Sequence record: OK254197.1 | Reading direction: 5' to 3' (one strand) | From: Escherichia phage PNJ1902 | DNA length: 64,000 nt | In this document: positions 1-64,000 of the stretch, piece after piece | Position numbering within the stretch: the first letter of the stretch is position 1 | Layout: every line of letters begins with the position of its first letter | Notes under the pieces: generated by a model | Database searches by the model: none | The model's input: only the letters and a program-made list of their open reading frames with translations | What the model was told of the DNA's origin: nothing | Translations under genes and position numbers: made by a program

Positions 1-1806
1 ACGACGTAATGCCATACCCTTCTCATTCAGTTCATCCGGCCCACAGTCAGATACTAGGATAGATTTCTCACCCATCTCTAGAGAAGTCTGAAGTGCAACC
101 CAAATACTGGATTCATCCGGGAACTCATAAGCATGAGCTTTTGACAGCATCTTACGGTGATGGTTGTAAAATGCAACCGGTTTATCAAAATCAATTAGAG
201 AACCGTAGGCTTCAATCGTCTCAGCACTAATATCACCATCAGATAAGATTACAGTTTTAGCTGTCATGAGGATGTCACGTAGAACTTGAATACATTCGCG
301 ACGTTGTTTAACAACGGGGGCGAATAATAGATCATTCATTACAGCGTCACATTCATCAATAAAAATGGTGTCTATTTGACCAATAAAACTCTTGAACTTA
401 TGCAAAGAGTGAATAGTTGTGGACATACGGTCAATAGCGCCACGCTTAAAATTAAGCATATCTACAGACTTATCATATTGTCCTGCACTAAATTTCTTAG
501 CATTTGAAGATACCAGCGCTCTAGTATTTGTAACTGCTAAAAAGTTGCCAGGAAGAACACCTGCGTCCAGCCATTTAGTTACTGCCGTAGTTTTACCAGT
601 ACCAAGACTTGCCTTAACAAATGTTATATGGCCTTTTGGGGGCACAATGTTAATCTTCAGGTATGGAACTTCTGGTGGAGAATCCACTTCTAATTTCTTG
701 AGTGGAACACCTTTCAGATTTAATGGAATCTCACGTTTAGAATTATTAACAAACGCTTTGAGAGCCTGCTTGCGACCGTTATTAAAGTAATCTTGAATAT
801 TACGACTATTATCTTTAGTTGCAATATATTCAGATAAAGCGGGTTTAATCTCACGTTCTAGCCATGCGAAATCAACACCATCCTCTAATGCTCTATGGTA
901 TAGTTTGGGGATAATACGCAAGTACACCCCATCCTCAGCTTCTTCCAATTCGCTGATGGTTTCTTCTACTTTATCAGACGCGATCTTTTTGCCTTTAATT
1001 TGGTCAAGTAAGGAATAGAATTCCTCTTTAAACTCTCCTCTAGTTGTTTCATAATCAACCAGATTATTGGGCAAATTTACCTTCGAACCTTTAACATACA
1101 CCAGACGTGGCTTACTCTCCGCTTTAAACGGATCTACAATACCATCGCTAAATAAAGGGTCGGCAAAATAGTGAAGCTGGACAGATGAATAATAAGCTAA
1201 GTCGGCAATGTCAAAACCGAATTTTTGCTTACTACTATCGTTGATGGATGTAAATAAGAACTTTAGCTGACCCTGAGTTACCTTGACGTTAGATTCTAGC
1301 ATTAAGTGCATTCGGATACCTGGTTTTAGGCCAGCCGAAGATGATGCATGAGCAATAAACCCTGCATCAAGAGGAAACATGTCCTCACTAATACTATTCA
1401 ACATCTTAATAATGTGGCGGGCCATGCCTACAAGATTAAACTTGTCGTACCCACCGGTATCTAGGATACCATCCACGTCCATAGCAATAATATTGCTGGG
1501 GTTGGATACATTAAAGTTACCTTTCTTACGCCGCACGTTATTTTTAGGTGCAAGACATCGACCTCGTACCGCAACGATATGAGGATCAGACGTTAAACGT
1601 CTCATAAGTGGTAACATTTCGGCAAGGCTTTGCGGGTCATGCTCTTCTATTACATCAAATTTGAAGGGCATAGAGGCTGGTTTACCTTCTGGATGCTCTT
1701 TCGAGAATCGCTTGGCAAAGGTATAATCCTCCGCTTTGATTTCTCGCCAAATACCTGTTGCTAAATCACGAGAAAATCCGGCGTGACCTTGAAGAATAGA
1801 AAACAC
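1..1806 (-). CDS. Replication-associated P-loop NTPase (helicase/primase-like), 5' portion; continues beyond window start
   Basis: Continuous minus-strand reading frame from about 1806 (GTG after AGGAGT RBS) to position 1, absent from ORF track because stop lies outside window; Walker A motif GTGKTT and DExD-like IDECD in my translation. Confidence 0.55.
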   Translation of the reverse strand, partial: MFSILQGHAGFSRDLATGIWREIKAEDYTFAKRFSKEHPEGKPASMPFKFDVIEEHDPQSLAEMLPLMRRLTSDPHIVAVRGRCLAPKNNVRRKKGNFNVSNPSNIIAMDVDGILDTGGYDKFNLVGMARHIIKMLNSISEDMFPLDAGFIAHASSSAGLKPGIRMHLMLESNVKVTQGQLKFLFTSINDSSKQKFGFDIADLAYYSSVQLHYFADPLFSDGIVDPFKAESKPRLVYVKGSKVNLPNNLVDYETTRGEFKEEFYSLLDQIKGKKIASDKVEETISELEEAEDGVYLRIIPKLYHRALEDGVDFAWLEREIKPALSEYIATKDNSRNIQDYFNNGRKQALKAFVNNSKREIPLNLKGVPLKKLEVDSPPEVPYLKINIVPPKGHITFVKASLGTGKTTAVTKWLDAGVLPGNFLAVTNTRALVSSNAKKFSAGQYDKSVDMLNFKRGAIDRMSTTIHSLHKFKSFIGQIDTIFIDECDAVMNDLLFAPVVKQRRECIQVLRDILMTAKTVILSDGDISAETIEAYGSLIDFDKPVAFYNHHRKMLSKAHAYEFPDESSIWVALQTSLEMGEKSILVSDCGPDELNEKGMALRR

Positions 1807-2427
1807 AACAATACTCCTGTGTTGGTTAATCGAAAATCTTTTCTTTAGGACTATTCAGAAAGAATAGAACAACTATTACTACTGTTTACGTAAACATCAA
1901 TTATCATCAAGCAATATGAATAAGTTATCATATCTCAGTGCTGTGCTCTCTTCGCTCATATACAGAATAGAACCTAGGTCATTGGCCGCTAAGCCGATTC
2001 TATTTGTCCTCACTATCCTATTGGTAGGTGACTACTGTACGTGCCGCCATTCGCTGCTCTTTTCGTTCGCACCCCCATATAAAGCTCTGCCTATATAACG
2101 AGCTAAATATGCACGGTTTGGATTTACCTTTCCGAATTCAGGGTACACAGATCACTTAATTGAAGATTAACTAATGCAATATAAACACTAGTAATAGTTA
2201 AAACAACCCTTAATGGGGCAGCCTAACTGTTCCGTATCGCGGATTGTAAACAAGAAAAATTAGCAAAATCAATTTTTACTAATGTCTCTCAATTCAATAT
2301 AAATATTATATCAAGATTTTGGGCATCCGGCAAGTAAAATTTTCCGGATGGTGCTATCAGTGTCTTTGAGCATAGAGAAAACCGAGCCAAAATGACTCGG
2401 TAATCAGAGTTCAGCTAATAAAAATCA

Positions 2428-2817
2428 TTAGTCATTTAATCCCGGAACATAGATCCCAACACGGCTTAACTGTTCTTTAGCTTCTGCGAGAATATCTGGA
2501 GTGTACTCCCAAATATCATCTTCCACCTGTAAAAGATGGGGCGAACAACCGTCACCAGGCACACGACATATGGCCAAACCACGTGGATGGAATATAGAGA
2601 AGTTTAGGGCAACAATTAAACCCATAGCGGACAATTCATTCCAGTCCATCTCCCACTCCCTGGCATATCCAGATAGGAAAACGCCAATGCATGGATCATC
2701 TATTTGCTGCTCAGGAAAAGTGAAGGAGGCTTGTCTTACCCCCAACCAACGTTGTAGCAGCTTCTCCGCACGTTTCACCAAACTAGGGTCAATCTGACGC
2801 CAATATACTTGTTCCAT
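2428..2817 (-). CDS. Hypothetical protein, paralog of 2827..3255
   Basis: ORF track; shares CIG...W.E.D.MGL..ALN...PGL motifs with the adjacent ORF. Confidence 0.5.
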   Translation of the reverse strand: MEQVYWRQIDPSLVKRAEKLLQRWLGVRQASFTFPEQQIDDPCIGVFLSGYAREWEMDWNELSAMGLIVALNFSIFHPRGLAICRVPGDGCSPHLLQVEDDIWEYTPDILAEAKEQLSRVGIYVPGLND

Positions 2818-2826
2818 TCTGCCTCC

Positions 2827-3255
2827 TTAAGCAGTTAAACCTGGGATCATATACCCGAAACGGCGAAGTTTCTGAATCCCCTCATTTACTTCTTCCGGTG
2901 AGTAAGACCAACCATAACGTTCATTAACCTGAAAACCAGGAGATTCACTAGTTTTATAGTTAACAACGAGGCGATGCTTAACAGGCATAAACAGCTTATA
3001 ATTTAACGCAAAAACTAAGCCCATTTCGTCTAACTCTTTCCAGCCGACAATCTCTTCAAGACCCTCCTCTACCTGAACAATTAAACCAATACAGGGAGCC
3101 TCATCAATATCATCTTTAAAAGCAAAGGAGATTTCGTTATTCTCACACCATATTTTCAAGGAATTAATAGCCTCATTATACAGGCTAGAGGGGAGAGTAC
3201 GCCAAAAGTTAACTAAAATTGGGTTAACTTCTTTAGAGAAGACATTATTGAACAT
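2827..3255 (-). CDS. Hypothetical protein, paralog of 2428..2817
   Basis: ORF track; tandem paralog pair. Confidence 0.5.
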   Translation of the reverse strand: MFNNVFSKEVNPILVNFWRTLPSSLYNEAINSLKIWCENNEISFAFKDDIDEAPCIGLIVQVEEGLEEIVGWKELDEMGLVFALNYKLFMPVKHRLVVNYKTSESPGFQVNERYGWSYSPEEVNEGIQKLRRFGYMIPGLTA

Positions 3256-3257
3256 AT

Positions 3258-3764
3258 TTACACCTTAAATTGTTGTAAGGATTTACACATTTCAAGATCT
3301 GGGCTAAATTCTAGCATATAGCTAACAGCTTTTAAATCTTGAAGATTTATCCCAGTCCTACCGTTGACTATAACCGTTGGATACTGATACATCATAGCAC
3401 CCGCATCATCAAGCACACACCAATGTTTGAGCTTATGATTTTCAACAAAGCGAAGAACAGAATTACCCCTAGATAATCCACCCCCAGTAAAATCCGTTGT
3501 ACCAAGAAAACGATCGATAAGACCTAATCTGGTCATAATCTGAACGTTCTCCATTTCATTTCTGACAGAAAACCAAGATGATACTCCAACAATCATTATC
3601 GGAGAAGGACGAATAAAGTCCTGAAAAGCCTTGAGAAGCGGTTTGAAAACCCAATCACTTCCAAAGAAAATCTTTTCATCATCAGGTGCATGATGGTGGG
3701 AGATGCTCGAATTGAGCACCCCATCAATATCTAGAAAAATAATTGGAGTATTACTTATTTCCAT
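3258..3764 (-). CDS. HAD-superfamily phosphatase-like protein
   Basis: N-terminal FLDIDGVLN (HAD motif I, DxDG) in ORF translation. Confidence 0.5.
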   Translation of the reverse strand: MEISNTPIIFLDIDGVLNSSISHHHAPDDEKIFFGSDWVFKPLLKAFQDFIRPSPIMIVGVSSWFSVRNEMENVQIMTRLGLIDRFLGTTDFTGGGLSRGNSVLRFVENHKLKHWCVLDDAGAMMYQYPTVIVNGRTGINLQDLKAVSYMLEFSPDLEMCKSLQQFKV

Positions 3765-3960
3765 TTTTGTTCCTTTCTAAGAACGTATCATACTCAACCG
3801 TATCAACATATATAACACCATAGTCATCGGATTTATAGTCCATTTCCCACAGCTCACAGCGATAGCACCAACTACCATCCGCCCACACAAATATATCATC
3901 GGGATGTGTATACACAGGTTTAACTATGGACATATCTGTTTCCCTTGCTTCTCGACACAT
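3751..3960 (-). CDS. Hypothetical small protein
   Basis: ORF track, in operon context on minus strand. Confidence 0.35.
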   Translation of the reverse strand: MCREARETDMSIVKPVYTHPDDIFVWADGSWCYRCELWEMDYKSDDYGVIYVDTVEYDTFLERNKNGNK

Positions 3961-4756
3961 AAGGTCTACCCTCTAAATGAGCTTCTACACGAGCAATAAA
4001 ATTAGGGTCACTAAAAGCATCTACCGCACCTTTACTCCAGTAGGGGATACCACGTTCTTCTAGCTGGTACATCTCACTACGAGTCATACCTTGATAGCCC
4101 GGTTCCGCCGCTAGGGCACTATCATAGTAGTTAACAACCATAAGTTTCGCAGCAGTCAAATTAAGAACAGGAAATAATTCCCAGTAGAAGTTAATTACTT
4201 GGTTAGAGCAACCAACCACAATGATCATATCTTGACTGGTAATACCATCAAAAACATTATACATTTCTGCGTATGCAGGAGCATGCTCCCCAAAGAAGAT
4301 TACATTAGGTTTAACCCATTTATAATCATCTGGGTCAATAGAATTGTATCCTACATCAATAATCCGTTTATTGCTACTATTGTAGCTATCAGCTACAACA
4401 ACCTCTTTTAAATATCCGTGAATGTGCAGAATGTCACTATGTGGAACGCCAGCACGCTCAATAAGGTCATCAACGTTGGTAGTCAAGTTTACTACTTGAC
4501 CTGGATATTGTTTATACCATTCACCAATACGCAAATGCGCAAGATTGGGTTCAACAGTTTTTAGCTCTTCACGACGCTTGTTGTAAAACATATGGGTTTT
4601 ATGGTAAAAATTACCACGAAAGGCATGAATATTACATACTTCTTCTAGGTCATAATCATCCCACAGTGCTTTACCACTAGCAGTATCAGTACGAAAAGCT
4701 CGTACACCACTTTCAACACTCAAACCTGCACCGCTAATAATAATTAATCTACGCAT
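3920..4756 (-). CDS. Sir2-family (sirtuin-like) NAD-dependent deacylase/ADP-ribosyltransferase-like protein
   Basis: GAGLSVESG...FR near N-terminus and TTNVDDLIERAG...ILHIHG resemble sirtuin NAD-binding and catalytic His motifs. Confidence 0.55.
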   Translation of the reverse strand: MRRLIIISGAGLSVESGVRAFRTDTASGKALWDDYDLEEVCNIHAFRGNFYHKTHMFYNKRREELKTVEPNLAHLRIGEWYKQYPGQVVNLTTNVDDLIERAGVPHSDILHIHGYLKEVVVADSYNSSNKRIIDVGYNSIDPDDYKWVKPNVIFFGEHAPAYAEMYNVFDGITSQDMIIVVGCSNQVINFYWELFPVLNLTAAKLMVVNYYDSALAAEPGYQGMTRSEMYQLEERGIPYWSKGAVDAFSDPNFIARVEAHLEGRPYVSRSKGNRYVHS

Positions 4757-4970
4757 TTTTCACCTGTTCTCTGAAGTTTTGCCCAATACTGTCTAATAGC
4801 TCAGCTAATTCTTTATTGCCTTTCTCCATGAAGGTATTGGCAATAACTTCTAGCATAGTAGCGCAGGATTCAACACCATCCTTATAGCCAGTCTCCCAGT
4901 GCTGCATTAATGCGTTTTCCAAAGCGGAGTTTAAACCCTTATCTGGCAGCATCAGCTTCGAGAATGCCAT
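4749..4970 (-). CDS. Hypothetical small protein
   Basis: ORF track. Confidence 0.35.
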   Translation of the reverse strand: MAFSKLMLPDKGLNSALENALMQHWETGYKDGVESCATMLEVIANTFMEKGNKELAELLDSIGQNFREQVKNA

Positions 4971-5142
4971 AAAGTTTCTCCTCTAGTTCCATAACACGAT
5001 TTTCATAAGAGGCACGCAACTTTTCAATTGCCAGCGCACGCACTGTAACCTCATTAGAATTAATAGCTAACTGGGCCAGGTCTTCTGTTTCCATACGTCC
5101 GTTGTAAATTAAGCGATATTTAAGATGTTTTACGTTTTTCAT
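4939..5142 (-). CDS. Hypothetical small protein
   Basis: ORF track. Confidence 0.35.
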   Translation of the reverse strand: MKNVKHLKYRLIYNGRMETEDLAQLAINSNEVTVRALAIEKLRASYENRVMELEEKLYGILEADAAR

Positions 5143-5151
5143 TCTTGTTCC

Positions 5152-5433
5152 TTAGTTCTGTACTGTAAACTCATTCTTATCACAGTGAGCATAATAATAC
5201 CCATACATACGATAAATTTTCACAGCCTTAGTAGACCCCTTCGATTCTTCATAATCAATCCAGAGCCACTTGTCTTTACCTACATAATGTACCCGAAACT
5301 TCTTAACTTTCTTATCATTCCATGTTGCAACAACACGACGATAATCAAATCCTCCCAACCAATCTAGAGCCTTACGTTCTTCGCTAGGCTCTCCAAAATG
5401 GGAGACATCTACTTTAGGAAGCAACTCACTCAT
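5152..5433 (-). CDS. Hypothetical protein
   Basis: ORF track. Confidence 0.4.
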   Translation of the reverse strand: MSELLPKVDVSHFGEPSEERKALDWLGGFDYRRVVATWNDKKVKKFRVHYVGKDKWLWIDYEESKGSTKAVKIYRMYGYYYAHCDKNEFTVQN

Positions 5434-5532
5434 AGCTTTCTCCTCTCAAATTTATAAATCTATTATATATAAATTTTTGGCTGAAAGCAAATAAAATAAA
5501 AGCCAGGTCGACTAGCAACCCGGCTGATTAGC

Positions 5533-7407
5533 TTATTTAGCTCGAATATCCTGATGTTTCACCCTGCCCATCACCTCGTGCTGTTTGCCGGGGTTAAATG
5601 GACGAGCACCCGGATTTCCAAGATACCCACAAACTCGACGAGTTACTTCAAGAGTTTCGGGGTCATGATTACCACAGATAGGGCACTTAAATCCATCTTC
5701 GGATGCTATTGTTTCACCTAAGAATCCACATTTACCACAAGAATCCACTGGGGTATTAATACCGAAATAATGAACCTTACTAGCAGCATAATTAATAACC
5801 CATTCCAGTGCATCTGGGAATCGTTTCATATCCGGTAGTTCTACATAGGAAATGCACCCACCAGAAGCAATAGGAGTAAAGTTAGATTCATAATCAAATT
5901 TCACATTGGGAGCAACTTTACGTTCTACATCAAGGTGGTGCGAGTTAGTGTAGTATCCTTTGGACAGAATATCTTCATGCTCTGGGAAATATTCACGGTC
6001 TAGACGACAAAAACGGTCACATAGGGATTCTGATGGTGTAGCATACAGGCTATAACCTAATTTAGTTTCTTCCTTCTTCTGATCGACTCTATCCCGCATG
6101 TATTGCAATACACGCTGAACAAACTTGATGCAGGTCTCGGACATTGTGTCTACCTCTTTGCCAAACATGAACTGTAGCATTTCATGGCAACCAATATACC
6201 CTAGAGATACAGAAGCACGGTTATAGAAATGATCGAATACATATTCATCAGGCCCCAAGCGTAACCCAAAGGCTCCTGACATATAGAGGATAGGTGCAGC
6301 TTTAGCTTGAATGTATTTTAAGCGATCAACTCTCCATTCCAACGCTTTTAATGCTGTATCCACACGTAGCTCAAGCAAATCAAAGAATAGATCAATATTT
6401 CCTTCAGCTTCGATAGCAATTCTAGGCAAGTTTACAGAAACAACACCTAAGTTATTACGACCGGCAGTTTCACCATCTTCTGTAGCAGCTAGGAATGAAC
6501 GGCAGCCCATAGAAACTTTGTAGTCTCCAGTAACCTCTACAACCTTGTCATAGCTGATATAATCTGGATACATACGTTCAGCAGTACATTTCATAGCTAA
6601 CTTCTTGATGTCATAATTAACATCTCCTGGTTTCATATTTACTCCATCACGAAGTACAAATACCAGTTTCGGGAAGATAGCTGTACGTTTATTGATACCT
6701 AAACCATCCATGCGTACTTTCAGTATTGCTTTCTGTACTAGACGTGCTTCCCAAGAAGTTCCTAGACCAAAACCAAAGGTAATAAATGGACTCTGACCAT
6801 TAGAGTTGAACATGGTATTGATTTCATATTCTAAACCCTGACAAGCGTCATAGACTTCTTTTTCAGTCATCTCCGTAGCCATTACGGATGCTTTGGCTTC
6901 ATCCTTAGTCCAACGTTTTGCAAACGCATGATTTTTATCATAGGATTTACGTACATAAGGGGCTAATACTTCATCAAGGCGATCTACAGAAGTACCACCA
7001 TACTGATGGGAGCTAACCTGAGTGATAATCTGAGCAGTAATAGCCGCCGCAGTAGTGATAGAGTTTGGAGTGCTAATTTCAGCATTACCAACCTTCATAC
7101 CATTCTTCAACATATCTTCCAGAGCTACCAGACAACAGTTAGTCATACCTAATGCAGCATAATCAGCATCATGGAAATGAATATCCCCAATCATATGAGC
7201 ATTTCGAATCTGAATTGGCATTTCTTCTAGAATCAGATACTTACTCAATTCACCTGCAAGCATATCCCTTTGTGTAGGGAAACGTTCTGAGGGTTTATTA
7301 GCATTATTAAACAGCAGCTCTTCATCTGCTGACCCTTCGATAATCTCTTTGCAGTTTCTAATTAACGCCTGCATTTCTTTATACTTTAATTCTTCATTGC
7401 GATTCAT
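5533..7407 (-). CDS. nrdD: Anaerobic ribonucleoside-triphosphate reductase (class III RNR)
   Basis: 624 aa; C-terminal glycyl-radical motif RVCGYLG and Zn-ribbon CGKCGF...CPICGN; ATP-cone-like N-terminus. Confidence 0.85.
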   Translation of the reverse strand: MNRNEELKYKEMQALIRNCKEIIEGSADEELLFNNANKPSERFPTQRDMLAGELSKYLILEEMPIQIRNAHMIGDIHFHDADYAALGMTNCCLVALEDMLKNGMKVGNAEISTPNSITTAAAITAQIITQVSSHQYGGTSVDRLDEVLAPYVRKSYDKNHAFAKRWTKDEAKASVMATEMTEKEVYDACQGLEYEINTMFNSNGQSPFITFGFGLGTSWEARLVQKAILKVRMDGLGINKRTAIFPKLVFVLRDGVNMKPGDVNYDIKKLAMKCTAERMYPDYISYDKVVEVTGDYKVSMGCRSFLAATEDGETAGRNNLGVVSVNLPRIAIEAEGNIDLFFDLLELRVDTALKALEWRVDRLKYIQAKAAPILYMSGAFGLRLGPDEYVFDHFYNRASVSLGYIGCHEMLQFMFGKEVDTMSETCIKFVQRVLQYMRDRVDQKKEETKLGYSLYATPSESLCDRFCRLDREYFPEHEDILSKGYYTNSHHLDVERKVAPNVKFDYESNFTPIASGGCISYVELPDMKRFPDALEWVINYAASKVHYFGINTPVDSCGKCGFLGETIASEDGFKCPICGNHDPETLEVTRRVCGYLGNPGARPFNPGKQHEVMGRVKHQDIRAK

Positions 7408-7436
7408 TATACTCTCCTTCTCTAACTAAGACTACT

Positions 7437-7465
7437 ATTATAACTCATTCGAGGGCGGATGTCAA
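7437..7465 (-). promoter_or_regulatory. Consensus sigma70 promoter for nrdD (TTGACA-17-TATAAT on minus strand)
   Basis: Reverse complement reads ttgaca tccgccctcgaatgagt tataat. Confidence 0.6.
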
Positions 7466-7506
7466 CAATATTTTACTATAAAGTTCTGTAACATGATCTG
7501 AGTCAA

Positions 7507-7535
7507 AAAATTTTATTTGCCAATCTCTATTAAAA
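7507..7535 (+). promoter_or_regulatory. sigma70-type promoter (TTGCCA-17-TATAAT)
   Basis: Spacing and hexamers read from sequence. Confidence 0.45.
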
Positions 7536-7657
7536 ATTGTATAATCACGCACTCGTGCACGCGATATAAAATGATTATCTAGTATCACACATCTCACGTT
7601 AAAAGCAAGCAAATTTTTTATTTAAATGCAATATCATAGGCTTATTTAAAATTGTAG

Positions 7658-7686
7658 TTGCTTTTTACTGTATATATTGGTATAAT
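7658..7686 (+). promoter_or_regulatory. sigma70-type promoter (TTGCTT-17-TATAAT) upstream of phoH
   Basis: Hexamers with 17-bp spacer. Confidence 0.55.
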
Positions 7687-7759
7687 ATATTTGTAAGTTG
7701 ATAAACAAGATCTTTTTGTTGATCCTCTGTTAGCGAAGTACACTATAGGAGTGTTATTT

Positions 7760-8512
7760 ATGGGAAAAGCACGTCAAAAAAGAGAGAACCGCAATGGTTC
7801 AAGAAAGCGTGGCAACAAATATGAGAACAACGTAATTCAGGCTGATTTTTCTAATGATTACGCTAATCCAGTTGCTAAATCCCTAGTAGGTAAAAACCGC
7901 GAGCAAAAATCATATATCAATATGATCAAGAACAACACAGTGACTGTGGGTATCGGTGAGCCGGGTACTGGTAAAACCTTTATTCCGTCCGTTCTTGCAG
8001 CTCAGGAACTCGTAGACATTCACTCAGATATTGAGCAAGTGATCCTCGTACGTCCTAATGAACCTCTAGGTAAGTCTCTTGGTATGCTTCCTGGTGATCT
8101 AGCGGAAAAGCTAGAGCCTTGGTTGGAACCAATAGCTGATGGTATGAAATGGGCCATCGGCGATCATGCATATAAGGGATATGTCGAACGTCAGAAAATT
8201 AAATTTTTGGCTATCGAACATGCTCGTGGCAGAACTTTCAACAACTCCTATGTAATTGTCGATGAAGCTCAGAATATTTCCGTTGAGGCAATGATTTGTC
8301 TCCTAACTCGTGTAGGACAAGACTGCCGTTTAATTATCTGCGGAGATATAGCTCAGAAAGACATTAAAGGTGACTCAGGTCTAGCACTCCTTATGGAAGT
8401 CTATGAAAAATACGAAAATGCCCCATTCTCAATGATCGAATTGATTGATAACGTTCGTTCTGCTGAGTCTAAAGCATTCTATGACATTTTTAAAGACATG
8501 GGGAAGGTGTAA
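7760..8512 (+). CDS. phoH: PhoH-like ATPase
   Basis: Walker A GEPGTGKTF, DEAQN Walker B-like; start moved to ATG 7760 after AGGAG. Confidence 0.75.
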   Translation: MGKARQKRENRNGSRKRGNKYENNVIQADFSNDYANPVAKSLVGKNREQKSYINMIKNNTVTVGIGEPGTGKTFIPSVLAAQELVDIHSDIEQVILVRPNEPLGKSLGMLPGDLAEKLEPWLEPIADGMKWAIGDHAYKGYVERQKIKFLAIEHARGRTFNNSYVIVDEAQNISVEAMICLLTRVGQDCRLIICGDIAQKDIKGDSGLALLMEVYEKYENAPFSMIELIDNVRSAESKAFYDIFKDMGKV

Positions 8513-8514
8513 TA

Positions 8515-8756
8515 TGGGAAACGTCGTTCATCTGAGCCGTAAAACTAAAATACATCGTACTTCACTGAGTGCTGCTAATATGATTACACGTAAGGAAGGG
8601 GAAGAAAGTCCTAAGACAACCCTAGCGTGGAAAATTGTAACCTCAAATCCAAATAAACCATTCAATTATAACGAGCTGAGCACCTCCATAGATATTCTAT
8701 TAAAAGAGGCAGCTAGAGCTAAAGTAATTGAACAAGCTAAAAAGCTAGACTGGTAA
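8515..8756 (+). CDS. Hypothetical protein
   Basis: ATG 8515 after GAAGGTG RBS; in-frame part of track ORF 8445..8756. Confidence 0.4.
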
Positions 8757-8763
8757 TATACAG

Positions 8764-8797
8764 GGCCTGGGTATGAAAATACCCGGGCCTTTTCTAT
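8764..8797 (+). terminator. Rho-independent terminator-like hairpin
   Basis: gggcctgggtat...tacccgggcc followed by T-run. Confidence 0.4.
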
Positions 8798-8877
8798 CAG
8801 AAAATTTTATTTGCCTAATGACCGATAATAAAGTAGAATATTCCTTAAATCCTGATAACTATAAAAAGGAAAGCCAA

Positions 8878-11208
8878 ATGAGCCATCGCATTGAAAAAGT
8901 AATTAAACGTGACGGTACTGTAGAAGACTTTGCTCCCGAAAAAATCAATGGTTGGGCAGAGTATGGTTGCAAAACAGTTGATGTAAGTTGGTCAGCCATT
9001 ACTATGGCTGCTCAAAAAACTCTGCCTAAAGGGGTTGTAGATTCCGACACTCTGATGGATGCATTAATTAAAGCTGCTGAAAGTCTTATTAAAGATAATC
9101 CAGCATATGATGTGCCAGCAAAGGAATTACGTCTTGCGCAAATGCGTAAACGCCTTTATGATTCTTTCGAACCACCTTCTCTACGCTTCTTCCATGATCA
9201 CATGGTTAGCGTAGGTGCATGGGAAGACATGAGTGCATGGATTACCGATGAGCAATTTGAAGCTCTGAATCAAGTTATCGACCATGATCGTGATCGTCTT
9301 TTTACTAGTGGTGGACTGAAACAGTTCTTTGATAAGTATTCCCGTCGTAACATAGCCACTGGTGAAATTTATGAAACTCCGCAGTTTGCCTACATGGGTA
9401 TGGCAATGGCGATGTTATCTCAACCTAACTGGACAATTCTAGATGCAATCGACCTCTACAACGCAATGTCACTCCACAAAATCAACGTTCCTACGCCGCC
9501 ACTGGTTGGTCTGCGCTCTAGTGACCGTGGATTTGCTAGTTGCTGTCTCGTGGATTCCACTGACACGTTGGATTCAATCGACACCGCCGAGCACATCGTC
9601 TTCAAAATGGTCGCAGCCAGAGCGGGAATCGGGTATCATCTTGAAAGCCGATCAATTGCTGATCCGGTGCGAAATGGGGCATTCCCGCATTCCGGAAAAC
9701 TGCCATATTATCGACACATTGACCGCTCAGTAAAGGCCAATACTCAGCAAACTCGTGGTGGTTCTGCCACAGTGTCTTATCCGTACTTCGACCCTGAAAT
9801 CATTCAATTGATGCAGGTTAAGCAACAACGTGCTACAGATGAGAATAAAATCGATAAGATGGATTATTCTCTGAGCTTTAACAATCTTTTGTTAAAACGT
9901 TATCTTAAAAACGAAGATATTACGCTAATGTCATACTTCTATGCTCCAGAAGTTCATGAAGCGTTTTATAGTGATGACGAGGCTAAATTTGAAGAAATCT
10001 ACGTGGCAGCGGAGAAACGTGTGGCATCTCTTACAAAGATCGACCACGAAGGAAAAACAGTTCCTGCAGCTCCTAAAGTCTCTGCAAAAGAAATCCTAGA
10101 TACTTGGCTACGTATCCGAATGGAAACAGGACGTATGTATGCTCACCACATTGGGGAATCTAATCGTCACGGTAACTTCCTTGATCCGATCCGTATGACA
10201 AACCTTTGTGTTGAAATTACTCAGCCTACACGCCCGTTCCATCACATTACAGAGCTGTACAAGACAAAAGAGCAGCTTGATCAAATGAAGCCGGAGGATA
10301 TTGGTGAAGTATCTCTGTGTAACTTAGGTGGTGTTGTACTTGGACGCATGGAATCTCTGGCTGAGTGGGAAAAAACTTGCTACATCCTTCTGAAATTCGT
10401 TGATACAATTATTGAAATTCAGGATTATCCGTTCCCAACTATGGAATATACGGCTAAGAAACGTCGTAATGTTGGTATTGGCCTGATGAACGCAGCAGGT
10501 GCAATGGCAGCAGAAGGTCTGGCTTACGAAGGTATTGAAGCTCGTAACTGGATTCACCGTGAGGCTGAAAAACTGTCTTACTTCCTGCATAAAGCCTCTG
10601 TACGCCTAGCTAAAGAACAGGGTGCATGTGAGTGGTTTGATCGTACTAAACCATCTAAAGGAATCCTGGTAATCGACACGTACAAGAAAACTGTTGATGA
10701 ACTGGTATCCGTAGGTCTAGAAATGGATTGGGAGTCTCTGCGTGCAGATATTCTGAAATATGGTATGCGTAACTCTGTTCTGACTGCTCAGATGCCAGGA
10801 GAAAGTTCTTCTGTTCTGTTAGGTGTTACTAACTCTATCGAACCACCTCGTAAGATTGTATCTATCAAGGGTAGTGCAGTAAATAAAGTAATTGCAATTG
10901 CTCCAGGTGCAACCGATTGGGAAACGTTAATGAGCTATAAACTGGCTTATGATGTAGATCGTATCGAGTGGATCAAGTGGGTAGCAACTATGCAGAAATT
11001 CTTCAGTCAGTCTATCAGTACGAATATGTACTATGACTACACCAAGTTTGAGAATGAAATCATTCCTGGCCCAGTAGTAGTTCGTGATTTCATGACTGCT
11101 GTTAAGTATGGATGGAAAACTTGGTATTATGCTAACTTCAATACCGCAAATGGTGGAGGTGCTGGAGAAGAAGCAGCCGGTTGTGCATCCGGTGGTTGTA
11201 CTATTTAA
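8878..11208 (+). CDS. nrdA: Ribonucleoside-diphosphate reductase large subunit (class Ia)
   Basis: ATP-cone N-terminus (IKRDGTVEDF), NLCVEI active-site region, C-terminal Cys pair; start taken at ATG 8878 after AAAGGAAAG. Confidence 0.85.
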   Translation: MSHRIEKVIKRDGTVEDFAPEKINGWAEYGCKTVDVSWSAITMAAQKTLPKGVVDSDTLMDALIKAAESLIKDNPAYDVPAKELRLAQMRKRLYDSFEPPSLRFFHDHMVSVGAWEDMSAWITDEQFEALNQVIDHDRDRLFTSGGLKQFFDKYSRRNIATGEIYETPQFAYMGMAMAMLSQPNWTILDAIDLYNAMSLHKINVPTPPLVGLRSSDRGFASCCLVDSTDTLDSIDTAEHIVFKMVAARAGIGYHLESRSIADPVRNGAFPHSGKLPYYRHIDRSVKANTQQTRGGSATVSYPYFDPEIIQLMQVKQQRATDENKIDKMDYSLSFNNLLLKRYLKNEDITLMSYFYAPEVHEAFYSDDEAKFEEIYVAAEKRVASLTKIDHEGKTVPAAPKVSAKEILDTWLRIRMETGRMYAHHIGESNRHGNFLDPIRMTNLCVEITQPTRPFHHITELYKTKEQLDQMKPEDIGEVSLCNLGGVVLGRMESLAEWEKTCYILLKFVDTIIEIQDYPFPTMEYTAKKRRNVGIGLMNAAGAMAAEGLAYEGIEARNWIHREAEKLSYFLHKASVRLAKEQGACEWFDRTKPSKGILVIDTYKKTVDELVSVGLEMDWESLRADILKYGMRNSVLTAQMPGESSSVLLGVTNSIEPPRKIVSIKGSAVNKVIAIAPGATDWETLMSYKLAYDVDRIEWIKWVATMQKFFSQSISTNMYYDYTKFENEIIPGPVVVRDFMTAVKYGWKTWYYANFNTANGGGAGEEAAGCASGGCTI

Positions 11209-11212
11209 TAAA

Positions 11213-11240
11213 AACAAGGAGATCTTCGGGTCTCCTTTTT
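11213..11240 (+). terminator. Rho-independent terminator
   Basis: ggagatcttcgggtctcc + TTTTT. Confidence 0.55.
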
Positions 11241-11254
11241 CTTTGAAATTTTAC

Positions 11255-11283
11255 TTGCTAATCGCTACCAGATTTGCTATAAT
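11255..11283 (+). promoter_or_regulatory. sigma70-type promoter (TTGCTA-17-TATAAT) for nrdB
   Basis: Read from sequence. Confidence 0.55.
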
Positions 11284-11314
11284 ATTCCTGAAATAGTGAG
11301 AAAGAGGAAAATCA

Positions 11315-12460
11315 ATGACTACTTTACTAAACCTGAATTGGGATCATACTAACGCTGACCTTTTCCTGGGAGATTCTCTCGGTATCGCAGATTATGTACG
11401 TGTAGCACACCCAGAACTAGAACGTCTAGCACTTTTGCAACGCTCTCAATTTTGGACTGAAACTGAAATCAGTCTAGAAGCAGATAAGAAACAATGGCCT
11501 AATCTCCCACGTGAAATTCAGGAAATTACACTCCTGAACTTAGCATGGCAGACTCAAACTGATTCCTTTATCAGTCGTGCTCCTGAAGCAGCTATTATGC
11601 CGCTTGTAAGTCGTCCAGAATTGGAAGGTATGCTCAAACAGTGGAGCTATTTTGAAGACCTGCATAGTCGTGCTTATAGCAATATTATTCGTAATGTGCT
11701 AACTGATCCAGCAGAATTTATTGATTCTGTAACCAAAAACCAAGAAGCATTCGCACGCATCGCTGATTCTGTTGAACTATTCGATGAACTGTACCAGTTA
11801 GGTCAGTATTTCATCGCAGTACGCGATCATCGTGGTGACAATACATATCCAGAAACTGAGTTCCCTGAAGTTAAACGTGAAACTCAGGCTAAACTATTAG
11901 ACGCTTACTTTGCGATCTACGGTCTGGAAGCAATGCAGTTTTACGCATCCTTTGCATGTACCTTTGCATTAGCAGAAAACGATATTCTGCAAGGTATTGC
12001 TAAAAATCTGCAATTAATCGCTAAAGATGAAGCTCTGCACACTCAGATGTCCAAAGCAATCATCCAGATTATGTTTCAACAATTTGACAAAGATCTGGTA
12101 GAGGAAGCAGTGGCTAAAGCACCAGCACAGCTCCTGAAAACTCTGAAAACTGAAATTGAATGGGGTCATTTCATTTTCAAAGGTCGTAGTCTGATTGGCT
12201 TGAATGCAGAACTTCTAGAAGAATATCTGTACTTTGTGGGGCGTAATGCATTTATGCACATCGGTGTAGAATGGCCAAGTAACCTGCCGGTAATCACCAA
12301 GAACCCTATTCCATGGATCATGAACTGGTTGGATACCACTTCTTTACAGCCTGCTCCACAAGAAATCCAGATTGGTGCAGCATATCGTGTAGGTCAGGTA
12401 ACTGAGACCTCTACTGATACTCTGAAAGATCTGGGCAATGAATTTGGAGATTTCTTATGA
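11315..12460 (+). CDS. nrdB: Ribonucleoside-diphosphate reductase small subunit
   Basis: 381 aa directly downstream of nrdA; di-iron ligand-like E/H motifs. Confidence 0.8.
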   Translation: MTTLLNLNWDHTNADLFLGDSLGIADYVRVAHPELERLALLQRSQFWTETEISLEADKKQWPNLPREIQEITLLNLAWQTQTDSFISRAPEAAIMPLVSRPELEGMLKQWSYFEDLHSRAYSNIIRNVLTDPAEFIDSVTKNQEAFARIADSVELFDELYQLGQYFIAVRDHRGDNTYPETEFPEVKRETQAKLLDAYFAIYGLEAMQFYASFACTFALAENDILQGIAKNLQLIAKDEALHTQMSKAIIQIMFQQFDKDLVEEAVAKAPAQLLKTLKTEIEWGHFIFKGRSLIGLNAELLEEYLYFVGRNAFMHIGVEWPSNLPVITKNPIPWIMNWLDTTSLQPAPQEIQIGAAYRVGQVTETSTDTLKDLGNEFGDFL

Positions 12461-12990
12461 TAACGGCATTATATGCAGTTGGGCCGAATGGGGAGTTCGG
12501 CCTCCGAGGTAAACTCCCCTGGGGTTCCTTCAAAGAAGAACTAGATGCTTTCTACTCTCAACTGGACGTGTTGAACCCAGATAACATCATCATTGGTGCG
12601 GGCACTTATTTAGCACTTCCAGAAGTTGTTCGGCAACGTATGATTGGAGAATCTGACCTCTTTATTCGTGCGGATCGTCCTCTGCCTGATGATATTAAAC
12701 ATGGTATTTACACTCCAATTTCTAAGATTGGGGATACATTACCTACATTCTTAAAAGATCAACAGACAGTGGTTTTAGGTGGCGCAACATTATTGTACGA
12801 AATGTATATTCATGGACATATTGAAAGTGCTTTTGTATCCACAATCTTTAGTAATCAAAAACTAGAGGCAGATGTACATCTGGATAATACGATTCTAGAT
12901 TACAACTATGAATCTACTCGTTTAGTTTACGCAACTGGCGCAAACAGTGATAACAGCCTGCGATTTGTACAGGAATTGGTTACTTATTAA
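12457..12990 (+). CDS. frd: Dihydrofolate reductase
   Basis: 177 aa, N-terminal M.ITALYAV...G..G.LPW pattern; sits between nrdB and thyA; overlapping stop/start codons. Confidence 0.65.
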
Positions 12991-13844
12991 TGGATCAGTA
13001 TATCGAAGTTGGAAAACGTATTCTATCAGAGGGTCAGTGGGTAACGAATCCTAGAACAGGGGTTCGTTGCCTAACTATTATTGACGCAGATTTTACTTTT
13101 AACGTAGGTGCAGGTGAATTCCCCCTTATTACTACCCGTAAGGCGTTTGCAAAACAAGCAATAATGGAAATGATTGGGTATCTACGTGGATATGACTCAG
13201 CAGCACAATTCCGCGCTATTGGTGTTAACACATGGAATGCTAATGCAAATGAAAACTTAGCTTGGCTAGACAATCCATACCGTAAAGGTGAGGATGATAT
13301 GGGGCGAGTCTATGGTGTTCAAGGACGTCAGTGGACTAATTCCGATGGTCTTATGTTTGACCAACTAGCCAAGATTTATCATAATCTGAAGAAGGGCATT
13401 GATGATCGTGGGGAAATTCTAACATTCTGGAATCCGGGAGAGTTCTCAAAGGGTTGCTTACGTCCATGTATGCACACTCATCAGTTCTCTATTTTGGGAG
13501 ATACATTATACCTGAACTCTTTCCAGAGATCTAATGACTTCCTGTTAGGCCAAGTATTTAACATGGTTCAGTGCTATACGCTTCTAGCATTAATGGCACA
13601 GATTACAGGCCTTAAACCAGGAATTGCACGCCAGAAGATTATCAATCTTCATATCTATGAGGATCAGTATAATGTTTTGATGGAGCATAAGCAATTCGAT
13701 CGTGAACCTTTTGCACATCCTACTCTAGAAATCAATCCAAATATCCGAACTCTGGAGGATGTATTGACCTGGGTAAGTAAGGATGATTTTACTGTCCGTG
13801 GTTACGAACACCACCCTGCTATTGCATATCCATTCACTGTGTAA
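12990..13844 (+). CDS. thyA: Thymidylate synthase
   Basis: 284 aa; RPCMHTHQF (catalytic Cys region) and S/Q-R-S-N-D-F-LG motif. Confidence 0.75.
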
Positions 13845-13848
13845 TTTA

Positions 13849-13872
13849 AATAGCCCTTCGGGGCTATTATAT
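13849..13872 (+). terminator. Rho-independent terminator
   Basis: tagcccttcggggcta + T-rich. Confidence 0.55.
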
Positions 13873-13883
13873 TTAAATTTCAT

Positions 13884-13912
13884 TTGCTTATTTAGTGAAA
13901 TTTAAATATAAT
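13884..13912 (+). promoter_or_regulatory. sigma70-type early promoter (TTGCTT-17-TATAAT)
   Basis: Read from sequence. Confidence 0.55.
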
Positions 13913-13937
13913 ATATTTTATAAATTGGAGGCATATA

Positions 13938-14219
13938 ATGATCTCAGCCAAAGAAGCTCAAGAACTTGCAGGATTAACAGAAGTACCTGCATTTCTAAAG
14001 TTTATAGAAGAAAAGATCGTAGAAGCTGCTAAGTCTGGAAATACAGAAGTAATTATTCGAGATAATCCTTACGCTAGGTGGCTATATAATCCTAGAGAAA
14101 TGCCAGGAGCAGCTAAATCGGTACTAAAAACCTTATCGGATAAGGGGTATCATATCTCTCAATACTACCGAGAAGCTGCCTTTGTAGACATGGGTCTTAA
14201 AATTAGTTGGGAGGTATAA
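13938..14219 (+). CDS. Hypothetical protein
   Basis: ORF track; GGAGG RBS upstream. Confidence 0.5.
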   Translation: MISAKEAQELAGLTEVPAFLKFIEEKIVEAAKSGNTEVIIRDNPYARWLYNPREMPGAAKSVLKTLSDKGYHISQYYREAAFVDMGLKISWEV

Positions 14220-14695
14220 TGTCGGTTTTCCACATTTACACAGATGGTGCTTGTAAGTCTAACCCAGGTCCAGGTGCTTGGGGTTTTATTGTCTATAATG
14301 ATAACGACGATCGTTTAGGTTCTAAATCTGGTTATAATCCTAAAACTACAAATAATGAGATGGAACTCACAGCTATTGTAGAGGCTTTACGTTGGTCTGT
14401 TAAAAAAGATAATAGACCAATTGCTATCTATACTGACTCTGCTTATTGCAAAAATGGCATGGAAAGTTGGATGTTTTCTTGGCAAAGGAAAGGCTGGAAG
14501 AAAGCAGATGGTGAAGCTCCTCTTAATCTAGAACTTTGGCAGGAAGCATTTAAATTAACACAGCAGTATATCAACTTTCATAATACTAACCCTACCTTTA
14601 TTAAGGTTAAAGGACACTCTGGTATTAGTGGTAATGAAGCTGTAGATGCATTGTGTAATACAGTTATTACTGAAGCTGAAATGGCTGAGATGTAA
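14219..14695 (+). CDS. rnh: Ribonuclease H
   Basis: YTDGAC...TNNEMEL...YTDS...GHSG..GNE..D motifs (DEDD of RNase H); start moved to ATG 14219 after GGGAGG. Confidence 0.8.
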   Translation: MSVFHIYTDGACKSNPGPGAWGFIVYNDNDDRLGSKSGYNPKTTNNEMELTAIVEALRWSVKKDNRPIAIYTDSAYCKNGMESWMFSWQRKGWKKADGEAPLNLELWQEAFKLTQQYINFHNTNPTFIKVKGHSGISGNEAVDALCNTVITEAEMAEM

Positions 14696-14715
14696 TAAAT
14701 AAATTAAAAATTCAC

Positions 14716-14744
14716 TTGCTTAAAGCCCTCTAATTTAGTATAAT
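14716..14744 (+). promoter_or_regulatory. sigma70-type early promoter (TTGCTT-17-TATAAT)
   Basis: Read from sequence. Confidence 0.55.
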
Positions 14745-14771
14745 ATTCGTATTGAAAGTGAGGAGGGCTTT

Positions 14772-15056
14772 ATGCGGATTTATAACTCAAATTCATTAGG
14801 ATTTAAGCCATTGAGAAAACGTGCACAATCACCTCGTCAAATAAGAAAGGCTAATATTGGTGAGCCAGAAACACGTCTTCCACCTCCTCCAGAGCAACGT
14901 TTAGTTTATCTGGACGAAGAGTTAGCTGAACGCGAAAGAAAAGCTCAAGAAGAGATTGAGCGTAAGAAAATGTGTACTGCTCCAGCCTACTCCAAAGGAG
15001 CTTATCAGTATATCTATACAGCCGAGGAGGCTAAAGATGCGGGGCGTAAAAAATGA
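14772..15056 (+). CDS. Hypothetical protein
   Basis: ORF track; GAGGAGGG RBS. Confidence 0.5.
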   Translation: MRIYNSNSLGFKPLRKRAQSPRQIRKANIGEPETRLPPPPEQRLVYLDEELAERERKAQEEIERKKMCTAPAYSKGAYQYIYTAEEAKDAGRKK

Positions 15057-15502
15057 AGATTACCGAATTTAAAGGTACTTATAGTTTCTTATCTAACTTT
15101 TATTTATCACCAATTACTTTCGAATACCTAAACGAGATATGGCATGCTGATACTGTAGAACATGCTTTTCAGGCTATGAAATCCGACCAAAAAGATGATG
15201 TAGCTCATGTACTGCGCTCCCTAAATGCAGGAGTTGCCAAACGTAGAGGACGTAAATTAACTCTACGCTCTGACTGGGATAAGGTAAAAGATGATGTAAT
15301 GCTAGAGCTTTTACGGTTAAAGTTTGCAATCCCTGATTTGAGAGACAAACTGTTAGCAACAAAAAATGCAACTTTGATCGAAGGAAATACCTGGGGAGAT
15401 ACATATTGGGGTGTTTGCCGAGGCATCGGGGATAATACTCTAGGTGTTCTTTTGATGCAGGTAAGGTCTGAAATTAAAAGAAGCTTACAGTTAATAAATT
15501 AA
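15053..15502 (+). CDS. NADAR-domain (YbiA-like) protein, putative
   Basis: SNFY...EHAFQAMK...NTWGDTYWGV pattern resembles the NADAR/YbiA family. Confidence 0.4.
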   Translation: MKITEFKGTYSFLSNFYLSPITFEYLNEIWHADTVEHAFQAMKSDQKDDVAHVLRSLNAGVAKRRGRKLTLRSDWDKVKDDVMLELLRLKFAIPDLRDKLLATKNATLIEGNTWGDTYWGVCRGIGDNTLGVLLMQVRSEIKRSLQLIN

Positions 15503-15510
15503 AAATTCAT

Positions 15511-15539
15511 TTGCTAAATGCTTCAAATTCTCGTATAAT
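15511..15539 (+). promoter_or_regulatory. sigma70-type early promoter (TTGCTA-17-TATAAT) with A-rich upstream element
   Basis: aaaaattcatttgcta...tataat. Confidence 0.6.
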
Positions 15540-15577
15540 ATACTTCATAAATTGATAAACAAAAAGGAAAACAAATA

Positions 15578-16093
15578 ATGGCTAAGCAGAAAAACGCAAA
15601 AACTCAAGCAGCTCCGGCAGTTAAAACTTTCCCGCAGACCGAGGCTAATCGCAAAGCTCGCCTGGAACGTCACCTGCGTAAGCATCCTACCGATACCCAG
15701 GCTGCGCAAGCACTGAATAATCCGGCTCCGATTCGTCAGAAGCCTAAAGCTAAAAATGCCACCCGTAAATCCTACAAAATGGTTATGTATGTAGAAAATT
15801 ACGGCCACAAATCTGTCCCAGTTTCCCTGAGCTTTAACGCTGGGGCTGAATTGTTCTCTCGTAATGGTATGTCTATGAAAGACTATGAGAAGGCAGTTAA
15901 CCAGAAGCGTAAACCAACAGCAGATGTATTGCGCGATACTCGTGGACAGTTTGGTTCTGTTAAGCCAAATATCTTTGGCGTAGAGTATAGTAAAGATAAT
16001 GTTCGTGCTCTGTGTTACGGTGTAGGCATTAAGTTCACGGGTGATTCTGCTTGTAAATCTGCTAAACCAGCTCGTAAGCGTAAAGCGAAGTAA
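15578..16093 (+). CDS. Hypothetical basic protein
   Basis: ORF track; strong RBS AAGGAAAACAAATAATG. Confidence 0.55.
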   Translation: MAKQKNAKTQAAPAVKTFPQTEANRKARLERHLRKHPTDTQAAQALNNPAPIRQKPKAKNATRKSYKMVMYVENYGHKSVPVSLSFNAGAELFSRNGMSMKDYEKAVNQKRKPTADVLRDTRGQFGSVKPNIFGVEYSKDNVRALCYGVGIKFTGDSACKSAKPARKRKAK

Positions 16094-16102
16094 TAGATAA
16101 AT

Positions 16103-16120
16103 AGGGGCGAAAGCCCCTAC
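16103..16120 (+). terminator. Terminator-like hairpin
   Basis: aggggcgaaagcccct. Confidence 0.4.
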
Positions 16121-16157
16121 AATCGATTAATTCTCTAACTAATCAAGGATATTTTTT

Positions 16158-16373
16158 ATGTTCTCTAAGAAACCACGTTCTGTTACTGAAATTGTTGCTT
16201 CCTTTACCACTATCACTGATGAGCTTCAAGCTCGTATTGAGGCTGATCAAAAAATCGCAGCTGATATTCAGAAACAGCAGGAAGAACTCGCTTTAAAGTT
16301 GGCTGAAACTAACAAGAGTGAAAAATCTGCCCAAACTATTATGGAAAATATCCTTAAACTGCTGGGCAAGTGA
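16158..16373 (+). CDS. Hypothetical small protein
   Basis: ORF track. Confidence 0.45.
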   Translation: MFSKKPRSVTEIVASFTTITDELQARIEADQKIAADIQKQQEELALKLAETNKSEKSAQTIMENILKLLGK

Positions 16374-16380
16374 TTTAAAT

Positions 16381-16400
16381 CAGGGGGCAAAAGCCCCTCT
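16381..16400 (+). terminator. Terminator-like hairpin
   Basis: agggggcaaaagcccct + T-rich. Confidence 0.4.
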
Positions 16401-16414
16401 TATTTGGAGAAACT

Positions 16415-16636
16415 ATGCGTAATTTTGTAGCAAAGAATGATTTTAACCGTGCTAGCACCCATAAGTCAGCTAGGGATTATACACGACTTTCTAGTCATGA
16501 GGTAATGGATTTAGCAGTGGATGAGTTAGACTTAGATGACCCCTATATGGAAGAGAACTGGGATGTCAGTGAGGATATGCTTCCTGGTTTTAAAGACCCC
16601 AAGAAGTGGGAGTCTATTAAAGAGACAGCTCTTTAA
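16415..16636 (+). CDS. Hypothetical small protein
   Basis: ORF track. Confidence 0.45.
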   Translation: MRNFVAKNDFNRASTHKSARDYTRLSSHEVMDLAVDELDLDDPYMEENWDVSEDMLPGFKDPKKWESIKETAL

Positions 16637-16664
16637 TAGTTTTCTACACAATAAAGGATAAGTT

Positions 16665-17366
16665 ATGAAAGTAAAACCATTTGGTATGCTAGATATTGAA
16701 TCTCTAGGAACTCCAGGAGATTGTGGTACTACTCATATCGCAATGCCTTCTTTCGCTTTTGTGGCTATGCATGGAATTGATAAAGACCCTGATCTAGTAT
16801 TTGTTACTTTGGATGTGCAAGATCAACTTAATTCTGGTGCCAAAGTTACAGCATCTACTCTAGCATTCTGGATGGATCAAGCTAAAAATAGTCCGTCTGC
16901 TATCCACATTATGGAAGCTATGAAGGAACGTAATCCAAAACTGATTGCCTTCCAAAATGGTAAACATCATTGCACTAATAAATTAGGCTCAAACTATGCT
17001 GCCTTCTCTATGGCTCAAAATATTATGGAGTTGGCTCTAGGCGAAAATGCTTTGTATTATGGCAATGGCCCAGAGTTTGATATGACTATCTACTCTGCAA
17101 ATACGTTCCATGCTGGAACCAATGAAGAGGTAGTTCCGTGGAAATTCTGGAATTTGGGCAATGTTCGATCTCTTCGTAATCTCTGGATGCAAGCTGGATA
17201 CAGTTATAAAGCTCTAGAGACCGAAGGTATTAGCTGGGCAATAGCTAAAATGGAGAAGATGGACACTATTCGTTATGGGATCTATCCGGTTAAGCACGAC
17301 CCAGCATTCGATGCCTTAGTTGAGAGCTATTGTGTTGCAGCTATGATCGAAAAAATGAAAATTTGA
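16665..17366 (+). CDS. DnaQ-like (DEDDh) 3'-5' exonuclease, putative
   Basis: MLDIESLG (Exo I D-x-E), ...EFD... and HDPAFDAL (Exo III H...D) motifs. Confidence 0.45.
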   Translation: MKVKPFGMLDIESLGTPGDCGTTHIAMPSFAFVAMHGIDKDPDLVFVTLDVQDQLNSGAKVTASTLAFWMDQAKNSPSAIHIMEAMKERNPKLIAFQNGKHHCTNKLGSNYAAFSMAQNIMELALGENALYYGNGPEFDMTIYSANTFHAGTNEEVVPWKFWNLGNVRSLRNLWMQAGYSYKALETEGISWAIAKMEKMDTIRYGIYPVKHDPAFDALVESYCVAAMIEKMKI

Positions 17367-17367
17367 T

Positions 17368-17396
17368 TTGCTTCCGGCTCCAAAATTCTGTATAAT
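17368..17396 (+). promoter_or_regulatory. sigma70-type early promoter (TTGCTT-17-TATAAT)
   Basis: Read from sequence. Confidence 0.55.
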
Positions 17397-17436
17397 ATAT
17401 TCATAAATTTGAGAAAACAATAAAAGGAAAACAAAT

Positions 17437-17619
17437 ATGCCAGTATCTAAAAATGTTCGTAAAAATGGTAAGAAAGCTACTCGTGATCTGGGTATCCGTC
17501 GTATGGCTGAACGTCAATCAGGTATCCAGAAAATCTTTAATCTACTAAATCGTGCTAATCCTAAAATTGATAACAGTAACGATACTGTTCTGCGCACTCT
17601 GCTGGCAATTGGTCTGTAA
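17437..17619 (+). CDS. Hypothetical small basic protein
   Basis: ORF track; AAGGAAAACAAATATG RBS. Confidence 0.5.
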   Translation: MPVSKNVRKNGKKATRDLGIRRMAERQSGIQKIFNLLNRANPKIDNSNDTVLRTLLAIGL

Positions 17620-17672
17620 TAGACCAAATTTAAACAAATTCAAATCTCAAACTTCATATAAGGAAGCAAATA

Positions 17673-18311
17673 ATGACTACTCGTATTTCTAAAACTCGTG
17701 CTCTGGCAACTATCAAATCTCTGGAAGCTAAAATCCGTAAAGCTACTGAACAGCAGCTTCTGATCGCTGTTGGTGAAGGTAAGGATAAAAACCAGGTTGT
17801 AGTTGGCGCTGCAATCGAAGTAGCCGATCTGTCTACTCGTATTAAGACTGATTTCCAGTCTCTGCTGGATATGATGTCTAAGCGTGATAGTATCAAATCT
17901 GCTCTGATTAAGAGCAATGCAGAAACAATCGTTGAGATTGGTTCTCGTAAGATGACTGTTGCGGAAGCAATTGAAGCTAAGCGTTCTATGGAGCTTAAAG
18001 CTCAGCTGCTGGCTAACATGCGTAAGCAGTTCCATGCCGCTACGGTTAAGTTTAATACGCAGAAAGCACAGTTTGACGCTAAATATGAGCGTTTGCAGGA
18101 TAGCATGGCTACCCGCGATAAGAAAACTTCCGAAGATGAAGTTAAAATGCAGCTCAACCTGCTGGAACTCAAGAATACTCCATTCTTGATTGATCCGCTG
18201 GAACTGGAGAAGCTGATTAAGCAGCATGACGAGGAATACCAGGACTTTGCAACAAATGTTGACTTTGTTCTGTCCGAGTCTAACGCCTCTACCTTCATTG
18301 AAGTAGAGTAA
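17673..18311 (+). CDS. Hypothetical coiled-coil protein
   Basis: ORF track; AAGGAAGCAAATAATG RBS; opposite-strand ORFs look like low-complexity artefacts. Confidence 0.55.
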   Translation: MTTRISKTRALATIKSLEAKIRKATEQQLLIAVGEGKDKNQVVVGAAIEVADLSTRIKTDFQSLLDMMSKRDSIKSALIKSNAETIVEIGSRKMTVAEAIEAKRSMELKAQLLANMRKQFHAATVKFNTQKAQFDAKYERLQDSMATRDKKTSEDEVKMQLNLLELKNTPFLIDPLELEKLIKQHDEEYQDFATNVDFVLSESNASTFIEVE

Positions 18312-18694
18312 TAATTTAAAAGCTAGTAAATCGGTAGACGAAAGCCTAAGCATCTTACCTCGCAGCAGCGGTTGAAATACGAGGTTAAATAAGACCGCTG
18401 ACCATACTATAAAGTATAATCTATTGGAGATTATGTTTATTACACCAGCCTTTTAAGCTGACACGTAAGAACAAAGCGTCGTTGATATTACCGACACAAC
18501 TTCAAAGATCAACATTTAAGTATGAAAGCTGAAAAGTTTAAAGAACTCAAACTTCTAAACTTCTAAAGCTAAAAGATGCAAAGTATTCGTTGATGATTCA
18601 AACCCTAGATCAAAGGTACATGGCTCATAAGATATGGCCTGTGGCGCCTCTAGGCTGTTTATCGGTTTACTAGTTTCACAATTTAAAAATGTAT

Positions 18695-18723
18695 TTGCTA
18701 ATCTACTAAATTATATGTATAAT
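18695..18723 (+). promoter_or_regulatory. sigma70-type early promoter (TTGCTA-17-TATAAT)
   Basis: Read from sequence. Confidence 0.55.
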
Positions 18724-18753
18724 ATATTTTTAAATTGATGAAACGAGGCTATT

Positions 18754-19071
18754 ATGACTTTTCATATTTTGATTGATGATGTGCGTAATCTTCACGGAAT
18801 GGACATTATCATTCGAACCCCAGAAGCCGCTGTAGAGTTTCTGAATAAAACTGATACCACAGGCCATTTTGTTTATATGGATAATGACTTGGCTGTAGAT
18901 GGTATGGAAGGTTATCAAATTCTTCGTTTACTCTTAGAATTTGGGCAGAGACCAAAGAAAGTGGTACTAGTAACCTCGAACCCAGTAGCTAAGCAAAATA
19001 TGCGTAATGATTTGCTTGACTTAGGGTATAAAGAAAATCCCAATCGTGTTGAATATGATTGGCAGGAGTAA
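18754..19071 (+). CDS. Hypothetical protein
   Basis: ORF track. Confidence 0.5.
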   Translation: MTFHILIDDVRNLHGMDIIIRTPEAAVEFLNKTDTTGHFVYMDNDLAVDGMEGYQILRLLLEFGQRPKKVVLVTSNPVAKQNMRNDLLDLGYKENPNRVEYDWQE

Positions 19072-19076
19072 AAAGA

Positions 19077-19526
19077 ATGAAGGCAGCTTTGCTTTTAGTA
19101 GCTGCCCTTACCTTCAGCTTTAGTAGTCAGGCATCGCACGATGCAAAAGAAATAGATTGCATTGCTAAAAATATCTATTTCGAGAGTCGTGGTGAGGGCA
19201 TAAAGGGAATGACGGCGATTGCACATGTTACTAAAAACCGTGTAAACTCCGGTAAATTCCCAGATTCCTACTGTAAAGTAGTATATCAGTCTAACCAGTT
19301 CTCTTGGGTATCTAAGAGACCAAAAGTTGATAAAACCGATGAGGCTTGGCAAACAGCCAAGAATTTAGCTAGAGTGATATACTACGTTGATTTACCACAA
19401 GATCCTACACATGGAGCACTATACTTCCATAGTGGTAAAGATAAACCTTATTGGACAAAGAAGTTTAAGAAAACAACTAAGATTAAGGGACATACGTTTT
19501 ATAAACCTGTTGTCACTAAAACTTAA
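19077..19526 (+). CDS. Secreted cell-wall hydrolase (SleB/Hydrolase_2-like), putative
   Basis: Signal-peptide-like N-terminus MKAALLLVAALTFSFSSQA; IYFESRGEG...AHV..NRV...FP...C.VV.Q.NQFSW pattern; start moved to ATG 19077. Confidence 0.55.
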   Translation: MKAALLLVAALTFSFSSQASHDAKEIDCIAKNIYFESRGEGIKGMTAIAHVTKNRVNSGKFPDSYCKVVYQSNQFSWVSKRPKVDKTDEAWQTAKNLARVIYYVDLPQDPTHGALYFHSGKDKPYWTKKFKKTTKIKGHTFYKPVVTKT

Positions 19527-19534
19527 AAATTTAC

Positions 19535-19563
19535 TTGCTTAAATACTTAAATTTCTGTATAAT
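19535..19563 (+). promoter_or_regulatory. sigma70-type early promoter (TTGCTT-17-TATAAT)
   Basis: Read from sequence. Confidence 0.55.
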
Positions 19564-19594
19564 ACTTCCATAAACTAATGAGAGGAAGCGAAAT

Positions 19595-19765
19595 ATGAAA
19601 TCAGTTGTAATTATTGGTGTTAACACTCGCGGTATTCGTACTACGAAAACTGTTAAAACATCTAACGTGGCTGAAATTACTACTAACCCTAAAAAGTTTG
19701 ATTTCGCCAAAGTCTCGGCAGTTATGACAGAACAATCTTTTAACCAAGCGTTAGGAATGAAATAA
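19595..19765 (+). CDS. Hypothetical 56-aa protein (below ORF-track size cutoff)
   Basis: ATG 19595 after GAGGAAG RBS, directly downstream of promoter. Confidence 0.4.
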   Translation: MKSVVIIGVNTRGIRTTKTVKTSNVAEITTNPKKFDFAKVSAVMTEQSFNQALGMK

Positions 19766-20208
19766 TGGAAGAGAATATTTTAGATGTTTTGCGTAGAGCT
19801 TTGCAGGATTCTAAGTTTAATGGTTCTGATAAAGAAGTCGCTAAAAGCTACCAGACCATAATCGGGGATCTTCAGCGTATTGATAAAGATTTCATCACTT
19901 CTGAACAATTTGTGTCTTATCTCAAAGCTCAACTAAAAAGCATTAACCAGATGAAAGCTAAACTTCATGGTCAAGATCTTGATAGTTATAGCTTGCAGTC
20001 TGCTCAGTATGAGTACATTCTAAATAAATGGTTGCAGGAGTATCTGCCTCCTCAGTTATCTGATACTGAGATTCGTAAATACTTTGCAGAATTAGTTAAG
20101 CTAAACCCTGGAATTACAAAGGGTATGCTGATGAAAGCGATTAAGGAAGAATTTCCTGGGCGTTATGATGGCGGTACTGCTGCTCAGATTGCTGGCGAAT
20201 TTAATTAA
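19765..20208 (+). CDS. Hypothetical protein (possibly GatB/YqeY-domain-like)
   Basis: ORF track; weak resemblance only. Confidence 0.3.
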   Translation: MEENILDVLRRALQDSKFNGSDKEVAKSYQTIIGDLQRIDKDFITSEQFVSYLKAQLKSINQMKAKLHGQDLDSYSLQSAQYEYILNKWLQEYLPPQLSDTEIRKYFAELVKLNPGITKGMLMKAIKEEFPGRYDGGTAAQIAGEFN

Positions 20209-20216
20209 AAATTTAT

Positions 20217-20245
20217 TTGCTAAATGCCTTTAAATTCTGTATAAT
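20217..20245 (+). promoter_or_regulatory. sigma70-type early promoter driving the non-coding/tRNA region
   Basis: TTGCTA-17-TATAAT with no ORF downstream for about 900 bp. Confidence 0.55.
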
Positions 20246-20468
20246 ATATTCATAAATTAGGGAACAGCGAGCCGATTACGCTGAGTGCAGAATCCCAACC
20301 GGAGCGCATTGAATAGAGTCGGTGGGTTAGTTGTAAAACTAGTACACAGGGGGCGGCAATCCCGGTTAGTGGCTAGAACGTGTAAAATGAGGCGTCTGAA
20401 ACCTCTCCCCTAAACTCTTCTCTAATTTATAAATAGTGGGGTGTGGAAATCACTTATGTAGTAACACT

Positions 20469-20540
20469 GCCGTCCTAGTATAATTGGTATTATCAAGCCG
20501 TAACTGGTGGAAGATGTAGGTTCGAATCCTACGGTCGGTA
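20469..20540 (+). tRNA. Possible tRNA or tRNA-like element (anticodon not resolved)
   Basis: T-arm gtagg-ttcgaat-cctac with acceptor-like pairing; anticodon arm could not be folded by hand. Confidence 0.25.
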
Positions 20541-21042
20541 AGAACTGGATAACTGGTGCTTTTAATGTAAAAGCTTCCGAGGTTAGTTGCGCACTGCCTA
20601 AACCACGCGGTAGTTGGTTCCAGACTAGCCAACCAGTCTGCTGAATAGTTTTATTACGATTTAACTATGTCCAGACTAAAGAAGAACTTTAGAAGGTATT
20701 CTAGGATAGTGAAGTTCTTTCTCCATATCGGAGTAGTTTTTCAAGCTATCCACAAAGTGGGAAATGCTGACATGAGAGATGTCACTAATGGTGCACAATA
20801 GCACAGGTAATTCGCGATAATTCCTGTTGAGTAGCAGCAAAAGGCGGGAAGTCATGACCCCAAGCCTAACCGAGTCCTCAATATACCGCAGGACATAACC
20901 ACTAAGTCACCCTGACTTAAACTGGAAAATAATAGACGTTACCGTATTTTGTCTTGAAATACTTAATGAGTGAGACTTATGACTCTCCCGGTATCGTCTG
21001 TATTTTTAAGAGTTTTTACGAGAGTTCTTAAAAATACTTAAA

Positions 21043-21117
21043 CGGGGTGTAGTCTAAGGGAGAGGCAGGAGTCTTCTAAATTCCTTTATGCAGGTTCGAA
21101 TCCTGTCACCTCGGCCA
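21043..21117 (+). tRNA. tRNA-Arg (anticodon UCU)
   Basis: Cloverleaf folded by hand: 7-bp acceptor, T-arm gcagg-ttcgaat-cctgt, anticodon loop cttctaa, encoded CCA. Confidence 0.65.
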
Positions 21118-21151
21118 ATTTTATTAACTGTAACTAAAACAAAGGAAATAT

Positions 21152-22099
21152 ATGTTTGCTACTAAAAACACTAAAGAACTGACTTATGAGCAAAAATTAA
21201 TGCGTAATATCAAACGTTGGGGTATTGGGGCTGCAGTTGGTTTGGTAGGTTTAGTTCTGGCTCTTAACTCTTACACTGTTGTTCAAGACGGTACTGTTAA
21301 AACCCAGACTTTCCTGGGTAAAGTTGACCCTAGCCCAGTATTACCCGGCTTTCATATTGTAAATCCTTTTGCTTCTTTCGATACTTTTAGTACTAAAGAT
21401 ATTGCTCTAAAATTAGATAAACTTCAGGTTCCTAGTCAGGATAAGTTTAAATCCACTGTTGACCTGACTGTTATGTTGCAGTTTGATGGTTCTAAGGCAC
21501 CGATTAACCGTATTAATGCAGGTACTCAGGATCAAGCATTAGACAAATATGTAACTGAAAAATTACTGTCTACTATTCGTGAGTTTGGTAAGTCTGTACC
21601 TAAAGCACAAGATTTATTTGATGCTAAAATTCAGGCTCAATTGCAAACCGCAATTCAACAGGAAGTTGAAGAGTATGCACGCCCATATGGTTACACAGTT
21701 AAGCAGGTGTTTCTTCAGGATATTACTTTGCCACCGGTAATCATGGAACAGGTACAGAATACCAAAGTTCGTGAAGAGCAAGTTAACGCTGCGAAAGCTG
21801 AACTTGCCCGCGTTGAACAGGAAGCACAGCAAAAAGTTAAACAAGCAGAAGCAGATCGTGAAGCTCGCAACAACCAAGCTATTGCTAATGAACGTGACGC
21901 AGATGCTAAACTGTACGCAGCTAAGAAAGAAGCTGAAGCTAACGCCGCACTGCAACGTACCATTACTCCTGAGATGATTCGTTGGAAACAACTGGAAGTT
22001 GAAATGATTCGTGCTCAGAAGTATCAAGGTGGTGTACCTCAGACTGTAGTTGGCACTGGCTATGATGGTCAAATGATTATGGATATGCGTAACAAGTAA
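21152..22099 (+). CDS. SPFH/band-7 (prohibitin/HflC-like) membrane protein
   Basis: N-terminal TM helix, SPFH-like core and C-terminal charged coiled coil (EAQQKVKQAEADREARN...). Confidence 0.5.
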   Translation: MFATKNTKELTYEQKLMRNIKRWGIGAAVGLVGLVLALNSYTVVQDGTVKTQTFLGKVDPSPVLPGFHIVNPFASFDTFSTKDIALKLDKLQVPSQDKFKSTVDLTVMLQFDGSKAPINRINAGTQDQALDKYVTEKLLSTIREFGKSVPKAQDLFDAKIQAQLQTAIQQEVEEYARPYGYTVKQVFLQDITLPPVIMEQVQNTKVREEQVNAAKAELARVEQEAQQKVKQAEADREARNNQAIANERDADAKLYAAKKEAEANAALQRTITPEMIRWKQLEVEMIRAQKYQGGVPQTVVGTGYDGQMIMDMRNK

Positions 22100-22124
22100 T
22101 AGTTACACGTAATCTTCGAACTAA

Positions 22125-22155
22125 GCCCGCGTTTTCTCCGAGAGCGCGGGCTTTT
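22125..22155 (+). terminator. Rho-independent terminator
   Basis: agcccgcg...cgcgggct + TTTT. Confidence 0.55.
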
Positions 22156-22183
22156 CTGTATTTAAGGCAAAAGAAAAAGCCCC

Positions 22184-22208
22184 TAAGTCTTTCGACTAGG
22201 GGCTTTAC
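22184..22208. terminator. Bidirectional terminator hairpin
   Basis: aaaaagcccctaagtctttcgactaggggcttt; A/T runs on both sides. Confidence 0.5.
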
Positions 22209-22219
22209 TGTTTGGTTCT

Positions 22220-22414
22220 TTAGAACCATATACTCTTGTTACAGCAACCACCCATACGGGAGGCCAATCTTGACTGAAAATCTACTCTAGGGGGCAGGAT
22301 AAGAGTAGGCTTAAAGGCAAACGGATTGAACGCCGGTATTTGCGTAAACATTGCTGGAGAGCAACAACGTGCTACAGGCATTGGGCAGCACGAAACAGAT
22401 TTTCTGCAACACAT
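22220..22414 (-). CDS. Hypothetical Cys-rich small protein
   Basis: ORF track; AGGAGG RBS 5 nt upstream of ATG on minus strand; 10 Cys in 64 aa. Confidence 0.4.
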   Translation of the reverse strand: MCCRKSVSCCPMPVARCCSPAMFTQIPAFNPFAFKPTLILPPRVDFQSRLASRMGGCCNKSIWF

Positions 22415-22423
22415 AATTCCTCC

Positions 22424-22840
22424 TTAGGAGTTATTACCACCATTTTGAGCTTTTGCAACTTGGCTTTGGCAGAAGCTATTAAACTTACCCATAAGTGATA
22501 CAAGCTGCTTCCCATCCTCTGTCTTTGCGAAGTCTTCGAAAAGGGCTAGTACTGCCTGTCCTTCCGCAGAAACCTGCGGTTGTTGGGTTTGTTGCTGAAC
22601 TTGCTGCTGCGGCATCTGTTGCTGCATTTGTTGGGGCATTTGCGACTGCCCGCTCATTTGCTGCATCATTTGCATAGGACTCACACTTCCAGGGTTTTGC
22701 TGGAGTTGTTGCTGCATCTGTTGCGCTTCTGCTAAACGCTGTTGCAATTGTTGTAAGTAGGGGTTATCCAGACCCGGAATGGGCTGCTGGGAGCCCATAC
22801 TTTGATTAAGTCCGTTATTTACAAAACCATATTTACTCAT
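22424..22840 (-). CDS. Gln-rich low-complexity protein
   Basis: ORF track; long Q/M-rich repeats. Confidence 0.45.
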   Translation of the reverse strand: MSKYGFVNNGLNQSMGSQQPIPGLDNPYLQQLQQRLAEAQQMQQQLQQNPGSVSPMQMMQQMSGQSQMPQQMQQQMPQQQVQQQTQQPQVSAEGQAVLALFEDFAKTEDGKQLVSLMGKFNSFCQSQVAKAQNGGNNS

Positions 22841-22861
22841 AATGGGCTCCTCCCCTTAATA

Positions 22862-23848
22862 TTAAGCCGGCAGTTTAGCCTGCAGACCAGCCAGAGTCTG
22901 AGTGATAGCACCAAGACTTAAAGCGATTTGATTAATTACCTGACCGTTAGCACCACTACCCGCAGCGATTGCTTCACGTAGGCGACATGCGTCTAACTCG
23001 TCCTGGATACGTGCAGTAGTTACACCAGCGATCGCAGTCTGAAGTTCACAGCAACATTCAGCGATCTGACGTTCCAGAGAGTTCTGGTTAGCACACATCT
23101 GAGCCTGAACAGCGGCAAACTGGTTATTAGTTTGTAAAGTCTGCTGGAAAGCGATCTGTGCAGAATCAAACTTATCTTGTGCACGAGCTATCTGGTTAGC
23201 TGCGAAAGATTGATCAATCTGGCGAGAAAGATCGAACTGACCCTGAATAACGTTGCGAGTTTCCTGGCAGATCTGATTAGACAGATTAGCACCTGTACCA
23301 TAGATCGTAGTTAGTACAGACTGAGTATCACGGCTCTGGTTTTGGGATGTCTGGCTAAAACCATTGTTAACTGCGCTTAAAACAGCCCCAGTACCCTGGT
23401 TAGCTTCTGTACGAGTAGTGTTAATAGCTGCTAGAATACTAGCGGTATCTTGATTCTGAAGTACTGCATCAACTGCGCTACCATCACCAACTACACCACG
23501 TCCACCGAATCCACCGAAACCACCGAATCCGCCTGTTAATAGAGCACCGATTAGGATAGCTCCGAATAGTCCCATACCTTCACCACCGAAAGCACCTGCG
23601 TTTGCTGGGTAACCACCTAGTAGGCCAGGGAAGCCACTAGTGAATACGTTTACTGGTTCTTGCATTTTATGTTTTCCATGTTTATGACAATGTTCATCAT
23701 CGTCATCTTCTTCATCATCATGTTCACGATGTTTTTCTTCGTAGGCTCTGACCTTCTCCCACTTTTTCTTATCTGATTCCTCGTGACGGTGCAGTTCTGC
23801 TGCAACGCTAGCGACGGTCTCAGGACTCTTAGCTACTTCTTCTGTCAT
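22862..23848 (-). CDS. Hypothetical protein with His/acidic N-terminus, Gly-rich hydrophobic segment and Q/N-rich coiled-coil region
   Basis: ORF track; upstream divergent promoter-like TTGACA-17-TAAAGT on minus strand. Confidence 0.5.
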   Translation of the reverse strand: MTEEVAKSPETVASVAAELHRHEESDKKKWEKVRAYEEKHREHDDEEDDDDEHCHKHGKHKMQEPVNVFTSGFPGLLGGYPANAGAFGGEGMGLFGAILIGALLTGGFGGFGGFGGRGVVGDGSAVDAVLQNQDTASILAAINTTRTEANQGTGAVLSAVNNGFSQTSQNQSRDTQSVLTTIYGTGANLSNQICQETRNVIQGQFDLSRQIDQSFAANQIARAQDKFDSAQIAFQQTLQTNNQFAAVQAQMCANQNSLERQIAECCCELQTAIAGVTTARIQDELDACRLREAIAAGSGANGQVINQIALSLGAITQTLAGLQAKLPA

Positions 23849-24055
23849 TTTTTAACACCTCCTAGTATATAGAAAATGTGTGTCTCTTTGATCACTCATC
23901 CATAACATATACTTTACACTACCCCAACAAAAATGTCAAGGGGTCTTTAAAAATTGCCCCCGGATTTTTAGTGGGGTCACAAATTTTGGTCCTCACCACT
24001 TATCTGCTACCCTTAAGTGCCCTATGATTTTCCTCTAAAAAGTTAAAAATTTTGA

Positions 24056-24084
24056 TTGCTTGAATGCTAAATTCTCTGTATAAT
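24056..24084 (+). promoter_or_regulatory. sigma70-type early promoter (TTGCTT-17-TATAAT)
   Basis: Read from sequence. Confidence 0.55.
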
Positions 24085-24114
24085 ATATCTATAAATTTGA
24101 GAGAGGAATAAGAT

Positions 24115-24633
24115 ATGAATGTTGATGAGCTAACACAGCACCTCTTATCTAGAGGATTTGATACAGATAAATATCATTGCTGGTTAAGCCCGGAAGGGTG
24201 GCTAACAGTCCCATTGTATGACTTCTCTGGGATGTTGCGGGGCTATCAGACGTATAATCCTTCTGCTCCAAAAGGGCATGGTAAGTGCCCCTTTGAGGCT
24301 AAATATTTTACCTACTCCACTACACAGTGTGTATGGGGACTAGAAACTCTCAATGGAGATGAAAAAGTAGTATTGATTGCTGAATCTGTATTTAAGGCAG
24401 TTGCATTACATAATGCTGGTTATCCAGCCCTAGCAATGTTGGGTTCTACCCCAGGAAAAGCGTTATTAAAGCAACTGAAATTACTACCTTTTAAATTGGT
24501 AGCTGTCGGGGATAATGATCCTGCGGGTGAAAAATTTGCTAGAAAATTGAACGGCTTTGTTTCTCCTGTAGATGTGGATGAGATGTCTACCGAAAACTTG
24601 AAAAATTTTCTTGCTATGAAGCTAAATTTCTAA
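24115..24633 (+). CDS. Toprim-domain protein (primase-like), putative
   Basis: VVLIAESVFKAVAL (Toprim Glu) and AVGDNDPAGEKFA (DxD) motifs. Confidence 0.45.
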   Translation: MNVDELTQHLLSRGFDTDKYHCWLSPEGWLTVPLYDFSGMLRGYQTYNPSAPKGHGKCPFEAKYFTYSTTQCVWGLETLNGDEKVVLIAESVFKAVALHNAGYPALAMLGSTPGKALLKQLKLLPFKLVAVGDNDPAGEKFARKLNGFVSPVDVDEMSTENLKNFLAMKLNF

Positions 24634-24654
24634 TATAATATATCTTATAAATTC

Positions 24655-24743
24655 GGAAGAATAGCATAACGGTATTGCAGCAGATTGCTAATCTGTCGGT
24701 TTGAAATATAGCCTTGTGGGTTCGATTCCCACTTCTTCCGCCA
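24655..24743 (+). tRNA. tRNA-Ser (anticodon GCU), class II
   Basis: Acceptor ggaagaa/ttcttcc, T-arm gtggg-ttcgatt-cccac, anticodon loop ttgctaa, long variable arm, encoded CCA. Confidence 0.65.
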
Positions 24744-24749
24744 GATTTT

Positions 24750-24827
24750 GGTTCTCAAGCTCATATGGTATGAGCACCCGGCTCATAACCGGAAGGTACG
24801 TAGGTTCGAATCCTCGGGGAGCCACCA
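24750..24827 (+). tRNA. tRNA with CAU anticodon (Met or Ile2)
   Basis: Acceptor ggttctc/gggagcc, D-arm gctc...gagc, anticodon loop ctcataa; T-stem partly mismatched. Confidence 0.5.
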
Positions 24828-24845
24828 ATTAAATAGAGGTCACAA

Positions 24846-25034
24846 ATGGATCTATATATAGTTTATGTTGTGTTTATTCAAGATAGAGAATACCCGGATG
24901 AATATAAAAAAGGATATAGGCTAGCCAGAGCTACCTCTGAAGCCCAAGCTATGGATAAAGTGGCAGATTATATGATTACGGTAGAAAACGTACACTATAT
25001 AGACTACCTCGAAGCCTCAAAAGTAATTGACTAA
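24846..25034 (+). CDS. Hypothetical small protein
   Basis: ORF track. Confidence 0.4.
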   Translation: MDLYIVYVVFIQDREYPDEYKKGYRLARATSEAQAMDKVADYMITVENVHYIDYLEASKVID

Positions 25035-25043
25035 GGAGACTAT

Positions 25044-25229
25044 ATGTCCAAGTTTCAAGAACTCAAGCAAGAGCTAGAAGAATGTGCCTGCCCTGAGTGT
25101 AGGGGAATTGGTGAAAGTTCTGATGCAGAAGCAGGAGATACTTTTTGCAATATCTGGGTTTGCCCAAATTGCAGTGGTACAGGTATTAATCCTAACTGTG
25201 GTATTTCCCTAGATATTGAACGAGGATAA
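25044..25229 (+). CDS. Small zinc-ribbon protein (CPECRG...CPNCSG)
   Basis: ORF track; two CxxC pairs. Confidence 0.4.
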   Translation: MSKFQELKQELEECACPECRGIGESSDAEAGDTFCNIWVCPNCSGTGINPNCGISLDIERG

Positions 25230-25330
25230 TACCTATGAAACTAAAAGATTATTATATTGGTTGGTTTGTGGGACTAGTAGTAGGATTTTCACTAGGCTAT
25301 AATATGTATCAACTAATAAACTGATTACAC

Positions 25331-25407
25331 GGGGGTGTAATCGAATTGGCATAGGTACTGGACTTAAAATTCAGGTTTTGTGGGTTCGAATCCCACCACC
25401 CCTACCA
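25331..25407 (+). tRNA. tRNA (anticodon tentatively UAA, Leu-like)
   Basis: Acceptor gggggtg/cacccct, T-arm gtggg-ttcgaat-cccac, CCA encoded; D-arm non-canonical. Confidence 0.45.
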
Positions 25408-25582
25408 AATTAAGGAAATAAGATGTATAGACATCCACCTCCGCCAACACGTCGTTCTAGGGAAGTTATCCTCATGGAATTGACTAAAAACTTCAAGGCA
25501 ACTCTTGAAGACAGAGATCTAGGCACGGATGAAGACATTGATTTTATTTGTAGACTATTAAAGATGAAACTGGAGAAAAAAC

Positions 25583-25789
25583 ATGGCTAATCCTGAAATT
25601 ACAGCACAACGTTTCATGCTTAAAGGCATGATTGCTGAGGCAGGTATAACTCAAGAGGTTGCAGATTTTCATAAGCAATTTCTTGACATTATAACTCTAG
25701 CTAAAGAGACTGGAGAAAAAGAGCATGGAGCGGCAATTATGGCTATATCTCTTATTAGTCTAGACTTGGCTGAAGAATCTGGAATTTAG
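25583..25789 (+). CDS. Hypothetical small protein
   Basis: ORF track. Confidence 0.4.
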   Translation: MANPEITAQRFMLKGMIAEAGITQEVADFHKQFLDIITLAKETGEKEHGAAIMAISLISLDLAEESGI

Positions 25790-25819
25790 CTCCTCCAAAC
25801 AGAATTTTTAAAAATGTAC

Positions 25820-25849
25820 TTGCCTTTTGCTTTAAATTTCTGATATAAT
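25820..25849 (+). promoter_or_regulatory. sigma70-type promoter (TTGCCT-18-TATAAT)
   Basis: Read from sequence. Confidence 0.45.
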
Positions 25850-25879
25850 AGTTATATAAATTGATGAAGGAGTTAATGA

Positions 25880-26155
25880 ATGCAAAATCGTGTTATAGCA
25901 GCTGGTATTGAAAGTGCAATCTGTAAATCCTGGGAAGGCTGGGAAGGTGAGATTGAATGGCTTTATTTCTACGATGTAGAACTTCTGCCGGAAATTAAAG
26001 CTAAATGTATTGAAGCTGGCATGGCTCCAGATGCAAAAGCTGATATTGATATTTCAATGTCTGAACTTAAAGGTCGTGTAATTACTGTTAGTGATGAGGG
26101 CGAAGAAGTTTTCGAACTTCCGTTCTCCTTAACTGTCGCTCCTAAGTTCGACTAA
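25880..26155 (+). CDS. Hypothetical protein
   Basis: ORF track; GAAGGAG RBS. Confidence 0.5.
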   Translation: MQNRVIAAGIESAICKSWEGWEGEIEWLYFYDVELLPEIKAKCIEAGMAPDAKADIDISMSELKGRVITVSDEGEEVFELPFSLTVAPKFD

Positions 26156-26191
26156 CTAATACAGCACTGAGCAAGTTCTTTAAAATTTGAC

Positions 26192-26220
26192 TTGCTCAGT
26201 GCCTTAAAACTTGGTATAAT
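26192..26220 (+). promoter_or_regulatory. sigma70-type promoter (TTGCTC-17-TATAAT) upstream of tRNA block
   Basis: Read from sequence. Confidence 0.5.
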
Positions 26221-26286
26221 AGTTATCTAATTTGGAAACATATTTAAAAGTGTTTAAATTAGAATTTTTTTGAATACTTCTAAATA

Positions 26287-26374
26287 TGGGGAAATATTCT
26301 GTAAGTGGTAGCAGAGCTGACTGTAAATCAGTTGTCATTGCGACTCGGGTGGTTCGACTCCATCTTTCCCCACC
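26287..26374 (+). tRNA. tRNA-Tyr (anticodon GUA), class II
   Basis: Acceptor ggggaaa/tttcccc, anticodon loop ctgtaaa, T-arm ggtgg-ttcgact-ccatc, CCA. Confidence 0.65.
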
Positions 26375-26380
26375 AATTTA

Positions 26381-26457
26381 AGTCCTGTTAGACAAACTGG
26401 TAAAGTCACTACCCTTTCAAGGTAGGATTTGCGGGTTCGATCCCCGCACAGGACGCC
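26381..26457 (+). tRNA. tRNA-Glu (anticodon UUC)
   Basis: Acceptor gtcctgt/acaggac, anticodon stem ctacc/ggtag, loop ctttcaa, T-arm gcggg-ttcgatc-cccgc, CCA. Confidence 0.65.
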
Positions 26458-26465
26458 AATTCCTG

Positions 26466-26542
26466 CATTCCTAGAGTGTTACTGGACAGCATGTCGGTCT
26501 CCAAAACCGTACGGTCTAGGTTCGAGTCCTAGTAGGTTTGCC
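26466..26542 (+). tRNA. tRNA-Trp-like (anticodon CCA), acceptor stem imperfect
   Basis: Anticodon arm cggt-ctccaaa-accg, T-arm ctagg-ttcgagt-cctag; 5' boundary uncertain. Confidence 0.4.
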
Positions 26543-26548
26543 AAAATT

Positions 26549-26623
26549 TGCACCTTTAGCTGAGATGGATTAGCGCTTGCCTGAAGAGCTTGAGAGGTTC
26601 GTTCGATACGAACAGGGTGCACC
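26549..26623 (+). tRNA. tRNA (anticodon not resolved)
   Basis: Acceptor gcacctt/agggtgc with CCA, T-arm gttcg-ttcgata-cgaac. Confidence 0.45.
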
Positions 26624-26641
26624 AATTTGAAGGAGCTGCTT

Positions 26642-26914
26642 ATGCATCCTGAAAACTTCTTTATTTACTGCGCGGATAAGTCGCTGAAACGTAGAATTAA
26701 CAAAGTCTATCATTATCGTGCTAGTCAACAGCCTTATGTATACGCTTTTGACGGTGATCACATTCCATTAGAACAATTATCTTGTGATTACATGATATTG
26801 AAGAACTTTGACGAGACAAAGATCTCAAGCGTTCACAATCGACAGAATCCATTAACGTGGAAATATAAGAAGAAAAAGAAAGGCATCAAATTCTTAAAAA
26901 ATGTAGTTGCTTAG
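26642..26914 (+). CDS. Hypothetical protein
   Basis: ATG 26642 after GAAGGAG; in-frame part of track ORF 26627..26914. Confidence 0.45.
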   Translation: MHPENFFIYCADKSLKRRINKVYHYRASQQPYVYAFDGDHIPLEQLSCDYMILKNFDETKISSVHNRQNPLTWKYKKKKKGIKFLKNVVA

Positions 26915-26935
26915 TTTCCAAAAGTTCTGTATAAT
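26907..26935 (+). promoter_or_regulatory. sigma70-type promoter (TTGCTT-17-TATAAT)
   Basis: Read from sequence. Confidence 0.55.
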
Positions 26936-26983
26936 AATTACATAAATTGAACTGGAGAAGCAACATGATAGAATAAGATAAAT

Positions 26984-27059
26984 CGACCGTTGGCTGAATG
27001 GCTTAGGCGAAGGATTGCAAATCCTTTTTATGTGAGTTCAAATCTCATGCGGTCGTCCA
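26984..27059 (+). tRNA. tRNA-Cys (anticodon GCA)
   Basis: Acceptor cgaccgt/gcggtcg, anticodon stem aagga/tcctt, loop ttgcaaa, T-arm gtgag-ttcaaat-ctcat, CCA. Confidence 0.65.
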
Positions 27060-27061
27060 AT

Positions 27062-27201
27062 TTGCTGAAAGAATTGTTTTAACAATTCAGGCACGCGTAG
27101 GAACACTGTCTCCGTAATTGAAAGATGAGGCACGGTTTGGAGAGGTATGCCGCTACACGCTACGGTGCTAACTCCGTCTAGGTGAAAATCCTAGTCAGCA
27201 A
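27062..27201 (+). ncRNA. Long tRNA-like element (about 140 nt) closed by a perfect 7-bp terminal helix
   Basis: ttgctga...tcagcaa closure; internal T-arm-like ctagg-tgaaaat-cctag. Confidence 0.3.
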
Positions 27202-27211
27202 TATAAATTTA

Positions 27212-27294
27212 GGGTCGTTAGCCAAGCGGTTTGGCGGTGGACTGTTAATCCATGTCGAAAGACAACGTAGGTTCGAATCCTACACGGCCCGCCA
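27212..27294 (+). tRNA. tRNA-Asn-like (anticodon GUU) with unusually long variable arm
   Basis: Acceptor gggtcgt/acggccc, D-stem gcca/tggc, anticodon loop ctgttaa, hairpinned 13-nt variable arm, CCA. Confidence 0.55.
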
Positions 27295-27396
27295 AATTCT
27301 GTGTAGAGTTAAGTAAACCGGTAGCCAACCAGCTATCATTGCTGACATCGAATTCAGCCACAGATACCATTTTCATTAATAACTGAGGAAACAAGC

Positions 27397-27582
27397 ATGT
27401 CCAAGAATGTAATTGCGCAGCTAGAAGTTCATCGTGATAGCACTATCAACAATATTGAAGTTGAGAAGAAATACATCGAAGAACTTAAACATGATATACT
27501 AGTAAGTCTTAATCGTCTTAATGTACGAAAAGAGTTTCTTAAGGAACTTAATGCAGCTATTGAAAAACTCAAAGCTGAGTAA
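27397..27582 (+). CDS. Hypothetical small protein
   Basis: ORF track; GAGGAAACAAGCATG. Confidence 0.45.
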   Translation: MSKNVIAQLEVHRDSTINNIEVEKKYIEELKHDILVSLNRLNVRKEFLKELNAAIEKLKAE

Positions 27583-27591
27583 ATGAATTAT

Positions 27592-27668
27592 GCGACAGGG
27601 GCTGGCTTGGTAATGGTACTCCCCTGTCACGGGAGAGAATGTGGGTTCGAATCCCATCGGTCGCGCCA
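27592..27668 (+). tRNA. tRNA-Asp (anticodon GUC)
   Basis: Anticodon stem ctccc/gggag, loop ctgtcac, T-arm gtggg-ttcgaat-cccat, CCA. Confidence 0.65.
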
Positions 27669-27694
27669 AATTAAACTAGCACGAGAAATATGCT

Positions 27695-28042
27695 ATGATT
27701 AATGCTAAAGAAGAGTTGTTACTTGCCCTAAAGAATACTAATTCTGAAGTTAAGTGTATTAAGATAGAATTCGGTTATTATGGAGACAAAGAAGTTTGGG
27801 TATTGCCCGTAGGTTATACAGAAAAAGATATTGAAGATTTTCTAAATAATCTAGACTTTAAATATGACTCGGGTTTCGGTGGACAATTGCTTTATGGTAA
27901 CGTATGGTTTACTGATGGAACTTGGTTAGAACGTGGTGAATATGATGGTTCTGAATGGTGGGAGTATAAGACTACACCAGCAATCCCTGAGGAATGCCGA
28001 ACAATTAATGGTGAAGTAGATAATACTTTACGGTTAAACTAA
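27695..28042 (+). CDS. Hypothetical protein
   Basis: ORF track. Confidence 0.5.
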   Translation: MINAKEELLLALKNTNSEVKCIKIEFGYYGDKEVWVLPVGYTEKDIEDFLNNLDFKYDSGFGGQLLYGNVWFTDGTWLERGEYDGSEWWEYKTTPAIPEECRTINGEVDNTLRLN

Positions 28043-28046
28043 TAAA

Positions 28047-28157
28047 ATTTCAGTGCAGAACACGGAGCTAGCAATTCGGAAGTGCTGACTCATGATAAGC
28101 TGCCTATGTACTTGCGAAGCGGTCGTGTCCAAGACTCGGACTCTTGCACTGAAAACA
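28047..28157 (+). ncRNA. Candidate structured RNA closed by 10-bp terminal helix
   Basis: tttcagtgca...tgcactgaaa complementarity; no ORF. Confidence 0.25.
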
Positions 28158-28165
28158 ATCAAACA

Positions 28166-28287
28166 TTCTAGCGTGGTTGATGGGGAAACCAGCTTGGCTA
28201 GGGCAGAAGCTCGTTCGATTCGAGTGAAAGAATGGTTCTCGTAAGTCCGCACAAGTGATAACAGGTTCGAGTCCTGTCTAGAATGAC
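28166..28287 (+). ncRNA. Long tRNA-like element (about 120 nt)
   Basis: 7-bp closure attctag/ctagaat, D-arm-like tggt...acca, T-arm acagg-ttcgagt-cctgt with about 60-nt insertion. Confidence 0.3.
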
Positions 28288-28434
28288 ACTATAAAGTTTA
28301 CTTATTATGTAGGTTCCGATAGATCGGCGGGTCTATTCTGGCATTTAAGAGAGGTCTCGCAAACTTCTTTGTCAGCCGTGGGGTTGGTAGCCTCCAGGTG
28401 GCCTACACAATAAGTAAATTTATTAAAAATTCAT

Positions 28435-28463
28435 TTGCTATTCTGCTTAATTCTCTGTATAAT
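28435..28463 (+). promoter_or_regulatory. sigma70-type early promoter (TTGCTA-17-TATAAT)
   Basis: Read from sequence. Confidence 0.55.
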
Positions 28464-28496
28464 ATATTTTATAAAGTGAAGAGAAGGAAAGCAAAA

Positions 28497-28655
28497 TGAA
28501 ACACAAGATAGCTCAAGTTTTTATGGCATTATGGTGTATGCCAGTAGCTATAACAGCATTTAATCTAGATACTTTTACTATAGAAGAAAAATGTATCGGG
28601 TTAGTTAGCGGCTTTAGTATGCTGGGCTTATCCTTGTTGTGGTTGAAGAAATAAT
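28497..28655 (+). CDS. Hypothetical 52-aa membrane protein
   Basis: ATG after GAAGGAAAG RBS downstream of promoter; hydrophobic. Confidence 0.35.
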
Positions 28656-28658
28656 ATT

Positions 28659-28736
28659 CTCCGTGTAGCTCAGTTTGGCCAGAGCGTTTCGTTTGGGGCG
28701 ATAGGGTCGGGGGTTCAAATCCTCCCACGGAGACCA
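28659..28736 (+). tRNA. tRNA-Pro (anticodon UGG)
   Basis: D-arm gctc...gagc, anticodon loop tttgggg, T-arm ggggg-ttcaaat-cctcc, CCA. Confidence 0.65.
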
Positions 28737-28742
28737 AACAAT

Positions 28743-28820
28743 TGCGGGTTAGATCTCTGGTAGAGATCGCTAGTCTCATAAGCTAGAAAGAGGTAGGTTC
28801 GATTCCTGCACCCGCTTCCA
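28743..28820 (+). tRNA. tRNA with CAU anticodon (Met/Ile2), 1-72 mismatch
   Basis: D-arm gatc...gatc, anticodon stem ctagt/gctag, loop ctcataa, T-arm gtagg-ttcgatt-cctgc. Confidence 0.55.
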
Positions 28821-28840
28821 TTTTAATAGAGGATTTCGAA

Positions 28841-29001
28841 ATGAAAGTATTTCGATTAGTAGTAAGTGACAAACGTTTAGGTAAGAATACATCAAAATCC
28901 TTAATCGCTCATTACGGTAAAAATTGGGATGAAGTAATGGCAGAGTTTAATACTAATCACCCTTACTTGAAAGTTCACTCTATTAAAGAAGTATACAATG
29001 G
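28841..29001 (+). CDS. Hypothetical 52-aa protein
   Basis: ATG 28841 after GAGGA; below ORF-track cutoff. Confidence 0.3.
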
Positions 29002-29009
29002 TTACTAAT

Positions 29010-29088
29010 AGATCGCTAGCTCAATAGGTTTAGTAGCATCCGACTTTTAATCGGAAGGTTCTGGGTTCGAGTCCCAGGCGATCTACCA
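29010..29088 (+). tRNA. tRNA-Lys (anticodon UUU)
   Basis: Acceptor agatcgc/gcgatct, anticodon stem tccga/tcgga, loop cttttaa, T-arm ctggg-ttcgagt-cccag, CCA. Confidence 0.7.
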
Positions 29089-29107
29089 ATTTCAAGAAAA
29101 ACGCAGT

Positions 29108-29135
29108 TGCTTGATGCTTAATTTCTTGTTATAAT
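29108..29135 (+). promoter_or_regulatory. sigma70-type promoter (TTGCTT-16-TATAAT)
   Basis: Read from sequence. Confidence 0.5.
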
Positions 29136-29182
29136 ATTTATATAAATTGATGAGGAGAGATCCTCATCATAGTTCACTAAGG

Positions 29183-29350
29183 TATTAGCTCGACCTAGGA
29201 CTGGCTGCCAAAAAGCACGATCCCTTCTACTTGGGAGAAGTTCTAGATTAGTCCACTAGATTCAGCGGCAACTGAATAGTGTATCGGGTTTGCGAGATGA
29301 CGCAGTTCCTTCCGCTCGAAGCGAAGGTGCTGTAGTTACGCCGAGCTAAT
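29183..29350 (+). ncRNA. Candidate structured RNA closed by 9-bp terminal helix
   Basis: attagctcg...cgagctaat complementarity; multiple internal hairpins; no ORF. Confidence 0.25.
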
Positions 29351-29373
29351 AGCCTTAGTAAACTAAAGATTTT

Positions 29374-29448
29374 GGGCGGTTAGTTTATCTGGGAAAATAC
29401 CTGACTTGCACTCAGGAGTGAGGAGTTCGACTCTCCTACTGTCCACCA
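29374..29448 (+). tRNA. tRNA-Ala (anticodon UGC)
   Basis: Anticodon stem cctga/tcagg, loop cttgcac, T-arm aggag-ttcgact-ctcct, CCA. Confidence 0.65.
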
Positions 29449-29466
29449 AATTAAAGGGTATGTAGT

Positions 29467-29967
29467 ATGAAGGTAGCTAAAAATGGGAGAAAAGATAACT
29501 TAAATGAGTTAGAAATATTCCTCCACAATAACAAACTAGACGTAACCGCTAGTAATTACATGCAAATAGCTCTATGGTATAATGGGTATATAGTTAGGAA
29601 GGCCAATCCTAGTAAGGATAAGAAGTCAAATACATACCAAAAGAGACTAGAGCATAGCTATCAAAGATCCCTAAGAGTAGTACAGCTTTATTGTTATATC
29701 AATAATATAAATAATAAGCTGGGATATATTTATATAATATCTAATCCAGCTTTTCCAGGCTGGTTTAAAGTAGGAGCAGCCAAAGATGCTGAGACTAGAT
29801 TAAATACCTATCAAACATACTCCCCTTTTCGGGACTATGTATTAGAGTATTATAAACTAGTAGATAATTATGAACTCAAAGAAAAAGAAATCCTAAGTTC
29901 TTTTTCATCTAGAAATAATGAGTGGGTTCATGCTCCACTTGAAGAAATAATTGCTTGCGTGGCGTAA
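29467..29967 (+). CDS. GIY-YIG / T5orf172-type nuclease-domain protein (homing-endonuclease-like)
   Basis: GYIYIISNPAFPGWFKVGAAKD...R...Y..Y...E motif; 3' end overlaps tRNA-Leu by about 15 nt. Confidence 0.5.
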   Translation: MKVAKNGRKDNLNELEIFLHNNKLDVTASNYMQIALWYNGYIVRKANPSKDKKSNTYQKRLEHSYQRSLRVVQLYCYINNINNKLGYIYIISNPAFPGWFKVGAAKDAETRLNTYQTYSPFRDYVLEYYKLVDNYELKEKEILSSFSSRNNEWVHAPLEEIIACVA

Positions 29968-30035
29968 TTGGTAGACGCGCGATCCTTAGGAGTTCGTGTT
30001 AATTCGTGTGGGTTCGAGTCCCTCCGCAAGCACCA
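29953..30035 (+). tRNA. tRNA-Leu (anticodon UAG), class II
   Basis: Acceptor gcttgcg/cgcaagc, D-loop aattggtagac, anticodon loop cttagga, long variable arm, CCA. Confidence 0.65.
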
Positions 30036-30039
30036 AATT

Positions 30040-30112
30040 TGATGGTCAGAGTAAATTAAACCTACTATCTCGGTTGAGCTGTTTTAATGGGTTCGAATCC
30101 CAGCGAGGCGTA
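30040..30112 (+). tRNA. Possible degenerate tRNA or pseudo-tRNA
   Basis: T-arm-like tggg-ttcgaat-ccca but no complementary acceptor strand found. Confidence 0.2.
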
Positions 30113-30147
30113 ACTGCCTGGTGTGATAGGGGCATCATCTTATTATT

Positions 30148-30238
30148 GGAAGAGCAAATCGAATTGGCGACGAAAACCGCTTGGAAAGTGGCTGACTGGT
30201 AAAACGGCTTGAGAGTTCAAATCTCTCCTCTTCCGCCA
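30148..30238 (+). tRNA. tRNA-Ser (anticodon GGA), class II
   Basis: Acceptor ggaagag/ctcttcc, anticodon loop ttggaaa, T-arm gagag-ttcaaat-ctctc, CCA. Confidence 0.65.
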
Positions 30239-30250
30239 AACAATTTATAT

Positions 30251-30345
30251 GGTAGGTCAATCCAACGGCTGGCGCTGGACTCCGACTTGAAATCGGTTGA
30301 TCGTAGTGATACGGTGTAAGGGTTCGATCCCCTTACCTACCTCCA
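30251..30345 (+). tRNA. tRNA-Ser (anticodon UGA), class II
   Basis: Acceptor ggtaggt/acctacc, anticodon loop cttgaaa, T-arm aaggg-ttcgatc-ccctt, CCA. Confidence 0.6.
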
Positions 30346-30350
30346 AATCT

Positions 30351-30482
30351 TGAAGTATGCCGGAATTGGTAGACGGGGCTGCCTAAAAGGTTTATAGAGA
30401 ACATCCACTCTCTACAACATACCTCATAAAGCGGCTGAGATAAATGGTCTATCTCGTGAAGGTTCAAGTCCTTCTGCTTCTT
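30351..30482 (+). ncRNA. Long tRNA-like element with Leu-type D-arm and canonical T-arm, about 55-nt insertion
   Basis: D-loop aattggtagac, T-arm gaagg-ttcaagt-ccttc, acceptor-like pairing of ends. Confidence 0.3.
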
Positions 30483-30711
30483 GATACATCTATGGCTCAA
30501 AGTGTAACGGTGCTATTTGATGCTCTTAGTAAGACTTCCCCGACATGCGTTCGGGAGTAAGCTGCTAAGGCTAGGGTAGAAGAGTTTCGGAGAGCCGCCA
30601 CAATTGAAAATTCGTACTCGTCTTGAGCTGCGTGCAATAGGAGATAACTTGATTAGTATTCTAGAACATGCTAATTGAGGAAGGTTTCGCTAACCCTGCG
30701 AGTTTTCAATT

Positions 30712-30788
30712 GTGGCTATATCATAATTGGTTAATGATCCTGATTGTGAATCAGGCCTATGTGGATTCGAATTCCACTAGCCACCCCA
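30712..30788 (+). tRNA. tRNA-His (anticodon GUG)
   Basis: Acceptor gtggcta/tagccac, anticodon stem cctga/tcagg, loop ttgtgaa, T-arm gtgga-ttcgaat-tccac, CCA. Confidence 0.7.
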
Positions 30789-30813
30789 AATTAACTTAAA
30801 TAGGAAATAAAAT

Positions 30814-31008
30814 ATGGCTGATTTCTGCAAACAATGCTCCATTGATATGTGGGGCAGAGATACTGGTGATCTTTCTGGTTTGATTACAGAAGCTGAAGTT
30901 AAAGAAGGCTACGGTGCTGTTGTGATTTGCGAGGGATGCGGAGTTATTCGAGTAGATCATGAAGGCAAACGTTTGGAAGAATCTGAGCCAACAACAATTT
31001 TTCCGTAG
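30814..31008 (+). CDS. Small Cys-rich (zinc-binding-like) protein
   Basis: ORF track; CKQC...CEGC. Confidence 0.45.
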   Translation: MADFCKQCSIDMWGRDTGDLSGLITEAEVKEGYGAVVICEGCGVIRVDHEGKRLEESEPTTIFP

Positions 31009-31020
31009 AATAAAAATTAT

Positions 31021-31096
31021 TGGGATGTAGATCAATTGGCAGATCGTCGGCCTCTGACTCCGAAGGTTCCACGTTCGATCCGTGGCATCCCAGCCA
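31021..31096 (+). tRNA. tRNA-Gln (anticodon CUG)
   Basis: Acceptor tgggatg/catccca, loop ctctgac, T-arm ccacg-ttcgatc-cgtgg, CCA. Confidence 0.6.
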
Positions 31097-31102
31097 AATA
31101 AT

Positions 31103-31178
31103 TGGAGAGTAGTGTAACGGTTAGCACAACGGCCTTTGACTCCGTTAATGGTAGGTTCGATTCCTCCTTCTCCAGCCA
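31103..31178 (+). tRNA. tRNA-Gln (anticodon UUG)
   Basis: Acceptor tggagag/ttctcca, D-arm gtgt...caca, loop ctttgac, CCA. Confidence 0.55.
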
Positions 31179-31186
31179 AACAATAA

Positions 31187-31262
31187 GCGGTTAAGCACAC
31201 GGGTTGTGCCGCAGGCCTTCCAAGCCTCGCTGAGTAGGGTTCGATTCCCTCTAGCCGCTCCA
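31187..31262 (+). tRNA. tRNA-Gly (anticodon UCC)
   Basis: Acceptor gcggtta/tagccgc, loop cttccaa, T-arm taggg-ttcgatt-ccctc, CCA. Confidence 0.55.
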
Positions 31263-31278
31263 ACTTTAAGGAAACGTT

Positions 31279-31533
31279 ATGCACGTTTTTGAATTTCGTA
31301 ATAAAAGTACCGATAAACGAGTTATTGTTATTGGGGAAACATACCGAGCATACGAACAAACTGACGGCTCTGTTATCCTGAATGATGAGAAAGGAGGTTT
31401 TAGCTTTTATCCAGAAGAACCTTATGAAGAGTTTCGAAAACAATTTAACCTAGACTGGAGAAAGCATTTAAACACTGTTGCTTCATCTGTAATACTGCCA
31501 ACTACCAGTACTGAGTCCTCTAATGGCCGATAA
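31279..31533 (+). CDS. Hypothetical protein
   Basis: ORF track. Confidence 0.5.
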   Translation: MHVFEFRNKSTDKRVIVIGETYRAYEQTDGSVILNDEKGGFSFYPEEPYEEFRKQFNLDWRKHLNTVASSVILPTTSTESSNGR

Positions 31534-31687
31534 CCTAAAAGTAAAGATCGATAAACAAAAGAAACGTGTAGAAGTAGAGATTGGTGAAGAACGTGTAGCC
31601 TTCACCTTTGAATTTCTACAACAAATGGCAATGACAGTTATGACTGACAAGTCTCCTATTATTGAAAAAGAAATCCCGTTGGAATAA
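31523..31687 (+). CDS. Hypothetical 54-aa protein
   Basis: ATG overlapping previous stop; below ORF-track cutoff. Confidence 0.3.
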   Translation: MADNLKVKIDKQKKRVEVEIGEERVAFTFEFLQQMAMTVMTDKSPIIEKEIPLE

Positions 31688-31695
31688 CGGGTTCT

Positions 31696-31782
31696 GCTGG
31701 GTTGGCAGAATGGTTGAATGCACCTGATTTGTAATCAGGAGGAGTAATCCCGTTGCAGGTTCGAATCCTGTGCCCAGCACCA
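31696..31782 (+). tRNA. tRNA-Thr-like (anticodon UGU) with long hairpinned variable arm
   Basis: Acceptor gctgggt/gcccagc, anticodon stem cctga/tcagg, loop tttgtaa, T-arm gcagg-ttcgaat-cctgt, CCA. Confidence 0.55.
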
Positions 31783-31797
31783 ATTTAAGGATTAGTA

Positions 31798-31964
31798 TGT
31801 TTAAACTCCTAGTAGTTATCTGGTATAGCCAATCAAACAGAGCTAATACCTCTCACGTTATAGACTTTAATACTAAAAATGAAGCTGAAGAAGCATATGC
31901 TAATTTAATACAACGTAATAAAGAATCTCGTAGTATAGTTTATGAAGTGACTAAACTTTATTAA
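31798..31964 (+). CDS. Hypothetical 55-aa protein
   Basis: ATG 31798 after AAGGA; track ORF 31770 start would overlap tRNA. Confidence 0.35.
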
Positions 31965-31973
31965 AAATTCATT

Positions 31974-32001
31974 TGCCTTCTCTCTTATTTCTTGTTATAA
32001 T
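31974..32001 (+). promoter_or_regulatory. sigma70-type promoter (TTGCCT-16-TATAAT)
   Basis: Read from sequence. Confidence 0.5.
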
Positions 32002-32031
32002 ATTTATATAAATTAATGAGAGGGAAACCAA

Positions 32032-32325
32032 ATGAAACGTTATCTTTCTGTTATGTTCCAAACTGGTGGTCAACGCTATACTTATGAATTTCCTAGCTCT
32101 TGGAAGATCAAAGAAGGTGATCAAGTAGTAGTGTTAACACCGCGCGAGGGTTTCAAGGTAGTAACGGTTAAGCAAGTATTTCCAAAAGATCGTGAACCAG
32201 CTAAAGGCATTCGCTATAAGATGATTCATGGTGTAGTTCGTCAAGTACCACGAGCGGAAGTCGAAATCAAAGTAGATAAAGATGGTAAACTTAAATATAC
32301 CTCTTGCTTAGACGAGTTGCTATAA
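32032..32325 (+). CDS. Hypothetical protein
   Basis: ORF track; GAGGGAAACCAAATG. Confidence 0.5.
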   Translation: MKRYLSVMFQTGGQRYTYEFPSSWKIKEGDQVVVLTPREGFKVVTVKQVFPKDREPAKGIRYKMIHGVVRQVPRAEVEIKVDKDGKLKYTSCLDELL

Positions 32326-32531
32326 TGAGAATTACTTTCACAGAAAAGATTATGGGTAATGGTGTTATGATCATTACCGCATGGGATGGTAATCAGTGGT
32401 GTAGTGTTTCAGGTATTAAGCCTGAAGAACAAACACTAGAAAATATCTCAAAGATTAAGCGAAGAATGGCAGAACGTGCACGACTTCCAGGTGCGCCTAG
32501 AAATGGTAAACGTTCTGCAATTAAATATTAA
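32325..32531 (+). CDS. Hypothetical protein
   Basis: ATG 32325 overlapping previous stop. Confidence 0.4.
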   Translation: MRITFTEKIMGNGVMIITAWDGNQWCSVSGIKPEEQTLENISKIKRRMAERARLPGAPRNGKRSAIKY

Positions 32532-32532
32532 T

Positions 32533-32609
32533 GCTTCGGTAGCTTAGCGATCTAAAGCACTCGGCTGATAACCGAGAGATCGGGGGTTTAAATCCCTCCC
32601 GGAGTACCA
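32533..32609 (+). tRNA. tRNA-Ile (anticodon GAU)
   Basis: D-arm gctt...aagc, anticodon stem ctcgg/ccgag, loop ctgataa, T-arm ggggg-tttaaat-ccctc, CCA. Confidence 0.65.
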
Positions 32610-32705
32610 AATTTAGGAATTAAGACTATGCGTCCAGGAAAGTTTAAAAAAGCTAATTGGTCTAAAGAGTATAAAGAATACTTACTTAGTCTAGTAAAAC
32701 ATAAC

Positions 32706-32781
32706 AGTTAGTTGGCAGAGTGGTTATGCACCTCCTTCATACGGAGCGACTACAGTGGTTCAAATCCACTACTAACTACCA
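32706..32781 (+). tRNA. tRNA with CAU anticodon (Met/fMet/Ile2)
   Basis: Acceptor agttagt/actaact, loop ttcatac, T-arm agtgg-ttcaaat-ccact, CCA. Confidence 0.6.
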
Positions 32782-32818
32782 TTAAAATAGCTAGAGATAG
32801 CTAAATTTAGGAGCAGCT

Positions 32819-33013
32819 ATGTTAACAATTAAAATAATGTCAGCCAAGAATGGTGAACATATCCATACGGGCAAAAGCGTAAGCTTTAATCCTAGAAATA
32901 AGAGATTGGCTATAGTTGGAGTAGATCAAGCCATCTTTTTAAAAGAAGATGAAGTAGCATACGTCATGAACCAAACTGGTAAGACAGTTTCCGTATACTA
33001 TGGAAAAGTATAA
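32819..33013 (+). CDS. Hypothetical small protein
   Basis: ORF track; AGGAGCAGCTATG. Confidence 0.45.
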   Translation: MLTIKIMSAKNGEHIHTGKSVSFNPRNKRLAIVGVDQAIFLKEDEVAYVMNQTGKTVSVYYGKV

Positions 33014-33055
33014 AGAATAAAGAGCTGAGCCAAATTCTAACATCGGGGAGATCTA

Positions 33056-33424
33056 ATGAAAGCATATCAAAATCTTAAATCTGGCGTAATTAACCTTGTT
33101 CATGAAAATCAGATTATTCAGCTATACTCCGACAATGGTGAACTTAAACAGAAAGTTCTAGTTGAAGATCTAGAAGGTATCACACCACAATTCGATCCCG
33201 AAGCCTTCCGTGAAGTCAAAGTGGAAGTCGCCCCTCAAATCGAAGGTGGTCAGCACCTAAATGTCAATGTGTTAAGCCGTGATCAGCTTTTGGATGCGCA
33301 GAAACATCCTGAAAAATATCCTCAGTTGACCATCCGTGTTTCCGGGTACGCTGTACGTTTTAATGCACTGACTCGTGAACAGCAGAACGACGTTATTAGT
33401 CGTACATTTACTCAGGCGATGTAA
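33056..33424 (+). CDS. grcA: Autonomous glycyl-radical cofactor (GrcA/YfiD-like)
   Basis: C-terminal half [11 protein letters not shown]...[37 protein letters not shown] closely matches the E. coli YfiD/GrcA sequence as I recall it, including the RVSGY glycyl-radical motif. Confidence 0.8.
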
Positions 33425-33505
33425 TGGGGTTTGGATACGATTTCTACCAGCTACGCAAGGTAGTCGAGCAAACTCCATTTATCTCCCAAGTTTTAGGAGA
33501 AATGT

Positions 33506-33811
33506 GTGGATCGAGCATTAAGACGCCATCACCGGCAACGTGTGAAGAACAACCGCAAGAAGTATTGGACAGTCTTTCCACATGAAGAAAGCCCTAAGCG
33601 GTTAGGTATTGTCACTACTACTCCTTGCATCTGTTCTTGTTGGATGTGTGGGAACCCTCGCAAATACTATAAGAATAGTAAAGCAGGCATGAAAACCTCG
33701 GAGATCCGGAAAATGGAAGCGATGATTGCTGACATCACCTATACTGGTGGTATTTCAAATGATGAATTTGATGGCTTCGTGGCGTTCGAAGATGAACGCC
33801 CCGATCTGTAA
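33506..33811 (+). CDS. Hypothetical basic Cys-containing protein
   Basis: ORF track (GTG start after AGGAGAAA). Confidence 0.4.
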   Translation: MDRALRRHHRQRVKNNRKKYWTVFPHEESPKRLGIVTTTPCICSCWMCGNPRKYYKNSKAGMKTSEIRKMEAMIADITYTGGISNDEFDGFVAFEDERPDL

Positions 33812-33825
33812 TTAATAACAAACCC

Positions 33826-33866
33826 CAGCTATTGAATAAGTAGTCTGGGGTTTTTCTGTATAAAGG
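33826..33866 (+). terminator. Rho-independent terminator
   Basis: aaaccccag...ctggggttttt. Confidence 0.6.
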
Positions 33867-33932
33867 TACATAATATATGTATAATAAAATTCATCCACAT
33901 TAGGTTAATTTAAAAGACTTAATGGAGGTAAT

Positions 33933-34280
33933 ATGAGCCGTACTTACCGTAAACAATCTGGTGATCAGTGGTGGAAGTCTAAAGAACAATTCTCTCAAGA
34001 ATATTCTTTCCTCAAAGAAAATGGCTACTGGATTCGTGTTATTTATGCCAAATCTTGGGATGACATCAAGAAAGAAATGAAGGAAGCAACCATTCGTAAT
34101 GAGAAAAAGGATGGTTATAACTGGAATTCTATTAGTAAGAATGTTAAGTGGCATTCTAATAAAATGGTTCGTCAAGGGAATCGTCAAGAACTCCACCGCG
34201 TGATGAAAGATCCAGAAAATTATGACTATAATCGCGATCATGACATGCGTAAGCGTGGATTATGGTGGTGCTATGACTAA
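33933..34280 (+). CDS. Hypothetical protein
   Basis: ORF track; GGAGG RBS. Confidence 0.5.
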   Translation: MSRTYRKQSGDQWWKSKEQFSQEYSFLKENGYWIRVIYAKSWDDIKKEMKEATIRNEKKDGYNWNSISKNVKWHSNKMVRQGNRQELHRVMKDPENYDYNRDHDMRKRGLWWCYD

Positions 34281-34297
34281 ATTCTGAAATAATTCAT

Positions 34298-34326
34298 TTG
34301 CTAAACCTCTCTTTTCTTGCTATAAT
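34298..34326 (+). promoter_or_regulatory. sigma70-type early promoter (TTGCTA-17-TATAAT)
   Basis: Read from sequence. Confidence 0.55.
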
Positions 34327-34356
34327 ATGTTTATAAATTGATGAGAGAGGTTTGAA

Positions 34357-34638
34357 ATGAAAACTCGTCTAGACTGTGCTGTTCATGTTCTTGAACATGA
34401 TGTTGCAGGAACCTGTATGTCTTACCACGAAGCAGGTCGTTTAATTAAAGAACGTGTGGCAGATGTGTGCGGATTGAAGATTACTGCTGAGGAAGCTGAT
34501 GATCTTTTAGGCCAAGCACTGGAGAAAACCGAAATGTTTCTCTGCGATTCTTGTTCTTGGTGGTGTGAAGCTCACGAACGTTCTTTCAACGATTATGATG
34601 TATGTCGTGACTGTAGTGGGGAGGATGAAGATGAATAA
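34357..34638 (+). CDS. Small Cys-rich protein (CDSCSWWC...CRDCSG)
   Basis: ORF track. Confidence 0.5.
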   Translation: MKTRLDCAVHVLEHDVAGTCMSYHEAGRLIKERVADVCGLKITAEEADDLLGQALEKTEMFLCDSCSWWCEAHERSFNDYDVCRDCSGEDEDE

Positions 34639-34930
34639 GTTTATTATTGCACTGGTGATCTCCGCAGTTAGTTTAGGTTCTCTAGCGTCTACCAAAGTTT
34701 CTATGAAAAATGGCAGTGTTAAAGTCCAACAGAACGGCATTATTACCGAGTATGGTAAAGTTCGTGATGTTAAGGAACGTAATGGTAAAGTAGAAATCTA
34801 TACTAATAAAAACTTCTCTACTCCAGCCGTTACTATTAGCAAACGCGGTGAAATAACCACTCAACGTACTAATAGCTCCAGTTCTTTTACTTGTCGTTAT
34901 GATTGCGACTTTGAAGGTGAAGATGAATAA
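34631..34930 (+). CDS. Secreted/periplasmic small protein with signal peptide
   Basis: MNKFIIALVISAVSLGSLAS N-terminus; ATG 34631 overlapping previous stop. Confidence 0.45.
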   Translation: MNKFIIALVISAVSLGSLASTKVSMKNGSVKVQQNGIITEYGKVRDVKERNGKVEIYTNKNFSTPAVTISKRGEITTQRTNSSSSFTCRYDCDFEGEDE

Positions 34931-35318
34931 TTTAGACCCTAGAATTAAATTTGCAATTACAGAAATCCAAGATCAAATTGATGAGGATTTCACTGTTTGG
35001 TCAAGGTCTGGTAATGGAGAATATTGCCAGCTTTATAGTATGAAAATGGGTATCTCAATTGAGCTTAATATCAACTCTGAAGGTAGAGTAGAAGCCCGAC
35101 CCATGTTCAGTGTTCCAGGCTTCTCTGGATTTGTTGCAGGTATAAAATTGTGTCTACCAAATAACCATCTTCATCGAGTTATTTGTCAGCTAGAGACTAT
35201 TAAGCATTTCTTACCAGAAGGTAACATTAATGACTACTACCATGAAGTTGTAGCAGCTCATATGATGAAAGAAACTAAACGTAGGAGAGAAGAACGTGAA
35301 AAGACTAAACATCAATAG
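34923..35318 (+). CDS. Hypothetical protein
   Basis: In-frame part of track ORF 34899..35318. Confidence 0.45.
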   Translation: MNNLDPRIKFAITEIQDQIDEDFTVWSRSGNGEYCQLYSMKMGISIELNINSEGRVEARPMFSVPGFSGFVAGIKLCLPNNHLHRVICQLETIKHFLPEGNINDYYHEVVAAHMMKETKRRREEREKTKHQ

Positions 35319-35592
35319 CACGGTGCAGATTCCAGCAACTAAGGATGTTTTAACATTCCTACGTAGTGAGAATACCCAGTTTTGGCATGACTATATTCAG
35401 GAAAATAAAAATAATCCAGATGTAGTTGCCTTTGCCAAAAAACGTATCGAAGAATATAAAGATCCAGAGATTAAAGATGGGATGATTACTATGCAATTGT
35501 GGGTAGCCATGAATACGTTTGGACCCACTATGAGTCTAGGAGTTACTCCACTGTTTACTAATATTCTAATTAATGAAAAGGATCTGAAATGA
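35296..35592 (+). CDS. Hypothetical protein
   Basis: ORF track. Confidence 0.4.
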   Translation: MKRLNINSTVQIPATKDVLTFLRSENTQFWHDYIQENKNNPDVVAFAKKRIEEYKDPEIKDGMITMQLWVAMNTFGPTMSLGVTPLFTNILINEKDLK

Positions 35593-35873
35593 TTATCTCT
35601 CCATTTGCTCTTTGGTTCGTCATTGGATCTATAGTAGCTATTTACAGCTTGGTTGATGATCTGTATATTTCTAAGAATAAAGATGTAATATTATACGTTA
35701 TACATAAAACTCGACCGTTAGATCTGTCTCCTCTTGATGATAAAACATTACTCAGATGTGCTAGATCTATGATATTTATTGTGGATATTCTTCTAGGCCC
35801 AACATCTGTGTTTTTCTTTTATAGAAAAACTCGTAATATGAAAAAATTTAAAGCTGAAATGCAGAATACCTAA
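35589..35873 (+). CDS. Hypothetical membrane protein
   Basis: ORF track; hydrophobic N-terminus. Confidence 0.45.
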   Translation: MIISPFALWFVIGSIVAIYSLVDDLYISKNKDVILYVIHKTRPLDLSPLDDKTLLRCARSMIFIVDILLGPTSVFFFYRKTRNMKKFKAEMQNT

Positions 35874-35947
35874 AGAACTCGCGTAGGACCGAGTTGCGTC
35901 ACCTGCAACTGTTACGGATAAGGGAGTCGTGCCCCTTAGTGCGGTAA

Positions 35948-36328
35948 GTGGTGAGGTGGCTGCTAGCCCTAACTGGAGATAATATGACTATATTACTAAT
36001 TCTTGTTACAACCTGGTTTTTAATCAGTGCTGGATATGCGATAGCTATTATTAGACATTTGGATGAATATTCTGCTGAATGGTTTGTTAAGTATCTACGT
36101 ATTGATGATCAAGAACAGAAGTTTAAAGATGAAAAGCAGAAAAAAGCAGTAAATAATATGACAGCCAAAGAATACTTGTTCTACATGCGTATTGTAGGGT
36201 TCTTTGGACTATTAGTTGCTGGCCCAATTGGTTCCACCATTGCTCCATATAAGGAAACAGTTGCTGACATCAAATTGTGGAGAAATGCAGGGGTACTGCA
36301 CAAAGCTAGAAAAACTAATATTACATAA
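35948..36328 (+). CDS. Hypothetical membrane protein
   Basis: ORF track; two hydrophobic segments. Confidence 0.45.
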   Translation: MVRWLLALTGDNMTILLILVTTWFLISAGYAIAIIRHLDEYSAEWFVKYLRIDDQEQKFKDEKQKKAVNNMTAKEYLFYMRIVGFFGLLVAGPIGSTIAPYKETVADIKLWRNAGVLHKARKTNIT

Positions 36329-36372
36329 GATTGACACTAAGTCAACTTACTAGCAAAAGCAAATAATGACAA

Positions 36373-36412
36373 AGCCCAGCCTGCACTTTTGCGACTGGGC
36401 TATTTTTATAAT
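36373..36412 (+). terminator. Rho-independent terminator
   Basis: cccagcc...ctggg + TTTTT. Confidence 0.5.
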
Positions 36413-36422
36413 AAAATTTTAG

Positions 36423-36451
36423 TTGCTTAGATGCCCAAACTTTTGTATAAT
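36423..36451 (+). promoter_or_regulatory. sigma70-type early promoter (TTGCTT-17-TATAAT)
   Basis: Read from sequence. Confidence 0.55.
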
Positions 36452-36482
36452 ATGTTTATAGATTGAGGCAAGAGGATTAAAT

Positions 36483-37181
36483 ATGAGGATTATTTCTAAG
36501 TTCGCCGATGTGTATGATTTGCAGAACAGTTTGTTCGACCCAGATCGTGTGTGGGAACGTAAAACTGAGGAGTTACTGGTTAAAGTAACTGATGATGCAG
36601 AAAAGAACATTGTGCATACTCGCCAGGTATTTCGTGATGGTTCGCTATCTTTCCATGGTGATTTCGAATATTTTGTAAACCCACTATTTGTTGCAGGTGA
36701 AGTTTACTGGTTACACGAGCTGTACTGCTGGCATCCAGCATTTAGCTTCAAAACGTTTAATCTCGACACTATGTTCGATAAAATGGAAGAGATGGGATTG
36801 CATGCTCGCTCTTACTTAATGGATAAGAGTCGTGGAGATGTTCGTGAAACAATGCGTGATTTGCTCGCTGAAGCAAAACCTAAAGCAGAACGTATCTTAT
36901 CCGAACTGCGTGTACCGATTGCATATGTGAAAGGTATTAAAAAGAACGATAACGATGATGTTCGTAACTTCGTGATTCAGACTAACATTCGTTTCCATCA
37001 GTCAGGTATTCCGTGGCAGGAAATTGAAAGTAACTTATACCGTTTACACCAAGTTCTCGAACAGTATATCTTCGGTGTACTAGGAACTGGTGAGCCTGAT
37101 ATGATTAAAGTATCAGATAAAGACAGGTTAGCAGCGCATGGATTTGATACAAAAACTTCTTTCAGGAATATGGCACGGTAA
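36483..37181 (+). CDS. Hypothetical protein
   Basis: ORF track; AGAGGATTAAATATG. Confidence 0.55.
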   Translation: MRIISKFADVYDLQNSLFDPDRVWERKTEELLVKVTDDAEKNIVHTRQVFRDGSLSFHGDFEYFVNPLFVAGEVYWLHELYCWHPAFSFKTFNLDTMFDKMEEMGLHARSYLMDKSRGDVRETMRDLLAEAKPKAERILSELRVPIAYVKGIKKNDNDDVRNFVIQTNIRFHQSGIPWQEIESNLYRLHQVLEQYIFGVLGTGEPDMIKVSDKDRLAAHGFDTKTSFRNMAR

Positions 37182-37587
37182 GTGGTATATCCTGGGAGCA
37201 GGTCTAGCGATAGGCATCGGGTTCGGTGCTTATCACTTAGTAGATAGAGTGGAGACTTTAGCGGGAGATCTTGCAGTAGCTACTAAAAAGATCTCTTCTC
37301 TAGAGACTTCCCTTAATAAGGTGAAAGCTGAAAGCGAACTTCGTGAGACTAGAATGAATCAGTATTTCACAATGAATAATATTTCGCAAGCAGATCTAGA
37401 CAAAAAGATTAAGCAGCTAGATAAAGCTCTTAGTCGTCAAGATGTTATCGCTGCAAAGCCTGGATTGGTAACATTAATTGCTAAAAAGCAGAATAAAGAG
37501 TTCGAGGAAAGATTAGCATGTTTAACTGGAAACTTGGAGTACTGCTCGCAGCCACAATCACAATCACAGGCTGTGCAGAAGAAATAA
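37138..37587 (+). CDS. Membrane-anchored coiled-coil protein
   Basis: ORF track; N-terminal TM then coiled coil. Confidence 0.4.
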   Translation: MDLIQKLLSGIWHGKWYILGAGLAIGIGFGAYHLVDRVETLAGDLAVATKKISSLETSLNKVKAESELRETRMNQYFTMNNISQADLDKKIKQLDKALSRQDVIAAKPGLVTLIAKKQNKEFEERLACLTGNLEYCSQPQSQSQAVQKK

Positions 37588-37871
37588 AACCAGAGCCATC
37601 TCATGAGTTAAAGCAAGCTCATGTAGACTGGCCTAAAGGACTTCAACCTTGTAGCTTTGACTTTAAGTTTGAAAAGAAATTAGCTACAAATGGAGAAGAT
37701 GGCGTAGTAGTTGTTATACCATACAAAGATTGGAATGCAAAAGCAAAATGTGAGGAAGCAGTTTACTCTTACATTTCACGACTGACTGGTATGGTCTGCT
37801 TCTATCGTCAAGATTTACAAGAAAAACGTTGCTTAGTTTACTATCCACCCATTACAAATAGGAAAGATTAA
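37518..37871 (+). CDS. Putative lipoprotein (signal peptide + lipobox ITGC)
   Basis: MFNWKLGVLLAATITITGC... Confidence 0.4.
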   Translation: MFNWKLGVLLAATITITGCAEEIKPEPSHELKQAHVDWPKGLQPCSFDFKFEKKLATNGEDGVVVVIPYKDWNAKAKCEEAVYSYISRLTGMVCFYRQDLQEKRCLVYYPPITNRKD

Positions 37872-38623
37872 TGTCAGTATTAGTCGGTTTACATGGTGAA
37901 GCTGGTTCGGGAAAAGATACCGTTGCAAAATTAATTATCGATTGGTGTAATGACACATATCCAACGTGTTTATCACGTCGTTACAGTTTTGCTAAGCCCG
38001 TTTATGAACTTGCATCTGTAATCCTCGGTGTAACTCCAGAGTTTCTAGGAGAGCGCAAGGGAAAAGAGATTGACCAATGGTTTACGGTCACACAATCTCA
38101 ATTGGAGCGAGCCAGAGATGTGTGGTTTAAGTACGGTATCGATAAGTTTGAAGATTTCTCGTACGTTTGGCCTATTTTTGAGGAAAAATATCTTAATCCT
38201 CAACAACTTATCTCAGAGAGTAAAGAAGACGGACTTTATAGTTTATTTATTTCTCCGAGAAAAATGTTACAGCTCGTAGGGACAGAGCTAGGAAGGCAGC
38301 TGGTGCATGAACGCATTTGGCTCATAATTCTGGAGCAATCCATCGCTAAAGACGACCCAGATGTCGCCGTAATAACAGATGTTAGATTCCCCAATGAAGG
38401 AGAGTTACTCAGAGAAACAAACCATTTAGATATGGATTCTTTGATAGTAAATGTAGTGCCCGCTGAGCAGAAGTTCACTATTAAATCAGATCATCCATCT
38501 GAAAGTGGTATTCCTGCAAAATATATTACTCACGAATTAGTTAATAAATTCGATGGTATCAATAACCTTAAACTAGAAGTTTATAACTTCTGTGACTTAG
38601 AGCTAGAACCACTAGTTGGATAA
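37871..38623 (+). CDS. dnk: Deoxynucleoside monophosphate kinase
   Basis: N-terminal P-loop LHGEAGSGKDT typical of phage dNMP kinases; 250 aa. Confidence 0.65.
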   Translation: MSVLVGLHGEAGSGKDTVAKLIIDWCNDTYPTCLSRRYSFAKPVYELASVILGVTPEFLGERKGKEIDQWFTVTQSQLERARDVWFKYGIDKFEDFSYVWPIFEEKYLNPQQLISESKEDGLYSLFISPRKMLQLVGTELGRQLVHERIWLIILEQSIAKDDPDVAVITDVRFPNEGELLRETNHLDMDSLIVNVVPAEQKFTIKSDHPSESGIPAKYITHELVNKFDGINNLKLEVYNFCDLELEPLVG

Positions 38624-38635
38624 TCAAGGATCGCT

Positions 38636-39235
38636 ATGACTAATAAAAAAGAAGAAAAGACTAACCTGTTTCACTCCATTCGCCAATCTAATGAGTATAC
38701 CTTTTTCTTTGATGAAGAATTAGGCCCGCCGGATGAATACCGTGATTTATCAATGGTACTTATGCAGGCACATGAGGACGACGAAATTAATCTGATGATT
38801 AATGGCCCGGGTGGTTATGTTGATACTGCTGCACAGTTATCTAACTTAATTGCTAATTGCCGTGGAACAGTTATAGGACATCTGGTTGGTCCTAGTGCTT
38901 CTGCTTACTGCACAATTTTCCTATCCTGTCATGGATGGGTAGTACATCCACATGCTACGCTAATGGGACACACGTTCTCTGGCGGATTCTGTGAGAAGGG
39001 TCAAGAAATCAAGAAAGCCTATGAATCTTACAACAAGTTCGTAGAAGATATGATGTTAGATGTCTACTATCCGTTCTTCTCAATAGACGAAATCGACGAG
39101 ATGGTAAAAGACAACAAAAATATCTATCTAGATAGCAAAGAAATCCATAAGCGTATTGAAATCTTGGCAAAATATCGATCTGAGCAATATAATAAAGCCC
39201 AGTTACCTCAACCAGAAGAGCATAACGAAGGGTAA
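38636..39235 (+). CDS. ClpP-like serine protease domain protein, putative
   Basis: INGPGG...GPSASAYC...H pattern resembling the ClpP/S14 Ser-His region. Confidence 0.4.
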   Translation: MTNKKEEKTNLFHSIRQSNEYTFFFDEELGPPDEYRDLSMVLMQAHEDDEINLMINGPGGYVDTAAQLSNLIANCRGTVIGHLVGPSASAYCTIFLSCHGWVVHPHATLMGHTFSGGFCEKGQEIKKAYESYNKFVEDMMLDVYYPFFSIDEIDEMVKDNKNIYLDSKEIHKRIEILAKYRSEQYNKAQLPQPEEHNEG

Positions 39236-39242
39236 GTAATTT

Positions 39243-39275
39243 TAAGCCAGGGTTTAACGACCCTGGCTTTTCTTT
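39243..39275 (+). terminator. Rho-independent terminator
   Basis: agccagggtttaacgaccctggct + TTTT. Confidence 0.6.
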
Positions 39276-39391
39276 TATCTAAAATTCTTCTTGACAACGA
39301 CAAAATTTTATGCTCCAGAAGTGATCTTTAAAAACACATTGTAATTTTCCTCCAAAATTAGTATAATGGTACTGGTTAGAGGAGGTTACAA

Positions 39392-40048
39392 TTGGAAAAG
39401 TTCTTACAATTATTAACGGTACTGCTCCAAGAAGCGAAAGATCCAGCATCGCTTCTTAAACGTCTGCTAACTATCTTAGTTGCTGTCATTATTTTCTTAT
39501 TTGTTAGTAATACTAGTGAGGTGATGTCATTCTTAAAGACTTTCTCCACGTCTGCGGTTCTACAGGATGTTCAAACTCAAAGGATAGATAACTTTCCTAA
39601 TGTAGCTAGAGAAAAGAGCATGGTACTCTTTTCTCAAACGGGTGCGGATGCTGTTTTTGTCGTCAAGTATAAACCCGATGCCATTAATGATTATTCTAAC
39701 ATTATTGCATGGGAAAGCAATGCGCAATTAGATAGGGCTGACTTGGCCGATAAAGCGGTAAATAAAACGTCTGAGCTATATAGACGTCACTTGGAAGGCT
39801 TTAACTACGCATCGGATTTAAGTGTAAAAGTAAATAAATACATGGGGTTAAATATACCTGCGTTTAAGAACGTTACTTTTAATTACATATACACTTGTCC
39901 GTATTTCAATCTAAACAATATCTATGCTGGATATATTGGTATTGCTTGGAAAGATAATCCTGTAGATGCAGCCGATTCTGAGAAATTTAACGAGTATTTA
40001 ACAAAGCTCTGTTCCCCACAACAGAGATCTTTAGGTAGATCAATATGA
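39392..40048 (+). CDS. Holin (T5-type), putative
   Basis: 218 aa with TM segment LTILVAVIIFLFV, immediately upstream of and overlapping endolysin gene; TTG start after GAGGAGG. Confidence 0.5.
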   Translation: MEKFLQLLTVLLQEAKDPASLLKRLLTILVAVIIFLFVSNTSEVMSFLKTFSTSAVLQDVQTQRIDNFPNVAREKSMVLFSQTGADAVFVVKYKPDAINDYSNIIAWESNAQLDRADLADKAVNKTSELYRRHLEGFNYASDLSVKVNKYMGLNIPAFKNVTFNYIYTCPYFNLNNIYAGYIGIAWKDNPVDAADSEKFNEYLTKLCSPQQRSLGRSI

Positions 40049-40458
40049 GTTTTAAATTTGGTAAAAATAGCGAAAAACAATTAGCTACCGTTAAGCCAGA
40101 GCTACAAAAAGTAGCTCGTAGAGCTTTAGAATTATCTCCGTATGATTTCACGATCGTACAGGGTATTCGTACAGTAGCACAAAGTGCCCAGAATATCGCT
40201 AATGGTACTTCATTTTTAAAAGATCCTAGTAAAAGCAAGCATATTACTGGGGATGCACTTGATTTTGCTCCATACATTAATGGCAAAATTGATTGGAATG
40301 ATTTAGAAGCATTTTGGGCAGTTAAAAAGGCTTTTGAACAAGCTGGTAAAGAACTAGGCATTAAACTTCGCTTTGGTGCTGATTGGAATGCTTCGGGAGA
40401 TTATCATGATGAAATAAAACGTGGTACCTATGATGGCGGTCATGTCGAACTAGTTTAA
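40045..40458 (+). CDS. Endolysin, L-alanyl-D-glutamate peptidase (M15-like)
   Basis: 137 aa; H...D...H zinc ligand pattern (HITGDALDF ... GGHVE); size and position match T5 endolysin as I recall it. Confidence 0.65.
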   Translation: MSFKFGKNSEKQLATVKPELQKVARRALELSPYDFTIVQGIRTVAQSAQNIANGTSFLKDPSKSKHITGDALDFAPYINGKIDWNDLEAFWAVKKAFEQAGKELGIKLRFGADWNASGDYHDEIKRGTYDGGHVELV

Positions 40459-40471
40459 TTAATAACTTAGG

Positions 40472-40496
40472 CGGGAATATTCCCGCCTTTTTAGGC
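40472..40496 (+). terminator. Rho-independent terminator
   Basis: ggcgggaatattcccgcc + TTTTT. Confidence 0.6.
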
Positions 40497-40535
40497 AAAG
40501 GGGGCTTTAATAATTTTTGAAGATAGGAGAAAGCC

Positions 40536-40952
40536 ATGTTTGCAGAACTATTCACTATGATGCTGCTAGGTATCTGGAAAATAAGTCTAGTAGTATTCGT
40601 TTTAATGATAGTCTTTACTATCCTTGCATTAACTACCCGAAATAGCTTATTAATAAAGGTTATTCACGGACTAGAGTATATAATTATGGGTTCATTCGGC
40701 GTTTGTAAATGCAATTGCCATAGAGATACGAAATATTGTTGGTTATGGATGGAACTAGAGAATCCTATATCCATAGCTTTGGCTGTTTCATTCGGCATGA
40801 TTCTTATGGCCCTTACTCTAGCATTAATACCTTTGATGTTAGCTGGGGGAGTTACAGCGTATTTCACCCTTTTCTCCCCGATACTTATGTACTCAATTTA
40901 CCCAATAACTATGTATCTAGTTAGGAAAAGATTTATACATACAGTAGATTAA
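40536..40952 (+). CDS. Polytopic membrane protein
   Basis: ORF track; 3-4 hydrophobic segments. Confidence 0.5.
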   Translation: MFAELFTMMLLGIWKISLVVFVLMIVFTILALTTRNSLLIKVIHGLEYIIMGSFGVCKCNCHRDTKYCWLWMELENPISIALAVSFGMILMALTLALIPLMLAGGVTAYFTLFSPILMYSIYPITMYLVRKRFIHTVD

Positions 40953-40965
40953 GATAAAAAAGTAG

Positions 40966-40994
40966 TTGACTTTTAGCCCTAGTTATTATATAAT
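40966..40994 (+). promoter_or_regulatory. sigma70-type promoter (TTGACT-17-TATAAT)
   Basis: Read from sequence. Confidence 0.55.
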
Positions 40995-41027
40995 ATATAC
41001 ATAAATTAGTTAAGAGAGGTATATATT

Positions 41028-41459
41028 ATGTCTGATCGTTTCTATACTCAAATGGCGGAACATTTTCGTATACCACATTACGAGCTAAACATTGCACTCC
41101 GTGATCATGACTCTCCTGAGTACAAAAAGCTCGAAAAGAAAGCGGAAAAATCTATTGATACAAAGGTAGGTGCATCTATGTCTAAGGGCAAAAAGTTAAC
41201 TCGTCTTGATCTTAATAAAATTTTAACTGAACTTTTGGGTACTGATATTGAAGGTGCTAAATTACCGCTTCTTGTACTAGAGACTATGATTAAAAAGGTC
41301 AAAAATAAAGAGTATAAAAAGGTAGAAGTCCCAGAAGGCAGATTGAAGGCTCCTTATCAGGAAGCATTAACCGAGTGTTTGGGTGTAAATCTTGATCTAA
41401 GCACCGCAACCGTAAAAACTATGAAAAACTTCTTAGAGGCCATTAATAACTATGAGTAA
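41028..41459 (+). CDS. Hypothetical protein
   Basis: ORF track; GAGAGG RBS. Confidence 0.5.
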   Translation: MSDRFYTQMAEHFRIPHYELNIALRDHDSPEYKKLEKKAEKSIDTKVGASMSKGKKLTRLDLNKILTELLGTDIEGAKLPLLVLETMIKKVKNKEYKKVEVPEGRLKAPYQEALTECLGVNLDLSTATVKTMKNFLEAINNYE

Positions 41460-41742
41460 ATTAGTATATCTATTGAAAGGTTCCACTTGCAATCCTTGCA
41501 AAATGTTTGAGCCAGTATTTGATAAAGTAGTCAATGACTATAATTTGGAAATCCATAAAGAGACTGATAATACAGAATTAATGCAGAAATTTGGTGTGCG
41601 CCAAGTTCCTGTAGTAGTTCTGGCAGATCGCTTACCTAATGGTCGAGTAGAAGCTAATCATATTCTGATTGGACGTCAGCTTCGTAAAGAAACTATGCAC
41701 GAAGCTATTAAAAATTTCCTGGATGATAATCCAGAGGACTAA
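41452..41742 (+). CDS. Thioredoxin-fold protein (CxxC motif CNPC)
   Basis: STCNPCKMFEP...VRQVPVVV pattern typical of thioredoxin family. Confidence 0.5.
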   Translation: MSKLVYLLKGSTCNPCKMFEPVFDKVVNDYNLEIHKETDNTELMQKFGVRQVPVVVLADRLPNGRVEANHILIGRQLRKETMHEAIKNFLDDNPED

Positions 41743-41744
41743 TA

Positions 41745-41780
41745 AACAAAGCCTGATCTTAGCTGATCAGGCTTTTATTT
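41745..41780 (+). terminator. Rho-independent terminator
   Basis: agcctgatcttagctgatcaggct + TTTATTTT. Confidence 0.6.
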
Positions 41781-41783
41781 TAC

Positions 41784-41812
41784 TTGCTTTTTGCTAAAAA
41801 TTTTGGTATAAT
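41784..41812 (+). promoter_or_regulatory. sigma70-type promoter (TTGCTT-17-TATAAT)
   Basis: Read from sequence. Confidence 0.5.
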
Positions 41813-41839
41813 AATTATATAAATTGATTGGAGGATTAA

Positions 41840-42085
41840 ATGTTAGCGGAACAAGCAAAACGTTTAGCCAGGATAAATAGAGCTACACTCCTTAAGAGCA
41901 GAAAGAAACCATATAAATACGTTAAAAAGAGAATAGTTTCTTCTGTGGAGATTGGGGGTTCTTTTGTACAGTTTAATCGTGATGAAATTAGTTATGAAGC
42001 TATAAAAGCCCTATATAAAGAGGGTTATAATCTCCAACTATCTAATGATTATGGCACAACTATTTTAACTGTTATTTGGGAATAA
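41840..42085 (+). CDS. Hypothetical protein
   Basis: ORF track. Confidence 0.45.
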   Translation: MLAEQAKRLARINRATLLKSRKKPYKYVKKRIVSSVEIGGSFVQFNRDEISYEAIKALYKEGYNLQLSNDYGTTILTVIWE

Positions 42086-42087
42086 TT

Positions 42088-42951
42088 ATGAAAAAAGAAT
42101 TTAATGTACATAAAACTCTAGTAGTGCCGGATGACGCCAACTTGTTTTTCGTTGGTGATATTCATGGATGCAACGATTTACTAGAAGATGCGTTGAAATT
42201 AGCTGGGTATAATAGCAAAAAAGATTATGTAGTATGTGTTGGTGACTTAATTGACCGAGGCACACAAAACTTACAAGTTTTAGCCAAATTCCTGTATAAT
42301 CCACGTTTTATTAGTGTCCGTGGTAATCATGACCAATTTATGATTGTAGGAGATTGGGCTAATTGGATGTATAATGGTGGTATGTGGGCCATGAATGAAC
42401 TAGATGCAGACACCATTAAAAATATTGCCGAAGATATGGCTGAAAAAATGCCAGTATTCCTAACTGTTAGACATCGTGGTAAGAAATTTGGTGTTGTTCA
42501 CGGTGGTGTACCTTTTACATACAAAGAATGTGGTAATGAAGTAGAAACCCCAGTATGGGATAATCTTATTGCACAAGTAGAAGCAGCTAAGGAAGACCCA
42601 CATGACCATCCTGGATACCATATTGAACCATATTTATGGGATCGAGATGTAATCCAAGAAATAGGCTTCTACTTGTCCAAAAATAGTGAGGAACACCCGT
42701 ATTTCCAGCGTTATGCAGGATTTAAAGAAAAATACATGGTAGAAGTGCCAGAAGTTAAAGGTGTAGATTTCGTGTTTCACGGACATACTGGAGTTCCTTA
42801 CCCACTTCTTTATAAGAACCGTGTTTATCTTGATACTGGCGGTGTTTTCAACGGGCAGTTGACGGTTGCGCAAGTTAACGATGAAACTGGCAAAATCACC
42901 ACATTTACCACACTCCGGGAAGATAGCTGTGGTGTACAGAGGGTTCTTTAA
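42088..42951 (+). CDS. Ser/Thr protein phosphatase (calcineurin-like metallophosphoesterase)
   Basis: GDIHG, GDLIDRG, GNHD motifs. Confidence 0.7.
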   Translation: MKKEFNVHKTLVVPDDANLFFVGDIHGCNDLLEDALKLAGYNSKKDYVVCVGDLIDRGTQNLQVLAKFLYNPRFISVRGNHDQFMIVGDWANWMYNGGMWAMNELDADTIKNIAEDMAEKMPVFLTVRHRGKKFGVVHGGVPFTYKECGNEVETPVWDNLIAQVEAAKEDPHDHPGYHIEPYLWDRDVIQEIGFYLSKNSEEHPYFQRYAGFKEKYMVEVPEVKGVDFVFHGHTGVPYPLLYKNRVYLDTGGVFNGQLTVAQVNDETGKITTFTTLREDSCGVQRVL

Positions 42952-43472
42952 TGAAAGTTTGTTTTTGGAGTGATCTCCACTTGGGGCATGCAAATATTAC
43001 TAAATTCAGACCAATCTTCTCTACTATGGAAGAGCATGACGAATTTATTATGGATACTATTACATCCGTGAAAGATAAGCGTACAGTATTCTATATTTTA
43101 GGAGACGCATTTGTATCTAGAAATGGTTTGGAAAAGTTCGAAAAACTCTTTGGCAATGTTAGAACTACGTTAGTTTTGGGAAACCACGACTTAGAACGAG
43201 AAGGATTATCTTTCAAAGACTTAATAGGGGTTGTAGATAACGTACAATCACTAGTTAAGTATAAAAACTTCTGGCTTTCCCATGCTCCAATACACCATGG
43301 GGAGCTGAGGGGTAAGAAGAACTTACATGGGCATACTCACTTTGAGCTAATGGGGGATCCTCGTTATATTAACGTTTGTGTCGAGTATGCAAAATCACCA
43401 GTACGTCTGGAAGACATCATGAGTGGTAAGTATACCTCACATGATAAAACTAGCTGGATGTTAAATGTCTAA
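42951..43472 (+). CDS. Calcineurin-like metallophosphoesterase
   Basis: SDLHLGH, GD, GNHD, HGHTH motifs. Confidence 0.6.
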   Translation: MKVCFWSDLHLGHANITKFRPIFSTMEEHDEFIMDTITSVKDKRTVFYILGDAFVSRNGLEKFEKLFGNVRTTLVLGNHDLEREGLSFKDLIGVVDNVQSLVKYKNFWLSHAPIHHGELRGKKNLHGHTHFELMGDPRYINVCVEYAKSPVRLEDIMSGKYTSHDKTSWMLNV

Positions 43473-43580
43473 GTATATAGCTGAGGCTATTATTAAACGA
43501 ATCATACAAGCGATAGCAATACTTATAATCATTTGTATTGCTATTGGTACAGGATTAGGCATTTTAATTAAAAGTTTTAT

Positions 43581-43609
43581 TTGCTAAAATGCTTAAGTTT
43601 CTGTATAAT
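43581..43609 (+). promoter_or_regulatory. sigma70-type early promoter (TTGCTA-17-TATAAT)
   Basis: Read from sequence. Confidence 0.55.
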
Positions 43610-43639
43610 TACTTTATAAATTGATGAGAAGGAATCAAA

Positions 43640-44071
43640 ATGAACAAAGTTGATAAAGCTCTAGTTTTCGCAGCAGCAGATAAGTTTGAACAAGTTAAGG
43701 CAACTTTCCGAACCTTGTTCCAGTCTTACGTTCAGGATAAGTCTAATCCTATCTCTGAACGTTTGATGGTCTGGGAATGTCATGCTTGCAATGCCCTATT
43801 AATTGCGGATTATCGTAGCGATATAGATAAAGATCTGTGCGAAATTCTTATCGCTGAGGAGGCAGAACGTTATCAGTTAATCTCTTTCCAAGATTTGGCG
43901 GAGCATATCATTCCTGATGATCTTTGGGATAAATACTATGGGGATCCTGAAGATGAAGGAATGACTCCAGAAGCCTGTATTGAGCTAATCTGCAAAAATC
44001 ATCCTGAAATTGCAGAGAAATTTGAAAAAGTTTTTGCTTCTGAGTTCTCCGGCGTTGTTAACGATTGGTAA
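43640..44071 (+). CDS. Hypothetical acidic protein
   Basis: ORF track; GAAGGAATCAAAATG. Confidence 0.5.
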   Translation: MNKVDKALVFAAADKFEQVKATFRTLFQSYVQDKSNPISERLMVWECHACNALLIADYRSDIDKDLCEILIAEEAERYQLISFQDLAEHIIPDDLWDKYYGDPEDEGMTPEACIELICKNHPEIAEKFEKVFASEFSGVVNDW

Positions 44072-44088
44072 GTAATTAAAAAATTCAG

Positions 44089-44116
44089 TTGCTTTAAGCC
44101 TTAAAATTCTGTATAA
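44089..44116 (+). promoter_or_regulatory. sigma70-type promoter (TTGCTT-16-TATAAT)
   Basis: Read from sequence. Confidence 0.5.
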
Positions 44117-44131
44117 TAAGTTCATAAATTA

Positions 44132-44401
44132 ATGAGAGAGGAAATTCTAATGGAAAACATGACTAAAAACGAAATGGCTAACGTTCTGGCAATTCTCCTC
44201 GACATGCAGGGTTTTGAGGGTCAGCTCATGAAGATGTCTATTCCGGCAATGAAAAAGATGTATGATTCTCTAAATAAGAATGCTATGGCATTCAACCTCG
44301 CAAAACAGGAAGCACGTTTTGCGAAAGAACATCAGGCTACTGCTGAACGCCGTGCAGCATCTTTTGAGCGTGAAGTTAAGCAACTGAAAGGTAAGAAATA
44401 A
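44132..44401 (+). CDS. Hypothetical protein
   Basis: ORF track. Confidence 0.45.
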   Translation: MREEILMENMTKNEMANVLAILLDMQGFEGQLMKMSIPAMKKMYDSLNKNAMAFNLAKQEARFAKEHQATAERRAASFEREVKQLKGKK

Positions 44402-44565
44402 TGGAAAGAGTATCAATCTCAATACTGTCATTCCTTATAGGAATACTAATATATAATATAGTTGCTCTTAATGTACACTTAACTGAGGTAGACAAATCTC
44501 TCCATGAGTTAAATGTAGAAATGTGTAAATTAGTCCCGGATAACGAAAAATGTAGGGGTACTTAA
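44401..44565 (+). CDS. Small membrane protein (54 aa)
   Basis: Hydrophobic; below ORF-track cutoff; translationally coupled. Confidence 0.3.
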   Translation: MERVSISILSFLIGILIYNIVALNVHLTEVDKSLHELNVEMCKLVPDNEKCRGT

Positions 44566-44846
44566 TGTTAATTGAAATTCTTATTGGATTGCTAGTGCTT
44601 ATGACACTAGTAGCTATAGGTGGGATTATTGGTATTGTAAGCATACGAAAAAATATGGAGAGTATGCTTATTACTAATAGTGGACTTCATTGCCGCTTAA
44701 TAGAACAAGAACAAGATATTGAACTAGCGCAAAGACGCTCAGATATTCTAAAAGAAAAACTAAACAATATTGAAGCAATAGCTGGGAATACAAAATTACC
44801 TAATAAAGTAATGCGTGCACAGATAATTACGGAGATTAAAAAATGA
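44565..44846 (+). CDS. Small membrane protein
   Basis: ORF track; N-terminal TM. Confidence 0.45.
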   Translation: MLIEILIGLLVLMTLVAIGGIIGIVSIRKNMESMLITNSGLHCRLIEQEQDIELAQRRSDILKEKLNNIEAIAGNTKLPNKVMRAQIITEIKK

Positions 44847-45088
44847 TGATGTTTATTCTAGCGTTTTATCTAATTGTGGTTGGTGTACTGGTTACTAAGT
44901 ATCACACATGGGCACCAAAGAATGTTGTTAAGGTAGCTTTATTTGTTATTCCAGTTCCACTTATTATCTTTTCTATGCTACTGGTAATGTTAGTTGGTAA
45001 AGTAACAAAAACCGATATTAAACGAATTGCGGATGAATTGCAACAGTCTTGTGATATGGTAGAGGACATTCTTAAAGATGAAGCTTAA
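44843..45088 (+). CDS. Small membrane protein
   Basis: ORF track; two TM segments. Confidence 0.45.
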   Translation: MMMFILAFYLIVVGVLVTKYHTWAPKNVVKVALFVIPVPLIIFSMLLVMLVGKVTKTDIKRIADELQQSCDMVEDILKDEA

Positions 45089-45404
45089 TTTTAATGAATT
45101 AAATACCTTACATGAGATATTACAGTTTGTGAATAATAATATTAGTATTCCAGATAATACATTAGAAGTTCTCATGTTAATCGAGAAAAAGGTAGGGATT
45201 GAAATTGAGGACTCTTGGAAACCACTTTCTGTATTAACACCTCTTAATATGAAAGTGATAGTTAAAAATATCGATACTGGTGAAGAATGTAAGATGATTC
45301 GTAAAGAGCTAGCTGATAGTTATTCACCAAAGTCTGTAGTAATGTATCATGATGACACACCTAAGGTTCTACAGACAGCTAATTACGTATGGCGTCTCCC
45401 ATGA
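45078..45404 (+). CDS. Hypothetical protein
   Basis: ORF track. Confidence 0.45.
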   Translation: MKLNFNELNTLHEILQFVNNNISIPDNTLEVLMLIEKKVGIEIEDSWKPLSVLTPLNMKVIVKNIDTGEECKMIRKELADSYSPKSVVMYHDDTPKVLQTANYVWRLP

Positions 45405-45503
45405 TTGATTTAGTACCAATTACTGCGGGGCTATTAGCACTATTAGTGCTTGCAGTTTTTATTATAGTGGAGCAGGCCAAAGTAATAAGGAGACTTAAAA
45501 ACA

Positions 45504-45704
45504 ATGATAAAACGTCTTGTTTATCAGGCACCAAAGATTGTAACTGAGTATTTTGTATTACTGCCTCAGATTGTATTTCTAACAGCATTATTTAATATAC
45601 TTTTTCGACATCTAGGAATAACAGAAAATATCTTCTACACTTCTGGACTACTTCCTTTTATGTACGAAGGCATCATCGTGGCAATTAACGGAGTTCGTAA
45701 ATGA
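45504..45704 (+). CDS. Small membrane protein
   Basis: ORF track. Confidence 0.4.
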   Translation: MIKRLVYQAPKIVTEYFVLLPQIVFLTALFNILFRHLGITENIFYTSGLLPFMYEGIIVAINGVRK

Positions 45705-46162
45705 CAGCACTACAACAACTACAGAATTACTGGTTTGATAACCAATTTAACGATCTCTTCATCCAGTTGTTTGTCGAAACGAACGGACGCTTCAACTACC
45801 GATTCTTTAATAAGTTTCACGAAACAAAATTCTCGCATACAGAAATTAATACAGCGATCCAAGACCTAACTGGTTCTAAAGTAGTTCAATATCGTGAAGT
45901 AGACTTTACACCAGATTGTTTTGGGTTTGAATTGTTTAAGAAAGCATATAAATTTGGTAAGTTTGAGGATGCTCGTCAATGGGTTCATGATTTCTGGTAC
46001 AACACTGATATTGTTCCTAGTCGTGTACTGATTCTTAACTGGATTGCTAAACAACATCCGCCTAAAGCTCAATCGTCCTTCTTACCAACTGACACAGGAA
46101 ACCTCTACCATGACAGAAAAGAAAAATCCATTGCTGGAGCAGATGAAGGAATGGGAGAGTAA
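45701..46162 (+). CDS. Hypothetical protein
   Basis: ORF track. Confidence 0.5.
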   Translation: MTALQQLQNYWFDNQFNDLFIQLFVETNGRFNYRFFNKFHETKFSHTEINTAIQDLTGSKVVQYREVDFTPDCFGFELFKKAYKFGKFEDARQWVHDFWYNTDIVPSRVLILNWIAKQHPPKAQSSFLPTDTGNLYHDRKEKSIAGADEGMGE

Positions 46163-46481
46163 TATTGAATCTGGTCTAGTAGACGGAGAAGATATTGTTA
46201 ACTCCATGTTAGAAGTAACAATAGATAATATTGATCCTATTTTGGCCAGTGAAACTTCAGATCTTATAGGACTTTCTATTGCATTTGATTCTTTGGGTCG
46301 GTTAGCCTTAGATGACGAAGAGATAACTAAAGAAGATCTTGCGAAGGCCATGGATATGGCTATTGTAGCTTACATTAGTAAACGCACTGATGAACTCGGC
46401 AAACAGATCAAAAAGCGTGATACAACATTAAATCTTATGGAAACGGCCACTATTTTAAGAAGTGGTAAACAACTTCATTAA
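46107..46481 (+). CDS. Hypothetical acidic protein
   Basis: In-frame ATG within track ORF 46044..46481. Confidence 0.4.
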   Translation, partial: TMTEKKNPLLEQMKEWESNIESGLVDGEDIVNSMLEVTIDNIDPILASETSDLIGLSIAFDSLGRLALDDEEITKEDLAKAMDMAIVAYISKRTDELGKQIKKRDTTLNLMETATILRSGKQLH

Positions 46482-46488
46482 TTCTAGA

Positions 46489-46517
46489 GGCCAGGACTTA
46501 ATTGTTCTGGCCTTTTG
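46489..46517 (+). terminator. Rho-independent terminator
   Basis: ggccaggacttaattgttctggcc + TTTT. Confidence 0.55.
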
Positions 46518-46739
46518 TGTTTCAAGGAACTTCAGATGCAAGTATATGTACTTACTAGAGATATAAATGAGTATAATCAGGATGGTGAATATTTTGTAAA
46601 GGTATTCGCTGAAAAGCCAAGTAAACAACAATTATTAGATGCTGGAGTACCAGAAGACCAGGCTAAGTGTATACTACAAGATAAAGAATTTACTGGTGAT
46701 GCTTACGAATGTTTCTACCTTAGCTGTGAGAATATCTAA
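46515..46739 (+). CDS. Hypothetical small protein
   Basis: ORF track. Confidence 0.4.
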   Translation: MCFKELQMQVYVLTRDINEYNQDGEYFVKVFAEKPSKQQLLDAGVPEDQAKCILQDKEFTGDAYECFYLSCENI

Positions 46740-46740
46740 T

Positions 46741-47187
46741 ATGAGAGAAAAAGTAAATGAATTACTAATCGAGGAAGCTAACAACTTTCCAATAAACAGG
46801 TTTATCAAATCGGATGGATCTATTAATAGAACTAAGATTAAGCAGCTACATCCTGACTTTCAACAAGAAGCACTAAACCTTATATTTATCAAGAAAGCTA
46901 TTGCAGTTCATGGAGCTTTCTTTGGATATGAGCGTGTAAATTACAAAACAATGCAACAGCAAGTCGAGATCTATTGTCCAGATCATGATGGTTATTACTG
47001 GCAAACTGCTAGATCTCATTTAGAAGGGCATGGTTGTCGACTGTGTGCACACAAGGTTGTGCAGCGTGTCACAGATTATGGAACCTATACCGTACCAGCA
47101 TGTTATCATAAATTTGTAGTTGACGATAATCATATAGTTTGGTATAATAAGTTTTCAAAGTTAAGAATGGAGATAAATAGTGAGTAG
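46741..47187 (+). CDS. Zn-finger domain protein, paralog of N-terminal domain of 49208..49936
   Basis: Shared block QLHPDFQQEALNLIFI.KA...YERVNYKT...QTARSHL.GHGC..CA. Confidence 0.5.
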   Translation: MREKVNELLIEEANNFPINRFIKSDGSINRTKIKQLHPDFQQEALNLIFIKKAIAVHGAFFGYERVNYKTMQQQVEIYCPDHDGYYWQTARSHLEGHGCRLCAHKVVQRVTDYGTYTVPACYHKFVVDDNHIVWYNKFSKLRMEINSE

Positions 47188-47470
47188 CTATATTATATGG
47201 TCAAATCCATTAGCAGCACTTAGTAACAAACTATTTAAAACAACATGGGGCTATAATGAAATAGACTTAAGCAGTCGCCCCATACCAAATACATGCTCTC
47301 TAGTCCCAGATCTGTATAAAGTAGTAATAAATAACGTAGAATATTTGGTTGACGAATTTGACAGAAGGTATATACTAGAGTGCATTTATGATAACAATAC
47401 ATCAATGAATGAACTAATAGATCATGCCCAAATGTGTGATAAAAGCTGGATGTTAATATGGAAATCATAG
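47180..47470 (+). CDS. Hypothetical protein
   Basis: ORF track. Confidence 0.45.
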   Translation: MSSYIIWSNPLAALSNKLFKTTWGYNEIDLSSRPIPNTCSLVPDLYKVVINNVEYLVDEFDRRYILECIYDNNTSMNELIDHAQMCDKSWMLIWKS

Positions 47471-47691
47471 CAATTATTTTAGTAGTTATGTTATTCATCG
47501 TAGTACTTGTATCTTTTGCTATTATGCGTAGAGCTAGAGAACTAGCAGAAGATCTAATAAAATTACGTGGTGAGGTAGCGGGTCTAAAACTACAACGTGA
47601 AGCTCTCAAGCTATTCGTAGCTCAAGGTAGTGTAGAGCATACAGCAGAAGACTTCATCATATATCTCAAACGTTACATGGGAGTTAAATAA
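47458..47691 (+). CDS. Small membrane protein
   Basis: ORF track; N-terminal TM. Confidence 0.45.
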   Translation: MEIIAIILVVMLFIVVLVSFAIMRRARELAEDLIKLRGEVAGLKLQREALKLFVAQGSVEHTAEDFIIYLKRYMGVK

Positions 47692-47876
47692 TGGAAACTC
47701 TTTTTCTTTTAATGCTCGTAGGTTCTCTGTTACTAATACTAGCACTTCTACTAATCTGCAACATTCTTAACAACAAGAATCTAGAATTAAAGTGTGAGAA
47801 CCAAATCCTTAATCGTGAACTTAAACAATATAACATCGCAGCCCATAAACTATTAGACAAACTGGAGAATAAATAA
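47691..47876 (+). CDS. Small membrane protein
   Basis: ORF track. Confidence 0.4.
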   Translation: METLFLLMLVGSLLLILALLLICNILNNKNLELKCENQILNRELKQYNIAAHKLLDKLENK

Positions 47877-48490
47877 TGTTTACACAACAACCTATTCAAG
47901 TAGTACCAGACCATGAACTGAACACATGGGATTATAGCTTTAAAGATTTAATTGCTACTGTACAATTCAAATCTATGAAGCTAACATTTGCACACAATGA
48001 CCTTAGAGCCTGTAAAGATCTTGAAAGTAAGCTCGAAGATGCTCGTAAGATTTTTGGCAAGGCTCGCATCCCAGCTGATAATCTAATTAACGCATTAATC
48101 GATGCAGGGTACAAACTTGTGAAGACTGAGGTGAACCGCCCTAGTACTCCAGTGACTATTAGAGATCCGTGGCAGTCAGGGACAATCTCAATGCTGAATA
48201 ACTCCGATAAAAGATTAATGTCGGATTTGCACAATGTTCCTTGTGGGGGTGTGGTAAGTAGTACGCAGTCATATAAGTTTGCGGAAGATTACGGCCCTTC
48301 TGTACAGTTGAAACATACTCAAGAAGCTTTTGAATCTGATATGCAAAGCGTAGCACCTGCGGATGCTGGAGTTTCTAGGAGTTCTGTTTGTACTATTCAT
48401 TTTAATAATCCTAGTAAACATGGAAGTTTAGAGGATGCTATTATGGAGGCGTTGGGAGCTGCTCTTAATGAAGATAAGAGAGGTAATTAA
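47876..48490 (+). CDS. Hypothetical protein
   Basis: ORF track. Confidence 0.5.
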   Translation: MFTQQPIQVVPDHELNTWDYSFKDLIATVQFKSMKLTFAHNDLRACKDLESKLEDARKIFGKARIPADNLINALIDAGYKLVKTEVNRPSTPVTIRDPWQSGTISMLNNSDKRLMSDLHNVPCGGVVSSTQSYKFAEDYGPSVQLKHTQEAFESDMQSVAPADAGVSRSSVCTIHFNNPSKHGSLEDAIMEALGAALNEDKRGN

Positions 48491-49215
48491 TGAGTATAAA
48501 AAAGAATTTAGCAGAGATTATTAAGTTAGCTAGAGCTTGTAATGGGAAATATGTTTCTCAGCTTAATGAACTAGAGGCACATGCAGTAGCATTTTGTGCA
48601 GAGTTTTATCCTGCATACCTTAATGCTAGTGGACAGCCCAAATATAATAAAGATGCAGGAGAAGTTACGTTAGCTCCTTCATATATTAGCTTGCGTCGTC
48701 TAATCCAAACTGTTGATCCTACTATTAAAGGATTCTCAGCAGATTCATTCCACGTCTTTGCAGATAAAGAACTCCCGTATTTTAAAGAAGGAAATGCAAA
48801 GTCATGTTTAGAATGTTATCCAAATATTCTGATGATTCCTCAAAAGCAATGTAAATACGATCATCTTCCTAGACTTACAAAGAAAGTAGAACCACCTTAT
48901 TCTTCTCTATCTGAATTAAAGCTAGGAATTGTATCTACACTTGCGCAGGTTCATCTAAGTATAGTTGACGACTCAACAACATCTAATCCTATTCTAGATG
49001 CTGCACACTTTGAAATTTTACGTGATCCTGAACAAGCTAGAAAAGTTGCAAAGTCTGTTAAGTTTGATATATCAACAATTCTTGACACTAAACAAGAAAC
49101 TAGACCTAGAGGAAGTGTAGATTATTCTGCACTAAATTCCGAGTCATCTTATTTAGCAACATTCCTTTTCATGGCGTCAAAAGGGGTTATTCTAAAGGTT
49201 AATAAAGATGGATGA
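48490..49215 (+). CDS. Hypothetical protein
   Basis: ORF track. Confidence 0.5.
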   Translation: MSIKKNLAEIIKLARACNGKYVSQLNELEAHAVAFCAEFYPAYLNASGQPKYNKDAGEVTLAPSYISLRRLIQTVDPTIKGFSADSFHVFADKELPYFKEGNAKSCLECYPNILMIPQKQCKYDHLPRLTKKVEPPYSSLSELKLGIVSTLAQVHLSIVDDSTTSNPILDAAHFEILRDPEQARKVAKSVKFDISTILDTKQETRPRGSVDYSALNSESSYLATFLFMASKGVILKVNKDG

Positions 49216-49936
49216 TTTACGTGCTGAAATTAATAAAAAGCTACGCGAGGAAGCCAGGAGGTTTCCTCTTAAAAACTTTTTGAAGTCAAATGGCTCTACT
49301 AATATAACGAAGATTAGGCAACTTCACCCTGACTTCCAACAAGAGGCCTTAAACCTTATCTTTATTAGGAAAGCTTTAAAAGTCCAGAAAGAAGAGTATG
49401 GGTATGAAAGAGTTAATTATAAGACAGCCAATCAGTTAGTAGAGATATGGTGCTATAAACACAAAGGATACTTTATGCAAACTGCTAGATCTCACCTAGA
49501 TGGGCACGGTTGTTTACAATGTGCTAGAGAAAGCAACCTCAATACACCTATCGAGAAACCGGAAGTAGAAGAAGATGTTCAGTTCCCCACATATCTCTAT
49601 ATCTTCTCTAATAAAGATCAGTCTAGGAAGAAATTAAAGACAAAGATTGGGGTTTCTAGAGAGCCACATCAAAGGTTTAAGAATCTAGAGTATGATAAAT
49701 TACGTGTGCCGGGTTTTGAAGATATGGAAGTATTTGGTATCTACCAATATAAGAAAGGATCGAAAGAACTCGCTTACAAAATAGAACACCAAGCACATAA
49801 ATTTTTCGAGAATAAATTTGCTAATCATTATAAATTCGATGGAGCAAAAGAGATATTCAACATTAAAGCTGTAGAGGCAGAAGAATATCTATTAAGTCAA
49901 GGTTGCATAAAAATTTACCCAACTCCAAACTCATGA
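49208..49936 (+). CDS. Zn-finger + GIY-YIG-like nuclease domain protein (putative homing endonuclease)
   Basis: N-terminal paralogous Zn-finger block; C-terminal YLYIFSNKD...KIGVS...R...Y pattern. Confidence 0.4.
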   Translation: MDDLRAEINKKLREEARRFPLKNFLKSNGSTNITKIRQLHPDFQQEALNLIFIRKALKVQKEEYGYERVNYKTANQLVEIWCYKHKGYFMQTARSHLDGHGCLQCARESNLNTPIEKPEVEEDVQFPTYLYIFSNKDQSRKKLKTKIGVSREPHQRFKNLEYDKLRVPGFEDMEVFGIYQYKKGSKELAYKIEHQAHKFFENKFANHYKFDGAKEIFNIKAVEAEEYLLSQGCIKIYPTPNS

Positions 49937-49963
49937 CAAAAATTTAAAAGTAACGAAATTTGC

Positions 49964-49993
49964 TTGACATTCGTGAGAATAATGTGTTATAAT
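49964..49993 (+). promoter_or_regulatory. Consensus sigma70 promoter (TTGACA-18-TATAAT) reading into ORF-free repeat region
   Basis: Read from sequence. Confidence 0.5.
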
Positions 49994-50344
49994 AATCTCA
50001 TAGATTAAAAACATCAACTTGTTTTTACCTCTAGGCCGTAGATTTACATCATTCCTCGTAGGAAAACACTTGATGACGGTTCTGCTCGCAGGTTCTCGTC
50101 AATTGTTCTTCCACACCGAGACTTAGGAGGATGTATCAAATCGCACGCGCCTAGAGGGGCTAACTCTCATGAAATGGGGGTATATTTACTTTTAAATAAC
50201 TAAAAATATTTAAAGGCAATATCTGTGTTCAAGATGATACACCGGTTGCCTCTCATCTGCTAGGATGGCACAACACTTTCTCCTAGACTCCTAAGTTTCT
50301 AGGAATAGTTGAACACTACCTCTAGCGTTTACACTAAACTTTAA

Positions 50345-51082
50345 ATCGGATTTGCACATGTTCTAGGGCAGTTTTTCACCTACTATAAATATCCTAGGCC
50401 GGTTTTCCTATACAGGGCGGTTATGGGGAGGGCGGTTATTTCTAGACAACATTTTTTGAAAACACATTTCTGGATTTTACTGTCGGATTTGCACATTGTG
50501 TTTCTAGAAATTTATGGTCGGATTTGCACAATTGCCTAAGTTTTTAGGAACATATAATCTCCTGAAAATGGCAGCATTATTTCGGGCCGAAGGCCCATGT
50601 TTGCCTGAGTTTTTGGAGCCACAGAAATTTTCACTTGTCAAACTATTTTGCCCCATTTTGCTAATAAAATTTTACTTTATCTCCTCTAATCTCAAATTAA
50701 CCTAAATCTTCTCAACTCTTCCCCAAAATCCCCGCAAATCGGGTGCCCCGCACCAAACATGCGCCCCTCCAGTTTCTCCTCTTATTTTCTCTCGCTCTCT
50801 CATCTTCTCCCCAAACCCACACAATCACACACCCTCCAATCGAAGTCACAAAAATCTTGTCGGATTCGCACATCTTAATCCTAGAAAAACCATGTCGGAT
50901 TTGCACATACCCCACAGGATTCGAACGCAGTTCGTGATTGCTGGAGTTTTTGGGAAAATTCATTGTCGGATTTGCACACTATAAAAATTTTTCGGGTCGG
51001 ATTTGCACACTACCAAAAATTGTCGGATTCGCACATACACGCCCGCACGTAACACCCGTGGAGCAATGTCGGATTTGCACAA
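50345..51082. repeat. Array of at least 9 dispersed direct repeats of a 14-bp motif GTCGGATT(T/C)GCACA (iteron-like)
   Basis: Copies near 50345, 50482, 50518, 50859, 50894, 50965, 50998, 51022, 51068. Confidence 0.8.
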
Positions 51083-51084
51083 AA

Positions 51085-51106
51085 GCGCAGGGCAATTGCC
51101 CTGCGC
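51085..51106. repeat. Perfect 22-bp palindrome gcgcagggcaattgccctgcgc
   Basis: Seen in sequence. Confidence 0.8.
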
Positions 51107-51109
51107 TAA

Positions 51110-51310
51110 AATACGAATGATAATAAGAATCATTCTCATTTAAAAAGCGGAATGAGAATGATAATAATTCGCATTTAGAAAGTGAAATGATAATCATTAT
51201 CATTTAAAAAGCGGAATGATTCTCATTTAAGAAGTGAAACGATTCTCATTTAAGAAGTGAAACGATTCTCATTTAGAAAGTGAAATGCAAATGATAATGA
51301 TTCTCATTTA
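51110..51310. repeat. Tandem and palindromic repeats resembling Fur boxes
   Basis: aatgataatcattatcatt palindrome; three tandem copies of about 22-bp unit gattctcatttaagaagtgaaac. Confidence 0.7.
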
Positions 51311-51339
51311 AGAATGGAAGTGAGAAACACTATTATTTA

Positions 51340-51520
51340 AGTTATCCACAGACTTATCAACAGCACGATTTGACTTGACAAAATTCTAGCCGTTTTGAAG
51401 CGTTATCAACAGACTTATCCACAGCTTATCCTACTGTATAAATATACAGTATTCCTACGCAGCGAATAATTCTAATATACCGCTAAAACGCTCTCAAACG
51501 CATTCTAACGCGTTTAATTT
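51340..51520. repeat. Left arm of imperfect inverted repeat with DnaA-box 9-mers and LexA-box-like palindrome
   Basis: TTATCCACA at 51342 and 51415, TTATCAACA at 51355 and 51403; CTGTATAAATATACAG at 51434-51449. Confidence 0.7.
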
Positions 51521-51641
51521 TGTTGGGGATACTAAAACAAGGGCAAAATTGGAGGAGGCTTGAAAATTAGTTAGCCCGCTAACGATCACACAAGGCGACA
51601 CGTAACACCCTAACCATTAGCAGGCTAACCATCGCGGGCGC

Positions 51642-51662
51642 GGTCAAATGAGAATGATTCTC
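51642..51662. promoter_or_regulatory. Fur-box-like 21-bp palindrome aaatgagaatgattctcattt
   Basis: Seen in sequence. Confidence 0.4.
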
Positions 51663-51707
51663 ATTTGAGAATTGGGGGCACTTCCAGATAGTTGCGCCCC
51701 GTGATTA

Positions 51708-51902
51708 TTAGTCGGGTAGTCGATGCGTGATTTTTTCCTCCTCCCCATAGGAATCTACCAAATACTGATAATAACCATCGTGATCATAAATCACTTTATC
51801 ATAATCGCCACGCTCGACCGCTTGTCGGTTTTCCGGCGTATCGGGCACGTAAAAAATATCAACCATTGTACTAGTTTTGGTTACAACAATTTTATTGCTC
51901 AT
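51708..51902 (-). CDS. Hypothetical small protein
   Basis: ORF track. Confidence 0.4.
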   Translation of the reverse strand: MSNKIVVTKTSTMVDIFYVPDTPENRQAVERGDYDKVIYDHDGYYQYLVDSYGEEEKITHRLPD

Positions 51903-52175
51903 AATAACGCCCTAGTAAATATATTTTTGCCAATAGTGGCGAACGTTATCGCCACCAGCGGAATCATTAGCGGCCTTACTATTACCAACGAAAGTATATA
52001 ATCTCATTAGTATTATTTTCCTTGCATTAATTTATATATAACGAACATCCCGCAAAACTGCCCTAATATAGTGCAGACAACAAGGGATAACACAATATTG
52101 CCGATCATGTTATAAGTAACCATACCAGTAATAAGGGATAGCGCATACCCTAGCAAAGCAATATAAACAGCCATA

Positions 52176-52526
52176 TTATTTACCTATTTTTCGAAACGCT
52201 GTTTCAATACTATCAGCCGTGGATTGAATATATGCGCCTTTCATTATCAGGCGCTCAGTGCATACTTTACGGAAAATATTAATAAAATCATCTTCATTTT
52301 CTGCGATTAATGCCTCACCCATAACCTGAACGTCGCAAGATGCAAAGGTCAAAAATTGAAACGCTAGTTCACGGGCAACGACCGCATTGATTTTATAATG
52401 CGCCTTTCCCTCGTAAATATTAATAACGCCCTTATATGCTGGCGAAAGCTGGTTTAAATAGTTTGCTAACAATGCCGGGCGGCAGTTAGCAACAAAACGA
52501 TTGCCCTCGTAAATGATCATTTGCAT
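52176..52526 (-). CDS. Hypothetical protein
   Basis: ORF track. Confidence 0.45.
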   Translation of the reverse strand: MQMIIYEGNRFVANCRPALLANYLNQLSPAYKGVINIYEGKAHYKINAVVARELAFQFLTFASCDVQVMGEALIAENEDDFINIFRKVCTERLIMKGAYIQSTADSIETAFRKIGK

Positions 52527-52644
52527 AACCTCCCGATCAGATAGCCTGATAAAAGCATAAAGACCCCCAACGAAATGGGATCATTCTTAAATAAGGTGGC
52601 GATAAAACCGCCAGCCATTGCAAGGAGAATAACAATAACGCTTT

Positions 52645-52857
52645 TCATAGTACCCCACGAAACGCAGCGTAAAAGGTGGCAAAATATTTAACCGTTTCAG
52701 TGATCACGTTGCCGCGCTTATCGAATTTCTTTTCAGTAACACGAAAAGCGTTTTTGTTACGTGCTACATATTCGATTTTACAGTCTGGGCGCTCGAACGT
52801 GTTAGCATCCACCAGCTTAAAACCTTTTGAACGTGCAAGAGAAACGTTGCGGATCAT
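52645..52857 (-). CDS. Hypothetical small protein
   Basis: ORF track. Confidence 0.4.
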   Translation of the reverse strand: MIRNVSLARSKGFKLVDANTFERPDCKIEYVARNKNAFRVTEKKFDKRGNVITETVKYFATFYAAFRGVL

Positions 52858-53058
52858 TTTTATTCTCCTTTACCAGTCATGCAGCCCAGCAGATAAGAAA
52901 ATGCAGCGATACCCGCGCCAATAATAACCGCGTGAACGTCGAAAGCTATTGCAAACAAAGATAAAATAGCGCCCAAGATACCCGCCAGAATAGCTCGAAA
53001 AATAACCATATGTAATACTCCCTAGTTAGTGGGGGCGAAAGTAACGCCCCGTTATTAA

Positions 53059-53322
53059 TTACATTAAAATAATTTTTGCCGCTTGTTTTTTGGTACAGTG
53101 TTCCGCCTTCAGGGTATCCAGCAAAAAGCCCGCCGTTTGCTGATCGATTTGATCATTATCATAAAGCGCCTGTATGGTAGTATAAGTTTTAGCGATGCCG
53201 TACTCTTGCACCATTTCCTGAATAATCCAGCGATTTGATACCCAGCCTTTACCAGTGAAAAGATGACTAGCAGAAGAATATGCAACCATTATAAGCCTCC
53301 AAAATTTTGGGAAAATTTTCAA
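53059..53322 (-). CDS. Hypothetical protein
   Basis: ORF track. Confidence 0.4.
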   Translation of the reverse strand: MKIFPKFWRLIMVAYSSASHLFTGKGWVSNRWIIQEMVQEYGIAKTYTTIQALYDNDQIDQQTAGFLLDTLKAEHCTKKQAAKIILM

Positions 53323-53519
53323 CCGTCCTCAAACGGTGTAAAGGCATTATAACAAAAAAGGCCACCATAAAAGGCGACCTTTACAAAACTTTACATTAGA
53401 TTATTTATTACTCGTTTTCGGTGTTATTGGTAAAAGTAGAAATATCGATACCTTTTACCATTTCCAGCATTGCCGCCACCTGGCCGCCGTGTTGGGTCTT
53501 TACTTTAATATTACCCCGC

Positions 53520-53705
53520 AGCGTTTAGCTCGTTAGAAAGCGTTTTAGGCCGCTTAAAATTGATTGCAGTCGTTAACACTACCTTTTTACCCTGTATATT
53601 TATACAGTAGGATAACCTGTGGATAAGTCTGTGTAAAAGTCCCTATATCGCCGCCTATCGTGTCAAGTCAAAAAGTGCTGTGGATAACGTTGTGGATAAC
53701 TTAAA
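53520..53705. repeat. Right arm of inverted repeat with DnaA boxes and LexA-box-like palindrome
   Basis: CTGTATATTTATACAG at 53592-53607; TGTGGATAA copies near 53617, 53681, 53693. Confidence 0.7.
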
Positions 53706-53890
53706 TGATAGTGGTTCTCACTAATTAATTTATGTAGTTATTATATCGTAAAATATAGTTAGTTGCCTAATAGGTTTTTAGAGTGATTATGAGTCAGCTA
53801 ATTAAACCTGAAAAACTCATTAGCTAGTCTGCTAATCATTTTGATATAATATAATAGAGATTAAAGTAATAACATAAGGAAACTATAACA

Positions 53891-54412
53891 ATGGGTAAAT
53901 ATAAAGAAATTAATTATAATGATATAAAAGATCACGTATATTATGATGAATCGTCGCCATCATTTCTACGATGGAAAGTAACGCGGGATAATATTTCAGC
54001 AGGTGATATTGCCGGTTGTATTAATTCCAGTGGTTATTATATCGTAACTATTAATAACGTTAGTTACCGAGTACATCGTATCATATGGGTATTATTTCAT
54101 AAAGAAATAGATAGCAATCTAACAATCGATCATATTGATCGTAACCGCGCTAATAATAACATTAAAAACTTACGCCTTGTTACTCATTCGCAGAATTGTA
54201 GTAACAAGGGTGATAGTTTGCGTGCTAATGGTTTACCTAGAAATATTTCATATCATTCTAATAATCGTGTTGATAGTAACGGGCGTAAATATATGACGGC
54301 TATGTTTCGAGTGCCTAATAGTAACAAGCGTGTTAGTAAGTCTGGTTATGATTTACAAGAGTTATTATTATGGCTTGAAACTAAAAAAGCTGAATTTGGA
54401 ATTGTCAATTAA
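53891..54412 (+). CDS. HNH homing endonuclease
   Basis: IDHIDRNRANNNIKNLRLVTHSQN (HNH_3-type motif); AT-rich relative to neighbours. Confidence 0.65.
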   Translation: MGKYKEINYNDIKDHVYYDESSPSFLRWKVTRDNISAGDIAGCINSSGYYIVTINNVSYRVHRIIWVLFHKEIDSNLTIDHIDRNRANNNIKNLRLVTHSQNCSNKGDSLRANGLPRNISYHSNNRVDSNGRKYMTAMFRVPNSNKRVSKSGYDLQELLLWLETKKAEFGIVN

Positions 54413-54925
54413 TTAATTTAATAAATTAAGTCATTTGATCTTGATTTTTAAAAGTCAAGACCTTTTCTAACTTTATTTCAATTTTGCTTTTGTTAAATAT
54501 TTGTTAAGTCCAATTTAAGGCATCTAGAACGCATTCTAAGCGCCTTAAAAACTAACCTAAGCAAGTGCATTGCTTATACGCCTTTATCGCCATCAGGAGG
54601 ATTCTAGATTTTGTCAATACCCCCAAAGCAAATATAAATGAAAAAATTACTTGCCTATCTGTCATGTTTTGTGGTATTCGCGCGCCCGTTTCTTTTAATT
54701 TTAATGCGCCGCGCCCAGGTCGCCGCACGGTGTCCGGTGGCGTTTGTCTTTACATTTCTTTACAAAAAGAAGGTTGCGCCTTTTTCGTTGTTTGTTATTA
54801 TTTATCTCGTAGGGCGGCAATGACGAACTACACGGCGGGAAGTTTACCGCCGCGCTCTTTAAAAATTGGGTATATCTTAAAGCCTATCGGCGGTAAACTT
54901 ATTTACATTATAAGGAATCGACGAT

Positions 54926-55084
54926 ATGACAACAATATTTAATGATCATCCAGCTACTCACGACACGATCGAAAAGATCGAGCAATGGGTAAAAAAGGCA
55001 AATGAATACTATGCTAATCATTCAGAAGCGGTAATAATCTGCAATGATGGCAAAGGTTTATACGCTTTGGAGGATCTCAAATAA
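54926..55084 (+). CDS. Hypothetical 52-aa protein
   Basis: ATG after AGGAATCGACGATATG; below ORF-track cutoff. Confidence 0.3.
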   Translation: MTTIFNDHPATHDTIEKIEQWVKKANEYYANHSEAVIICNDGKGLYALEDLK

Positions 55085-55284
55085 TGCAAACTTTATTGAT
55101 CACTGGTAAACCTAGCAAGGCACTGGATACCAGAACAAAAAATTTGTTGACAGTAGCGCAAAGATCGGTAAAATATCGATTTAAGCAGTACAAGAAAGGT
55201 CGCCAGCAGGGTCTGGAAATGATCTGGCGAAATATTATGATTGACCTGAAAGAAAATCATAAAAAATCTCAAAAAACTGTTTGA
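55084..55284 (+). CDS. Hypothetical small basic protein
   Basis: ORF track. Confidence 0.4.
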   Translation: MQTLLITGKPSKALDTRTKNLLTVAQRSVKYRFKQYKKGRQQGLEMIWRNIMIDLKENHKKSQKTV

Positions 55285-55514
55285 CAACCTAGCCGATAGG
55301 TTTTAAGATGTACCCAGTTCGATGAGAGCGATAACTTGATAAAATTTGACGGTCGGTGCTTACCATAATGCATCCCGCCCCCTAACTGGGATATAGCGGC
55401 CTGCGTGGAGTTCTTTAAATTGATTTAACTGGCGAGCGGATTGTTACTTATTACCTGCTACTATTTTCTAGCAGGTAATGCGAAACAATCCCCTAAATAA
55501 CTGGAGTTTATACT

Positions 55515-55766
55515 ATGCAAAACGTTACTAATGCGCCGAAAATTGGTCAATCCGTTTTTATCCCTTTCGTTACCAAAACGGATGAATTAACCGGAAAAGC
55601 CGAACGTATTAAAGGTGCGGCGCTTATGCCGTTTGATACAATCGATGCGGTATACGCTGAAAATGAACGCAGTAACAACGGAAAAACCGTTTATAACGTT
55701 CGCGTTAAATCCGGCGACGTTGTAAAGGTTGTTCAACGCAACGAAAAATGGGAAGCCGTTTTATAA
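55515..55766 (+). CDS. Hypothetical protein (pre-early-like module)
   Basis: ORF track; CTGGAG RBS; terminator hairpin downstream. Confidence 0.5.
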   Translation: MQNVTNAPKIGQSVFIPFVTKTDELTGKAERIKGAALMPFDTIDAVYAENERSNNGKTVYNVRVKSGDVVKVVQRNEKWEAVL

Positions 55767-55774
55767 ATTAGTGT

Positions 55775-55812
55775 TAACTTTATATGCCCCAGTAGTTCGG
55801 GGCATATAACGA
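55775..55812 (+). terminator. Rho-independent terminator
   Basis: atatgccccagtagttcggggcatat. Confidence 0.55.
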
Positions 55813-55863
55813 TTAACATTAGTTAATCTTATCCCTTAAATTAAATTAATTGGAGTTTTTACC

Positions 55864-56271
55864 ATGACTAACGCAAAAGCCGCAAAATTTTCTTGGAACG
55901 AAGAAAACACCCAAAAAGCTGTTACCATGTATCAGCAGTTAATCAATGAAAACGGTTTAGATTTCGCAAATAGCGACGGCCTGAAAGAGATTGCGAAAGC
56001 AGTTGGCGCGGCTTCTCCCGTGTCAGTTCGCTCAAAATTGACCAGCGCGAAAGCATATCAAAAAAGCGATAAGCCGCGCAAAGTTGGCGGCGGTAGTTCA
56101 ATCCGTAAAGCTCACTATGTACGAGTAATTGCAAAACACGCTATCGATTCCGGCATTATCAAGGACGCCGATGATCTGGCAAGCCTTGAAAGCGCAAAAT
56201 TAGAAACGTTGGACGCCGTGGCGCAACTGTTAGGCGTTGCCGATGAGGTAAAGCAGGCCGCAGGTGAATAA
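55864..56271 (+). CDS. Hypothetical protein (pre-early-like module)
   Basis: ORF track; TGGAG RBS. Confidence 0.5.
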   Translation: MTNAKAAKFSWNEENTQKAVTMYQQLINENGLDFANSDGLKEIAKAVGAASPVSVRSKLTSAKAYQKSDKPRKVGGGSSIRKAHYVRVIAKHAIDSGIIKDADDLASLESAKLETLDAVAQLLGVADEVKQAAGE

Positions 56272-56276
56272 ATTTA

Positions 56277-56310
56277 AATAGCGGGGGATTATTCCCCCGC
56301 TGTAATTCCC
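56277..56310 (+). terminator. Rho-independent terminator
   Basis: agcgggggattattcccccgct. Confidence 0.55.
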
Positions 56311-56330
56311 CTTTAATTGGAGTTATTAAA

Positions 56331-56528
56331 ATGATCTTTTACCCCGCTGAATCGCTCATTCTAGGCTTATTTATTATGGCGGCCTCATTATTGTTCGCTT
56401 ATTTTCAAAATGATTTAGATTCGTATTATTTTAAACGCAAATCTAAGTTAGCAAAGCGGTTAGGTCTGATTTGTTTTATTGCTGCCATTGTTTGTGGTGT
56501 TAGTTCTAGCCTGATGCCTATTAGTTGA
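56331..56528 (+). CDS. Small membrane protein
   Basis: ORF track; two hydrophobic segments. Confidence 0.45.
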   Translation: MIFYPAESLILGLFIMAASLLFAYFQNDLDSYYFKRKSKLAKRLGLICFIAAIVCGVSSSLMPIS

Positions 56529-56624
56529 ATGTTGCAAATTATAACGCCTATTATTGGAGGCGTTATATTTGGCAATATTGCCAATAATAAACGTTTTTTA
56601 ATCCCTTTAATGGAGTTTATTACT

Positions 56625-58289
56625 ATGATTTTTTCCGCAGAAAAACAAACCGTTATCCTGAAACTAGCCGCTGACTTTAATTTCTATGGTAAACGTCTGC
56701 GCGCTACTAAATTGGAGGTCTGCGACGATATTTCTAAAGCGGTTTATGATACTGCAAAGCATTCAACCGCTATCTGCGACTGGTTAGAAGCAAATAAACC
56801 AGCGAAACCGAAAACAGCGAAAGCGGTGAAAGCCATTAAAAACGACGAGCGCCCTGAAGCGGCTGGAATTATTTCCAGCACGGTGGAACAGTGGGAAGTA
56901 AAACAAGGCAAACGCTTTATTATTACGTCGATTCAGAATAATACTTTCCCGCATAAAAACTTTTTAGCCTCACTTGAACAATATGCTAAATTTATCGGCG
57001 CTGATTTGCTTGTTTCTAAGTATATTTATAATAAAAACGGTTTTCAGAATGGAGAAGGCGCAGACGGTGTAAAATATGCTTCCGCGTTTGATAAATATAT
57101 TTGCAGCAAAAACGTGTTTTTAAATAATCGCCGTTTTGCTTTCATGGCTGAAATTAATGTTTTGCCCACCGCGGATTATCCGCTATCTGGATTTGCAGAA
57201 ACTGCAACCGCGCTTAATCTGGAAGGTCTGGCAATTGGTCACGCTAAAATCACCGCCGAAAGCGTCCCAGCTCTCAAAGGTGAAGTAGTACGCCGCATGT
57301 ATTCAACCGGAACGGCAACGCTTAAAAACTACATTCAGCAAAAAGCAGGGCAAAAAGCGGAAGCATTACATAATTACGGCGCGCTTATTGTCGAGTTTGA
57401 CGAAGACGGTGAATTTTTTGTTCGCCAGCTTGAAACGATGGACGAAAGCGGCATGTTTTATGATCTTAATGTTTGCGCTACTCCCGCCGGATGTTTTGAA
57501 ACGTCGGGGCATGTTTTAGGCTTGCAGTATGGCGACGTGCACGCTGAAAAATTAGATGATGAGTGCGCCGCAGCGTCATGGGCTGGCGACAATAGTTTGC
57601 TCGATATTCTCAAACCAAAATATCAGTTTATCCATGACGTGCATGATTTTACATCACGCAATCATCACAACCGCGCGTCTGGTGTATTTCTAGCGAAACA
57701 GTATGCAGCCGGACGTGATAAAGTTCTGGATGATCTCATCGACACCGGGCGAGTGCTGGAATCAATGGAGCGCGATTTTAGTCAAACGATCATTGTCGAA
57801 TCGAATCACGATTTGGCGTTATCTCGTTGGCTTGATGATCGCAATGCTAACATTAAAGACGATCCAGCCAACGCCGAACTGTACCACCGCCTTAATGCCG
57901 CTATCTACGCAGCTATTGCAAAGCAGGATGATACTTTCAACGTGTTAGATTATGCGTTGCGTACGGTTGCAGGTTGCGAGTTTAACGCGATTTTCCTAAC
58001 GACTGATCAATCTTTCAAGATTGCAGGCATTGAATGCGGCGTACACGGTCACAACGGCATTAACGGCAGCCGTGGCAATCCTAAGCAGTTTAAGAAATTG
58101 GGCAAGTTAAACACGGGGCACACCCACACCGCCAGCATATACGGCGGCGTATATACGGCGGGCGTTGCTGGTTCCCTAGATATGGGCTATAACGTTGGCG
58201 CGTCAAGCTGGACGCAAACGCATTTAATTACCTATGCAAACGGTCAGCGCACTTTGATTGACTTTAAAAACGGTAAATTCTTTGCGTAA
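56625..58289 (+). CDS. A1: A1-like pre-early protein with calcineurin-like metallophosphatase/nuclease domain
   Basis: GDVHAE, HD, SNHD, HGHNG, GHTHT motifs; about 554 aa from ATG 56625 after GGAG; followed by A2-like and dmp-like genes. Confidence 0.55.
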   Translation: MIFSAEKQTVILKLAADFNFYGKRLRATKLEVCDDISKAVYDTAKHSTAICDWLEANKPAKPKTAKAVKAIKNDERPEAAGIISSTVEQWEVKQGKRFIITSIQNNTFPHKNFLASLEQYAKFIGADLLVSKYIYNKNGFQNGEGADGVKYASAFDKYICSKNVFLNNRRFAFMAEINVLPTADYPLSGFAETATALNLEGLAIGHAKITAESVPALKGEVVRRMYSTGTATLKNYIQQKAGQKAEALHNYGALIVEFDEDGEFFVRQLETMDESGMFYDLNVCATPAGCFETSGHVLGLQYGDVHAEKLDDECAAASWAGDNSLLDILKPKYQFIHDVHDFTSRNHHNRASGVFLAKQYAAGRDKVLDDLIDTGRVLESMERDFSQTIIVESNHDLALSRWLDDRNANIKDDPANAELYHRLNAAIYAAIAKQDDTFNVLDYALRTVAGCEFNAIFLTTDQSFKIAGIECGVHGHNGINGSRGNPKQFKKLGKLNTGHTHTASIYGGVYTAGVAGSLDMGYNVGASSWTQTHLITYANGQRTLIDFKNGKFFA

Positions 58290-58291
58290 TT

Positions 58292-58335
58292 AAATTATTC
58301 CCTAGCGGCTTGAAATATAGCCGCTATTATAGGAG
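58292..58335 (+). terminator. Terminator-like hairpin
   Basis: tagcggcttgaaatatagccgcta. Confidence 0.45.
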
Positions 58336-58342
58336 TCAAAAA

Positions 58343-58600
58343 ATGAAAGTTATTCTACCCAAAACACTAGACGAAAAAGCGTTTATTTCCCCCGATGAAA
58401 TGGAATCCGATAAAGTTTACAGCTTCGGGCCTATCCTAGCCGCCAAAACTAATACTGATGGAATTATTACAGTCGATTATCGTGATAATGATATTGTTCC
58501 TTTTGACGATGATGACGCTTTTTATGAGTGGTTAAGCGATAATAATTTACCCGTAAGTGGTGAATTAACGCCGTATCAGATGCAAATCATTATCAAATAA
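58343..58600 (+). CDS. Hypothetical acidic protein
   Basis: ATG 58343 after AGGAGT; track ORF 58310 start lies in the hairpin. Confidence 0.45.
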   Translation: MKVILPKTLDEKAFISPDEMESDKVYSFGPILAAKTNTDGIITVDYRDNDIVPFDDDDAFYEWLSDNNLPVSGELTPYQMQIIIK

Positions 58601-58638
58601 TTTAAATCCCCTATTAAACTAATTGGAGTTTTATAACT

Positions 58639-59031
58639 ATGAAAAAGCAAAATATTCCATTCGATCGCGCTCAATCTTCCATTGTTCTGGTTTATTCTAA
58701 TGGTGAACGTTACCACGTCGAGGCGGGGCACGTTATTGATGACCTATTAGATTTCAATGACGCATTGCAGGTTACAACATTTGCATATATGCAAGGCAAA
58801 CTAACAAGCCATATTAAAGCAAAAGGTGTTTATGTTGACACGATGAAACAAGAAACGATTATCATCGACGCAGTAAAATCCGGTCTAGCCTTTGCAGTTG
58901 TCGCGCCTTGTCCGGCTTGTCTTGATGATCAACTAATGAGCGCGAAGGTATTTACATGCGCGGGCATTCGTTCCCATGTATCCGGCGAAGATATTAGTTA
59001 TATCGCTGATGCGTTGGCGTATGGTCTTTGA
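58639..59031 (+). CDS. A2: A2-like pre-early protein, putative
   Basis: 130 aa, position between A1-like and dmp-like genes; assignment by synteny and size only. Confidence 0.35.
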   Translation: MKKQNIPFDRAQSSIVLVYSNGERYHVEAGHVIDDLLDFNDALQVTTFAYMQGKLTSHIKAKGVYVDTMKQETIIIDAVKSGLAFAVVAPCPACLDDQLMSAKVFTCAGIRSHVSGEDISYIADALAYGL

Positions 59032-59039
59032 TAGTTGAT

Positions 59040-59070
59040 TTATTATTGCCCGCTTATAAATAGCGGGCAA
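59040..59070 (+). terminator. Terminator-like hairpin
   Basis: ttgcccgctataaatagcgggcaa. Confidence 0.5.
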
Positions 59071-59111
59071 TGCTGGATAAACTACATCCCTTTAATGGAG
59101 AACGTAACAAA

Positions 59112-59846
59112 ATGAATCAAGTTAAAACGAATATTACCCGTAATTTCCCGCATATTTCCCGCGTCATGATTTGGGATCTTGATGGCACTATCGTTAATTC
59201 ATTCCATCGTGTCGCGCCTTGCTTTGATAGCGATGGGAATTTAGATTTAAATAAGTATAAAAATGAAGCGTGTAAGCATGATTTAATAATGCAAGATACT
59301 TTATTGCCTTTGGTGGAATATATGCGCCAATGCATGAATGACGCAAATACTTTAAACATTATTTGCACCGCTCGACTGATGAGCAAATCAGATTATTACT
59401 TCCTACGCAAACAAGGTTTGCGCGGTCGTGGTGATAGTAATATCCGTGTATTTTCCCGCGATACACTGCATAAATATTTTGAAGCTGATAAGGTTAGCGA
59501 GATATACCACAGCAAGGACGCAGTTTATAAAAGTTATTATTTTGAGCTATTCAAGCAACTATATCCGAACGCTGATTTTACAATGATTGATGATCATAAA
59601 GGTGTATTATCAGCGGCGGCATCATACGGATTTAAAACGCTGGACGCGCAAGCCGTTAATGATATTCTATCAATCGGCGTGGCATTGATAGGCGGAACCT
59701 TTATTGATGAATCTCTCGATGATGATAATGATTATCAGTTCCTAGCTGATCGCTTAAAGTTATGTTGGGAAAGTATGACAGAAGAAGAACGCGCAGAATA
59801 TAGTTGCAGCCCGCAACAATATATCGAGAAATTAAAAGTTGCGTAA
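59112..59846 (+). CDS. dmp: 5'-deoxyribonucleotidase (HAD-type), Dmp-like
   Basis: IWDLDGTIVNS (HAD motif I DxDGT); 244 aa from ATG 59112 after GGAGAA. Confidence 0.55.
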   Translation: MNQVKTNITRNFPHISRVMIWDLDGTIVNSFHRVAPCFDSDGNLDLNKYKNEACKHDLIMQDTLLPLVEYMRQCMNDANTLNIICTARLMSKSDYYFLRKQGLRGRGDSNIRVFSRDTLHKYFEADKVSEIYHSKDAVYKSYYFELFKQLYPNADFTMIDDHKGVLSAAASYGFKTLDAQAVNDILSIGVALIGGTFIDESLDDDNDYQFLADRLKLCWESMTEEERAEYSCSPQQYIEKLKVA

Positions 59847-59857
59847 TAATTAAAGTT

Positions 59858-59900
59858 GAGATAGTTTCACCTTGCAATTAAAATGGTTGCAGGGTGAAAC
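59858..59900 (+). terminator. Rho-independent terminator hairpin
   Basis: gtttcaccttgcaattaaaatggttgcagggtgaaac. Confidence 0.55.
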
Positions 59901-60021
59901 AGTTAGCATGGTAATAGTAACGGGGGTGGCGGTTAGCAGACTAAGTATTCTCCCCCTAGCCACTGCACCCACCCACGCGTACGTAATCCAAAGAATTTGA
60001 CAAAAGTCATTTTAGTGCTAA

Positions 60022-60558
60022 TTAACTGTTTAACTGAACAACATCTGGTATATTCCCTTTGAATGCCTCTTGTACTGCAAAGCTGCCATGAAATTTCTTT
60101 CTTAGTAAATTCGCATAATTTACTGCGTCTTCCAATCTGTCATAGGAAAAATACTTAGTAGTACCTTTTATAAGTCCATGCTTATCATGTAACCTTACCA
60201 TCCATTTCTGGAGTCCCTTATGCCACGTAACATTTAGGTAGCCTGAGGATGTTTTTGAGGTTCTACCATTATGATTATTTTCCGTAATTGTAGCTTCTCG
60301 CAGATTTGACCACCTATTATTTAGCTTATTTCTATCTATATGGTCTACACATTCCCCCGGCCACCTATTTTCCATAATAACAAAAGCTACTTGATGTGCA
60401 TAAGCTTTAAATCCTCGATACTTAAGCTGCCTATACCCCCTATTTAAAGTACCTGCTTCTTTATCCTTACGATTGCCACTTTTCCAGGTGAAAACTCCAG
60501 TTTCGGGATTATAAGCAAATGCTTCTTGTATATCCTGTATACTTAAATTATTCTTCAT
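60022..60558 (-). CDS. HNH homing endonuclease
   Basis: VDHIDRNKLNNRWSNLREAT..EN motif. Confidence 0.65.
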   Translation of the reverse strand: MKNNLSIQDIQEAFAYNPETGVFTWKSGNRKDKEAGTLNRGYRQLKYRGFKAYAHQVAFVIMENRWPGECVDHIDRNKLNNRWSNLREATITENNHNGRTSKTSSGYLNVTWHKGLQKWMVRLHDKHGLIKGTTKYFSYDRLEDAVNYANLLRKKFHGSFAVQEAFKGNIPDVVQLNS

Positions 60559-60772
60559 CGCTCACCTTTGTCCGAAATCTCTTCCGCGACGCCCGAGATC
60601 CATCCGACCATTCCCTCTCAAACTCCGCACGTTTCTCGTCAAACTTCCGCTCCCTTTCCGCAATCTCCCGCGACACTCCCGCAATATATTTACGATGCTC
60701 GTTGATTGCCGCAGTCGTCCCGAAAACTCCCGCAAGTATCCCGATAATAAAAGCAATTATAATACTAAACAT
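60548..60772 (-). CDS. Small membrane protein
   Basis: ORF track; N-terminal TM. Confidence 0.4.
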   Translation of the reverse strand: MFSIIIAFIIGILAGVFGTTAAINEHRKYIAGVSREIAERERKFDEKRAEFEREWSDGSRASRKRFRTKVSDEE

Positions 60773-60959
60773 CTAATTCCCTCTCAATTTGCAGAATACG
60801 GGTGCTATCACAACGTTGCAGTAGTACTAGCTTTTCTAGGATAACTTGTTGTTGTTTTACCTGAGCTTCTAGAGTTTTTAGGCGGAGATACACGATACGA
60901 GAGACAATGAGGATTACCCAGACTAATATTACTATTAGTGTAACTGCCACTTCCATCAT
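60765..60959 (-). CDS. Small membrane protein
   Basis: ORF track; N-terminal TM. Confidence 0.4.
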   Translation of the reverse strand: MMEVAVTLIVILVWVILIVSRIVYLRLKTLEAQVKQQQVILEKLVLLQRCDSTRILQIERELDV

Positions 60960-61368
60960 TTACGTTTCTCCGATAGTAAGGTTTCAATTCTAGCTAGATG
61001 ATTATCTAAAATACACTGCCCAATAATCACAATCCCCAGTAGTGTAATAATTACCCATTCCATTAAATCCACCCCGCCATAGCTGCCAACCAAAAACCTA
61101 CAAAAATAAAGAATAAGATAGTTCCGAACCCAAAACTATTTATCCAGCTATCATACACCTCTCCACGTCTGCTCTTTCTTTTATTTGACATATCTTTCAT
61201 GCTCCAATAAATATGGTATTTTAAAATATTTTATAGTTTGTGCATAACCAACCATGCTCGTGACTTCCTAGAAGGGCTTTTCACTTTCTTACATAGTGTT
61301 TTCTGCTAGTACACCATCCAAGAAATAAAAAATTTAGTTTACTTGGATGTCTTTTTGCTTTATACTAA

Positions 61369-61635
61369 TTACAGGTAGTTAGATTGCTCTAGTTTAAATT
61401 TACAATCACCATATTTAAGGTCAAACTGACTGAGATCCCACCATCCAAACTTAGTACGGAGCTGTACTACTGGAAAGCGATCTCCCTTAATACGAACTTT
61501 TTGAATCTTGAGACCGTAATGTTCTTCTCCCGCACCACCAAAAGATTTTACAAATCCAGTACAAAATGGTTTGGGAGCAGGTACACAACCAGATAACATA
61601 ACTGCGGCAACTAGTGCAATCACAAACTTTTTCAT
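61369..61635 (-). CDS. llp: Lipoprotein Llp-like (lytic-conversion / receptor-blocking lipoprotein), putative
   Basis: Signal peptide with lipobox LSGC; small; divergently adjacent to receptor-binding protein gene. Confidence 0.5.
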   Translation of the reverse strand: MKKFVIALVAAVMLSGCVPAPKPFCTGFVKSFGGAGEEHYGLKIQKVRIKGDRFPVVQLRTKFGWWDLSQFDLKYGDCKFKLEQSNYL

Positions 61636-61720
61636 ATTTATCTCTCCATTTCTAATTTATGAATCTATTATAGCAAAATAGAGGGATGAAAGCAAATACA
61701 TTTTTATAATAGGAGATTAT

Positions 61721-63508
61721 ATGGGGTTTTTCGCTGGAAAATATAGCGATGGTAAGACCGTACTATCTTTAAATACTGAATCTGGTGGTGACATTAATCG
61801 TCACTATAGTCCAAATGCCAATAGTATTTTTCATAGTGATATGCCATTTGTCCTAGTTGACGGTACTTATGAAGCTGGGTTAGGTAATGCCGGAAATGGG
61901 TTTTTTGTATGTCAGATGCCCTCTGACATAATAAATATTAAATCCAACGACCCAGGTAGAGTTATACTAACTGCTATTGAGATTAATGGTACTCATAGGG
62001 CTTTTCTTAATGGTACTCAGTCTCAAGTTGGTCAATTTACTGCATTTTTTGAAGATCCGCCTATTGGTAGGGCAGGTGCAGAAGTAGGTCTTACGTCAGC
62101 TTTTGCATCAGGTAATAGTTTAGCACATGGCACCTATATTTATAACTCTGGTTTAGGCCATGAAGAATCAATTGCTAGACAGGGTACAGGTGGTACCATA
62201 TCTCAAGCCTCCGGGTTTAATTTATATAGGCCTGGTGGTGCATATGCTGGTGAGGCTATTGGAAGGGCGTGGACTCTAGCAGGATTTCCAGCAGGAGCGT
62301 CTACAGTACCTATAGACGGTGGTAATGCTGACTACTGGCACCCTAATTGGCAAGCTCCTATAGGAGCCGCCTATAGAGGACATAATTGGTTCTACGTTTG
62401 TAACTCTAATATACGAGGTTACGTAGGTAAAAAGGGCACAGTACCAGCTAATGTTAACTTATTATACCAATCTCCTACGTACCCTGATAAGGTTTATATA
62501 TGTAAAGGTTCAACGTCTAATCTAGCAGCACAGGCCGCTAAGAAAGTGTATGTGCAGGATTGGTATAACATAACTCCTACTAAGGTTATTTGGTATGTAC
62601 TTAATCTAAGGTACTCTAATGGTAATATGGGCGTATCTGGTAATCCATTTACTGGGTCAGATATACTTATAACTCCATCTAATTTTACTATAAAAGGGGT
62701 TAGTTTACCAAATACTGGATATAAGTTTATTAACCAAAATGCTTTTGGTAACTTAGGTTATAGGCCAGATATGGAATACGTCGGAAATAACGCAGCGTAT
62801 ACTGGAGCCTTTGGAGATACCACTGCGCGTTGTGAAATTGTAGGATCTAGTAATGGATCTTTATGGTCTCCTGTAGATTATGGAGGAGCCAAGTCTCAAA
62901 TCAGTATTTACAAATTCGGAGCAGGTAAGCAATGGTACGTAAACTCAAATAATAACACTATTGGTAATGAGCATGGAGCTGTGTGGAGTCCTAGTACTGT
63001 ACCATTAAGACTATTTCCAAATAATGTTGCTAGCACCTACGTTGGTGATGACATAACCCCCGCATATCCTGGAGCAGGCAACTACTATAGAGCTTTGGCC
63101 ACCGTAGGATTAGGATTGCCTAACGCTAACGCAACGGTAATATTAACTACGGAAGTTATTATGGGTAATATTAATACGGCTGGAGGAGCCATACGCACAT
63201 ACGGTGGTACTGCTTGGCAAGTACAAGGAAGAAGGCAGCATAGTTACACGGAAGGTGATGGAATATTCCATCAAATATTAACCTTACCTCCTGGATACTT
63301 AGTCCCATATCACTCCACTACTGCATACAGTTATACTCAAACTTGGGCAAGTAGACCTGATGAGTTAACATTTAGAAGAAACGGATATATTTATACTATT
63401 AAAAATCTAGGAAATGGTAATGCTGAATTGGGCGTAATTATTCACGCTGATGAGGCTGCAGCTATTTTCCTACCGAGATTAAGAGTAACAGTTCAACGCC
63501 TTACCTAA
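61721..63508 (+). CDS. Receptor-binding tail protein (pb5/Oad-like), putative
   Basis: 595 aa Gly/Asn/Thr-rich protein divergent from the Llp-like gene; assignment by synteny and size. Confidence 0.45.
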
Positions 63509-63518
63509 AGGAGGAAAT

Positions 63519-64000
63519 ATGGCAAATGATGTATTAGTACCAGATCTTATGTCCCCTGAAGGGATGGATGTAATTGAAGCTTATTTACAGTGTGGCAGCG
63601 ATGTGCCTTCTGCCGCACGTAGTCTTGGAATGTCCGAAATTGCTTTTCGAGATATTATGAATCGTAGTGAAGTTAAGAACTACTTAAATGATATTTTTAT
63701 GGAAAGTGGTTTCCGTAATAGGGATCGTTTATTTGGTGTTCTAGATGAAGTTATTAAACGTAAACTAGAGGAACTAGAAGAAACTGGTATGGGTTCTGAC
63801 CAGGATATTATGGATATTCTCTGGAAAGCACACAAGATGAAGATGGAAGAGATGAAAATGATGGTAGAATTGGAGAAAGTGAAGGCAGCAGCCCGTACTC
63901 CAGCTAACCAGACCAACATCCAGAATAATATTATTGCTGGAGCTGGGGATCAAAACTACATGGATTTAATTACTTCCCTAGCTACTGGAGGTAAGAAGTA
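63519..64000 (+). CDS. Hypothetical HTH-containing protein (possibly terminase-small-subunit-like), 3' end beyond window
   Basis: ATG 63519 after AGGAGG; open to window end. Confidence 0.3.

What the first reader, a model, noticed from the sequence alone, without database searches (positions are those of the whole stretch)
3258..4756. Sir2-like protein next to a HAD phosphatase, with a NADAR-like gene elsewhere (15053..15502): candidate NAD+/ADP-ribose counter-defence module
The 278-aa protein has sirtuin-like NAD-binding (GAGLSVESG...FR) and catalytic (TTNVDD...HIHG) motifs. Sir2 domains are effectors of several bacterial anti-phage systems, and NADAR domains have been reported to reverse ADP-ribosylation of DNA. 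A phage-encoded set could manipulate host NAD+/ADP-ribose signalling or reverse defence-imposed modifications.
Basis: inference. Interest (0 to 1): 0.65.

Follow-up and report, generated by a model that had tools for sequence, protein, structure and literature searches.

The report
T5-phage sirtuin–phosphatase pair plus separate NADAR
The three genes are real but are already-known accessory genes of T5-like phages: the NADAR is a 99%-identical copy of an experimentally proven anti-DarTG1 enzyme and varies independently, while the co-transcribed sirtuin–HAD phosphatase pair was described in 2022 and its biochemical function is still untested.

Summary
The window is a T5-like phage (Demerecviridae). 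All three ORFs exist as described: Sir2 at 3920-4756(-), a HAD phosphatase at 3258-3764(-) and a NADAR at 15053-15502(+). They are orthologues of T5.102, T5.105 and Bas32 gene 0066.

The NADAR is 147/149 identical to NADAR^Bas32. That protein has been shown experimentally to neutralise DarT1 and to rescue phages from DarTG1. So the counter-defence reading is correct for the NADAR, but it is already published.

The NADAR is not part of a set with Sir2-HAD. It lies 10 kb away on the other strand. It is a clean presence/absence polymorphism, found in about 94 of 234 related genomes. T5 itself lacks it.

The Sir2 is a CobB/SIRT5-like true sirtuin without zinc cysteines. It is not a defence-type SIR2 NADase. 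Sir2 and HAD share one early operon, and the pairing survives a gene-order inversion in KEY-like phages. Iyer et al. 2022 already described this neighbourhood and predicted a Tpt1/KptA-like role in RNA repair.

My surveys add three points:
- 60%-identical Sir2s sit in Rnl1-cREC-kinase operons.
- HAD_SAK_2 also sits directly beside NARP1 NAD+-salvage genes.
- T5-likes have no RNA ligase or kinase.

The mechanism remains unproven. Novelty is low and interest is modest.

The parts
3920..4756 (-). Sir2 (orthologue of T5.102): a single-domain class III-like sirtuin without zinc cysteines, 278 aa
   Evidence: Pfam SIR2 E=8e-25. 95% identical to T5. Best PDB sequence match is E. coli CobB, E=2e-17. 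AF2 model pLDDT 85.6; Foldseek top hits are CobB (TM 0.83-0.85), then Af-Sir2 and SIRT5. Invariant GAGxS, FR, Y58xxR61, TTNVD, H113G, KPxVxFFGE; no CxxC pairs.
3751..3960 (-). Small conserved ORF (69 aa; T5.104-like) between Sir2 and HAD, overlapping both
   Evidence: phrog_5116 E=8e-30. Present in most T5-like loci. Absent in L012, L014, L015 and L017, where Sir2 and HAD overlap directly.
3258..3764 (-). HAD-superfamily phosphatase (HAD_SAK_2; orthologue of T5.105), 168 aa, capless
2827..3255 (-). DUF7415 protein a (T5.106 orthologue), same operon
   Evidence: PF24187 E=4e-36. Conserved downstream of HAD in T5-like loci. No PDB relative.
2428..2817 (-). DUF7415 protein b (T5.107 orthologue), paralogue of a, last gene of the operon
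   Evidence: PF24187 E=2e-31. 31% identical to paralogue a.
4749..5433 (-). Three small upstream ORFs of the same unit: 93 aa (5152-5433), 67 aa (4939-5142) and 73 aa (4749-4970)
   Evidence: phrog_7953 and phrog_5827. Syntenic in T5-like loci.
5501..5525 (-). Terminator-like hairpin after nrdD, marking the upstream boundary of the Sir2-HAD unit
   Evidence: Corresponds to the terminator/promoter annotated in T5 at 55694-55782.
2381..2401 (-). Terminator-like hairpin after DUF7415b, marking the end of the unit
   Evidence: Corresponds to the T5 terminator at 58952-58976.
15053..15502 (+). NADAR (orthologue of NADAR^Bas32), a separate accessory gene whose start overlaps the stop of the upstream 94-aa ORF (14772-15056)
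   Evidence: PF08719 E=6e-22. 147/149 identical to bas32_0066. Best PDB sequence match is E. coli YbiA 2b3w, E=3e-15. Clean 444-bp indel among relatives.

Best explanation
There are two independent things here.

(1) The NADAR is a stand-alone anti-DarTG1 counter-defence enzyme. It is a guanine-specific DNA ADP-ribosyl-glycohydrolase that strips the ADP-ribose which the host toxin DarT1 puts on phage DNA. This has been shown for a 99%-identical protein.

(2) Sir2 and HAD are co-transcribed early genes. They form a conserved pair of an NAD+-consuming, catalytically intact sirtuin and a capless aspartyl-phosphatase.

The mechanism I think most likely for the pair is inferred, not shown. In it, the sirtuin uses NAD+ to attack an anionic phosphate group rather than acyl-lysine. 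That is a Tpt1/KptA-like transfer that removes an RNA 2'-phosphate left after cleavage by host anticodon or other RNases. It releases nicotinamide and a phospho-ADP-ribose (ADPR-1'',2''-cyclic-P or ADPR-1''-P). The HAD then removes a phosphate, either from the ADP-ribose by-product (a Poa1p/Adpp-like role) or from the RNA end.

T5-like phages carry no RNA ligase or polynucleotide kinase of their own. Sealing would therefore have to rely on host enzymes, or the pair acts only on the ADPR-phosphate side.
For: NADAR:
- 99% identity to NADAR^Bas32.
- Published neutralisation of DarT1 and rescue from DarTG1, but not from DarTG2 (PMC11257639).

The pair is real:
- Both genes lie in one unit between terminator-like sites, with overlapping or near-abutting genes throughout. 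This matches T5's annotated promoter and terminator.
- Sir2+HAD are adjacent in 32 of 35 T5-like/KEY-like loci.
- The order is inverted in the KEY-like lineage, where the HADs are only about 38-40% identical to the window's, yet the pairing is retained.
- A further lineage (L056) has Sir2 and a HAD 2.4 kb apart.

Both enzymes look active: all catalytic residues are invariant.

Phosphate/RNA link:
- Sir2s 60-63% identical to this one sit in Metallophos-Rnl1-cREC-kinase-Sir2-ligase operons.
- In 80 Rnl1-seeded loci, Sir2 (9) and the cyclic-phosphate-processing cREC (8) co-occur in 6. The 2 cREC-only loci are from contigs that carry Sir2 elsewhere.
- Rnl1 + kinase + cREC + Sir2 maps one-to-one onto fungal Trl1 (ligase, kinase, CPDase) + Tpt1. 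This mapping rests on established knowledge.
- The class III Y58xxR61 dyad, which binds an anionic group in SIRT5 and CobB, is invariant.

HAD acting on phospho-ADPR:
- HAD_SAK_2 lies immediately upstream of the NARP1 genes Adps-Namat in three loci.
- A Macro-type ADPR-1''P phosphatase is a known add-on within other NARP1 operons (bioRxiv 2026.01.28.702374).

The same prediction was published for this neighbourhood (PMC9503650).
Against: - No biochemical or genetic test exists for any member of this Sir2 clade or for HAD_SAK_2.
- T5-like phages lack Rnl1, a PNK-like kinase and cREC, so a phage-encoded repair pathway is incomplete.
- The sirtuin keeps every residue of the acyl-lysine tunnel and the FGE loop. 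Its closest relatives in sequence and structure are bona fide protein deacylases.
- In phi92-like phages Sir2 is about 30 kb from the Rnl1 cluster.
- Three T5-like loci keep Sir2 but have no HAD within 10 kb.
- HAD occurs without Sir2 in many phages.
- RNA-repair genes are also often next to NARP1 genes (29 of 80 loci). Neighbourhood could therefore reflect a shared accessory island rather than a shared pathway.
Confidence: 0.4

Rival explanations
1. The Sir2 is simply a CobB/SIRT5-like NAD+-dependent protein lysine deacylase (a deacetylase or desuccinylase). It would reprogramme host or phage proteins early in infection, for example by activating acetyl-CoA synthetase or other acyl-lysine-regulated enzymes. 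The neighbouring HAD would be functionally unrelated, or a nucleotide phosphatase belonging to the adjacent nucleotide-metabolism cluster.
For: - The best sequence and structure matches are all genuine deacylases: CobB, Af-Sir2, SIRT5, Sir2Tm. NCBIfam hits are all deacylase families.
- The catalytic His, FGE loop, V152/F154 tunnel residues and the YxxR acidic-acyl dyad are invariant.
- This role was proposed for zinc-less phage sirtuins, with T5 listed among them (PMC5107563).
- In T5-likes the operon lies within the NrdD/NrdAB/ThyA/DHFR region.
Against: - All four zinc-binding cysteines are lost, and the TQNID Gln is replaced by Thr throughout the clade.
- Scores are far below every CobB equivalog cut-off: 100 bits against 243-320.
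- Linkage to phosphate-processing genes (HAD, cREC, kinase, Metallophos) recurs in several lineages, including through a gene-order inversion. A generic deacylase does not explain this.
Confidence: 0.3
2. Sir2-HAD is a small-molecule NAD+/ADP-ribose counter-defence pair, unrelated to RNA. The HAD would dephosphorylate phospho-ADPR species such as ADPR-1''P (made by aRES/RES defences), 2'-phospho-ADPR, or the decay products of ADPR-cyclic-P. The Sir2 would convert or consume an NAD+-derived metabolite or immune signal.
For: - HAD_SAK_2 is translationally coupled to the NARP1 genes in ChuuTotoro-like phages.
- NARP1-AP shows that phages add an ADPR-1''P phosphatase to beat aRES.
- ADPR-PP decays to ADPR-cyclic-P.
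- Sir2, NADAR and NARP1 lie within a few kb of each other in Mydovirus-type phages.
- T5-like phages carry other NAD+ modules: NARP3 in Bas30 (PMC13464706) and an NAD+-dependent DNA ligase.
Against: - T5-like phages have no Adps or Namat to use the ADPR.
- No known sirtuin acts on free ADPR-derived signals.
- An NAD+-consuming enzyme seems counter-productive for a phage with an NAD+-dependent ligase.
- No PADLOC or anti-defence family hit.
Confidence: 0.15
3. One reading: Sir2, HAD and NADAR act together as one three-gene module in this phage, manipulating host NAD+/ADP-ribose signalling or reversing defence-imposed ADP-ribosylation.
For: - All three domains belong to the NAD+/ADPr network.
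- They recur near one another in other lineages: Sir2 and NADAR about 6 kb apart in Ro1-like phages, and HAD and NADAR within 4-8 kb in L084, L140 and L180.
Against: - In T5-likes the NADAR is on the other strand, 10 kb away, in a different unit.
- Its presence is uncoupled from Sir2-HAD.
- NADAR^Bas32 works alone when expressed ectopically.
- SHSML-45 has lost Sir2 and most of the HAD.
Confidence: 0.05

Closest known systems
T5 genes T5.102 (Sir2-like) and T5.105, and the 'sirtuin + Swiss-army-knife-like HAD' neighbourhood typified by Escherichia phage SP15 (Iyer, Burroughs, Anantharaman & Aravind 2022, Viruses 14:1977)
   Same: The genes are orthologous (95% and 98% protein identity to T5). 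The operon layout is the same. SP15 is a Tequintavirus. The domain pair is the same.
   Different: Nothing substantive. The window's Sir2 has a C-terminus a few residues longer, and the small inter-ORF varies among relatives.
NADAR^Bas32 (bas32_0066 of Escherichia phage IrisVonRoten), an orphan antitoxin-like DNA ADP-ribosyl-glycohydrolase that counters DarTG1
   Same: 147/149 identical and at the same genomic position, between the T5.090 and T5.089 homologues.
   Different: Two substitutions (T9A, K104E). Activity is inferred by identity and was not measured for this allele.
E. coli CobB and human SIRT5 (class III sirtuin deacylases)
   Same: Shared fold (TM 0.83-0.85 to CobB), NAD+-binding motifs, catalytic His, FGE loop and FYxxRR acidic-acyl dyad.
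   Different: About 25% identity. No zinc cysteines. TQNID is changed to TTNVD. The clade is phage-restricted. Scores are below the equivalog cut-offs.
Tpt1/KptA + Poa1p (NAD+-dependent RNA 2'-phosphotransferase and ADPR-1''P phosphatase of fungal tRNA splicing), and phage NARP1-AP with the Macro-domain Adpp
   Same: The proposed logic is the same: NAD+-dependent removal of a phosphate as phospho-ADPR, then dephosphorylation to ADPR. The gene contexts include an Rnl1-type ligase, a kinase and a cyclic-phosphate-processing enzyme.
   Different: The folds are unrelated (sirtuin instead of an ART-fold Tpt1; HAD instead of Macro). No activity has been demonstrated. T5-likes lack the ligase, the kinase and NARP1.
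Defence-type SIR2 NADases (ThsA, DSR1/2, SIR2-HerA, SIR2-APAZ)
   Same: They share the Sir2 superfamily Rossmann fold and use of NAD+.
   Different: There is no PADLOC model hit, no sensor or partner domains, and none appears among the top 50 structural neighbours listed. The deacylase-type substrate tunnel is retained.

Membership tests
Sirtuin (Sir2 family, PF02146) | Match above the Pfam gathering score, and a sirtuin fold | tested here: met
   88 bits against a cut-off of 24. AF2 model has TM 0.83-0.85 to CobB.
Sirtuin (Sir2 family, PF02146) | NAD+-binding and catalytic motifs: GAGxS, FR, (Q)N.D, catalytic His-Gly, FGE | tested here: met
   All are invariant in 22 family members. The exception is Gln, which is Thr throughout (TTNVD).
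Sirtuin (Sir2 family, PF02146) | Structural zinc site (two CxxC pairs in the small domain) | tested here: not met
   There are no Cys in residues 115-150. CobB's Cys positions are replaced. The same loss was noted for KVP40-type phage sirtuins (PMC5107563).
Sirtuin (Sir2 family, PF02146) | NAD+-dependent lysine deacylase activity | not testable with these tools
   Needs an enzyme assay.
CobB / class III sirtuin deacylase (NCBIfam equivalogs) | Score above the curated equivalog cut-off | tested here: not met
   Best score is 100 bits against cut-offs of 243-320.
CobB / class III sirtuin deacylase (NCBIfam equivalogs) | YxxR dyad that recognises acidic acyl groups | tested here: met
   F57-Y58-N-K-R61-R62 aligns with CobB FYNARRR. 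Y58 and R61 are invariant.
Defence-type SIR2 NADase (Thoeris ThsA, DSR, SIR2-HerA, pAgo-associated) | Match to defence SIR2 models; fusion to, or operon with, a sensor or partner (SLOG, HerA, APAZ, DSR C-terminal domain) | tested here: not met
   No PADLOC hit at E<=0.01. The protein is a 278-aa single domain. The neighbours are HAD, DUF7415 and NrdD.
HAD-superfamily phosphatase (HAD_SAK_2, PF18143) | Pfam match, and the four HAD motifs (DxD nucleophile/acid, S/T, K/R, DD) | tested here: met
   74 bits against a cut-off of 27.5. D12/D14, S62/S63, R99 and D119/D120 are invariant. HAD fold modelled at pLDDT 94.8.
HAD-superfamily phosphatase (HAD_SAK_2, PF18143) | Activity on RNA terminal phosphates, as the family name implies | not testable with these tools
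   The name rests on context prediction. The capless fold and the MDP-1/Scp1 neighbours are compatible with it but not decisive.
NADAR anti-DarT1 hydrolase (NADAR^Bas32 type) | NADAR domain and near-identity to the assayed protein | tested here: met
   PF08719 79 bits against a cut-off of 35.1. 147/149 identical to bas32_0066.
NADAR anti-DarT1 hydrolase (NADAR^Bas32 type) | Guanine-ADPr DNA glycohydrolase activity and DarTG1 neutralisation | not testable with these tools
   Published for the 99%-identical orthologue (PMC11257639). Not measured for this allele.
Sirtuin-centred phage RNA-repair system (Iyer et al. 2022, type 3) | The distinct phage sirtuin clade adjacent to a SAK-like HAD | tested here: met
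Sirtuin-centred phage RNA-repair system (Iyer et al. 2022, type 3) | Phage-encoded RNA ligase and 5'-kinase to complete the repair | tested here: not met
   No Rnl1, AAA_33 kinase or cREC homologue in the window or in T5 1-80 kb by tblastn at E<0.01. No enterobacterial T5-like genome appears among the sampled Rnl1 hits.
Sirtuin-centred phage RNA-repair system (Iyer et al. 2022, type 3) | NAD+-dependent 2'-phosphotransferase activity of the sirtuin | not testable with these tools
   Needs an assay on 2'-PO4 RNA.
NARP1 / NARP1-AP NAD+ reconstitution pathway | Adps (Prs-like) and Namat (Nampt-like) genes | tested here: not met
   Absent from the window and from T5 1-80 kb. Present next to HAD_SAK_2 only in other phages.

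The most novel reading that the evidence does not exclude
The zinc-less phage sirtuin would be the first sirtuin whose physiological acceptor is a phosphate group. It would be a non-homologous replacement of Tpt1/KptA that removes RNA 2'-phosphates using NAD+.

HAD_SAK_2 would be a non-Macro phospho-ADP-ribose phosphatase, analogous to Poa1p and Adpp. The same HAD, placed beside NARP1 in ChuuTotoro-like phages, would then be an undescribed 'NARP1-AP' variant that counters aRES-type defence or salvages ADPR-cyclic-phosphate.
Probability: 0.25. Interest if true: 0.7.

Novelty: already known. Interest (0 to 1): 0.3.

Why it matters
As stated, the finding adds little. The genes have been annotated in T5 since 2005. 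The Sir2-HAD neighbourhood and an RNA-repair hypothesis for it were published in 2022. A 99%-identical NADAR was shown in 2024 to defeat DarTG1.

What remains worthwhile is that no member of this widespread, phage-restricted sirtuin clade, and no member of HAD_SAK_2, has been assayed. T5 and the BASEL T5-like phages are genetically tractable. Clean deletions and simple enzyme assays could therefore settle whether a sirtuin can act as an RNA 2'-phosphotransferase, or whether it is just a viral deacylase.

The side observation that HAD_SAK_2 sits in NARP1 operons suggests a second, non-Macro route to recycle phospho-ADPR. This bears on the current NAD+ arms-race literature.

Tried and rejected
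- PDB sequence search with the HAD found no hits.
- PDB profile search with DUF7415 found nothing meaningful (E=0.64).
- PADLOC scan found no defence or anti-defence model for Sir2, HAD or DUF7415. The NADAR gave only a weak hit to PDC-M42C.
- I tested whether the 161-aa ORF between the kinase and Sir2 in rV5-like phages is a cryptic NADAR. Pfam found nothing, and hhalign gave only 10% probability. It remains unidentified (phrog_652).
- I tested whether the gene beside Adps in Mydovirus-type loci is a divergent HAD. My HAD profile did not detect it.
- Type C (phi92-like) neighbours of Sir2 have no informative families.
- Literature searches for PF18143, HAD_SAK, DUF7415, T5.102 and T5.105 returned nothing. 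Searches for experimental work on the T5 or phage Sir2 found only annotation-level mentions and the two hypothesis papers.
- I looked for NARP3 (PnuC/NadR) in this phage only indirectly. Neither the T5 annotation nor the NBEco001 annotation of the homologous region lists it. The two ORFs of the largest window-specific insert have no NCBIfam match.
- I considered and rejected a reverse NAD+-phosphorylase role for the Sir2 (rebuilding NAD+ from ADPR-1''P and nicotinamide). It is thermodynamically unfavourable by my own estimate, which is not a tool result.
Full report
**What the window is.** The region 2000-8000 is 96-98% identical at the DNA level to many T5-like phages (Demerecviridae, Markadamsvirinae), such as Phage NBEco001 and Salmonella phage oldekolle. 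In all, 543 phage records match it. The local gene order on the minus strand is nrdD, three small ORFs, Sir2, a small ORF, HAD and two DUF7415 genes, with phoH diverging on the plus strand. This is the order of T5 genes T5.098-T5.107.

**Check of the observation.** The three ORFs are there.
- The 278-aa protein (3920-4756, minus strand) matches Pfam SIR2 at E=8e-25 and the phage Sir2 family phrog_2162 at E=1e-121.
- The 168-aa protein (3258-3764, minus strand) matches PF18143, 'HAD domain in Swiss Army Knife RNA repair proteins', at E=2e-20.
- The 149-aa protein (15053-15502, plus strand) matches NADAR at E=6e-22.

**The NADAR.** It is 147/149 identical to bas32_0066 of Escherichia phage IrisVonRoten (Bas32), which lies at the same position between the RNase H-side ORF and the T5.089 homologue. 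PMC11257639 tested exactly this protein (NADAR^Bas32, identical in Bas32 and Bas33).
- Ectopic expression raised replication of three DarTG1-sensitive phages by several logs.
- It neutralised DarT1 in the absence of phage.
- It did not rescue a phage blocked by DarTG2.

The counter-defence reading of the NADAR is therefore right, and it is already established.

The NADAR is not coupled to Sir2-HAD.
- It is on the other strand, 10 kb away.
- Among 234 phage records that carry its two flanking genes, only 94 cover the full query. The others show a clean 444-bp gap.
- T5, NBEco001, VSe12 and PMBT29 keep Sir2-HAD but have no NADAR.

**What kind of Sir2.** The closest solved relatives by sequence are E. 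coli CobB (E=2e-17), archaeal Sir2-Af and SIRT5. An AlphaFold2 model (pLDDT 85.6, pTM 0.86) finds the same proteins by Foldseek, with CobB at TM 0.83-0.85. No defence-type SIR2 appears among the 50 best hits listed, and no PADLOC defence model matches.

In an alignment of 22 family members the following are invariant: GAGxS, FR, Y58xxR61, H113-G, K-P-x-V-x-F-F-G-E and GxS. The canonical TQNID is TTNVD throughout, and the four zinc-binding cysteines are absent. The Y58xxR61 dyad aligns with CobB's FYNARRR. From memory it also aligns with SIRT5 Tyr102/Arg105, which bind the carboxylate of succinyl-lysine.

The protein scores far below every NCBIfam CobB equivalog cut-off (100 bits against 243-320). 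The family appears largely phage-restricted. Of 173 homologues at E<=1e-5, every source name that identifies an organism type names a phage, apart from two Salmonella enterica records.

It is thus a catalytically intact, zinc-less, class III-derived sirtuin, not a ThsA- or DSR-like NADase.

**Is the Sir2-HAD pairing real?** Several lines say yes.
- Terminator-like hairpins at 5525-5501 and 2401-2381 (minus strand) bracket the unit, which has overlapping or near-abutting genes throughout. They coincide with the promoter and terminators annotated in T5.
- I surveyed 50 Sir2-seeded IMG/VR loci plus loci fetched by exact protein. Of 35 T5-like or KEY-like loci, 32 have the HAD beside Sir2.
- In the KEY-like lineage (Erwinia phage KEY, L062, L064) the order is HAD, then small ORF(s), then Sir2. 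These HADs are only about 38-40% identical to the window's, and there are no DUF7415 genes. The pairing has thus survived an inversion of order and considerable divergence.
- A further lineage (L056) has Sir2 and a HAD 2.4 kb apart.

There are exceptions. L050, L053 and L054 keep Sir2 and DUF7415 but have no HAD within 10 kb. Shigella phage SHSML-45 has lost Sir2 and the N-terminal part of the HAD, which makes it a natural knockout.

[quoted passage not shown] SP15 is a Tequintavirus. They propose that the sirtuin acts like KptA/Tpt1, removing RNA 2'-phosphates with NAD+. The associated phosphoesterases would either prepare the end or process the ADPr>P by-product. An older paper proposed a CobB-like deacetylase role for zinc-less phage sirtuins and lists T5 among them (PMC5107563). 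I found no experimental test of either idea.

**New context evidence.**

1. Sir2s 60-63% identical to this one (Raoultella phage Ro1 and relatives) lie in Metallophos - Rnl1 - cREC - AAA_33 kinase - Sir2 - ATP-ligase operons. A NADAR sits about 6 kb downstream, and the NARP1 genes (Prs-like Adps, Nampt-like Namat) diverge upstream. cREC is Pfam's 'cyclic-phosphate processing receiver domain'.

2. In 80 loci seeded on Rnl1, the common core is Metallophos-Rnl1-kinase. Sir2 occurs in 9 loci and cREC in 8, and 6 loci have both. The two cREC-only loci (L134, L135) are from contigs that carry Sir2 elsewhere (L040, L038). The three Sir2-only loci are rV5-like and have an unidentified 161-aa ORF in the corresponding position. 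Rnl1 + kinase + cyclic-phosphodiesterase + NAD+-dependent enzyme is the composition of fungal Trl1 + Tpt1 (established knowledge). The co-occurrence therefore fits the published model, although the loci come from only a few related lineages.

3. HAD_SAK_2 homologues (38-41% identical) sit immediately upstream of Adps-Namat in Serratia phage ChuuTotoro and two metagenomic relatives. No Sir2 is detected in the sequence fetched around them. One of these loci (L063) has Rnl1, kinase and Metallophos but neither Sir2 nor cREC. The Sorek laboratory showed that 15% of NARP1 operons carry a Macro-domain phosphatase, Adpp. Adpp is related to yeast Poa1p and converts ADPR-1''P, made by the aRES defence, into ADPR. 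Their NARP1 preprint notes that ADPR-PP decays to ADPR-cyclic-phosphate. Neither paper mentions a HAD. The HAD's adjacency to NARP1 therefore suggests a phospho-ADPR substrate.

4. Adps and/or Namat lie within 8 kb of Rnl1 in 29 of the 80 loci, and 25 loci have both. RNA-repair and NAD+-salvage genes thus share an accessory island. This weakens any single-pathway reading of neighbourhood alone.

5. T5-like phages have no Rnl1, PNK-like kinase, cREC, Adps or Namat.

**Most likely mechanism.** The evidence that the pair works together, and that it is tied to phosphate-processing and NAD+/ADPR genes, is comparative and reasonably strong. The specific chemistry is inferred.

I favour the following model at about 0.4. 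The sirtuin performs an NAD+-dependent ADP-ribosyl transfer to a phosphate, in a Tpt1-like reaction. Both reactions start with attack of an oxygen on C1'' of NAD+ and continue with attack by the ribose 2''-OH. The HAD then dephosphorylates either the phospho-ADPR product or the RNA end.

The main rival, at about 0.3, is an ordinary viral deacylase. It is supported by the intact acyl-lysine tunnel and by the protein's closest relatives. A purely small-molecule NAD+/ADPR counter-defence role has about 0.15.

**Verdict.** The genes and their associations are already known, one experimentally and one as a published prediction. Interest is modest. The remaining value lies in the untested biochemistry of the phage sirtuin clade, and in the apparently unreported HAD_SAK_2-NARP1 linkage.

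Noticed in passing
window 3258-3764; also NC_005859 T5.105 and NC_048853 gp127: The HAD phosphatase gene is labelled 'Sir2 (NAD-dependent deacetylase)' in RefSeq and pharokka-style annotations. The cause is phrog_18062, a 92-aa fragment family that matches HAD residues 77-168 but carries a Sir2 name. This mis-annotation has been propagated.
   Followed up: partly
L058:6001-9217 (Serratia phage ChuuTotoro ON287369), L059:6001-9569, L063:8001-11519: HAD_SAK_2 lies immediately upstream of the NARP1 genes Adps and Namat, overlapping Adps in L058, with no Sir2 in the flanks fetched. The NARP1 and NARP1-AP papers describe only a Macro-domain ADPR-1''P phosphatase. This may be an undescribed HAD-type analogue.
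   Followed up: partly
L129-L208 (80 Rnl1-seeded viral loci): NARP1 genes (Adps and/or Namat) lie within 8 kb of the Rnl1-kinase-Metallophos RNA-repair cluster in 29 of 80 loci, often colinear as Rnl1-kinase-Adps-Namat. RNA-repair and NAD+-reconstitution genes thus share an accessory island.
   Followed up: partly
window 2428-3255: Two paralogous DUF7415 genes (31% identical) end the Sir2-HAD operon. They persist where the HAD (L050, L053, L054) or Sir2 (SHSML-45, L081) is missing, and are absent from KEY-like phages. No Pfam function or PDB relative was found.
   Followed up: partly
L081 (Shigella phage SHSML-45, NC_031022): This is a natural deletion that removes Sir2, the small ORF and the N-terminal part of the HAD while keeping the DUF7415 pair. 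The Sir2-HAD pair is therefore dispensable for a viable T5-like phage.
   Followed up: no
L039:9079-9564, L047:9090-9575, L049:9302-9790: A conserved 161-aa ORF (phrog_652) sits between the PNK-like kinase and Sir2 in rV5-like phages, where Mydovirus-type phages have cREC. It has no Pfam hit, and only 10% hhalign probability to NADAR.
   Followed up: partly
window 48492-50227: This insertion is absent from T5 and NBEco001. It holds two ORFs of 241 and 242 aa with no NCBIfam match.
   Followed up: partly
window 12990-13844: The thymidylate-synthase-like gene region (13001-13841) has no DNA match in T5 or NBEco001, although thyA is syntenic there. It is probably a replaced or highly divergent allele.
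   Followed up: no
window 59070-64000: A dmp-like HAD 5'-deoxyribonucleotidase gene (59070-59846, a left-end pre-early gene in T5) is followed directly by an HNH endonuclease, a small lipoprotein and a 595-aa receptor-binding-like protein. This suggests a circularly permuted assembly that joins the genome ends.
   Followed up: no
window 21043-32781: There is a cluster of 21 tRNA genes on the plus strand, typical of T5-like phages. T5-like phages thus invest in tRNA supply while lacking an RNA ligase of their own.
   Followed up: no
window 14772-15056: The 94-aa ORF upstream of the NADAR (phrog_4593, T5.090 homologue) overlaps the NADAR start codon by 4 nt, so the inserted NADAR is translationally coupled to a core gene. 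Its weak Pfam hit to the NADase_NGA family (E=0.076) is almost certainly chance.
   Followed up: no

What the first reader, a model, noticed from the sequence alone, without database searches (positions are those of the whole stretch)
20270..32800. Very large tRNA cluster (about 25 tRNAs) including three CAU-anticodon tRNAs and class-II-like tRNAs with unexpected anticodons
Hand folding gives tRNAs for Arg, Ser (x3), Tyr, Glu, Trp, Cys, Asn, Asp, Pro, Lys, Ala, Leu, His, Gln (x2), Gly, Thr, Ile and three with anticodon CAU. Two of them (27212-27294, anticodon GUU; 31696-31782, anticodon UGU) appear to carry long hairpinned variable arms, normally restricted to Leu, Ser and Tyr. If real, this is unusual and could affect aminoacylation identity. 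Transcription appears driven by repeated strong promoters (20217, 26192, 26907, 28435, 29108).
Basis: seen in the sequence. Interest (0 to 1): 0.6.

Follow-up and report, generated by a model that had tools for sequence, protein, structure and literature searches.

The report
T5-like phage tRNA cluster, long-armed variants
This is the well-known tRNA gene cluster of a T5-like phage (25 tRNA genes), but its asparagine and threonine tRNAs really do carry an extra hairpin arm that such tRNAs normally lack, and that arm may help them escape bacterial defence enzymes that cut tRNAs.

Summary
The window comes from a T5-like phage (Tequintavirus, 97.8% identical to Salmonella phage ABTNLsp9). Positions 20468-32781 carry 25 tRNA genes, all on the + strand and all with an encoded CCA, plus tRNA-like remnants. 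Repeated TTGCnn-17-TATAAT promoters lie between them.

Three genes have a CAU anticodon. The T5 record annotates their counterparts as Ile2, initiator Met and elongator Met.

ARAGORN and Rfam both call Asn(GUU) at 27212-27294 and Thr(UGU) at 31696-31782. Their variable regions are 13 and 15 nt long and form 3-bp hairpins capped by tetraloops. These hairpins covary across many phage tRNAs. They are frequent in viral contigs and nearly absent from cellular genomes.

T5 itself carries different alleles at the same loci. Its versions have short variable loops and mutated anticodon stems. The window's alleles keep host-identical anticodon stems, including the published PARIS (AriB) and P2-OLD cleavage sites, and add the hairpin.

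The window's Thr tRNA is identical to that of phage Bas33, which a 2026 preprint reports as a strong counter-defence against OLD.

The cluster and its genes are known. The extra arm is not mentioned in the literature I could search, and its protective role is an inference, not a result.

The parts
20468..20541 (+). tRNA-like element with no clear anticodon and no CCA; not counted as a tRNA
   Evidence: Rfam RF00005 35.5 bits. ARAGORN finds it only at a relaxed threshold, with an odd 8-bp acceptor stem. It is 74/74 identical in T5_ev212, where it is annotated 'tRNA'. It lies in the region that T5 annotates as stable RNA 'RNAX'.
21043..21117 (+). tRNA-Arg(UCU)
   Evidence: 75/75 identical to the T5 tRNA-Arg.
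24655..24743 (+). tRNA-Ser(GCU), class II
   Evidence: identical to T5 Ser3.
24750..24827 (+). CAU tRNA no. 1, counterpart of the T5 gene annotated tRNA-Ile2(CAU)
   Evidence: Rfam 40.3 bits; ARAGORN at relaxed threshold. It is 76/78 identical to T5 tRNAI2, and the two differences form one compensatory change in the anticodon stem.
25331..25407 (+). tRNA-Leu(UAA), 77 nt, with a short 5-nt variable loop (class-I-like)
   Evidence: It has no counterpart in T5.
26289..26375 (+). tRNA-Tyr(GUA), class II
   Evidence: 92% identical to the T5 Tyr tRNA.
26382..26458 (+). tRNA-Glu(UUC)
26467..26543 (+). tRNA-Trp(CCA)
26984..27059 (+). tRNA-Cys(GCA)
27212..27294 (+). tRNA-Asn(GUU), 83 nt, with a 13-nt variable region at 27254-27266 (hairpin GUC-GAAA-GAC)
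   Evidence: ARAGORN and Rfam at 59.0 bits with an insertion in the variable region. The variable stem covaries in 14 relatives: 4 of 4 pairs change on both sides and 94% of cells are paired. It is 83/83 identical in T5_ev212 and ABTNLsp9 but only 62% identical to the T5 Asn tRNA, which is a 78-nt class I tRNA.
27592..27668 (+). tRNA-Asp(GUC)
28659..28736 (+). tRNA-Pro(UGG)
28743..28820 (+). CAU tRNA no. 2, initiator type (U1-U72 mismatch)
   Evidence: It is 78/78 identical to the T5 gene annotated 'initiator tRNA fMet'.
29010..29088 (+). tRNA-Lys(UUU), 79 nt, with an enlarged D loop; positions 36-41 read UAAUCG
   Evidence: It is only 71% identical to the T5 Lys tRNA, whose positions 36-41 read UAAACC.
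29374..29448 (+). tRNA-Ala(UGC)
29953..30035 (+). tRNA-Leu(UAG), class II
30148..30238 (+). tRNA-Ser(GGA), atypical; found only at a relaxed threshold
   Evidence: It is 90/91 identical to an annotated tRNA-Ser in T5_ev212.
30251..30345 (+). tRNA-Ser(UGA), atypical
   Evidence: Rfam tRNA-Sec model 38.3 bits, below its gathering score. ARAGORN at relaxed threshold. Annotated as tRNA-Ser-TGA in relatives.
30712..30788 (+). tRNA-His(GUG)
31021..31096 (+). tRNA-Gln(CUG)
31103..31178 (+). tRNA-Gln(UUG)
31187..31262 (+). tRNA-Gly(UCC)
   Evidence: ARAGORN at relaxed threshold. It is 75/76 identical to T5 Gly1.
31696..31782 (+). tRNA-Thr(UGU), 87 nt, with a 15-nt variable region at 31740-31754 (hairpin GGA-GUAA-UCC)
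   Evidence: ARAGORN draws the variable stem. Rfam gives 58.9 bits with an insertion in the variable region. The variable stem covaries in 17 relatives: 3 of 3 pairs change on both sides and 100% of cells are paired. It is 87/87 identical to the tRNA-Thr of phage Bas33/HildyBeyeler and 60% identical to the T5 Thr tRNA, which is 75 nt and class I.
32533..32609 (+). tRNA-Ile(GAU)
32706..32781 (+). CAU tRNA no. 3, counterpart of the T5 gene annotated tRNA-Met
   Evidence: 76/76 identical to T5 tRNAM(CAU).
20217..20245 (+). promoter-like site, TTGCTA-17-TATAAT
24056..24084 (+). promoter-like site, TTGCTT-17-TATAAT
24611..24639 (+). promoter-like site, TTGCTA-17-TATAAT, immediately upstream of Ser(GCU)
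25820..25849 (+). promoter-like site, TTGCCT-18-TATAAT
26192..26220 (+). promoter-like site, TTGCTC-17-TATAAT, upstream of the Tyr-Glu-Trp-Phe block
26907..26935 (+). promoter-like site, TTGCTT-17-TATAAT, upstream of Cys and Asn
28435..28463 (+). promoter-like site, TTGCTA-17-TATAAT, upstream of Pro and fMet
29107..29135 (+). promoter-like site, TTGCTT-17-TATAAT, upstream of Ala
31973..32001 (+). promoter-like site, TTGCCT-17-TATAAT

Best explanation
Positions 20468-32781 are the early-region tRNA gene cluster of a T5-like phage (Demerecviridae, Tequintavirus).

**How it most likely works.** Host sigma-70 RNA polymerase most likely transcribes 25 tRNA genes, interleaved with small ORFs, from about nine near-consensus promoters. 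Every tRNA carries an encoded CCA end. The set covers 19 amino acids and includes initiator, elongator-Met and Ile2-type CAU tRNAs. The phage therefore brings an almost complete decoding set, which can replace host tRNAs that are limiting or are destroyed during infection.

**The Asn and Thr alleles.** The Asn(GUU) and Thr(UGU) genes are one of at least two allele families circulating at the same loci in T5-like phages.
- T5 itself has short-loop tRNAs whose anticodon stems are mutated at the sites cut by the Toprim defence nucleases AriB (PARIS) and P2-OLD.
- The window's alleles keep host-identical anticodon stems but carry a 3-bp hairpin capped by a tetraloop in the variable region.

They most likely remain Asn and Thr acceptors and act as nuclease-resistant substitutes for host tRNA-Asn and tRNA-Thr(UGU).

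**Shown versus inferred.**
- Shown here: the gene set, the structures, the covariation, the allele dimorphism, the enrichment in phages, and identity to the Bas33 tRNA-Thr.
- Shown by others: the Bas33 Thr(UGU) tRNA strongly counters OLD, and Bas33 needs only an added tRNA-Lys to escape PARIS.
- Inferred: the extra arm itself hinders nuclease binding or cleavage.
For: **Identity of the cluster.**
- The region is 97.8% identical to Salmonella phage ABTNLsp9 with the same gene order.
- It is syntenic with the T5 record, which annotates the tRNAs, promoters P10a to P16-17 and stable RNAs.
- 13 of the 25 tRNAs are at least 92% identical to their T5 counterparts.

**Structure.** ARAGORN and Rfam agree on both long-arm tRNAs. 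The variable stems covary as strongly as the canonical stems.

**The arm is under selection as a structure, mostly in phages.**
- Of 68 distinct long variable regions in phage Asn tRNAs, 56 fold into a hairpin of at least 3 bp, against 29% of shuffled sequences. They use 29 different stem sequences.
- For Thr the figures are 26 of 41, against 14% of shuffles.
- One long-arm Asn pattern hits 81 stretches of IMG/VR but only 7 in 185,579 cellular genomes. At least 3 of those 7 lie in phage-like tRNA arrays.

**Allele dimorphism.**
- T5 Thr is 75 nt with positions 36-41 reading UAAGCA. T5 Asn is 78 nt with UAAGUU.
- The window's Thr reads UAAUCA and its Asn UAAUCC, the same as E. coli thrU and asnT. 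The window's Thr also keeps C28-U-G30 and C40-A-G42, the OLD motif described in PMC12445682.
- Both allele families are common in sequenced phages. About 97 records carry the long-arm Thr and about 310 the T5-type. About 284 carry the long-arm Asn and about 134 the T5-type.

**Function, from the literature.**
- AriB cuts E. coli tRNA-Lys(UUU), Thr(UGU) and Asn(GUU) between positions 40 and 41. Phage versions of the three rescue growth (PMC12409363).
- OLD's prime target is tRNA-Thr(UGU) (PMC12445682).
- Bas33 Thr(UGU), identical to the window's gene, gives strong counter-defence against OLD. E. coli thrU gives none and the T5 allele only partial rescue (preprint 10.64898/2026.07.10.737580).
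- Bas33 carries long-arm Thr and Asn and lacks Lys(UUU). It is rescued from PARIS by tRNA-Lys alone.
- There is a precedent: the T5 tRNA-Tyr is reported to resist retron-Eco7/Septu cleavage because of its distinctive variable loop (PMC13096335).
Against: - No experiment has tested the extra arm. The Bas33/window Thr also differs from E. coli thrU at pair 27:43, at position 32, and in the D arm, T arm and acceptor stem. Any of these could confer resistance.
- The preprint showed stability under OLD for the Bas32 tRNA, which has a short variable loop, not for the Bas33 tRNA.
- Bas32's short-loop allele rescues as well as Bas33's, so the arm is not necessary for rescue.
- Allele replacement relative to T5 is not confined to nuclease targets. 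Eleven tRNAs are 75% identical or less, including Pro, Ala, Gln and Trp.
- In a less biased viral sample, long arms also occur sporadically on His, Ile(UAU), CAU, Val and Cys tRNAs. Only 9 of 101 Asn and 2 of 42 Thr(UGU) tRNAs there have them.
- GNRA caps are also common in the variable arms of phage Ser and Leu tRNAs.
- Expression, processing and charging of the window's tRNAs were not tested.
Confidence: 0.7

Rival explanations
1. The cluster serves only to boost or rebalance translation capacity, through codon-usage compensation or replacement of tRNAs lost when the phage degrades the host genome. On this reading the extra arms on Asn and Thr are tolerated, functionally neutral or merely stabilising insertions carried along with the alleles.
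For: - The set is nearly complete (19 amino acids), which looks like general supply rather than targeted replacement.
- Long arms occur sporadically on many isoacceptors in phage tRNA arrays.
- About a third of phage Leu tRNAs lack the long arm. Phage tRNA architecture is therefore generally loose.
- Short-loop alleles work as well in the OLD rescue assay.
Against: - A neutral insertion would not keep a hairpin through 29 (Asn) and 13 (Thr) different stem sequences, with both-sided changes at every pair.
- The feature is almost absent from cellular genomes.
- In T5-like phages the long arm goes with a host-like anticodon stem, and the short loop goes with a mutated stem, at both loci.
- Published work shows phage Thr, Asn and Lys tRNAs are needed specifically against PARIS and OLD.
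Confidence: 0.3
2. The divergent alleles, including the insertions in the variable region, are maintained mainly by a conflict at the DNA level. Homing endonucleases encoded in the tRNA region cut the tRNA genes of co-infecting relatives, and sequence-divergent alleles are immune target sites.
For: - T5 annotates three HNH endonucleases (F-TflI, F-TflII, F-TflIV) inside the cluster, and BASEL relatives annotate several 'putative homing endonucleases' there.
- The window has an ORF with a T5orf172 nuclease-family domain at 29467-29967 that overlaps the start of Leu(UAG).
- Eleven of the 25 tRNAs are replaced by alleles no closer to T5's than unrelated tRNAs are, and the alleles assort independently between phages.
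- The same long-arm Asn allele also occurs in roughly 167-kb Klebsiella and Enterobacter myoviruses.
- The T4 endonuclease SegB acts in this way in the T4 tRNA region (PMC2330249, listed; not read in detail).
Against: This explains the turnover of alleles. It does not explain why the inserted segment is constrained as an RNA hairpin in unrelated phages, nor why these anticodons are the ones involved. It is compatible with the main explanation rather than exclusive of it.
Confidence: 0.25
3. The extra arm is a handle for a phage-encoded or host factor other than AriB or OLD. It could direct processing, modification or selective use of the phage tRNA, or block a different nuclease such as colicin E5-type or PrrC/RloC-type anticodon nucleases.
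For: - A hairpin capped by a tetraloop is a typical protein- or RNA-docking element.
- A small Toprim-domain protein (24115-24633, the homologue of T5.076) is encoded inside the cluster.
- From my own memory, Asn is also a colicin E5 target.
Against: There is no evidence for any such partner. GNRA caps are equally ordinary in Ser and Leu variable arms. The long-arm alleles are not linked to any particular neighbouring ORF that I could see.
Confidence: 0.12
4. The long arms switch aminoacylation identity, for example to Ser, Leu or Tyr, so that AAY or ACA codons are recoded.
For: - SerRS recognises a long variable arm (PMC7609411).
- The window's Asn tRNA has G73, G2-C71 and C11-G24, which from memory are SerRS determinants. 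The Thr tRNA has A73, as Leu and Tyr tRNAs do.
Against: - The anticodon and acceptor determinants of AsnRS (G34 U35 U36, G73) and ThrRS (G1-C72, C2-G71, G35 U36) are present, and they are conserved in nearly all long-arm relatives.
- The stems are 3-4 bp, against mostly 4-6 bp in phage Ser tRNAs.
- The identical Thr tRNA restores phage growth when the only host reader of ACA is destroyed.
- Hundreds of lytic phages keep these genes alongside ordinary codon usage.
Confidence: 0.05

Closest known systems
tRNA gene region of bacteriophage T5 (AY543070; curated annotation from the Ksenzenko laboratory)
   Same: - The gene order is the same: Arg ... Ser-Ile2 ... Tyr-Glu-Trp-Phe ... Cys-Asn-Asp ... 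Pro-fMet-Lys ... Ala-Leu-Ser-Ser-His-Gln-Gln-Gly-Thr-Ile-Met.
- The promoter type is the same, and tRNA-like stable-RNA regions are present in both.
- 13 tRNAs are at least 92% identical.
   Different: - Eleven tRNAs are replaced by unrelated alleles. Among them, Asn is 83 nt here against 78 nt in T5, Thr is 87 nt against 75 nt, and Lys also differs.
- Leu(UAA) is present here and absent from T5. Val is absent here.
- The HNH endonuclease genes hegA, hegC and hegD are absent, and a T5orf172-domain ORF is present instead.
Phage tRNAs that neutralise PARIS (AriB) and P2-OLD: T5 tRNA-Lys/Thr/Asn (PMC11464382, PMC12409363) and phage Thr(UGU) tRNAs (PMC12445682; preprint 10.64898/2026.07.10.737580)
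   Same: The anticodons are the same (UUU, UGU, GUU), and the tRNAs are phage-encoded in the same cluster. The window's Thr is identical to the Bas33 Thr that was tested against OLD.
   Different: The published resistance determinants are substitutions in or near the cleavage site, or a shortened anticodon stem. The window's Thr and Asn keep the host sequence at those sites and differ by an added arm. None of these papers mentions the arm: the word 'variable' occurs zero times in each.
Class II tRNAs (bacterial Leu, Ser, Tyr, Sec)
   Same: The variable region is longer than 10 nt and forms a stem-loop between the anticodon and T arms. Stem length (3-4 bp) is like that of phage Leu and Tyr arms.
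   Different: The anticodons and identity elements are those of Asn and Thr, which are class I-type tRNAs in cells. Stems are shorter than in Ser tRNAs.
T5 tRNA-Tyr, which resists retron-Eco7/Septu (PtuAB) cleavage of the variable loop (PMC11555353, PMC13096335)
   Same: A phage tRNA from the same cluster whose variable-region difference is credited with resistance to a defence nuclease.
   Different: In that case the nuclease cuts the variable loop itself, in a tRNA that is class II anyway. [quoted passage not shown]
allo-tRNAs and selC-like tRNA-Cys (Mukai et al. 2017, as reviewed in PMC7609411)
   Same: tRNAs with long variable arms and anticodons outside Leu/Ser/Tyr.
   Different: Those have 8/4 or 9/3 acceptor/T-stem geometry and serine identity, and they are bacterial. 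The window's tRNAs have the canonical 7/5 geometry and are viral.

Membership tests
tRNA (Rfam RF00005) | Cloverleaf with 7-bp acceptor, D, anticodon and T arms, scoring above the curated threshold | tested here: met
   Asn scores 59.0 bits and Thr 58.9 bits against a gathering score of 29. ARAGORN draws both cloverleaves. In all, 22 of the 25 genes pass the Rfam gathering score. Ser(GGA), Ser(UGA) and Gly(UCC) are found only at relaxed thresholds.
tRNA (Rfam RF00005) | Base pairs supported by compensatory change in homologues | tested here: met
   In the Asn and Thr family alignments, 98% of cells are paired and 18 pairs have changes on both sides. None of 500 shuffles reaches these values.
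tRNA (Rfam RF00005) | Expressed, processed and aminoacylated | not testable with these tools
   The only evidence is indirect: rescue by the identical Bas33 tRNA-Thr reported in a preprint.
Class II tRNA | Variable region of 10 nt or more forming a stem-loop | tested here: met
   The regions are 13 nt (Asn) and 15 nt (Thr), each with a 3-bp stem and a tetraloop. The stems covary.
Class II tRNA | Isoacceptor is Leu, Ser, Tyr (bacteria) or Sec | tested here: not met
   The anticodons are GUU and UGU. The Asn- and Thr-type acceptor and discriminator elements are conserved.
Phage-encoded nuclease-evading replacement tRNAs (anti-PARIS, anti-OLD) | Same anticodon as a host tRNA targeted by the nuclease, and encoded by a phage | tested here: met
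   GUU, UGU and UUU tRNAs are present. The targets are defined in PMC12409363 and PMC12445682.
Phage-encoded nuclease-evading replacement tRNAs (anti-PARIS, anti-OLD) | [quoted passage not shown] | tested here: not met
   Thr positions 28-31 and 39-42 and Asn positions 36-41 are identical to E. coli thrU and asnT. The T5 alleles are mutated there.
Phage-encoded nuclease-evading replacement tRNAs (anti-PARIS, anti-OLD) | Resists cleavage and rescues phage or cell growth | not testable with these tools
   The literature reports strong rescue against OLD by the identical Bas33 Thr tRNA, and Bas33 needs only tRNA-Lys under PARIS. Direct cleavage resistance of this allele has not been reported.
allo-tRNA / selC-like tRNAs | 8/4 or 9/3 acceptor/T-stem geometry | tested here: not met
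   Both tRNAs have 7-bp acceptor and 5-bp T stems.
T5-like (Tequintavirus) tRNA cluster | Synteny and sequence identity with the tRNA regions of T5-like phages | tested here: met
   The region is 97.8% identical over 7 kb to ABTNLsp9. 1107 phage records match, and the gene order is shared with T5, T5_ev212 and Bas32-34.

The most novel reading that the evidence does not exclude
A short, structured variable-arm hairpin grafted onto class-I-type tRNAs is a widespread and so far undescribed phage strategy for escaping nucleases that cut the anticodon stem (AriB, OLD and relatives). It works by steric or geometric exclusion and leaves the host-like anticodon stem intact, so decoding and modification are undisturbed. 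It is an alternative to mutating the cleavage site, and the two solutions coexist as alleles in T5-like phages. The converse case, Leu tRNAs that have lost the long arm, could be the same trick against nucleases that recognise class II tRNAs.
Probability: 0.3. Interest if true: 0.7.

Novelty: new variant of a known kind. Interest (0 to 1): 0.45.

Why it matters
tRNA-cleaving defence systems such as PARIS, OLD, retron-Eco7/Septu, PrrC and the Schlafens, and the phage tRNAs that counter them, are a very active topic. The open question in those papers is how the nucleases tell host tRNAs from phage tRNAs.

The authors of the AriB study report that restoring the host cleavage site in the T5 tRNA-Lys does not restore cutting, and they conclude that distal determinants exist.

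The alleles in this window are a natural test case. Their anticodon stem is host-identical, they carry an added arm, and one of them is already known to rescue strongly against OLD. If the arm is the determinant, three things follow:
- It gives a simple structural rule for nuclease evasion.
- It explains why tRNAs with non-canonical arms are enriched in phages.
- It offers a design principle for nuclease-resistant tRNAs.

If it is not the determinant, the finding is still a documented structural oddity of otherwise ordinary and already annotated phage genes.

Tried and rejected
1. **Classifying the CAU tRNAs by BLAST against E. coli genomes.** Two queries gave no match and the third only weak partial hits. 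Global identity to E. coli metZ, metT and ileX was uninformative at 58-68%. My own guess that the third CAU tRNA was Ile2 is contradicted by the curated T5 annotation, which I adopted.
2. **Assuming the window's genes were the ones tested.** I first assumed that the T5 Lys, Thr and Asn tRNAs tested against PARIS were the same genes as in the window. They are not. T5 carries different, short-loop alleles. 'T5_ev212' carries the window-type alleles.
3. **Using Bas34 as a natural experiment.** Its own tRNA-Asn is reported as insufficient under PARIS. However, the annotated gene is a deletion chimera: the Asn 5' part, including the long arm, is fused to the 3' end of the fMet gene. It is therefore uninformative.
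4. **Predicting the variable stem with RNAalifold.** On a MAFFT alignment it did not predict the stem, because arm lengths differ and the columns were out of register. I re-aligned subsets and counted pairs for an explicit structure. These subsets were chosen from sequences with a recognisable hairpin, which favours the result.
5. **Origin by a one-base anticodon shift from Tyr(GUA) or Ser(UGA).** There is no similarity signal. All comparisons fall between 57% and 67% identity.
6. **A special role for the GNRA cap.** I weakened this idea, because GNRA loops are also common in the variable arms of phage Ser and Leu tRNAs.
7. **The ARAGORN call at 28166-28233.** Rejected: it is 68 nt, has mismatched stems and has no Rfam hit.
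8. **Literature searches for a prior description.** I found no description of long-arm Asn or Thr tRNAs in phages. Older subscription papers are not in the searchable library, so a prior description cannot be excluded.

Full report
**What the region is**

A 7-kb query from the region matches 1107 phage records. The best match is Salmonella phage vB_SalS_ABTNLsp9, at 97.8% identity over the full length. All the top hits are Salmonella or Escherichia phages of 102-120 kb, and every one whose taxonomy I read (ABTNLsp9, T5_ev212) is Demerecviridae, genus Tequintavirus.

The gene order is that of the phage T5 tRNA region. The curated GenBank record for T5 annotates the tRNAs, early promoters, stable RNAs and homing endonucleases there. 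The cluster as such is therefore long known.

**Inventory of tRNA genes**

- ARAGORN at default settings finds 21 tRNAs.
- Rfam at its gathering score finds 23. The additions are a CAU tRNA at 24750-24824 and a tRNA-like element at 20469-20540.
- At relaxed thresholds ARAGORN also finds Ser(GGA), Ser(UGA) and Gly(UCC). Relatives annotate all three.
- I reject a 68-nt call at 28166-28233.

The result is 25 tRNA genes for 19 amino acids, with no Val. All are on the + strand and all have an encoded CCA. Phe(GAA) and Leu(UAA) were missed.

The three CAU tRNAs are 97-100% identical to the T5 genes that the depositors annotate as tRNA-Ile2(CAU), initiator tRNA-fMet and tRNA-Met. The initiator assignment fits a U1-U72 mismatch that can be read directly from the sequence.

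**Promoters**

Four more sites lie in the region. The core pattern occurs 25 times in the window against 0.45 expected by chance, and it nearly always lies on the strand of the local genes. This is a consensus match, not evidence of expression. It agrees with the promoters annotated in the T5 record.

**The two atypical tRNAs are real**

The covariance-model alignment puts the extra bases in the variable region.

- Asn(GUU), 27212-27294, has the variable region GUCGAAAGACAAC.
- Thr(UGU), 31696-31782, has the variable region AGGAGUAAUCCCGUU.
- Each forms a 3-bp stem capped by a GNRA tetraloop.

**The hairpin is conserved as a structure**

Two pattern scans of IMG/VR recovered many unrelated viral contigs with Asn(GUU) or Thr(UGU) tRNAs whose variable regions are long.

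| | Distinct long variable regions | Fold into a hairpin of 3 bp or more | Same measure in shuffles | Different stem sequences |
|---|---|---|---|---|
| Asn | 68 | 56 | 29% | 29 |
| Thr | 41 | 26 | 14% | 13 |

I then counted pairs for an explicit structure on aligned subsets. Every pair of the variable stem shows changes on both sides: 4 of 4 for Asn (94% of cells paired) and 3 of 3 for Thr (100% paired). This is as good as the canonical stems. The subsets were chosen from sequences with a recognisable hairpin, so one search is the unbiased figure.

Within T5-like phages, the Bas33 Asn tRNA has AUCC-GCAA-GGAU where the window has GUC-GAAA-GAC.

**The feature is viral**

The same long-arm Asn pattern that hits 81 stretches of IMG/VR hits only 7 in one genome from each of 185,579 bacterial and archaeal species. 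Three of those seven lie in dense, phage-like tRNA arrays.

In a less biased viral sample, 9 of 101 Asn(GUU) and 2 of 42 Thr(UGU) tRNAs are long. His, Ile(UAU), CAU, Val and Cys tRNAs are occasionally long too. Conversely, roughly a third or more of phage Leu tRNAs lack the long arm. Loose variable-arm architecture is thus a general property of phage tRNA arrays. The window shows it three times: Asn, Thr, and the 77-nt Leu(UAA).

**The key comparison with T5**

T5 itself does not have these genes. At the same loci it carries a 75-nt Thr(UGU) and a 78-nt Asn(GUU) with ordinary variable loops. These are only about 60% identical to the window's genes.

| tRNA | Positions 36-41 |
|---|---|
| T5 Thr | UAAGCA |
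| T5 Asn | UAAGUU |
| T5 Lys | UAAACC |
| Window Thr | UAAUCA |
| Window Asn | UAAUCC |
| E. coli thrU | UAAUCA |
| E. coli asnT | UAAUCC |

The E. coli genes were fetched for this comparison. The window's Thr also keeps the C28-U-G30 and C40-A-G42 motif.

Both allele families are common among sequenced T5-like phages. At 90% identity or more, the long-arm Thr is in about 97 records and the T5-type in about 310. The long-arm Asn is in about 284 records and the T5-type in about 134. The alleles assort independently. Bas32 has the long-arm Asn with a short-loop Thr, and Bas33 has both long.

A near-identical long-arm Asn also occurs in Klebsiella and Enterobacter myoviruses of about 167 kb.

**Why this matters: the literature**

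- AriB, the Toprim nuclease of PARIS, cuts E. coli tRNA-Lys(UUU), Thr(UGU) and, more weakly, Asn(GUU) between positions 40 and 41. The T5 versions of the three together neutralise PARIS. The authors attribute resistance to substitutions around the cut site. They also find that restoring the host site in the T5 tRNA-Lys does not restore cleavage, so distal determinants must exist (PMC12409363).
- The prime target of P2-OLD is tRNA-Thr(UGU). [quoted passage not shown]
- A 2026 preprint reports that Thr(UGU) tRNAs of T4, Bas32, Bas33 and HK446 give strong counter-defence against OLD. T5's gives only partial rescue and E. coli's gives none (10.64898/2026.07.10.737580).

I fetched Bas33 (HildyBeyeler, MZ501074). 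Its tRNA-Thr is 87/87 identical to the window's. Bas33 also has a long-arm Asn and lacks Lys(UUU). This fits the report that tRNA-Lys alone rescues it from PARIS.

So an RNA identical to the window's Thr tRNA works as a counter-defence tRNA even though it carries the host sequence at both published cleavage sites. None of these papers mentions the variable arm. The word 'variable' is absent from all four. A 2020 review of non-canonical tRNA structures does not mention phages.

**Interpretation**

The best-supported reading is this. The cluster supplies a near-complete phage-encoded decoding set from strong early promoters. Its Asn and Thr genes are functional Asn and Thr tRNAs that stand in for host tRNAs destroyed by defence nucleases. 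Three points support retained identity:
- G73 is present in all 34 long-arm Asn tRNAs listed.
- G1-C72 and C2-G71 are present in nearly all long-arm Thr tRNAs.
- Stems are shorter than in Ser tRNAs.

That the added arm itself confers resistance is an inference. It rests on three things. The first is the either/or pattern in T5-like phages: short loop with mutated stem, or long arm with host-like stem, at both loci. The second is the need for distal determinants. The third is the precedent of the T5 tRNA-Tyr variable loop.

Several points count against it:
- The arm has never been tested.
- The Bas33/window Thr differs from thrU elsewhere as well.
- Bas32's short-loop allele rescues equally well.
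- Allele replacement relative to T5 affects 11 tRNAs, not only nuclease targets.
- Long arms occur on other isoacceptors.
- GNRA caps are ordinary in Ser and Leu arms.

The homing endonucleases in the region offer a DNA-level explanation for the turnover of alleles. They do not explain the RNA-level constraint on the hairpin.

**Verdict**

The cluster and its genes are already known and annotated. The suggested change of amino-acid identity is unlikely. The structured extra arm on Asn and Thr tRNAs is a genuine, conserved, phage-enriched feature that the literature I could search does not describe. It marks alternative alleles of tRNAs at the centre of current work on tRNA-targeting immunity. 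I rate it a new variant of a known kind, of moderate interest, with a directly testable hypothesis attached.

Noticed in passing
window 25331-25407; also L280:14837-14913, L282:14565-14641, L002:10501-10577: Leu(UAA) is a 77-nt tRNA with a 5-nt variable loop, so it is a Leu anticodon on a class-I-like body. It has A73 and no counterpart in T5. Bas32, Bas33 and T5_ev212 also carry a 77-nt class-I-like Leu(UAG), where the window and T5 have 83-85-nt class II versions. In the viral sample roughly a third or more of Leu tRNAs are short.
   Followed up: partly
window 24115-24633 (+): A 172-aa ORF with a Toprim-like domain (Pfam Toprim_2, 24.9 bits) lies immediately upstream of Ser(GCU), and a promoter-like site sits inside its 3' end. 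It is the homologue of T5.076. A small phage Toprim protein inside a cluster of tRNAs that are targets of host Toprim nucleases is intriguing.
   Followed up: no
window 29467-29967 (+): A 166-aa ORF with a T5orf172/MUG113 nuclease-family domain overlaps the 5' end of the Leu(UAG) gene by 15 nt. It is probably a homing-endonuclease-type mobile gene. T5 has HNH endonucleases elsewhere in the cluster instead.
   Followed up: partly
window 28264, 30090, 30461 (T-arm-like motifs) and 20468-20541: Perfect T-arm motifs (for example ACAGGTTCGAGTCCTGT and GAAGGTTCAAGTCCTTC) lie outside any called tRNA, in non-coding gaps. These gaps correspond to the 'tRNA-like stable RNAs of unknown function' annotated in T5 (RNA1, RNA2, RNAI, RNAIII, RNAIV, RNAX). 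They may be tRNA remnants or tRNA-like RNAs.
   Followed up: partly
window 29010-29088: The tRNA-Lys(UUU) is a third allele type. It is 79 nt with an enlarged D loop, and positions 36-41 read UAAUCG. It keeps U39, the position whose change to A abolishes AriB cleavage in E. coli tRNA-Lys, and differs from the host only at position 41 near the cut. At least four Lys(UUU) alleles circulate in T5-like phages. Whether this allele resists AriB is unknown.
   Followed up: partly
L283:12605-12681 (phage Bas34 / SelmaRatti, MZ501103): The annotated 77-nt 'tRNA-Asn' of Bas34 looks like a deletion chimera. The body is a long-arm Asn tRNA lacking its 5' acceptor strand, and it is joined in the T arm to the 3' end of the fMet gene. 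That could explain why Bas34's own Asn tRNA was reported as insufficient under PARIS.
   Followed up: partly
L270:1693-1780 and L272:4198-4287 (metagenome-assembled genome contigs from the genome collection): These dense, phage-like tRNA arrays contain 88-90-nt tRNA-Lys(UUU) genes next to long-arm Asn tRNAs. So the third PARIS target also exists in a long form. L272 additionally carries tmRNA calls.
   Followed up: no
window 22100-23850: This is a block of minus-strand ORFs (22424-22840 and 22862-23848) inside the otherwise plus-strand region. G+C is higher here, 45.6% against about 39%. The block is bounded by a strong 14-bp hairpin terminator at 22123-22153. T5 annotates a bidirectional terminator and a major single-strand nick at this position.
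   Followed up: no
window 29089-29373 and 27669-28658: Compared with its closest relative ABTNLsp9, the window lacks tRNA-Val(UAC) with the following ORF, and tRNA-Lys(CUU). The cluster varies by insertion and deletion of whole tRNA cassettes as well as by allele replacement.
   Followed up: partly
window 7500-44200: The TTGC-N19-TATAAT promoter pattern occurs 25 times in the window against 0.45 expected. Twenty-two of them are on the + strand between 7.5 and 44 kb, which marks the whole early region as densely promoter-studded.
   Followed up: no
window 21152-22099, 33056-33424, 19765-20208: The neighbouring ORFs encode an SPFH/Band 7 protein and a GrcA-like glycyl-radical protein. A third ORF of 147 aa has a weak YqeY-like match, below the Pfam threshold.
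   Followed up: no
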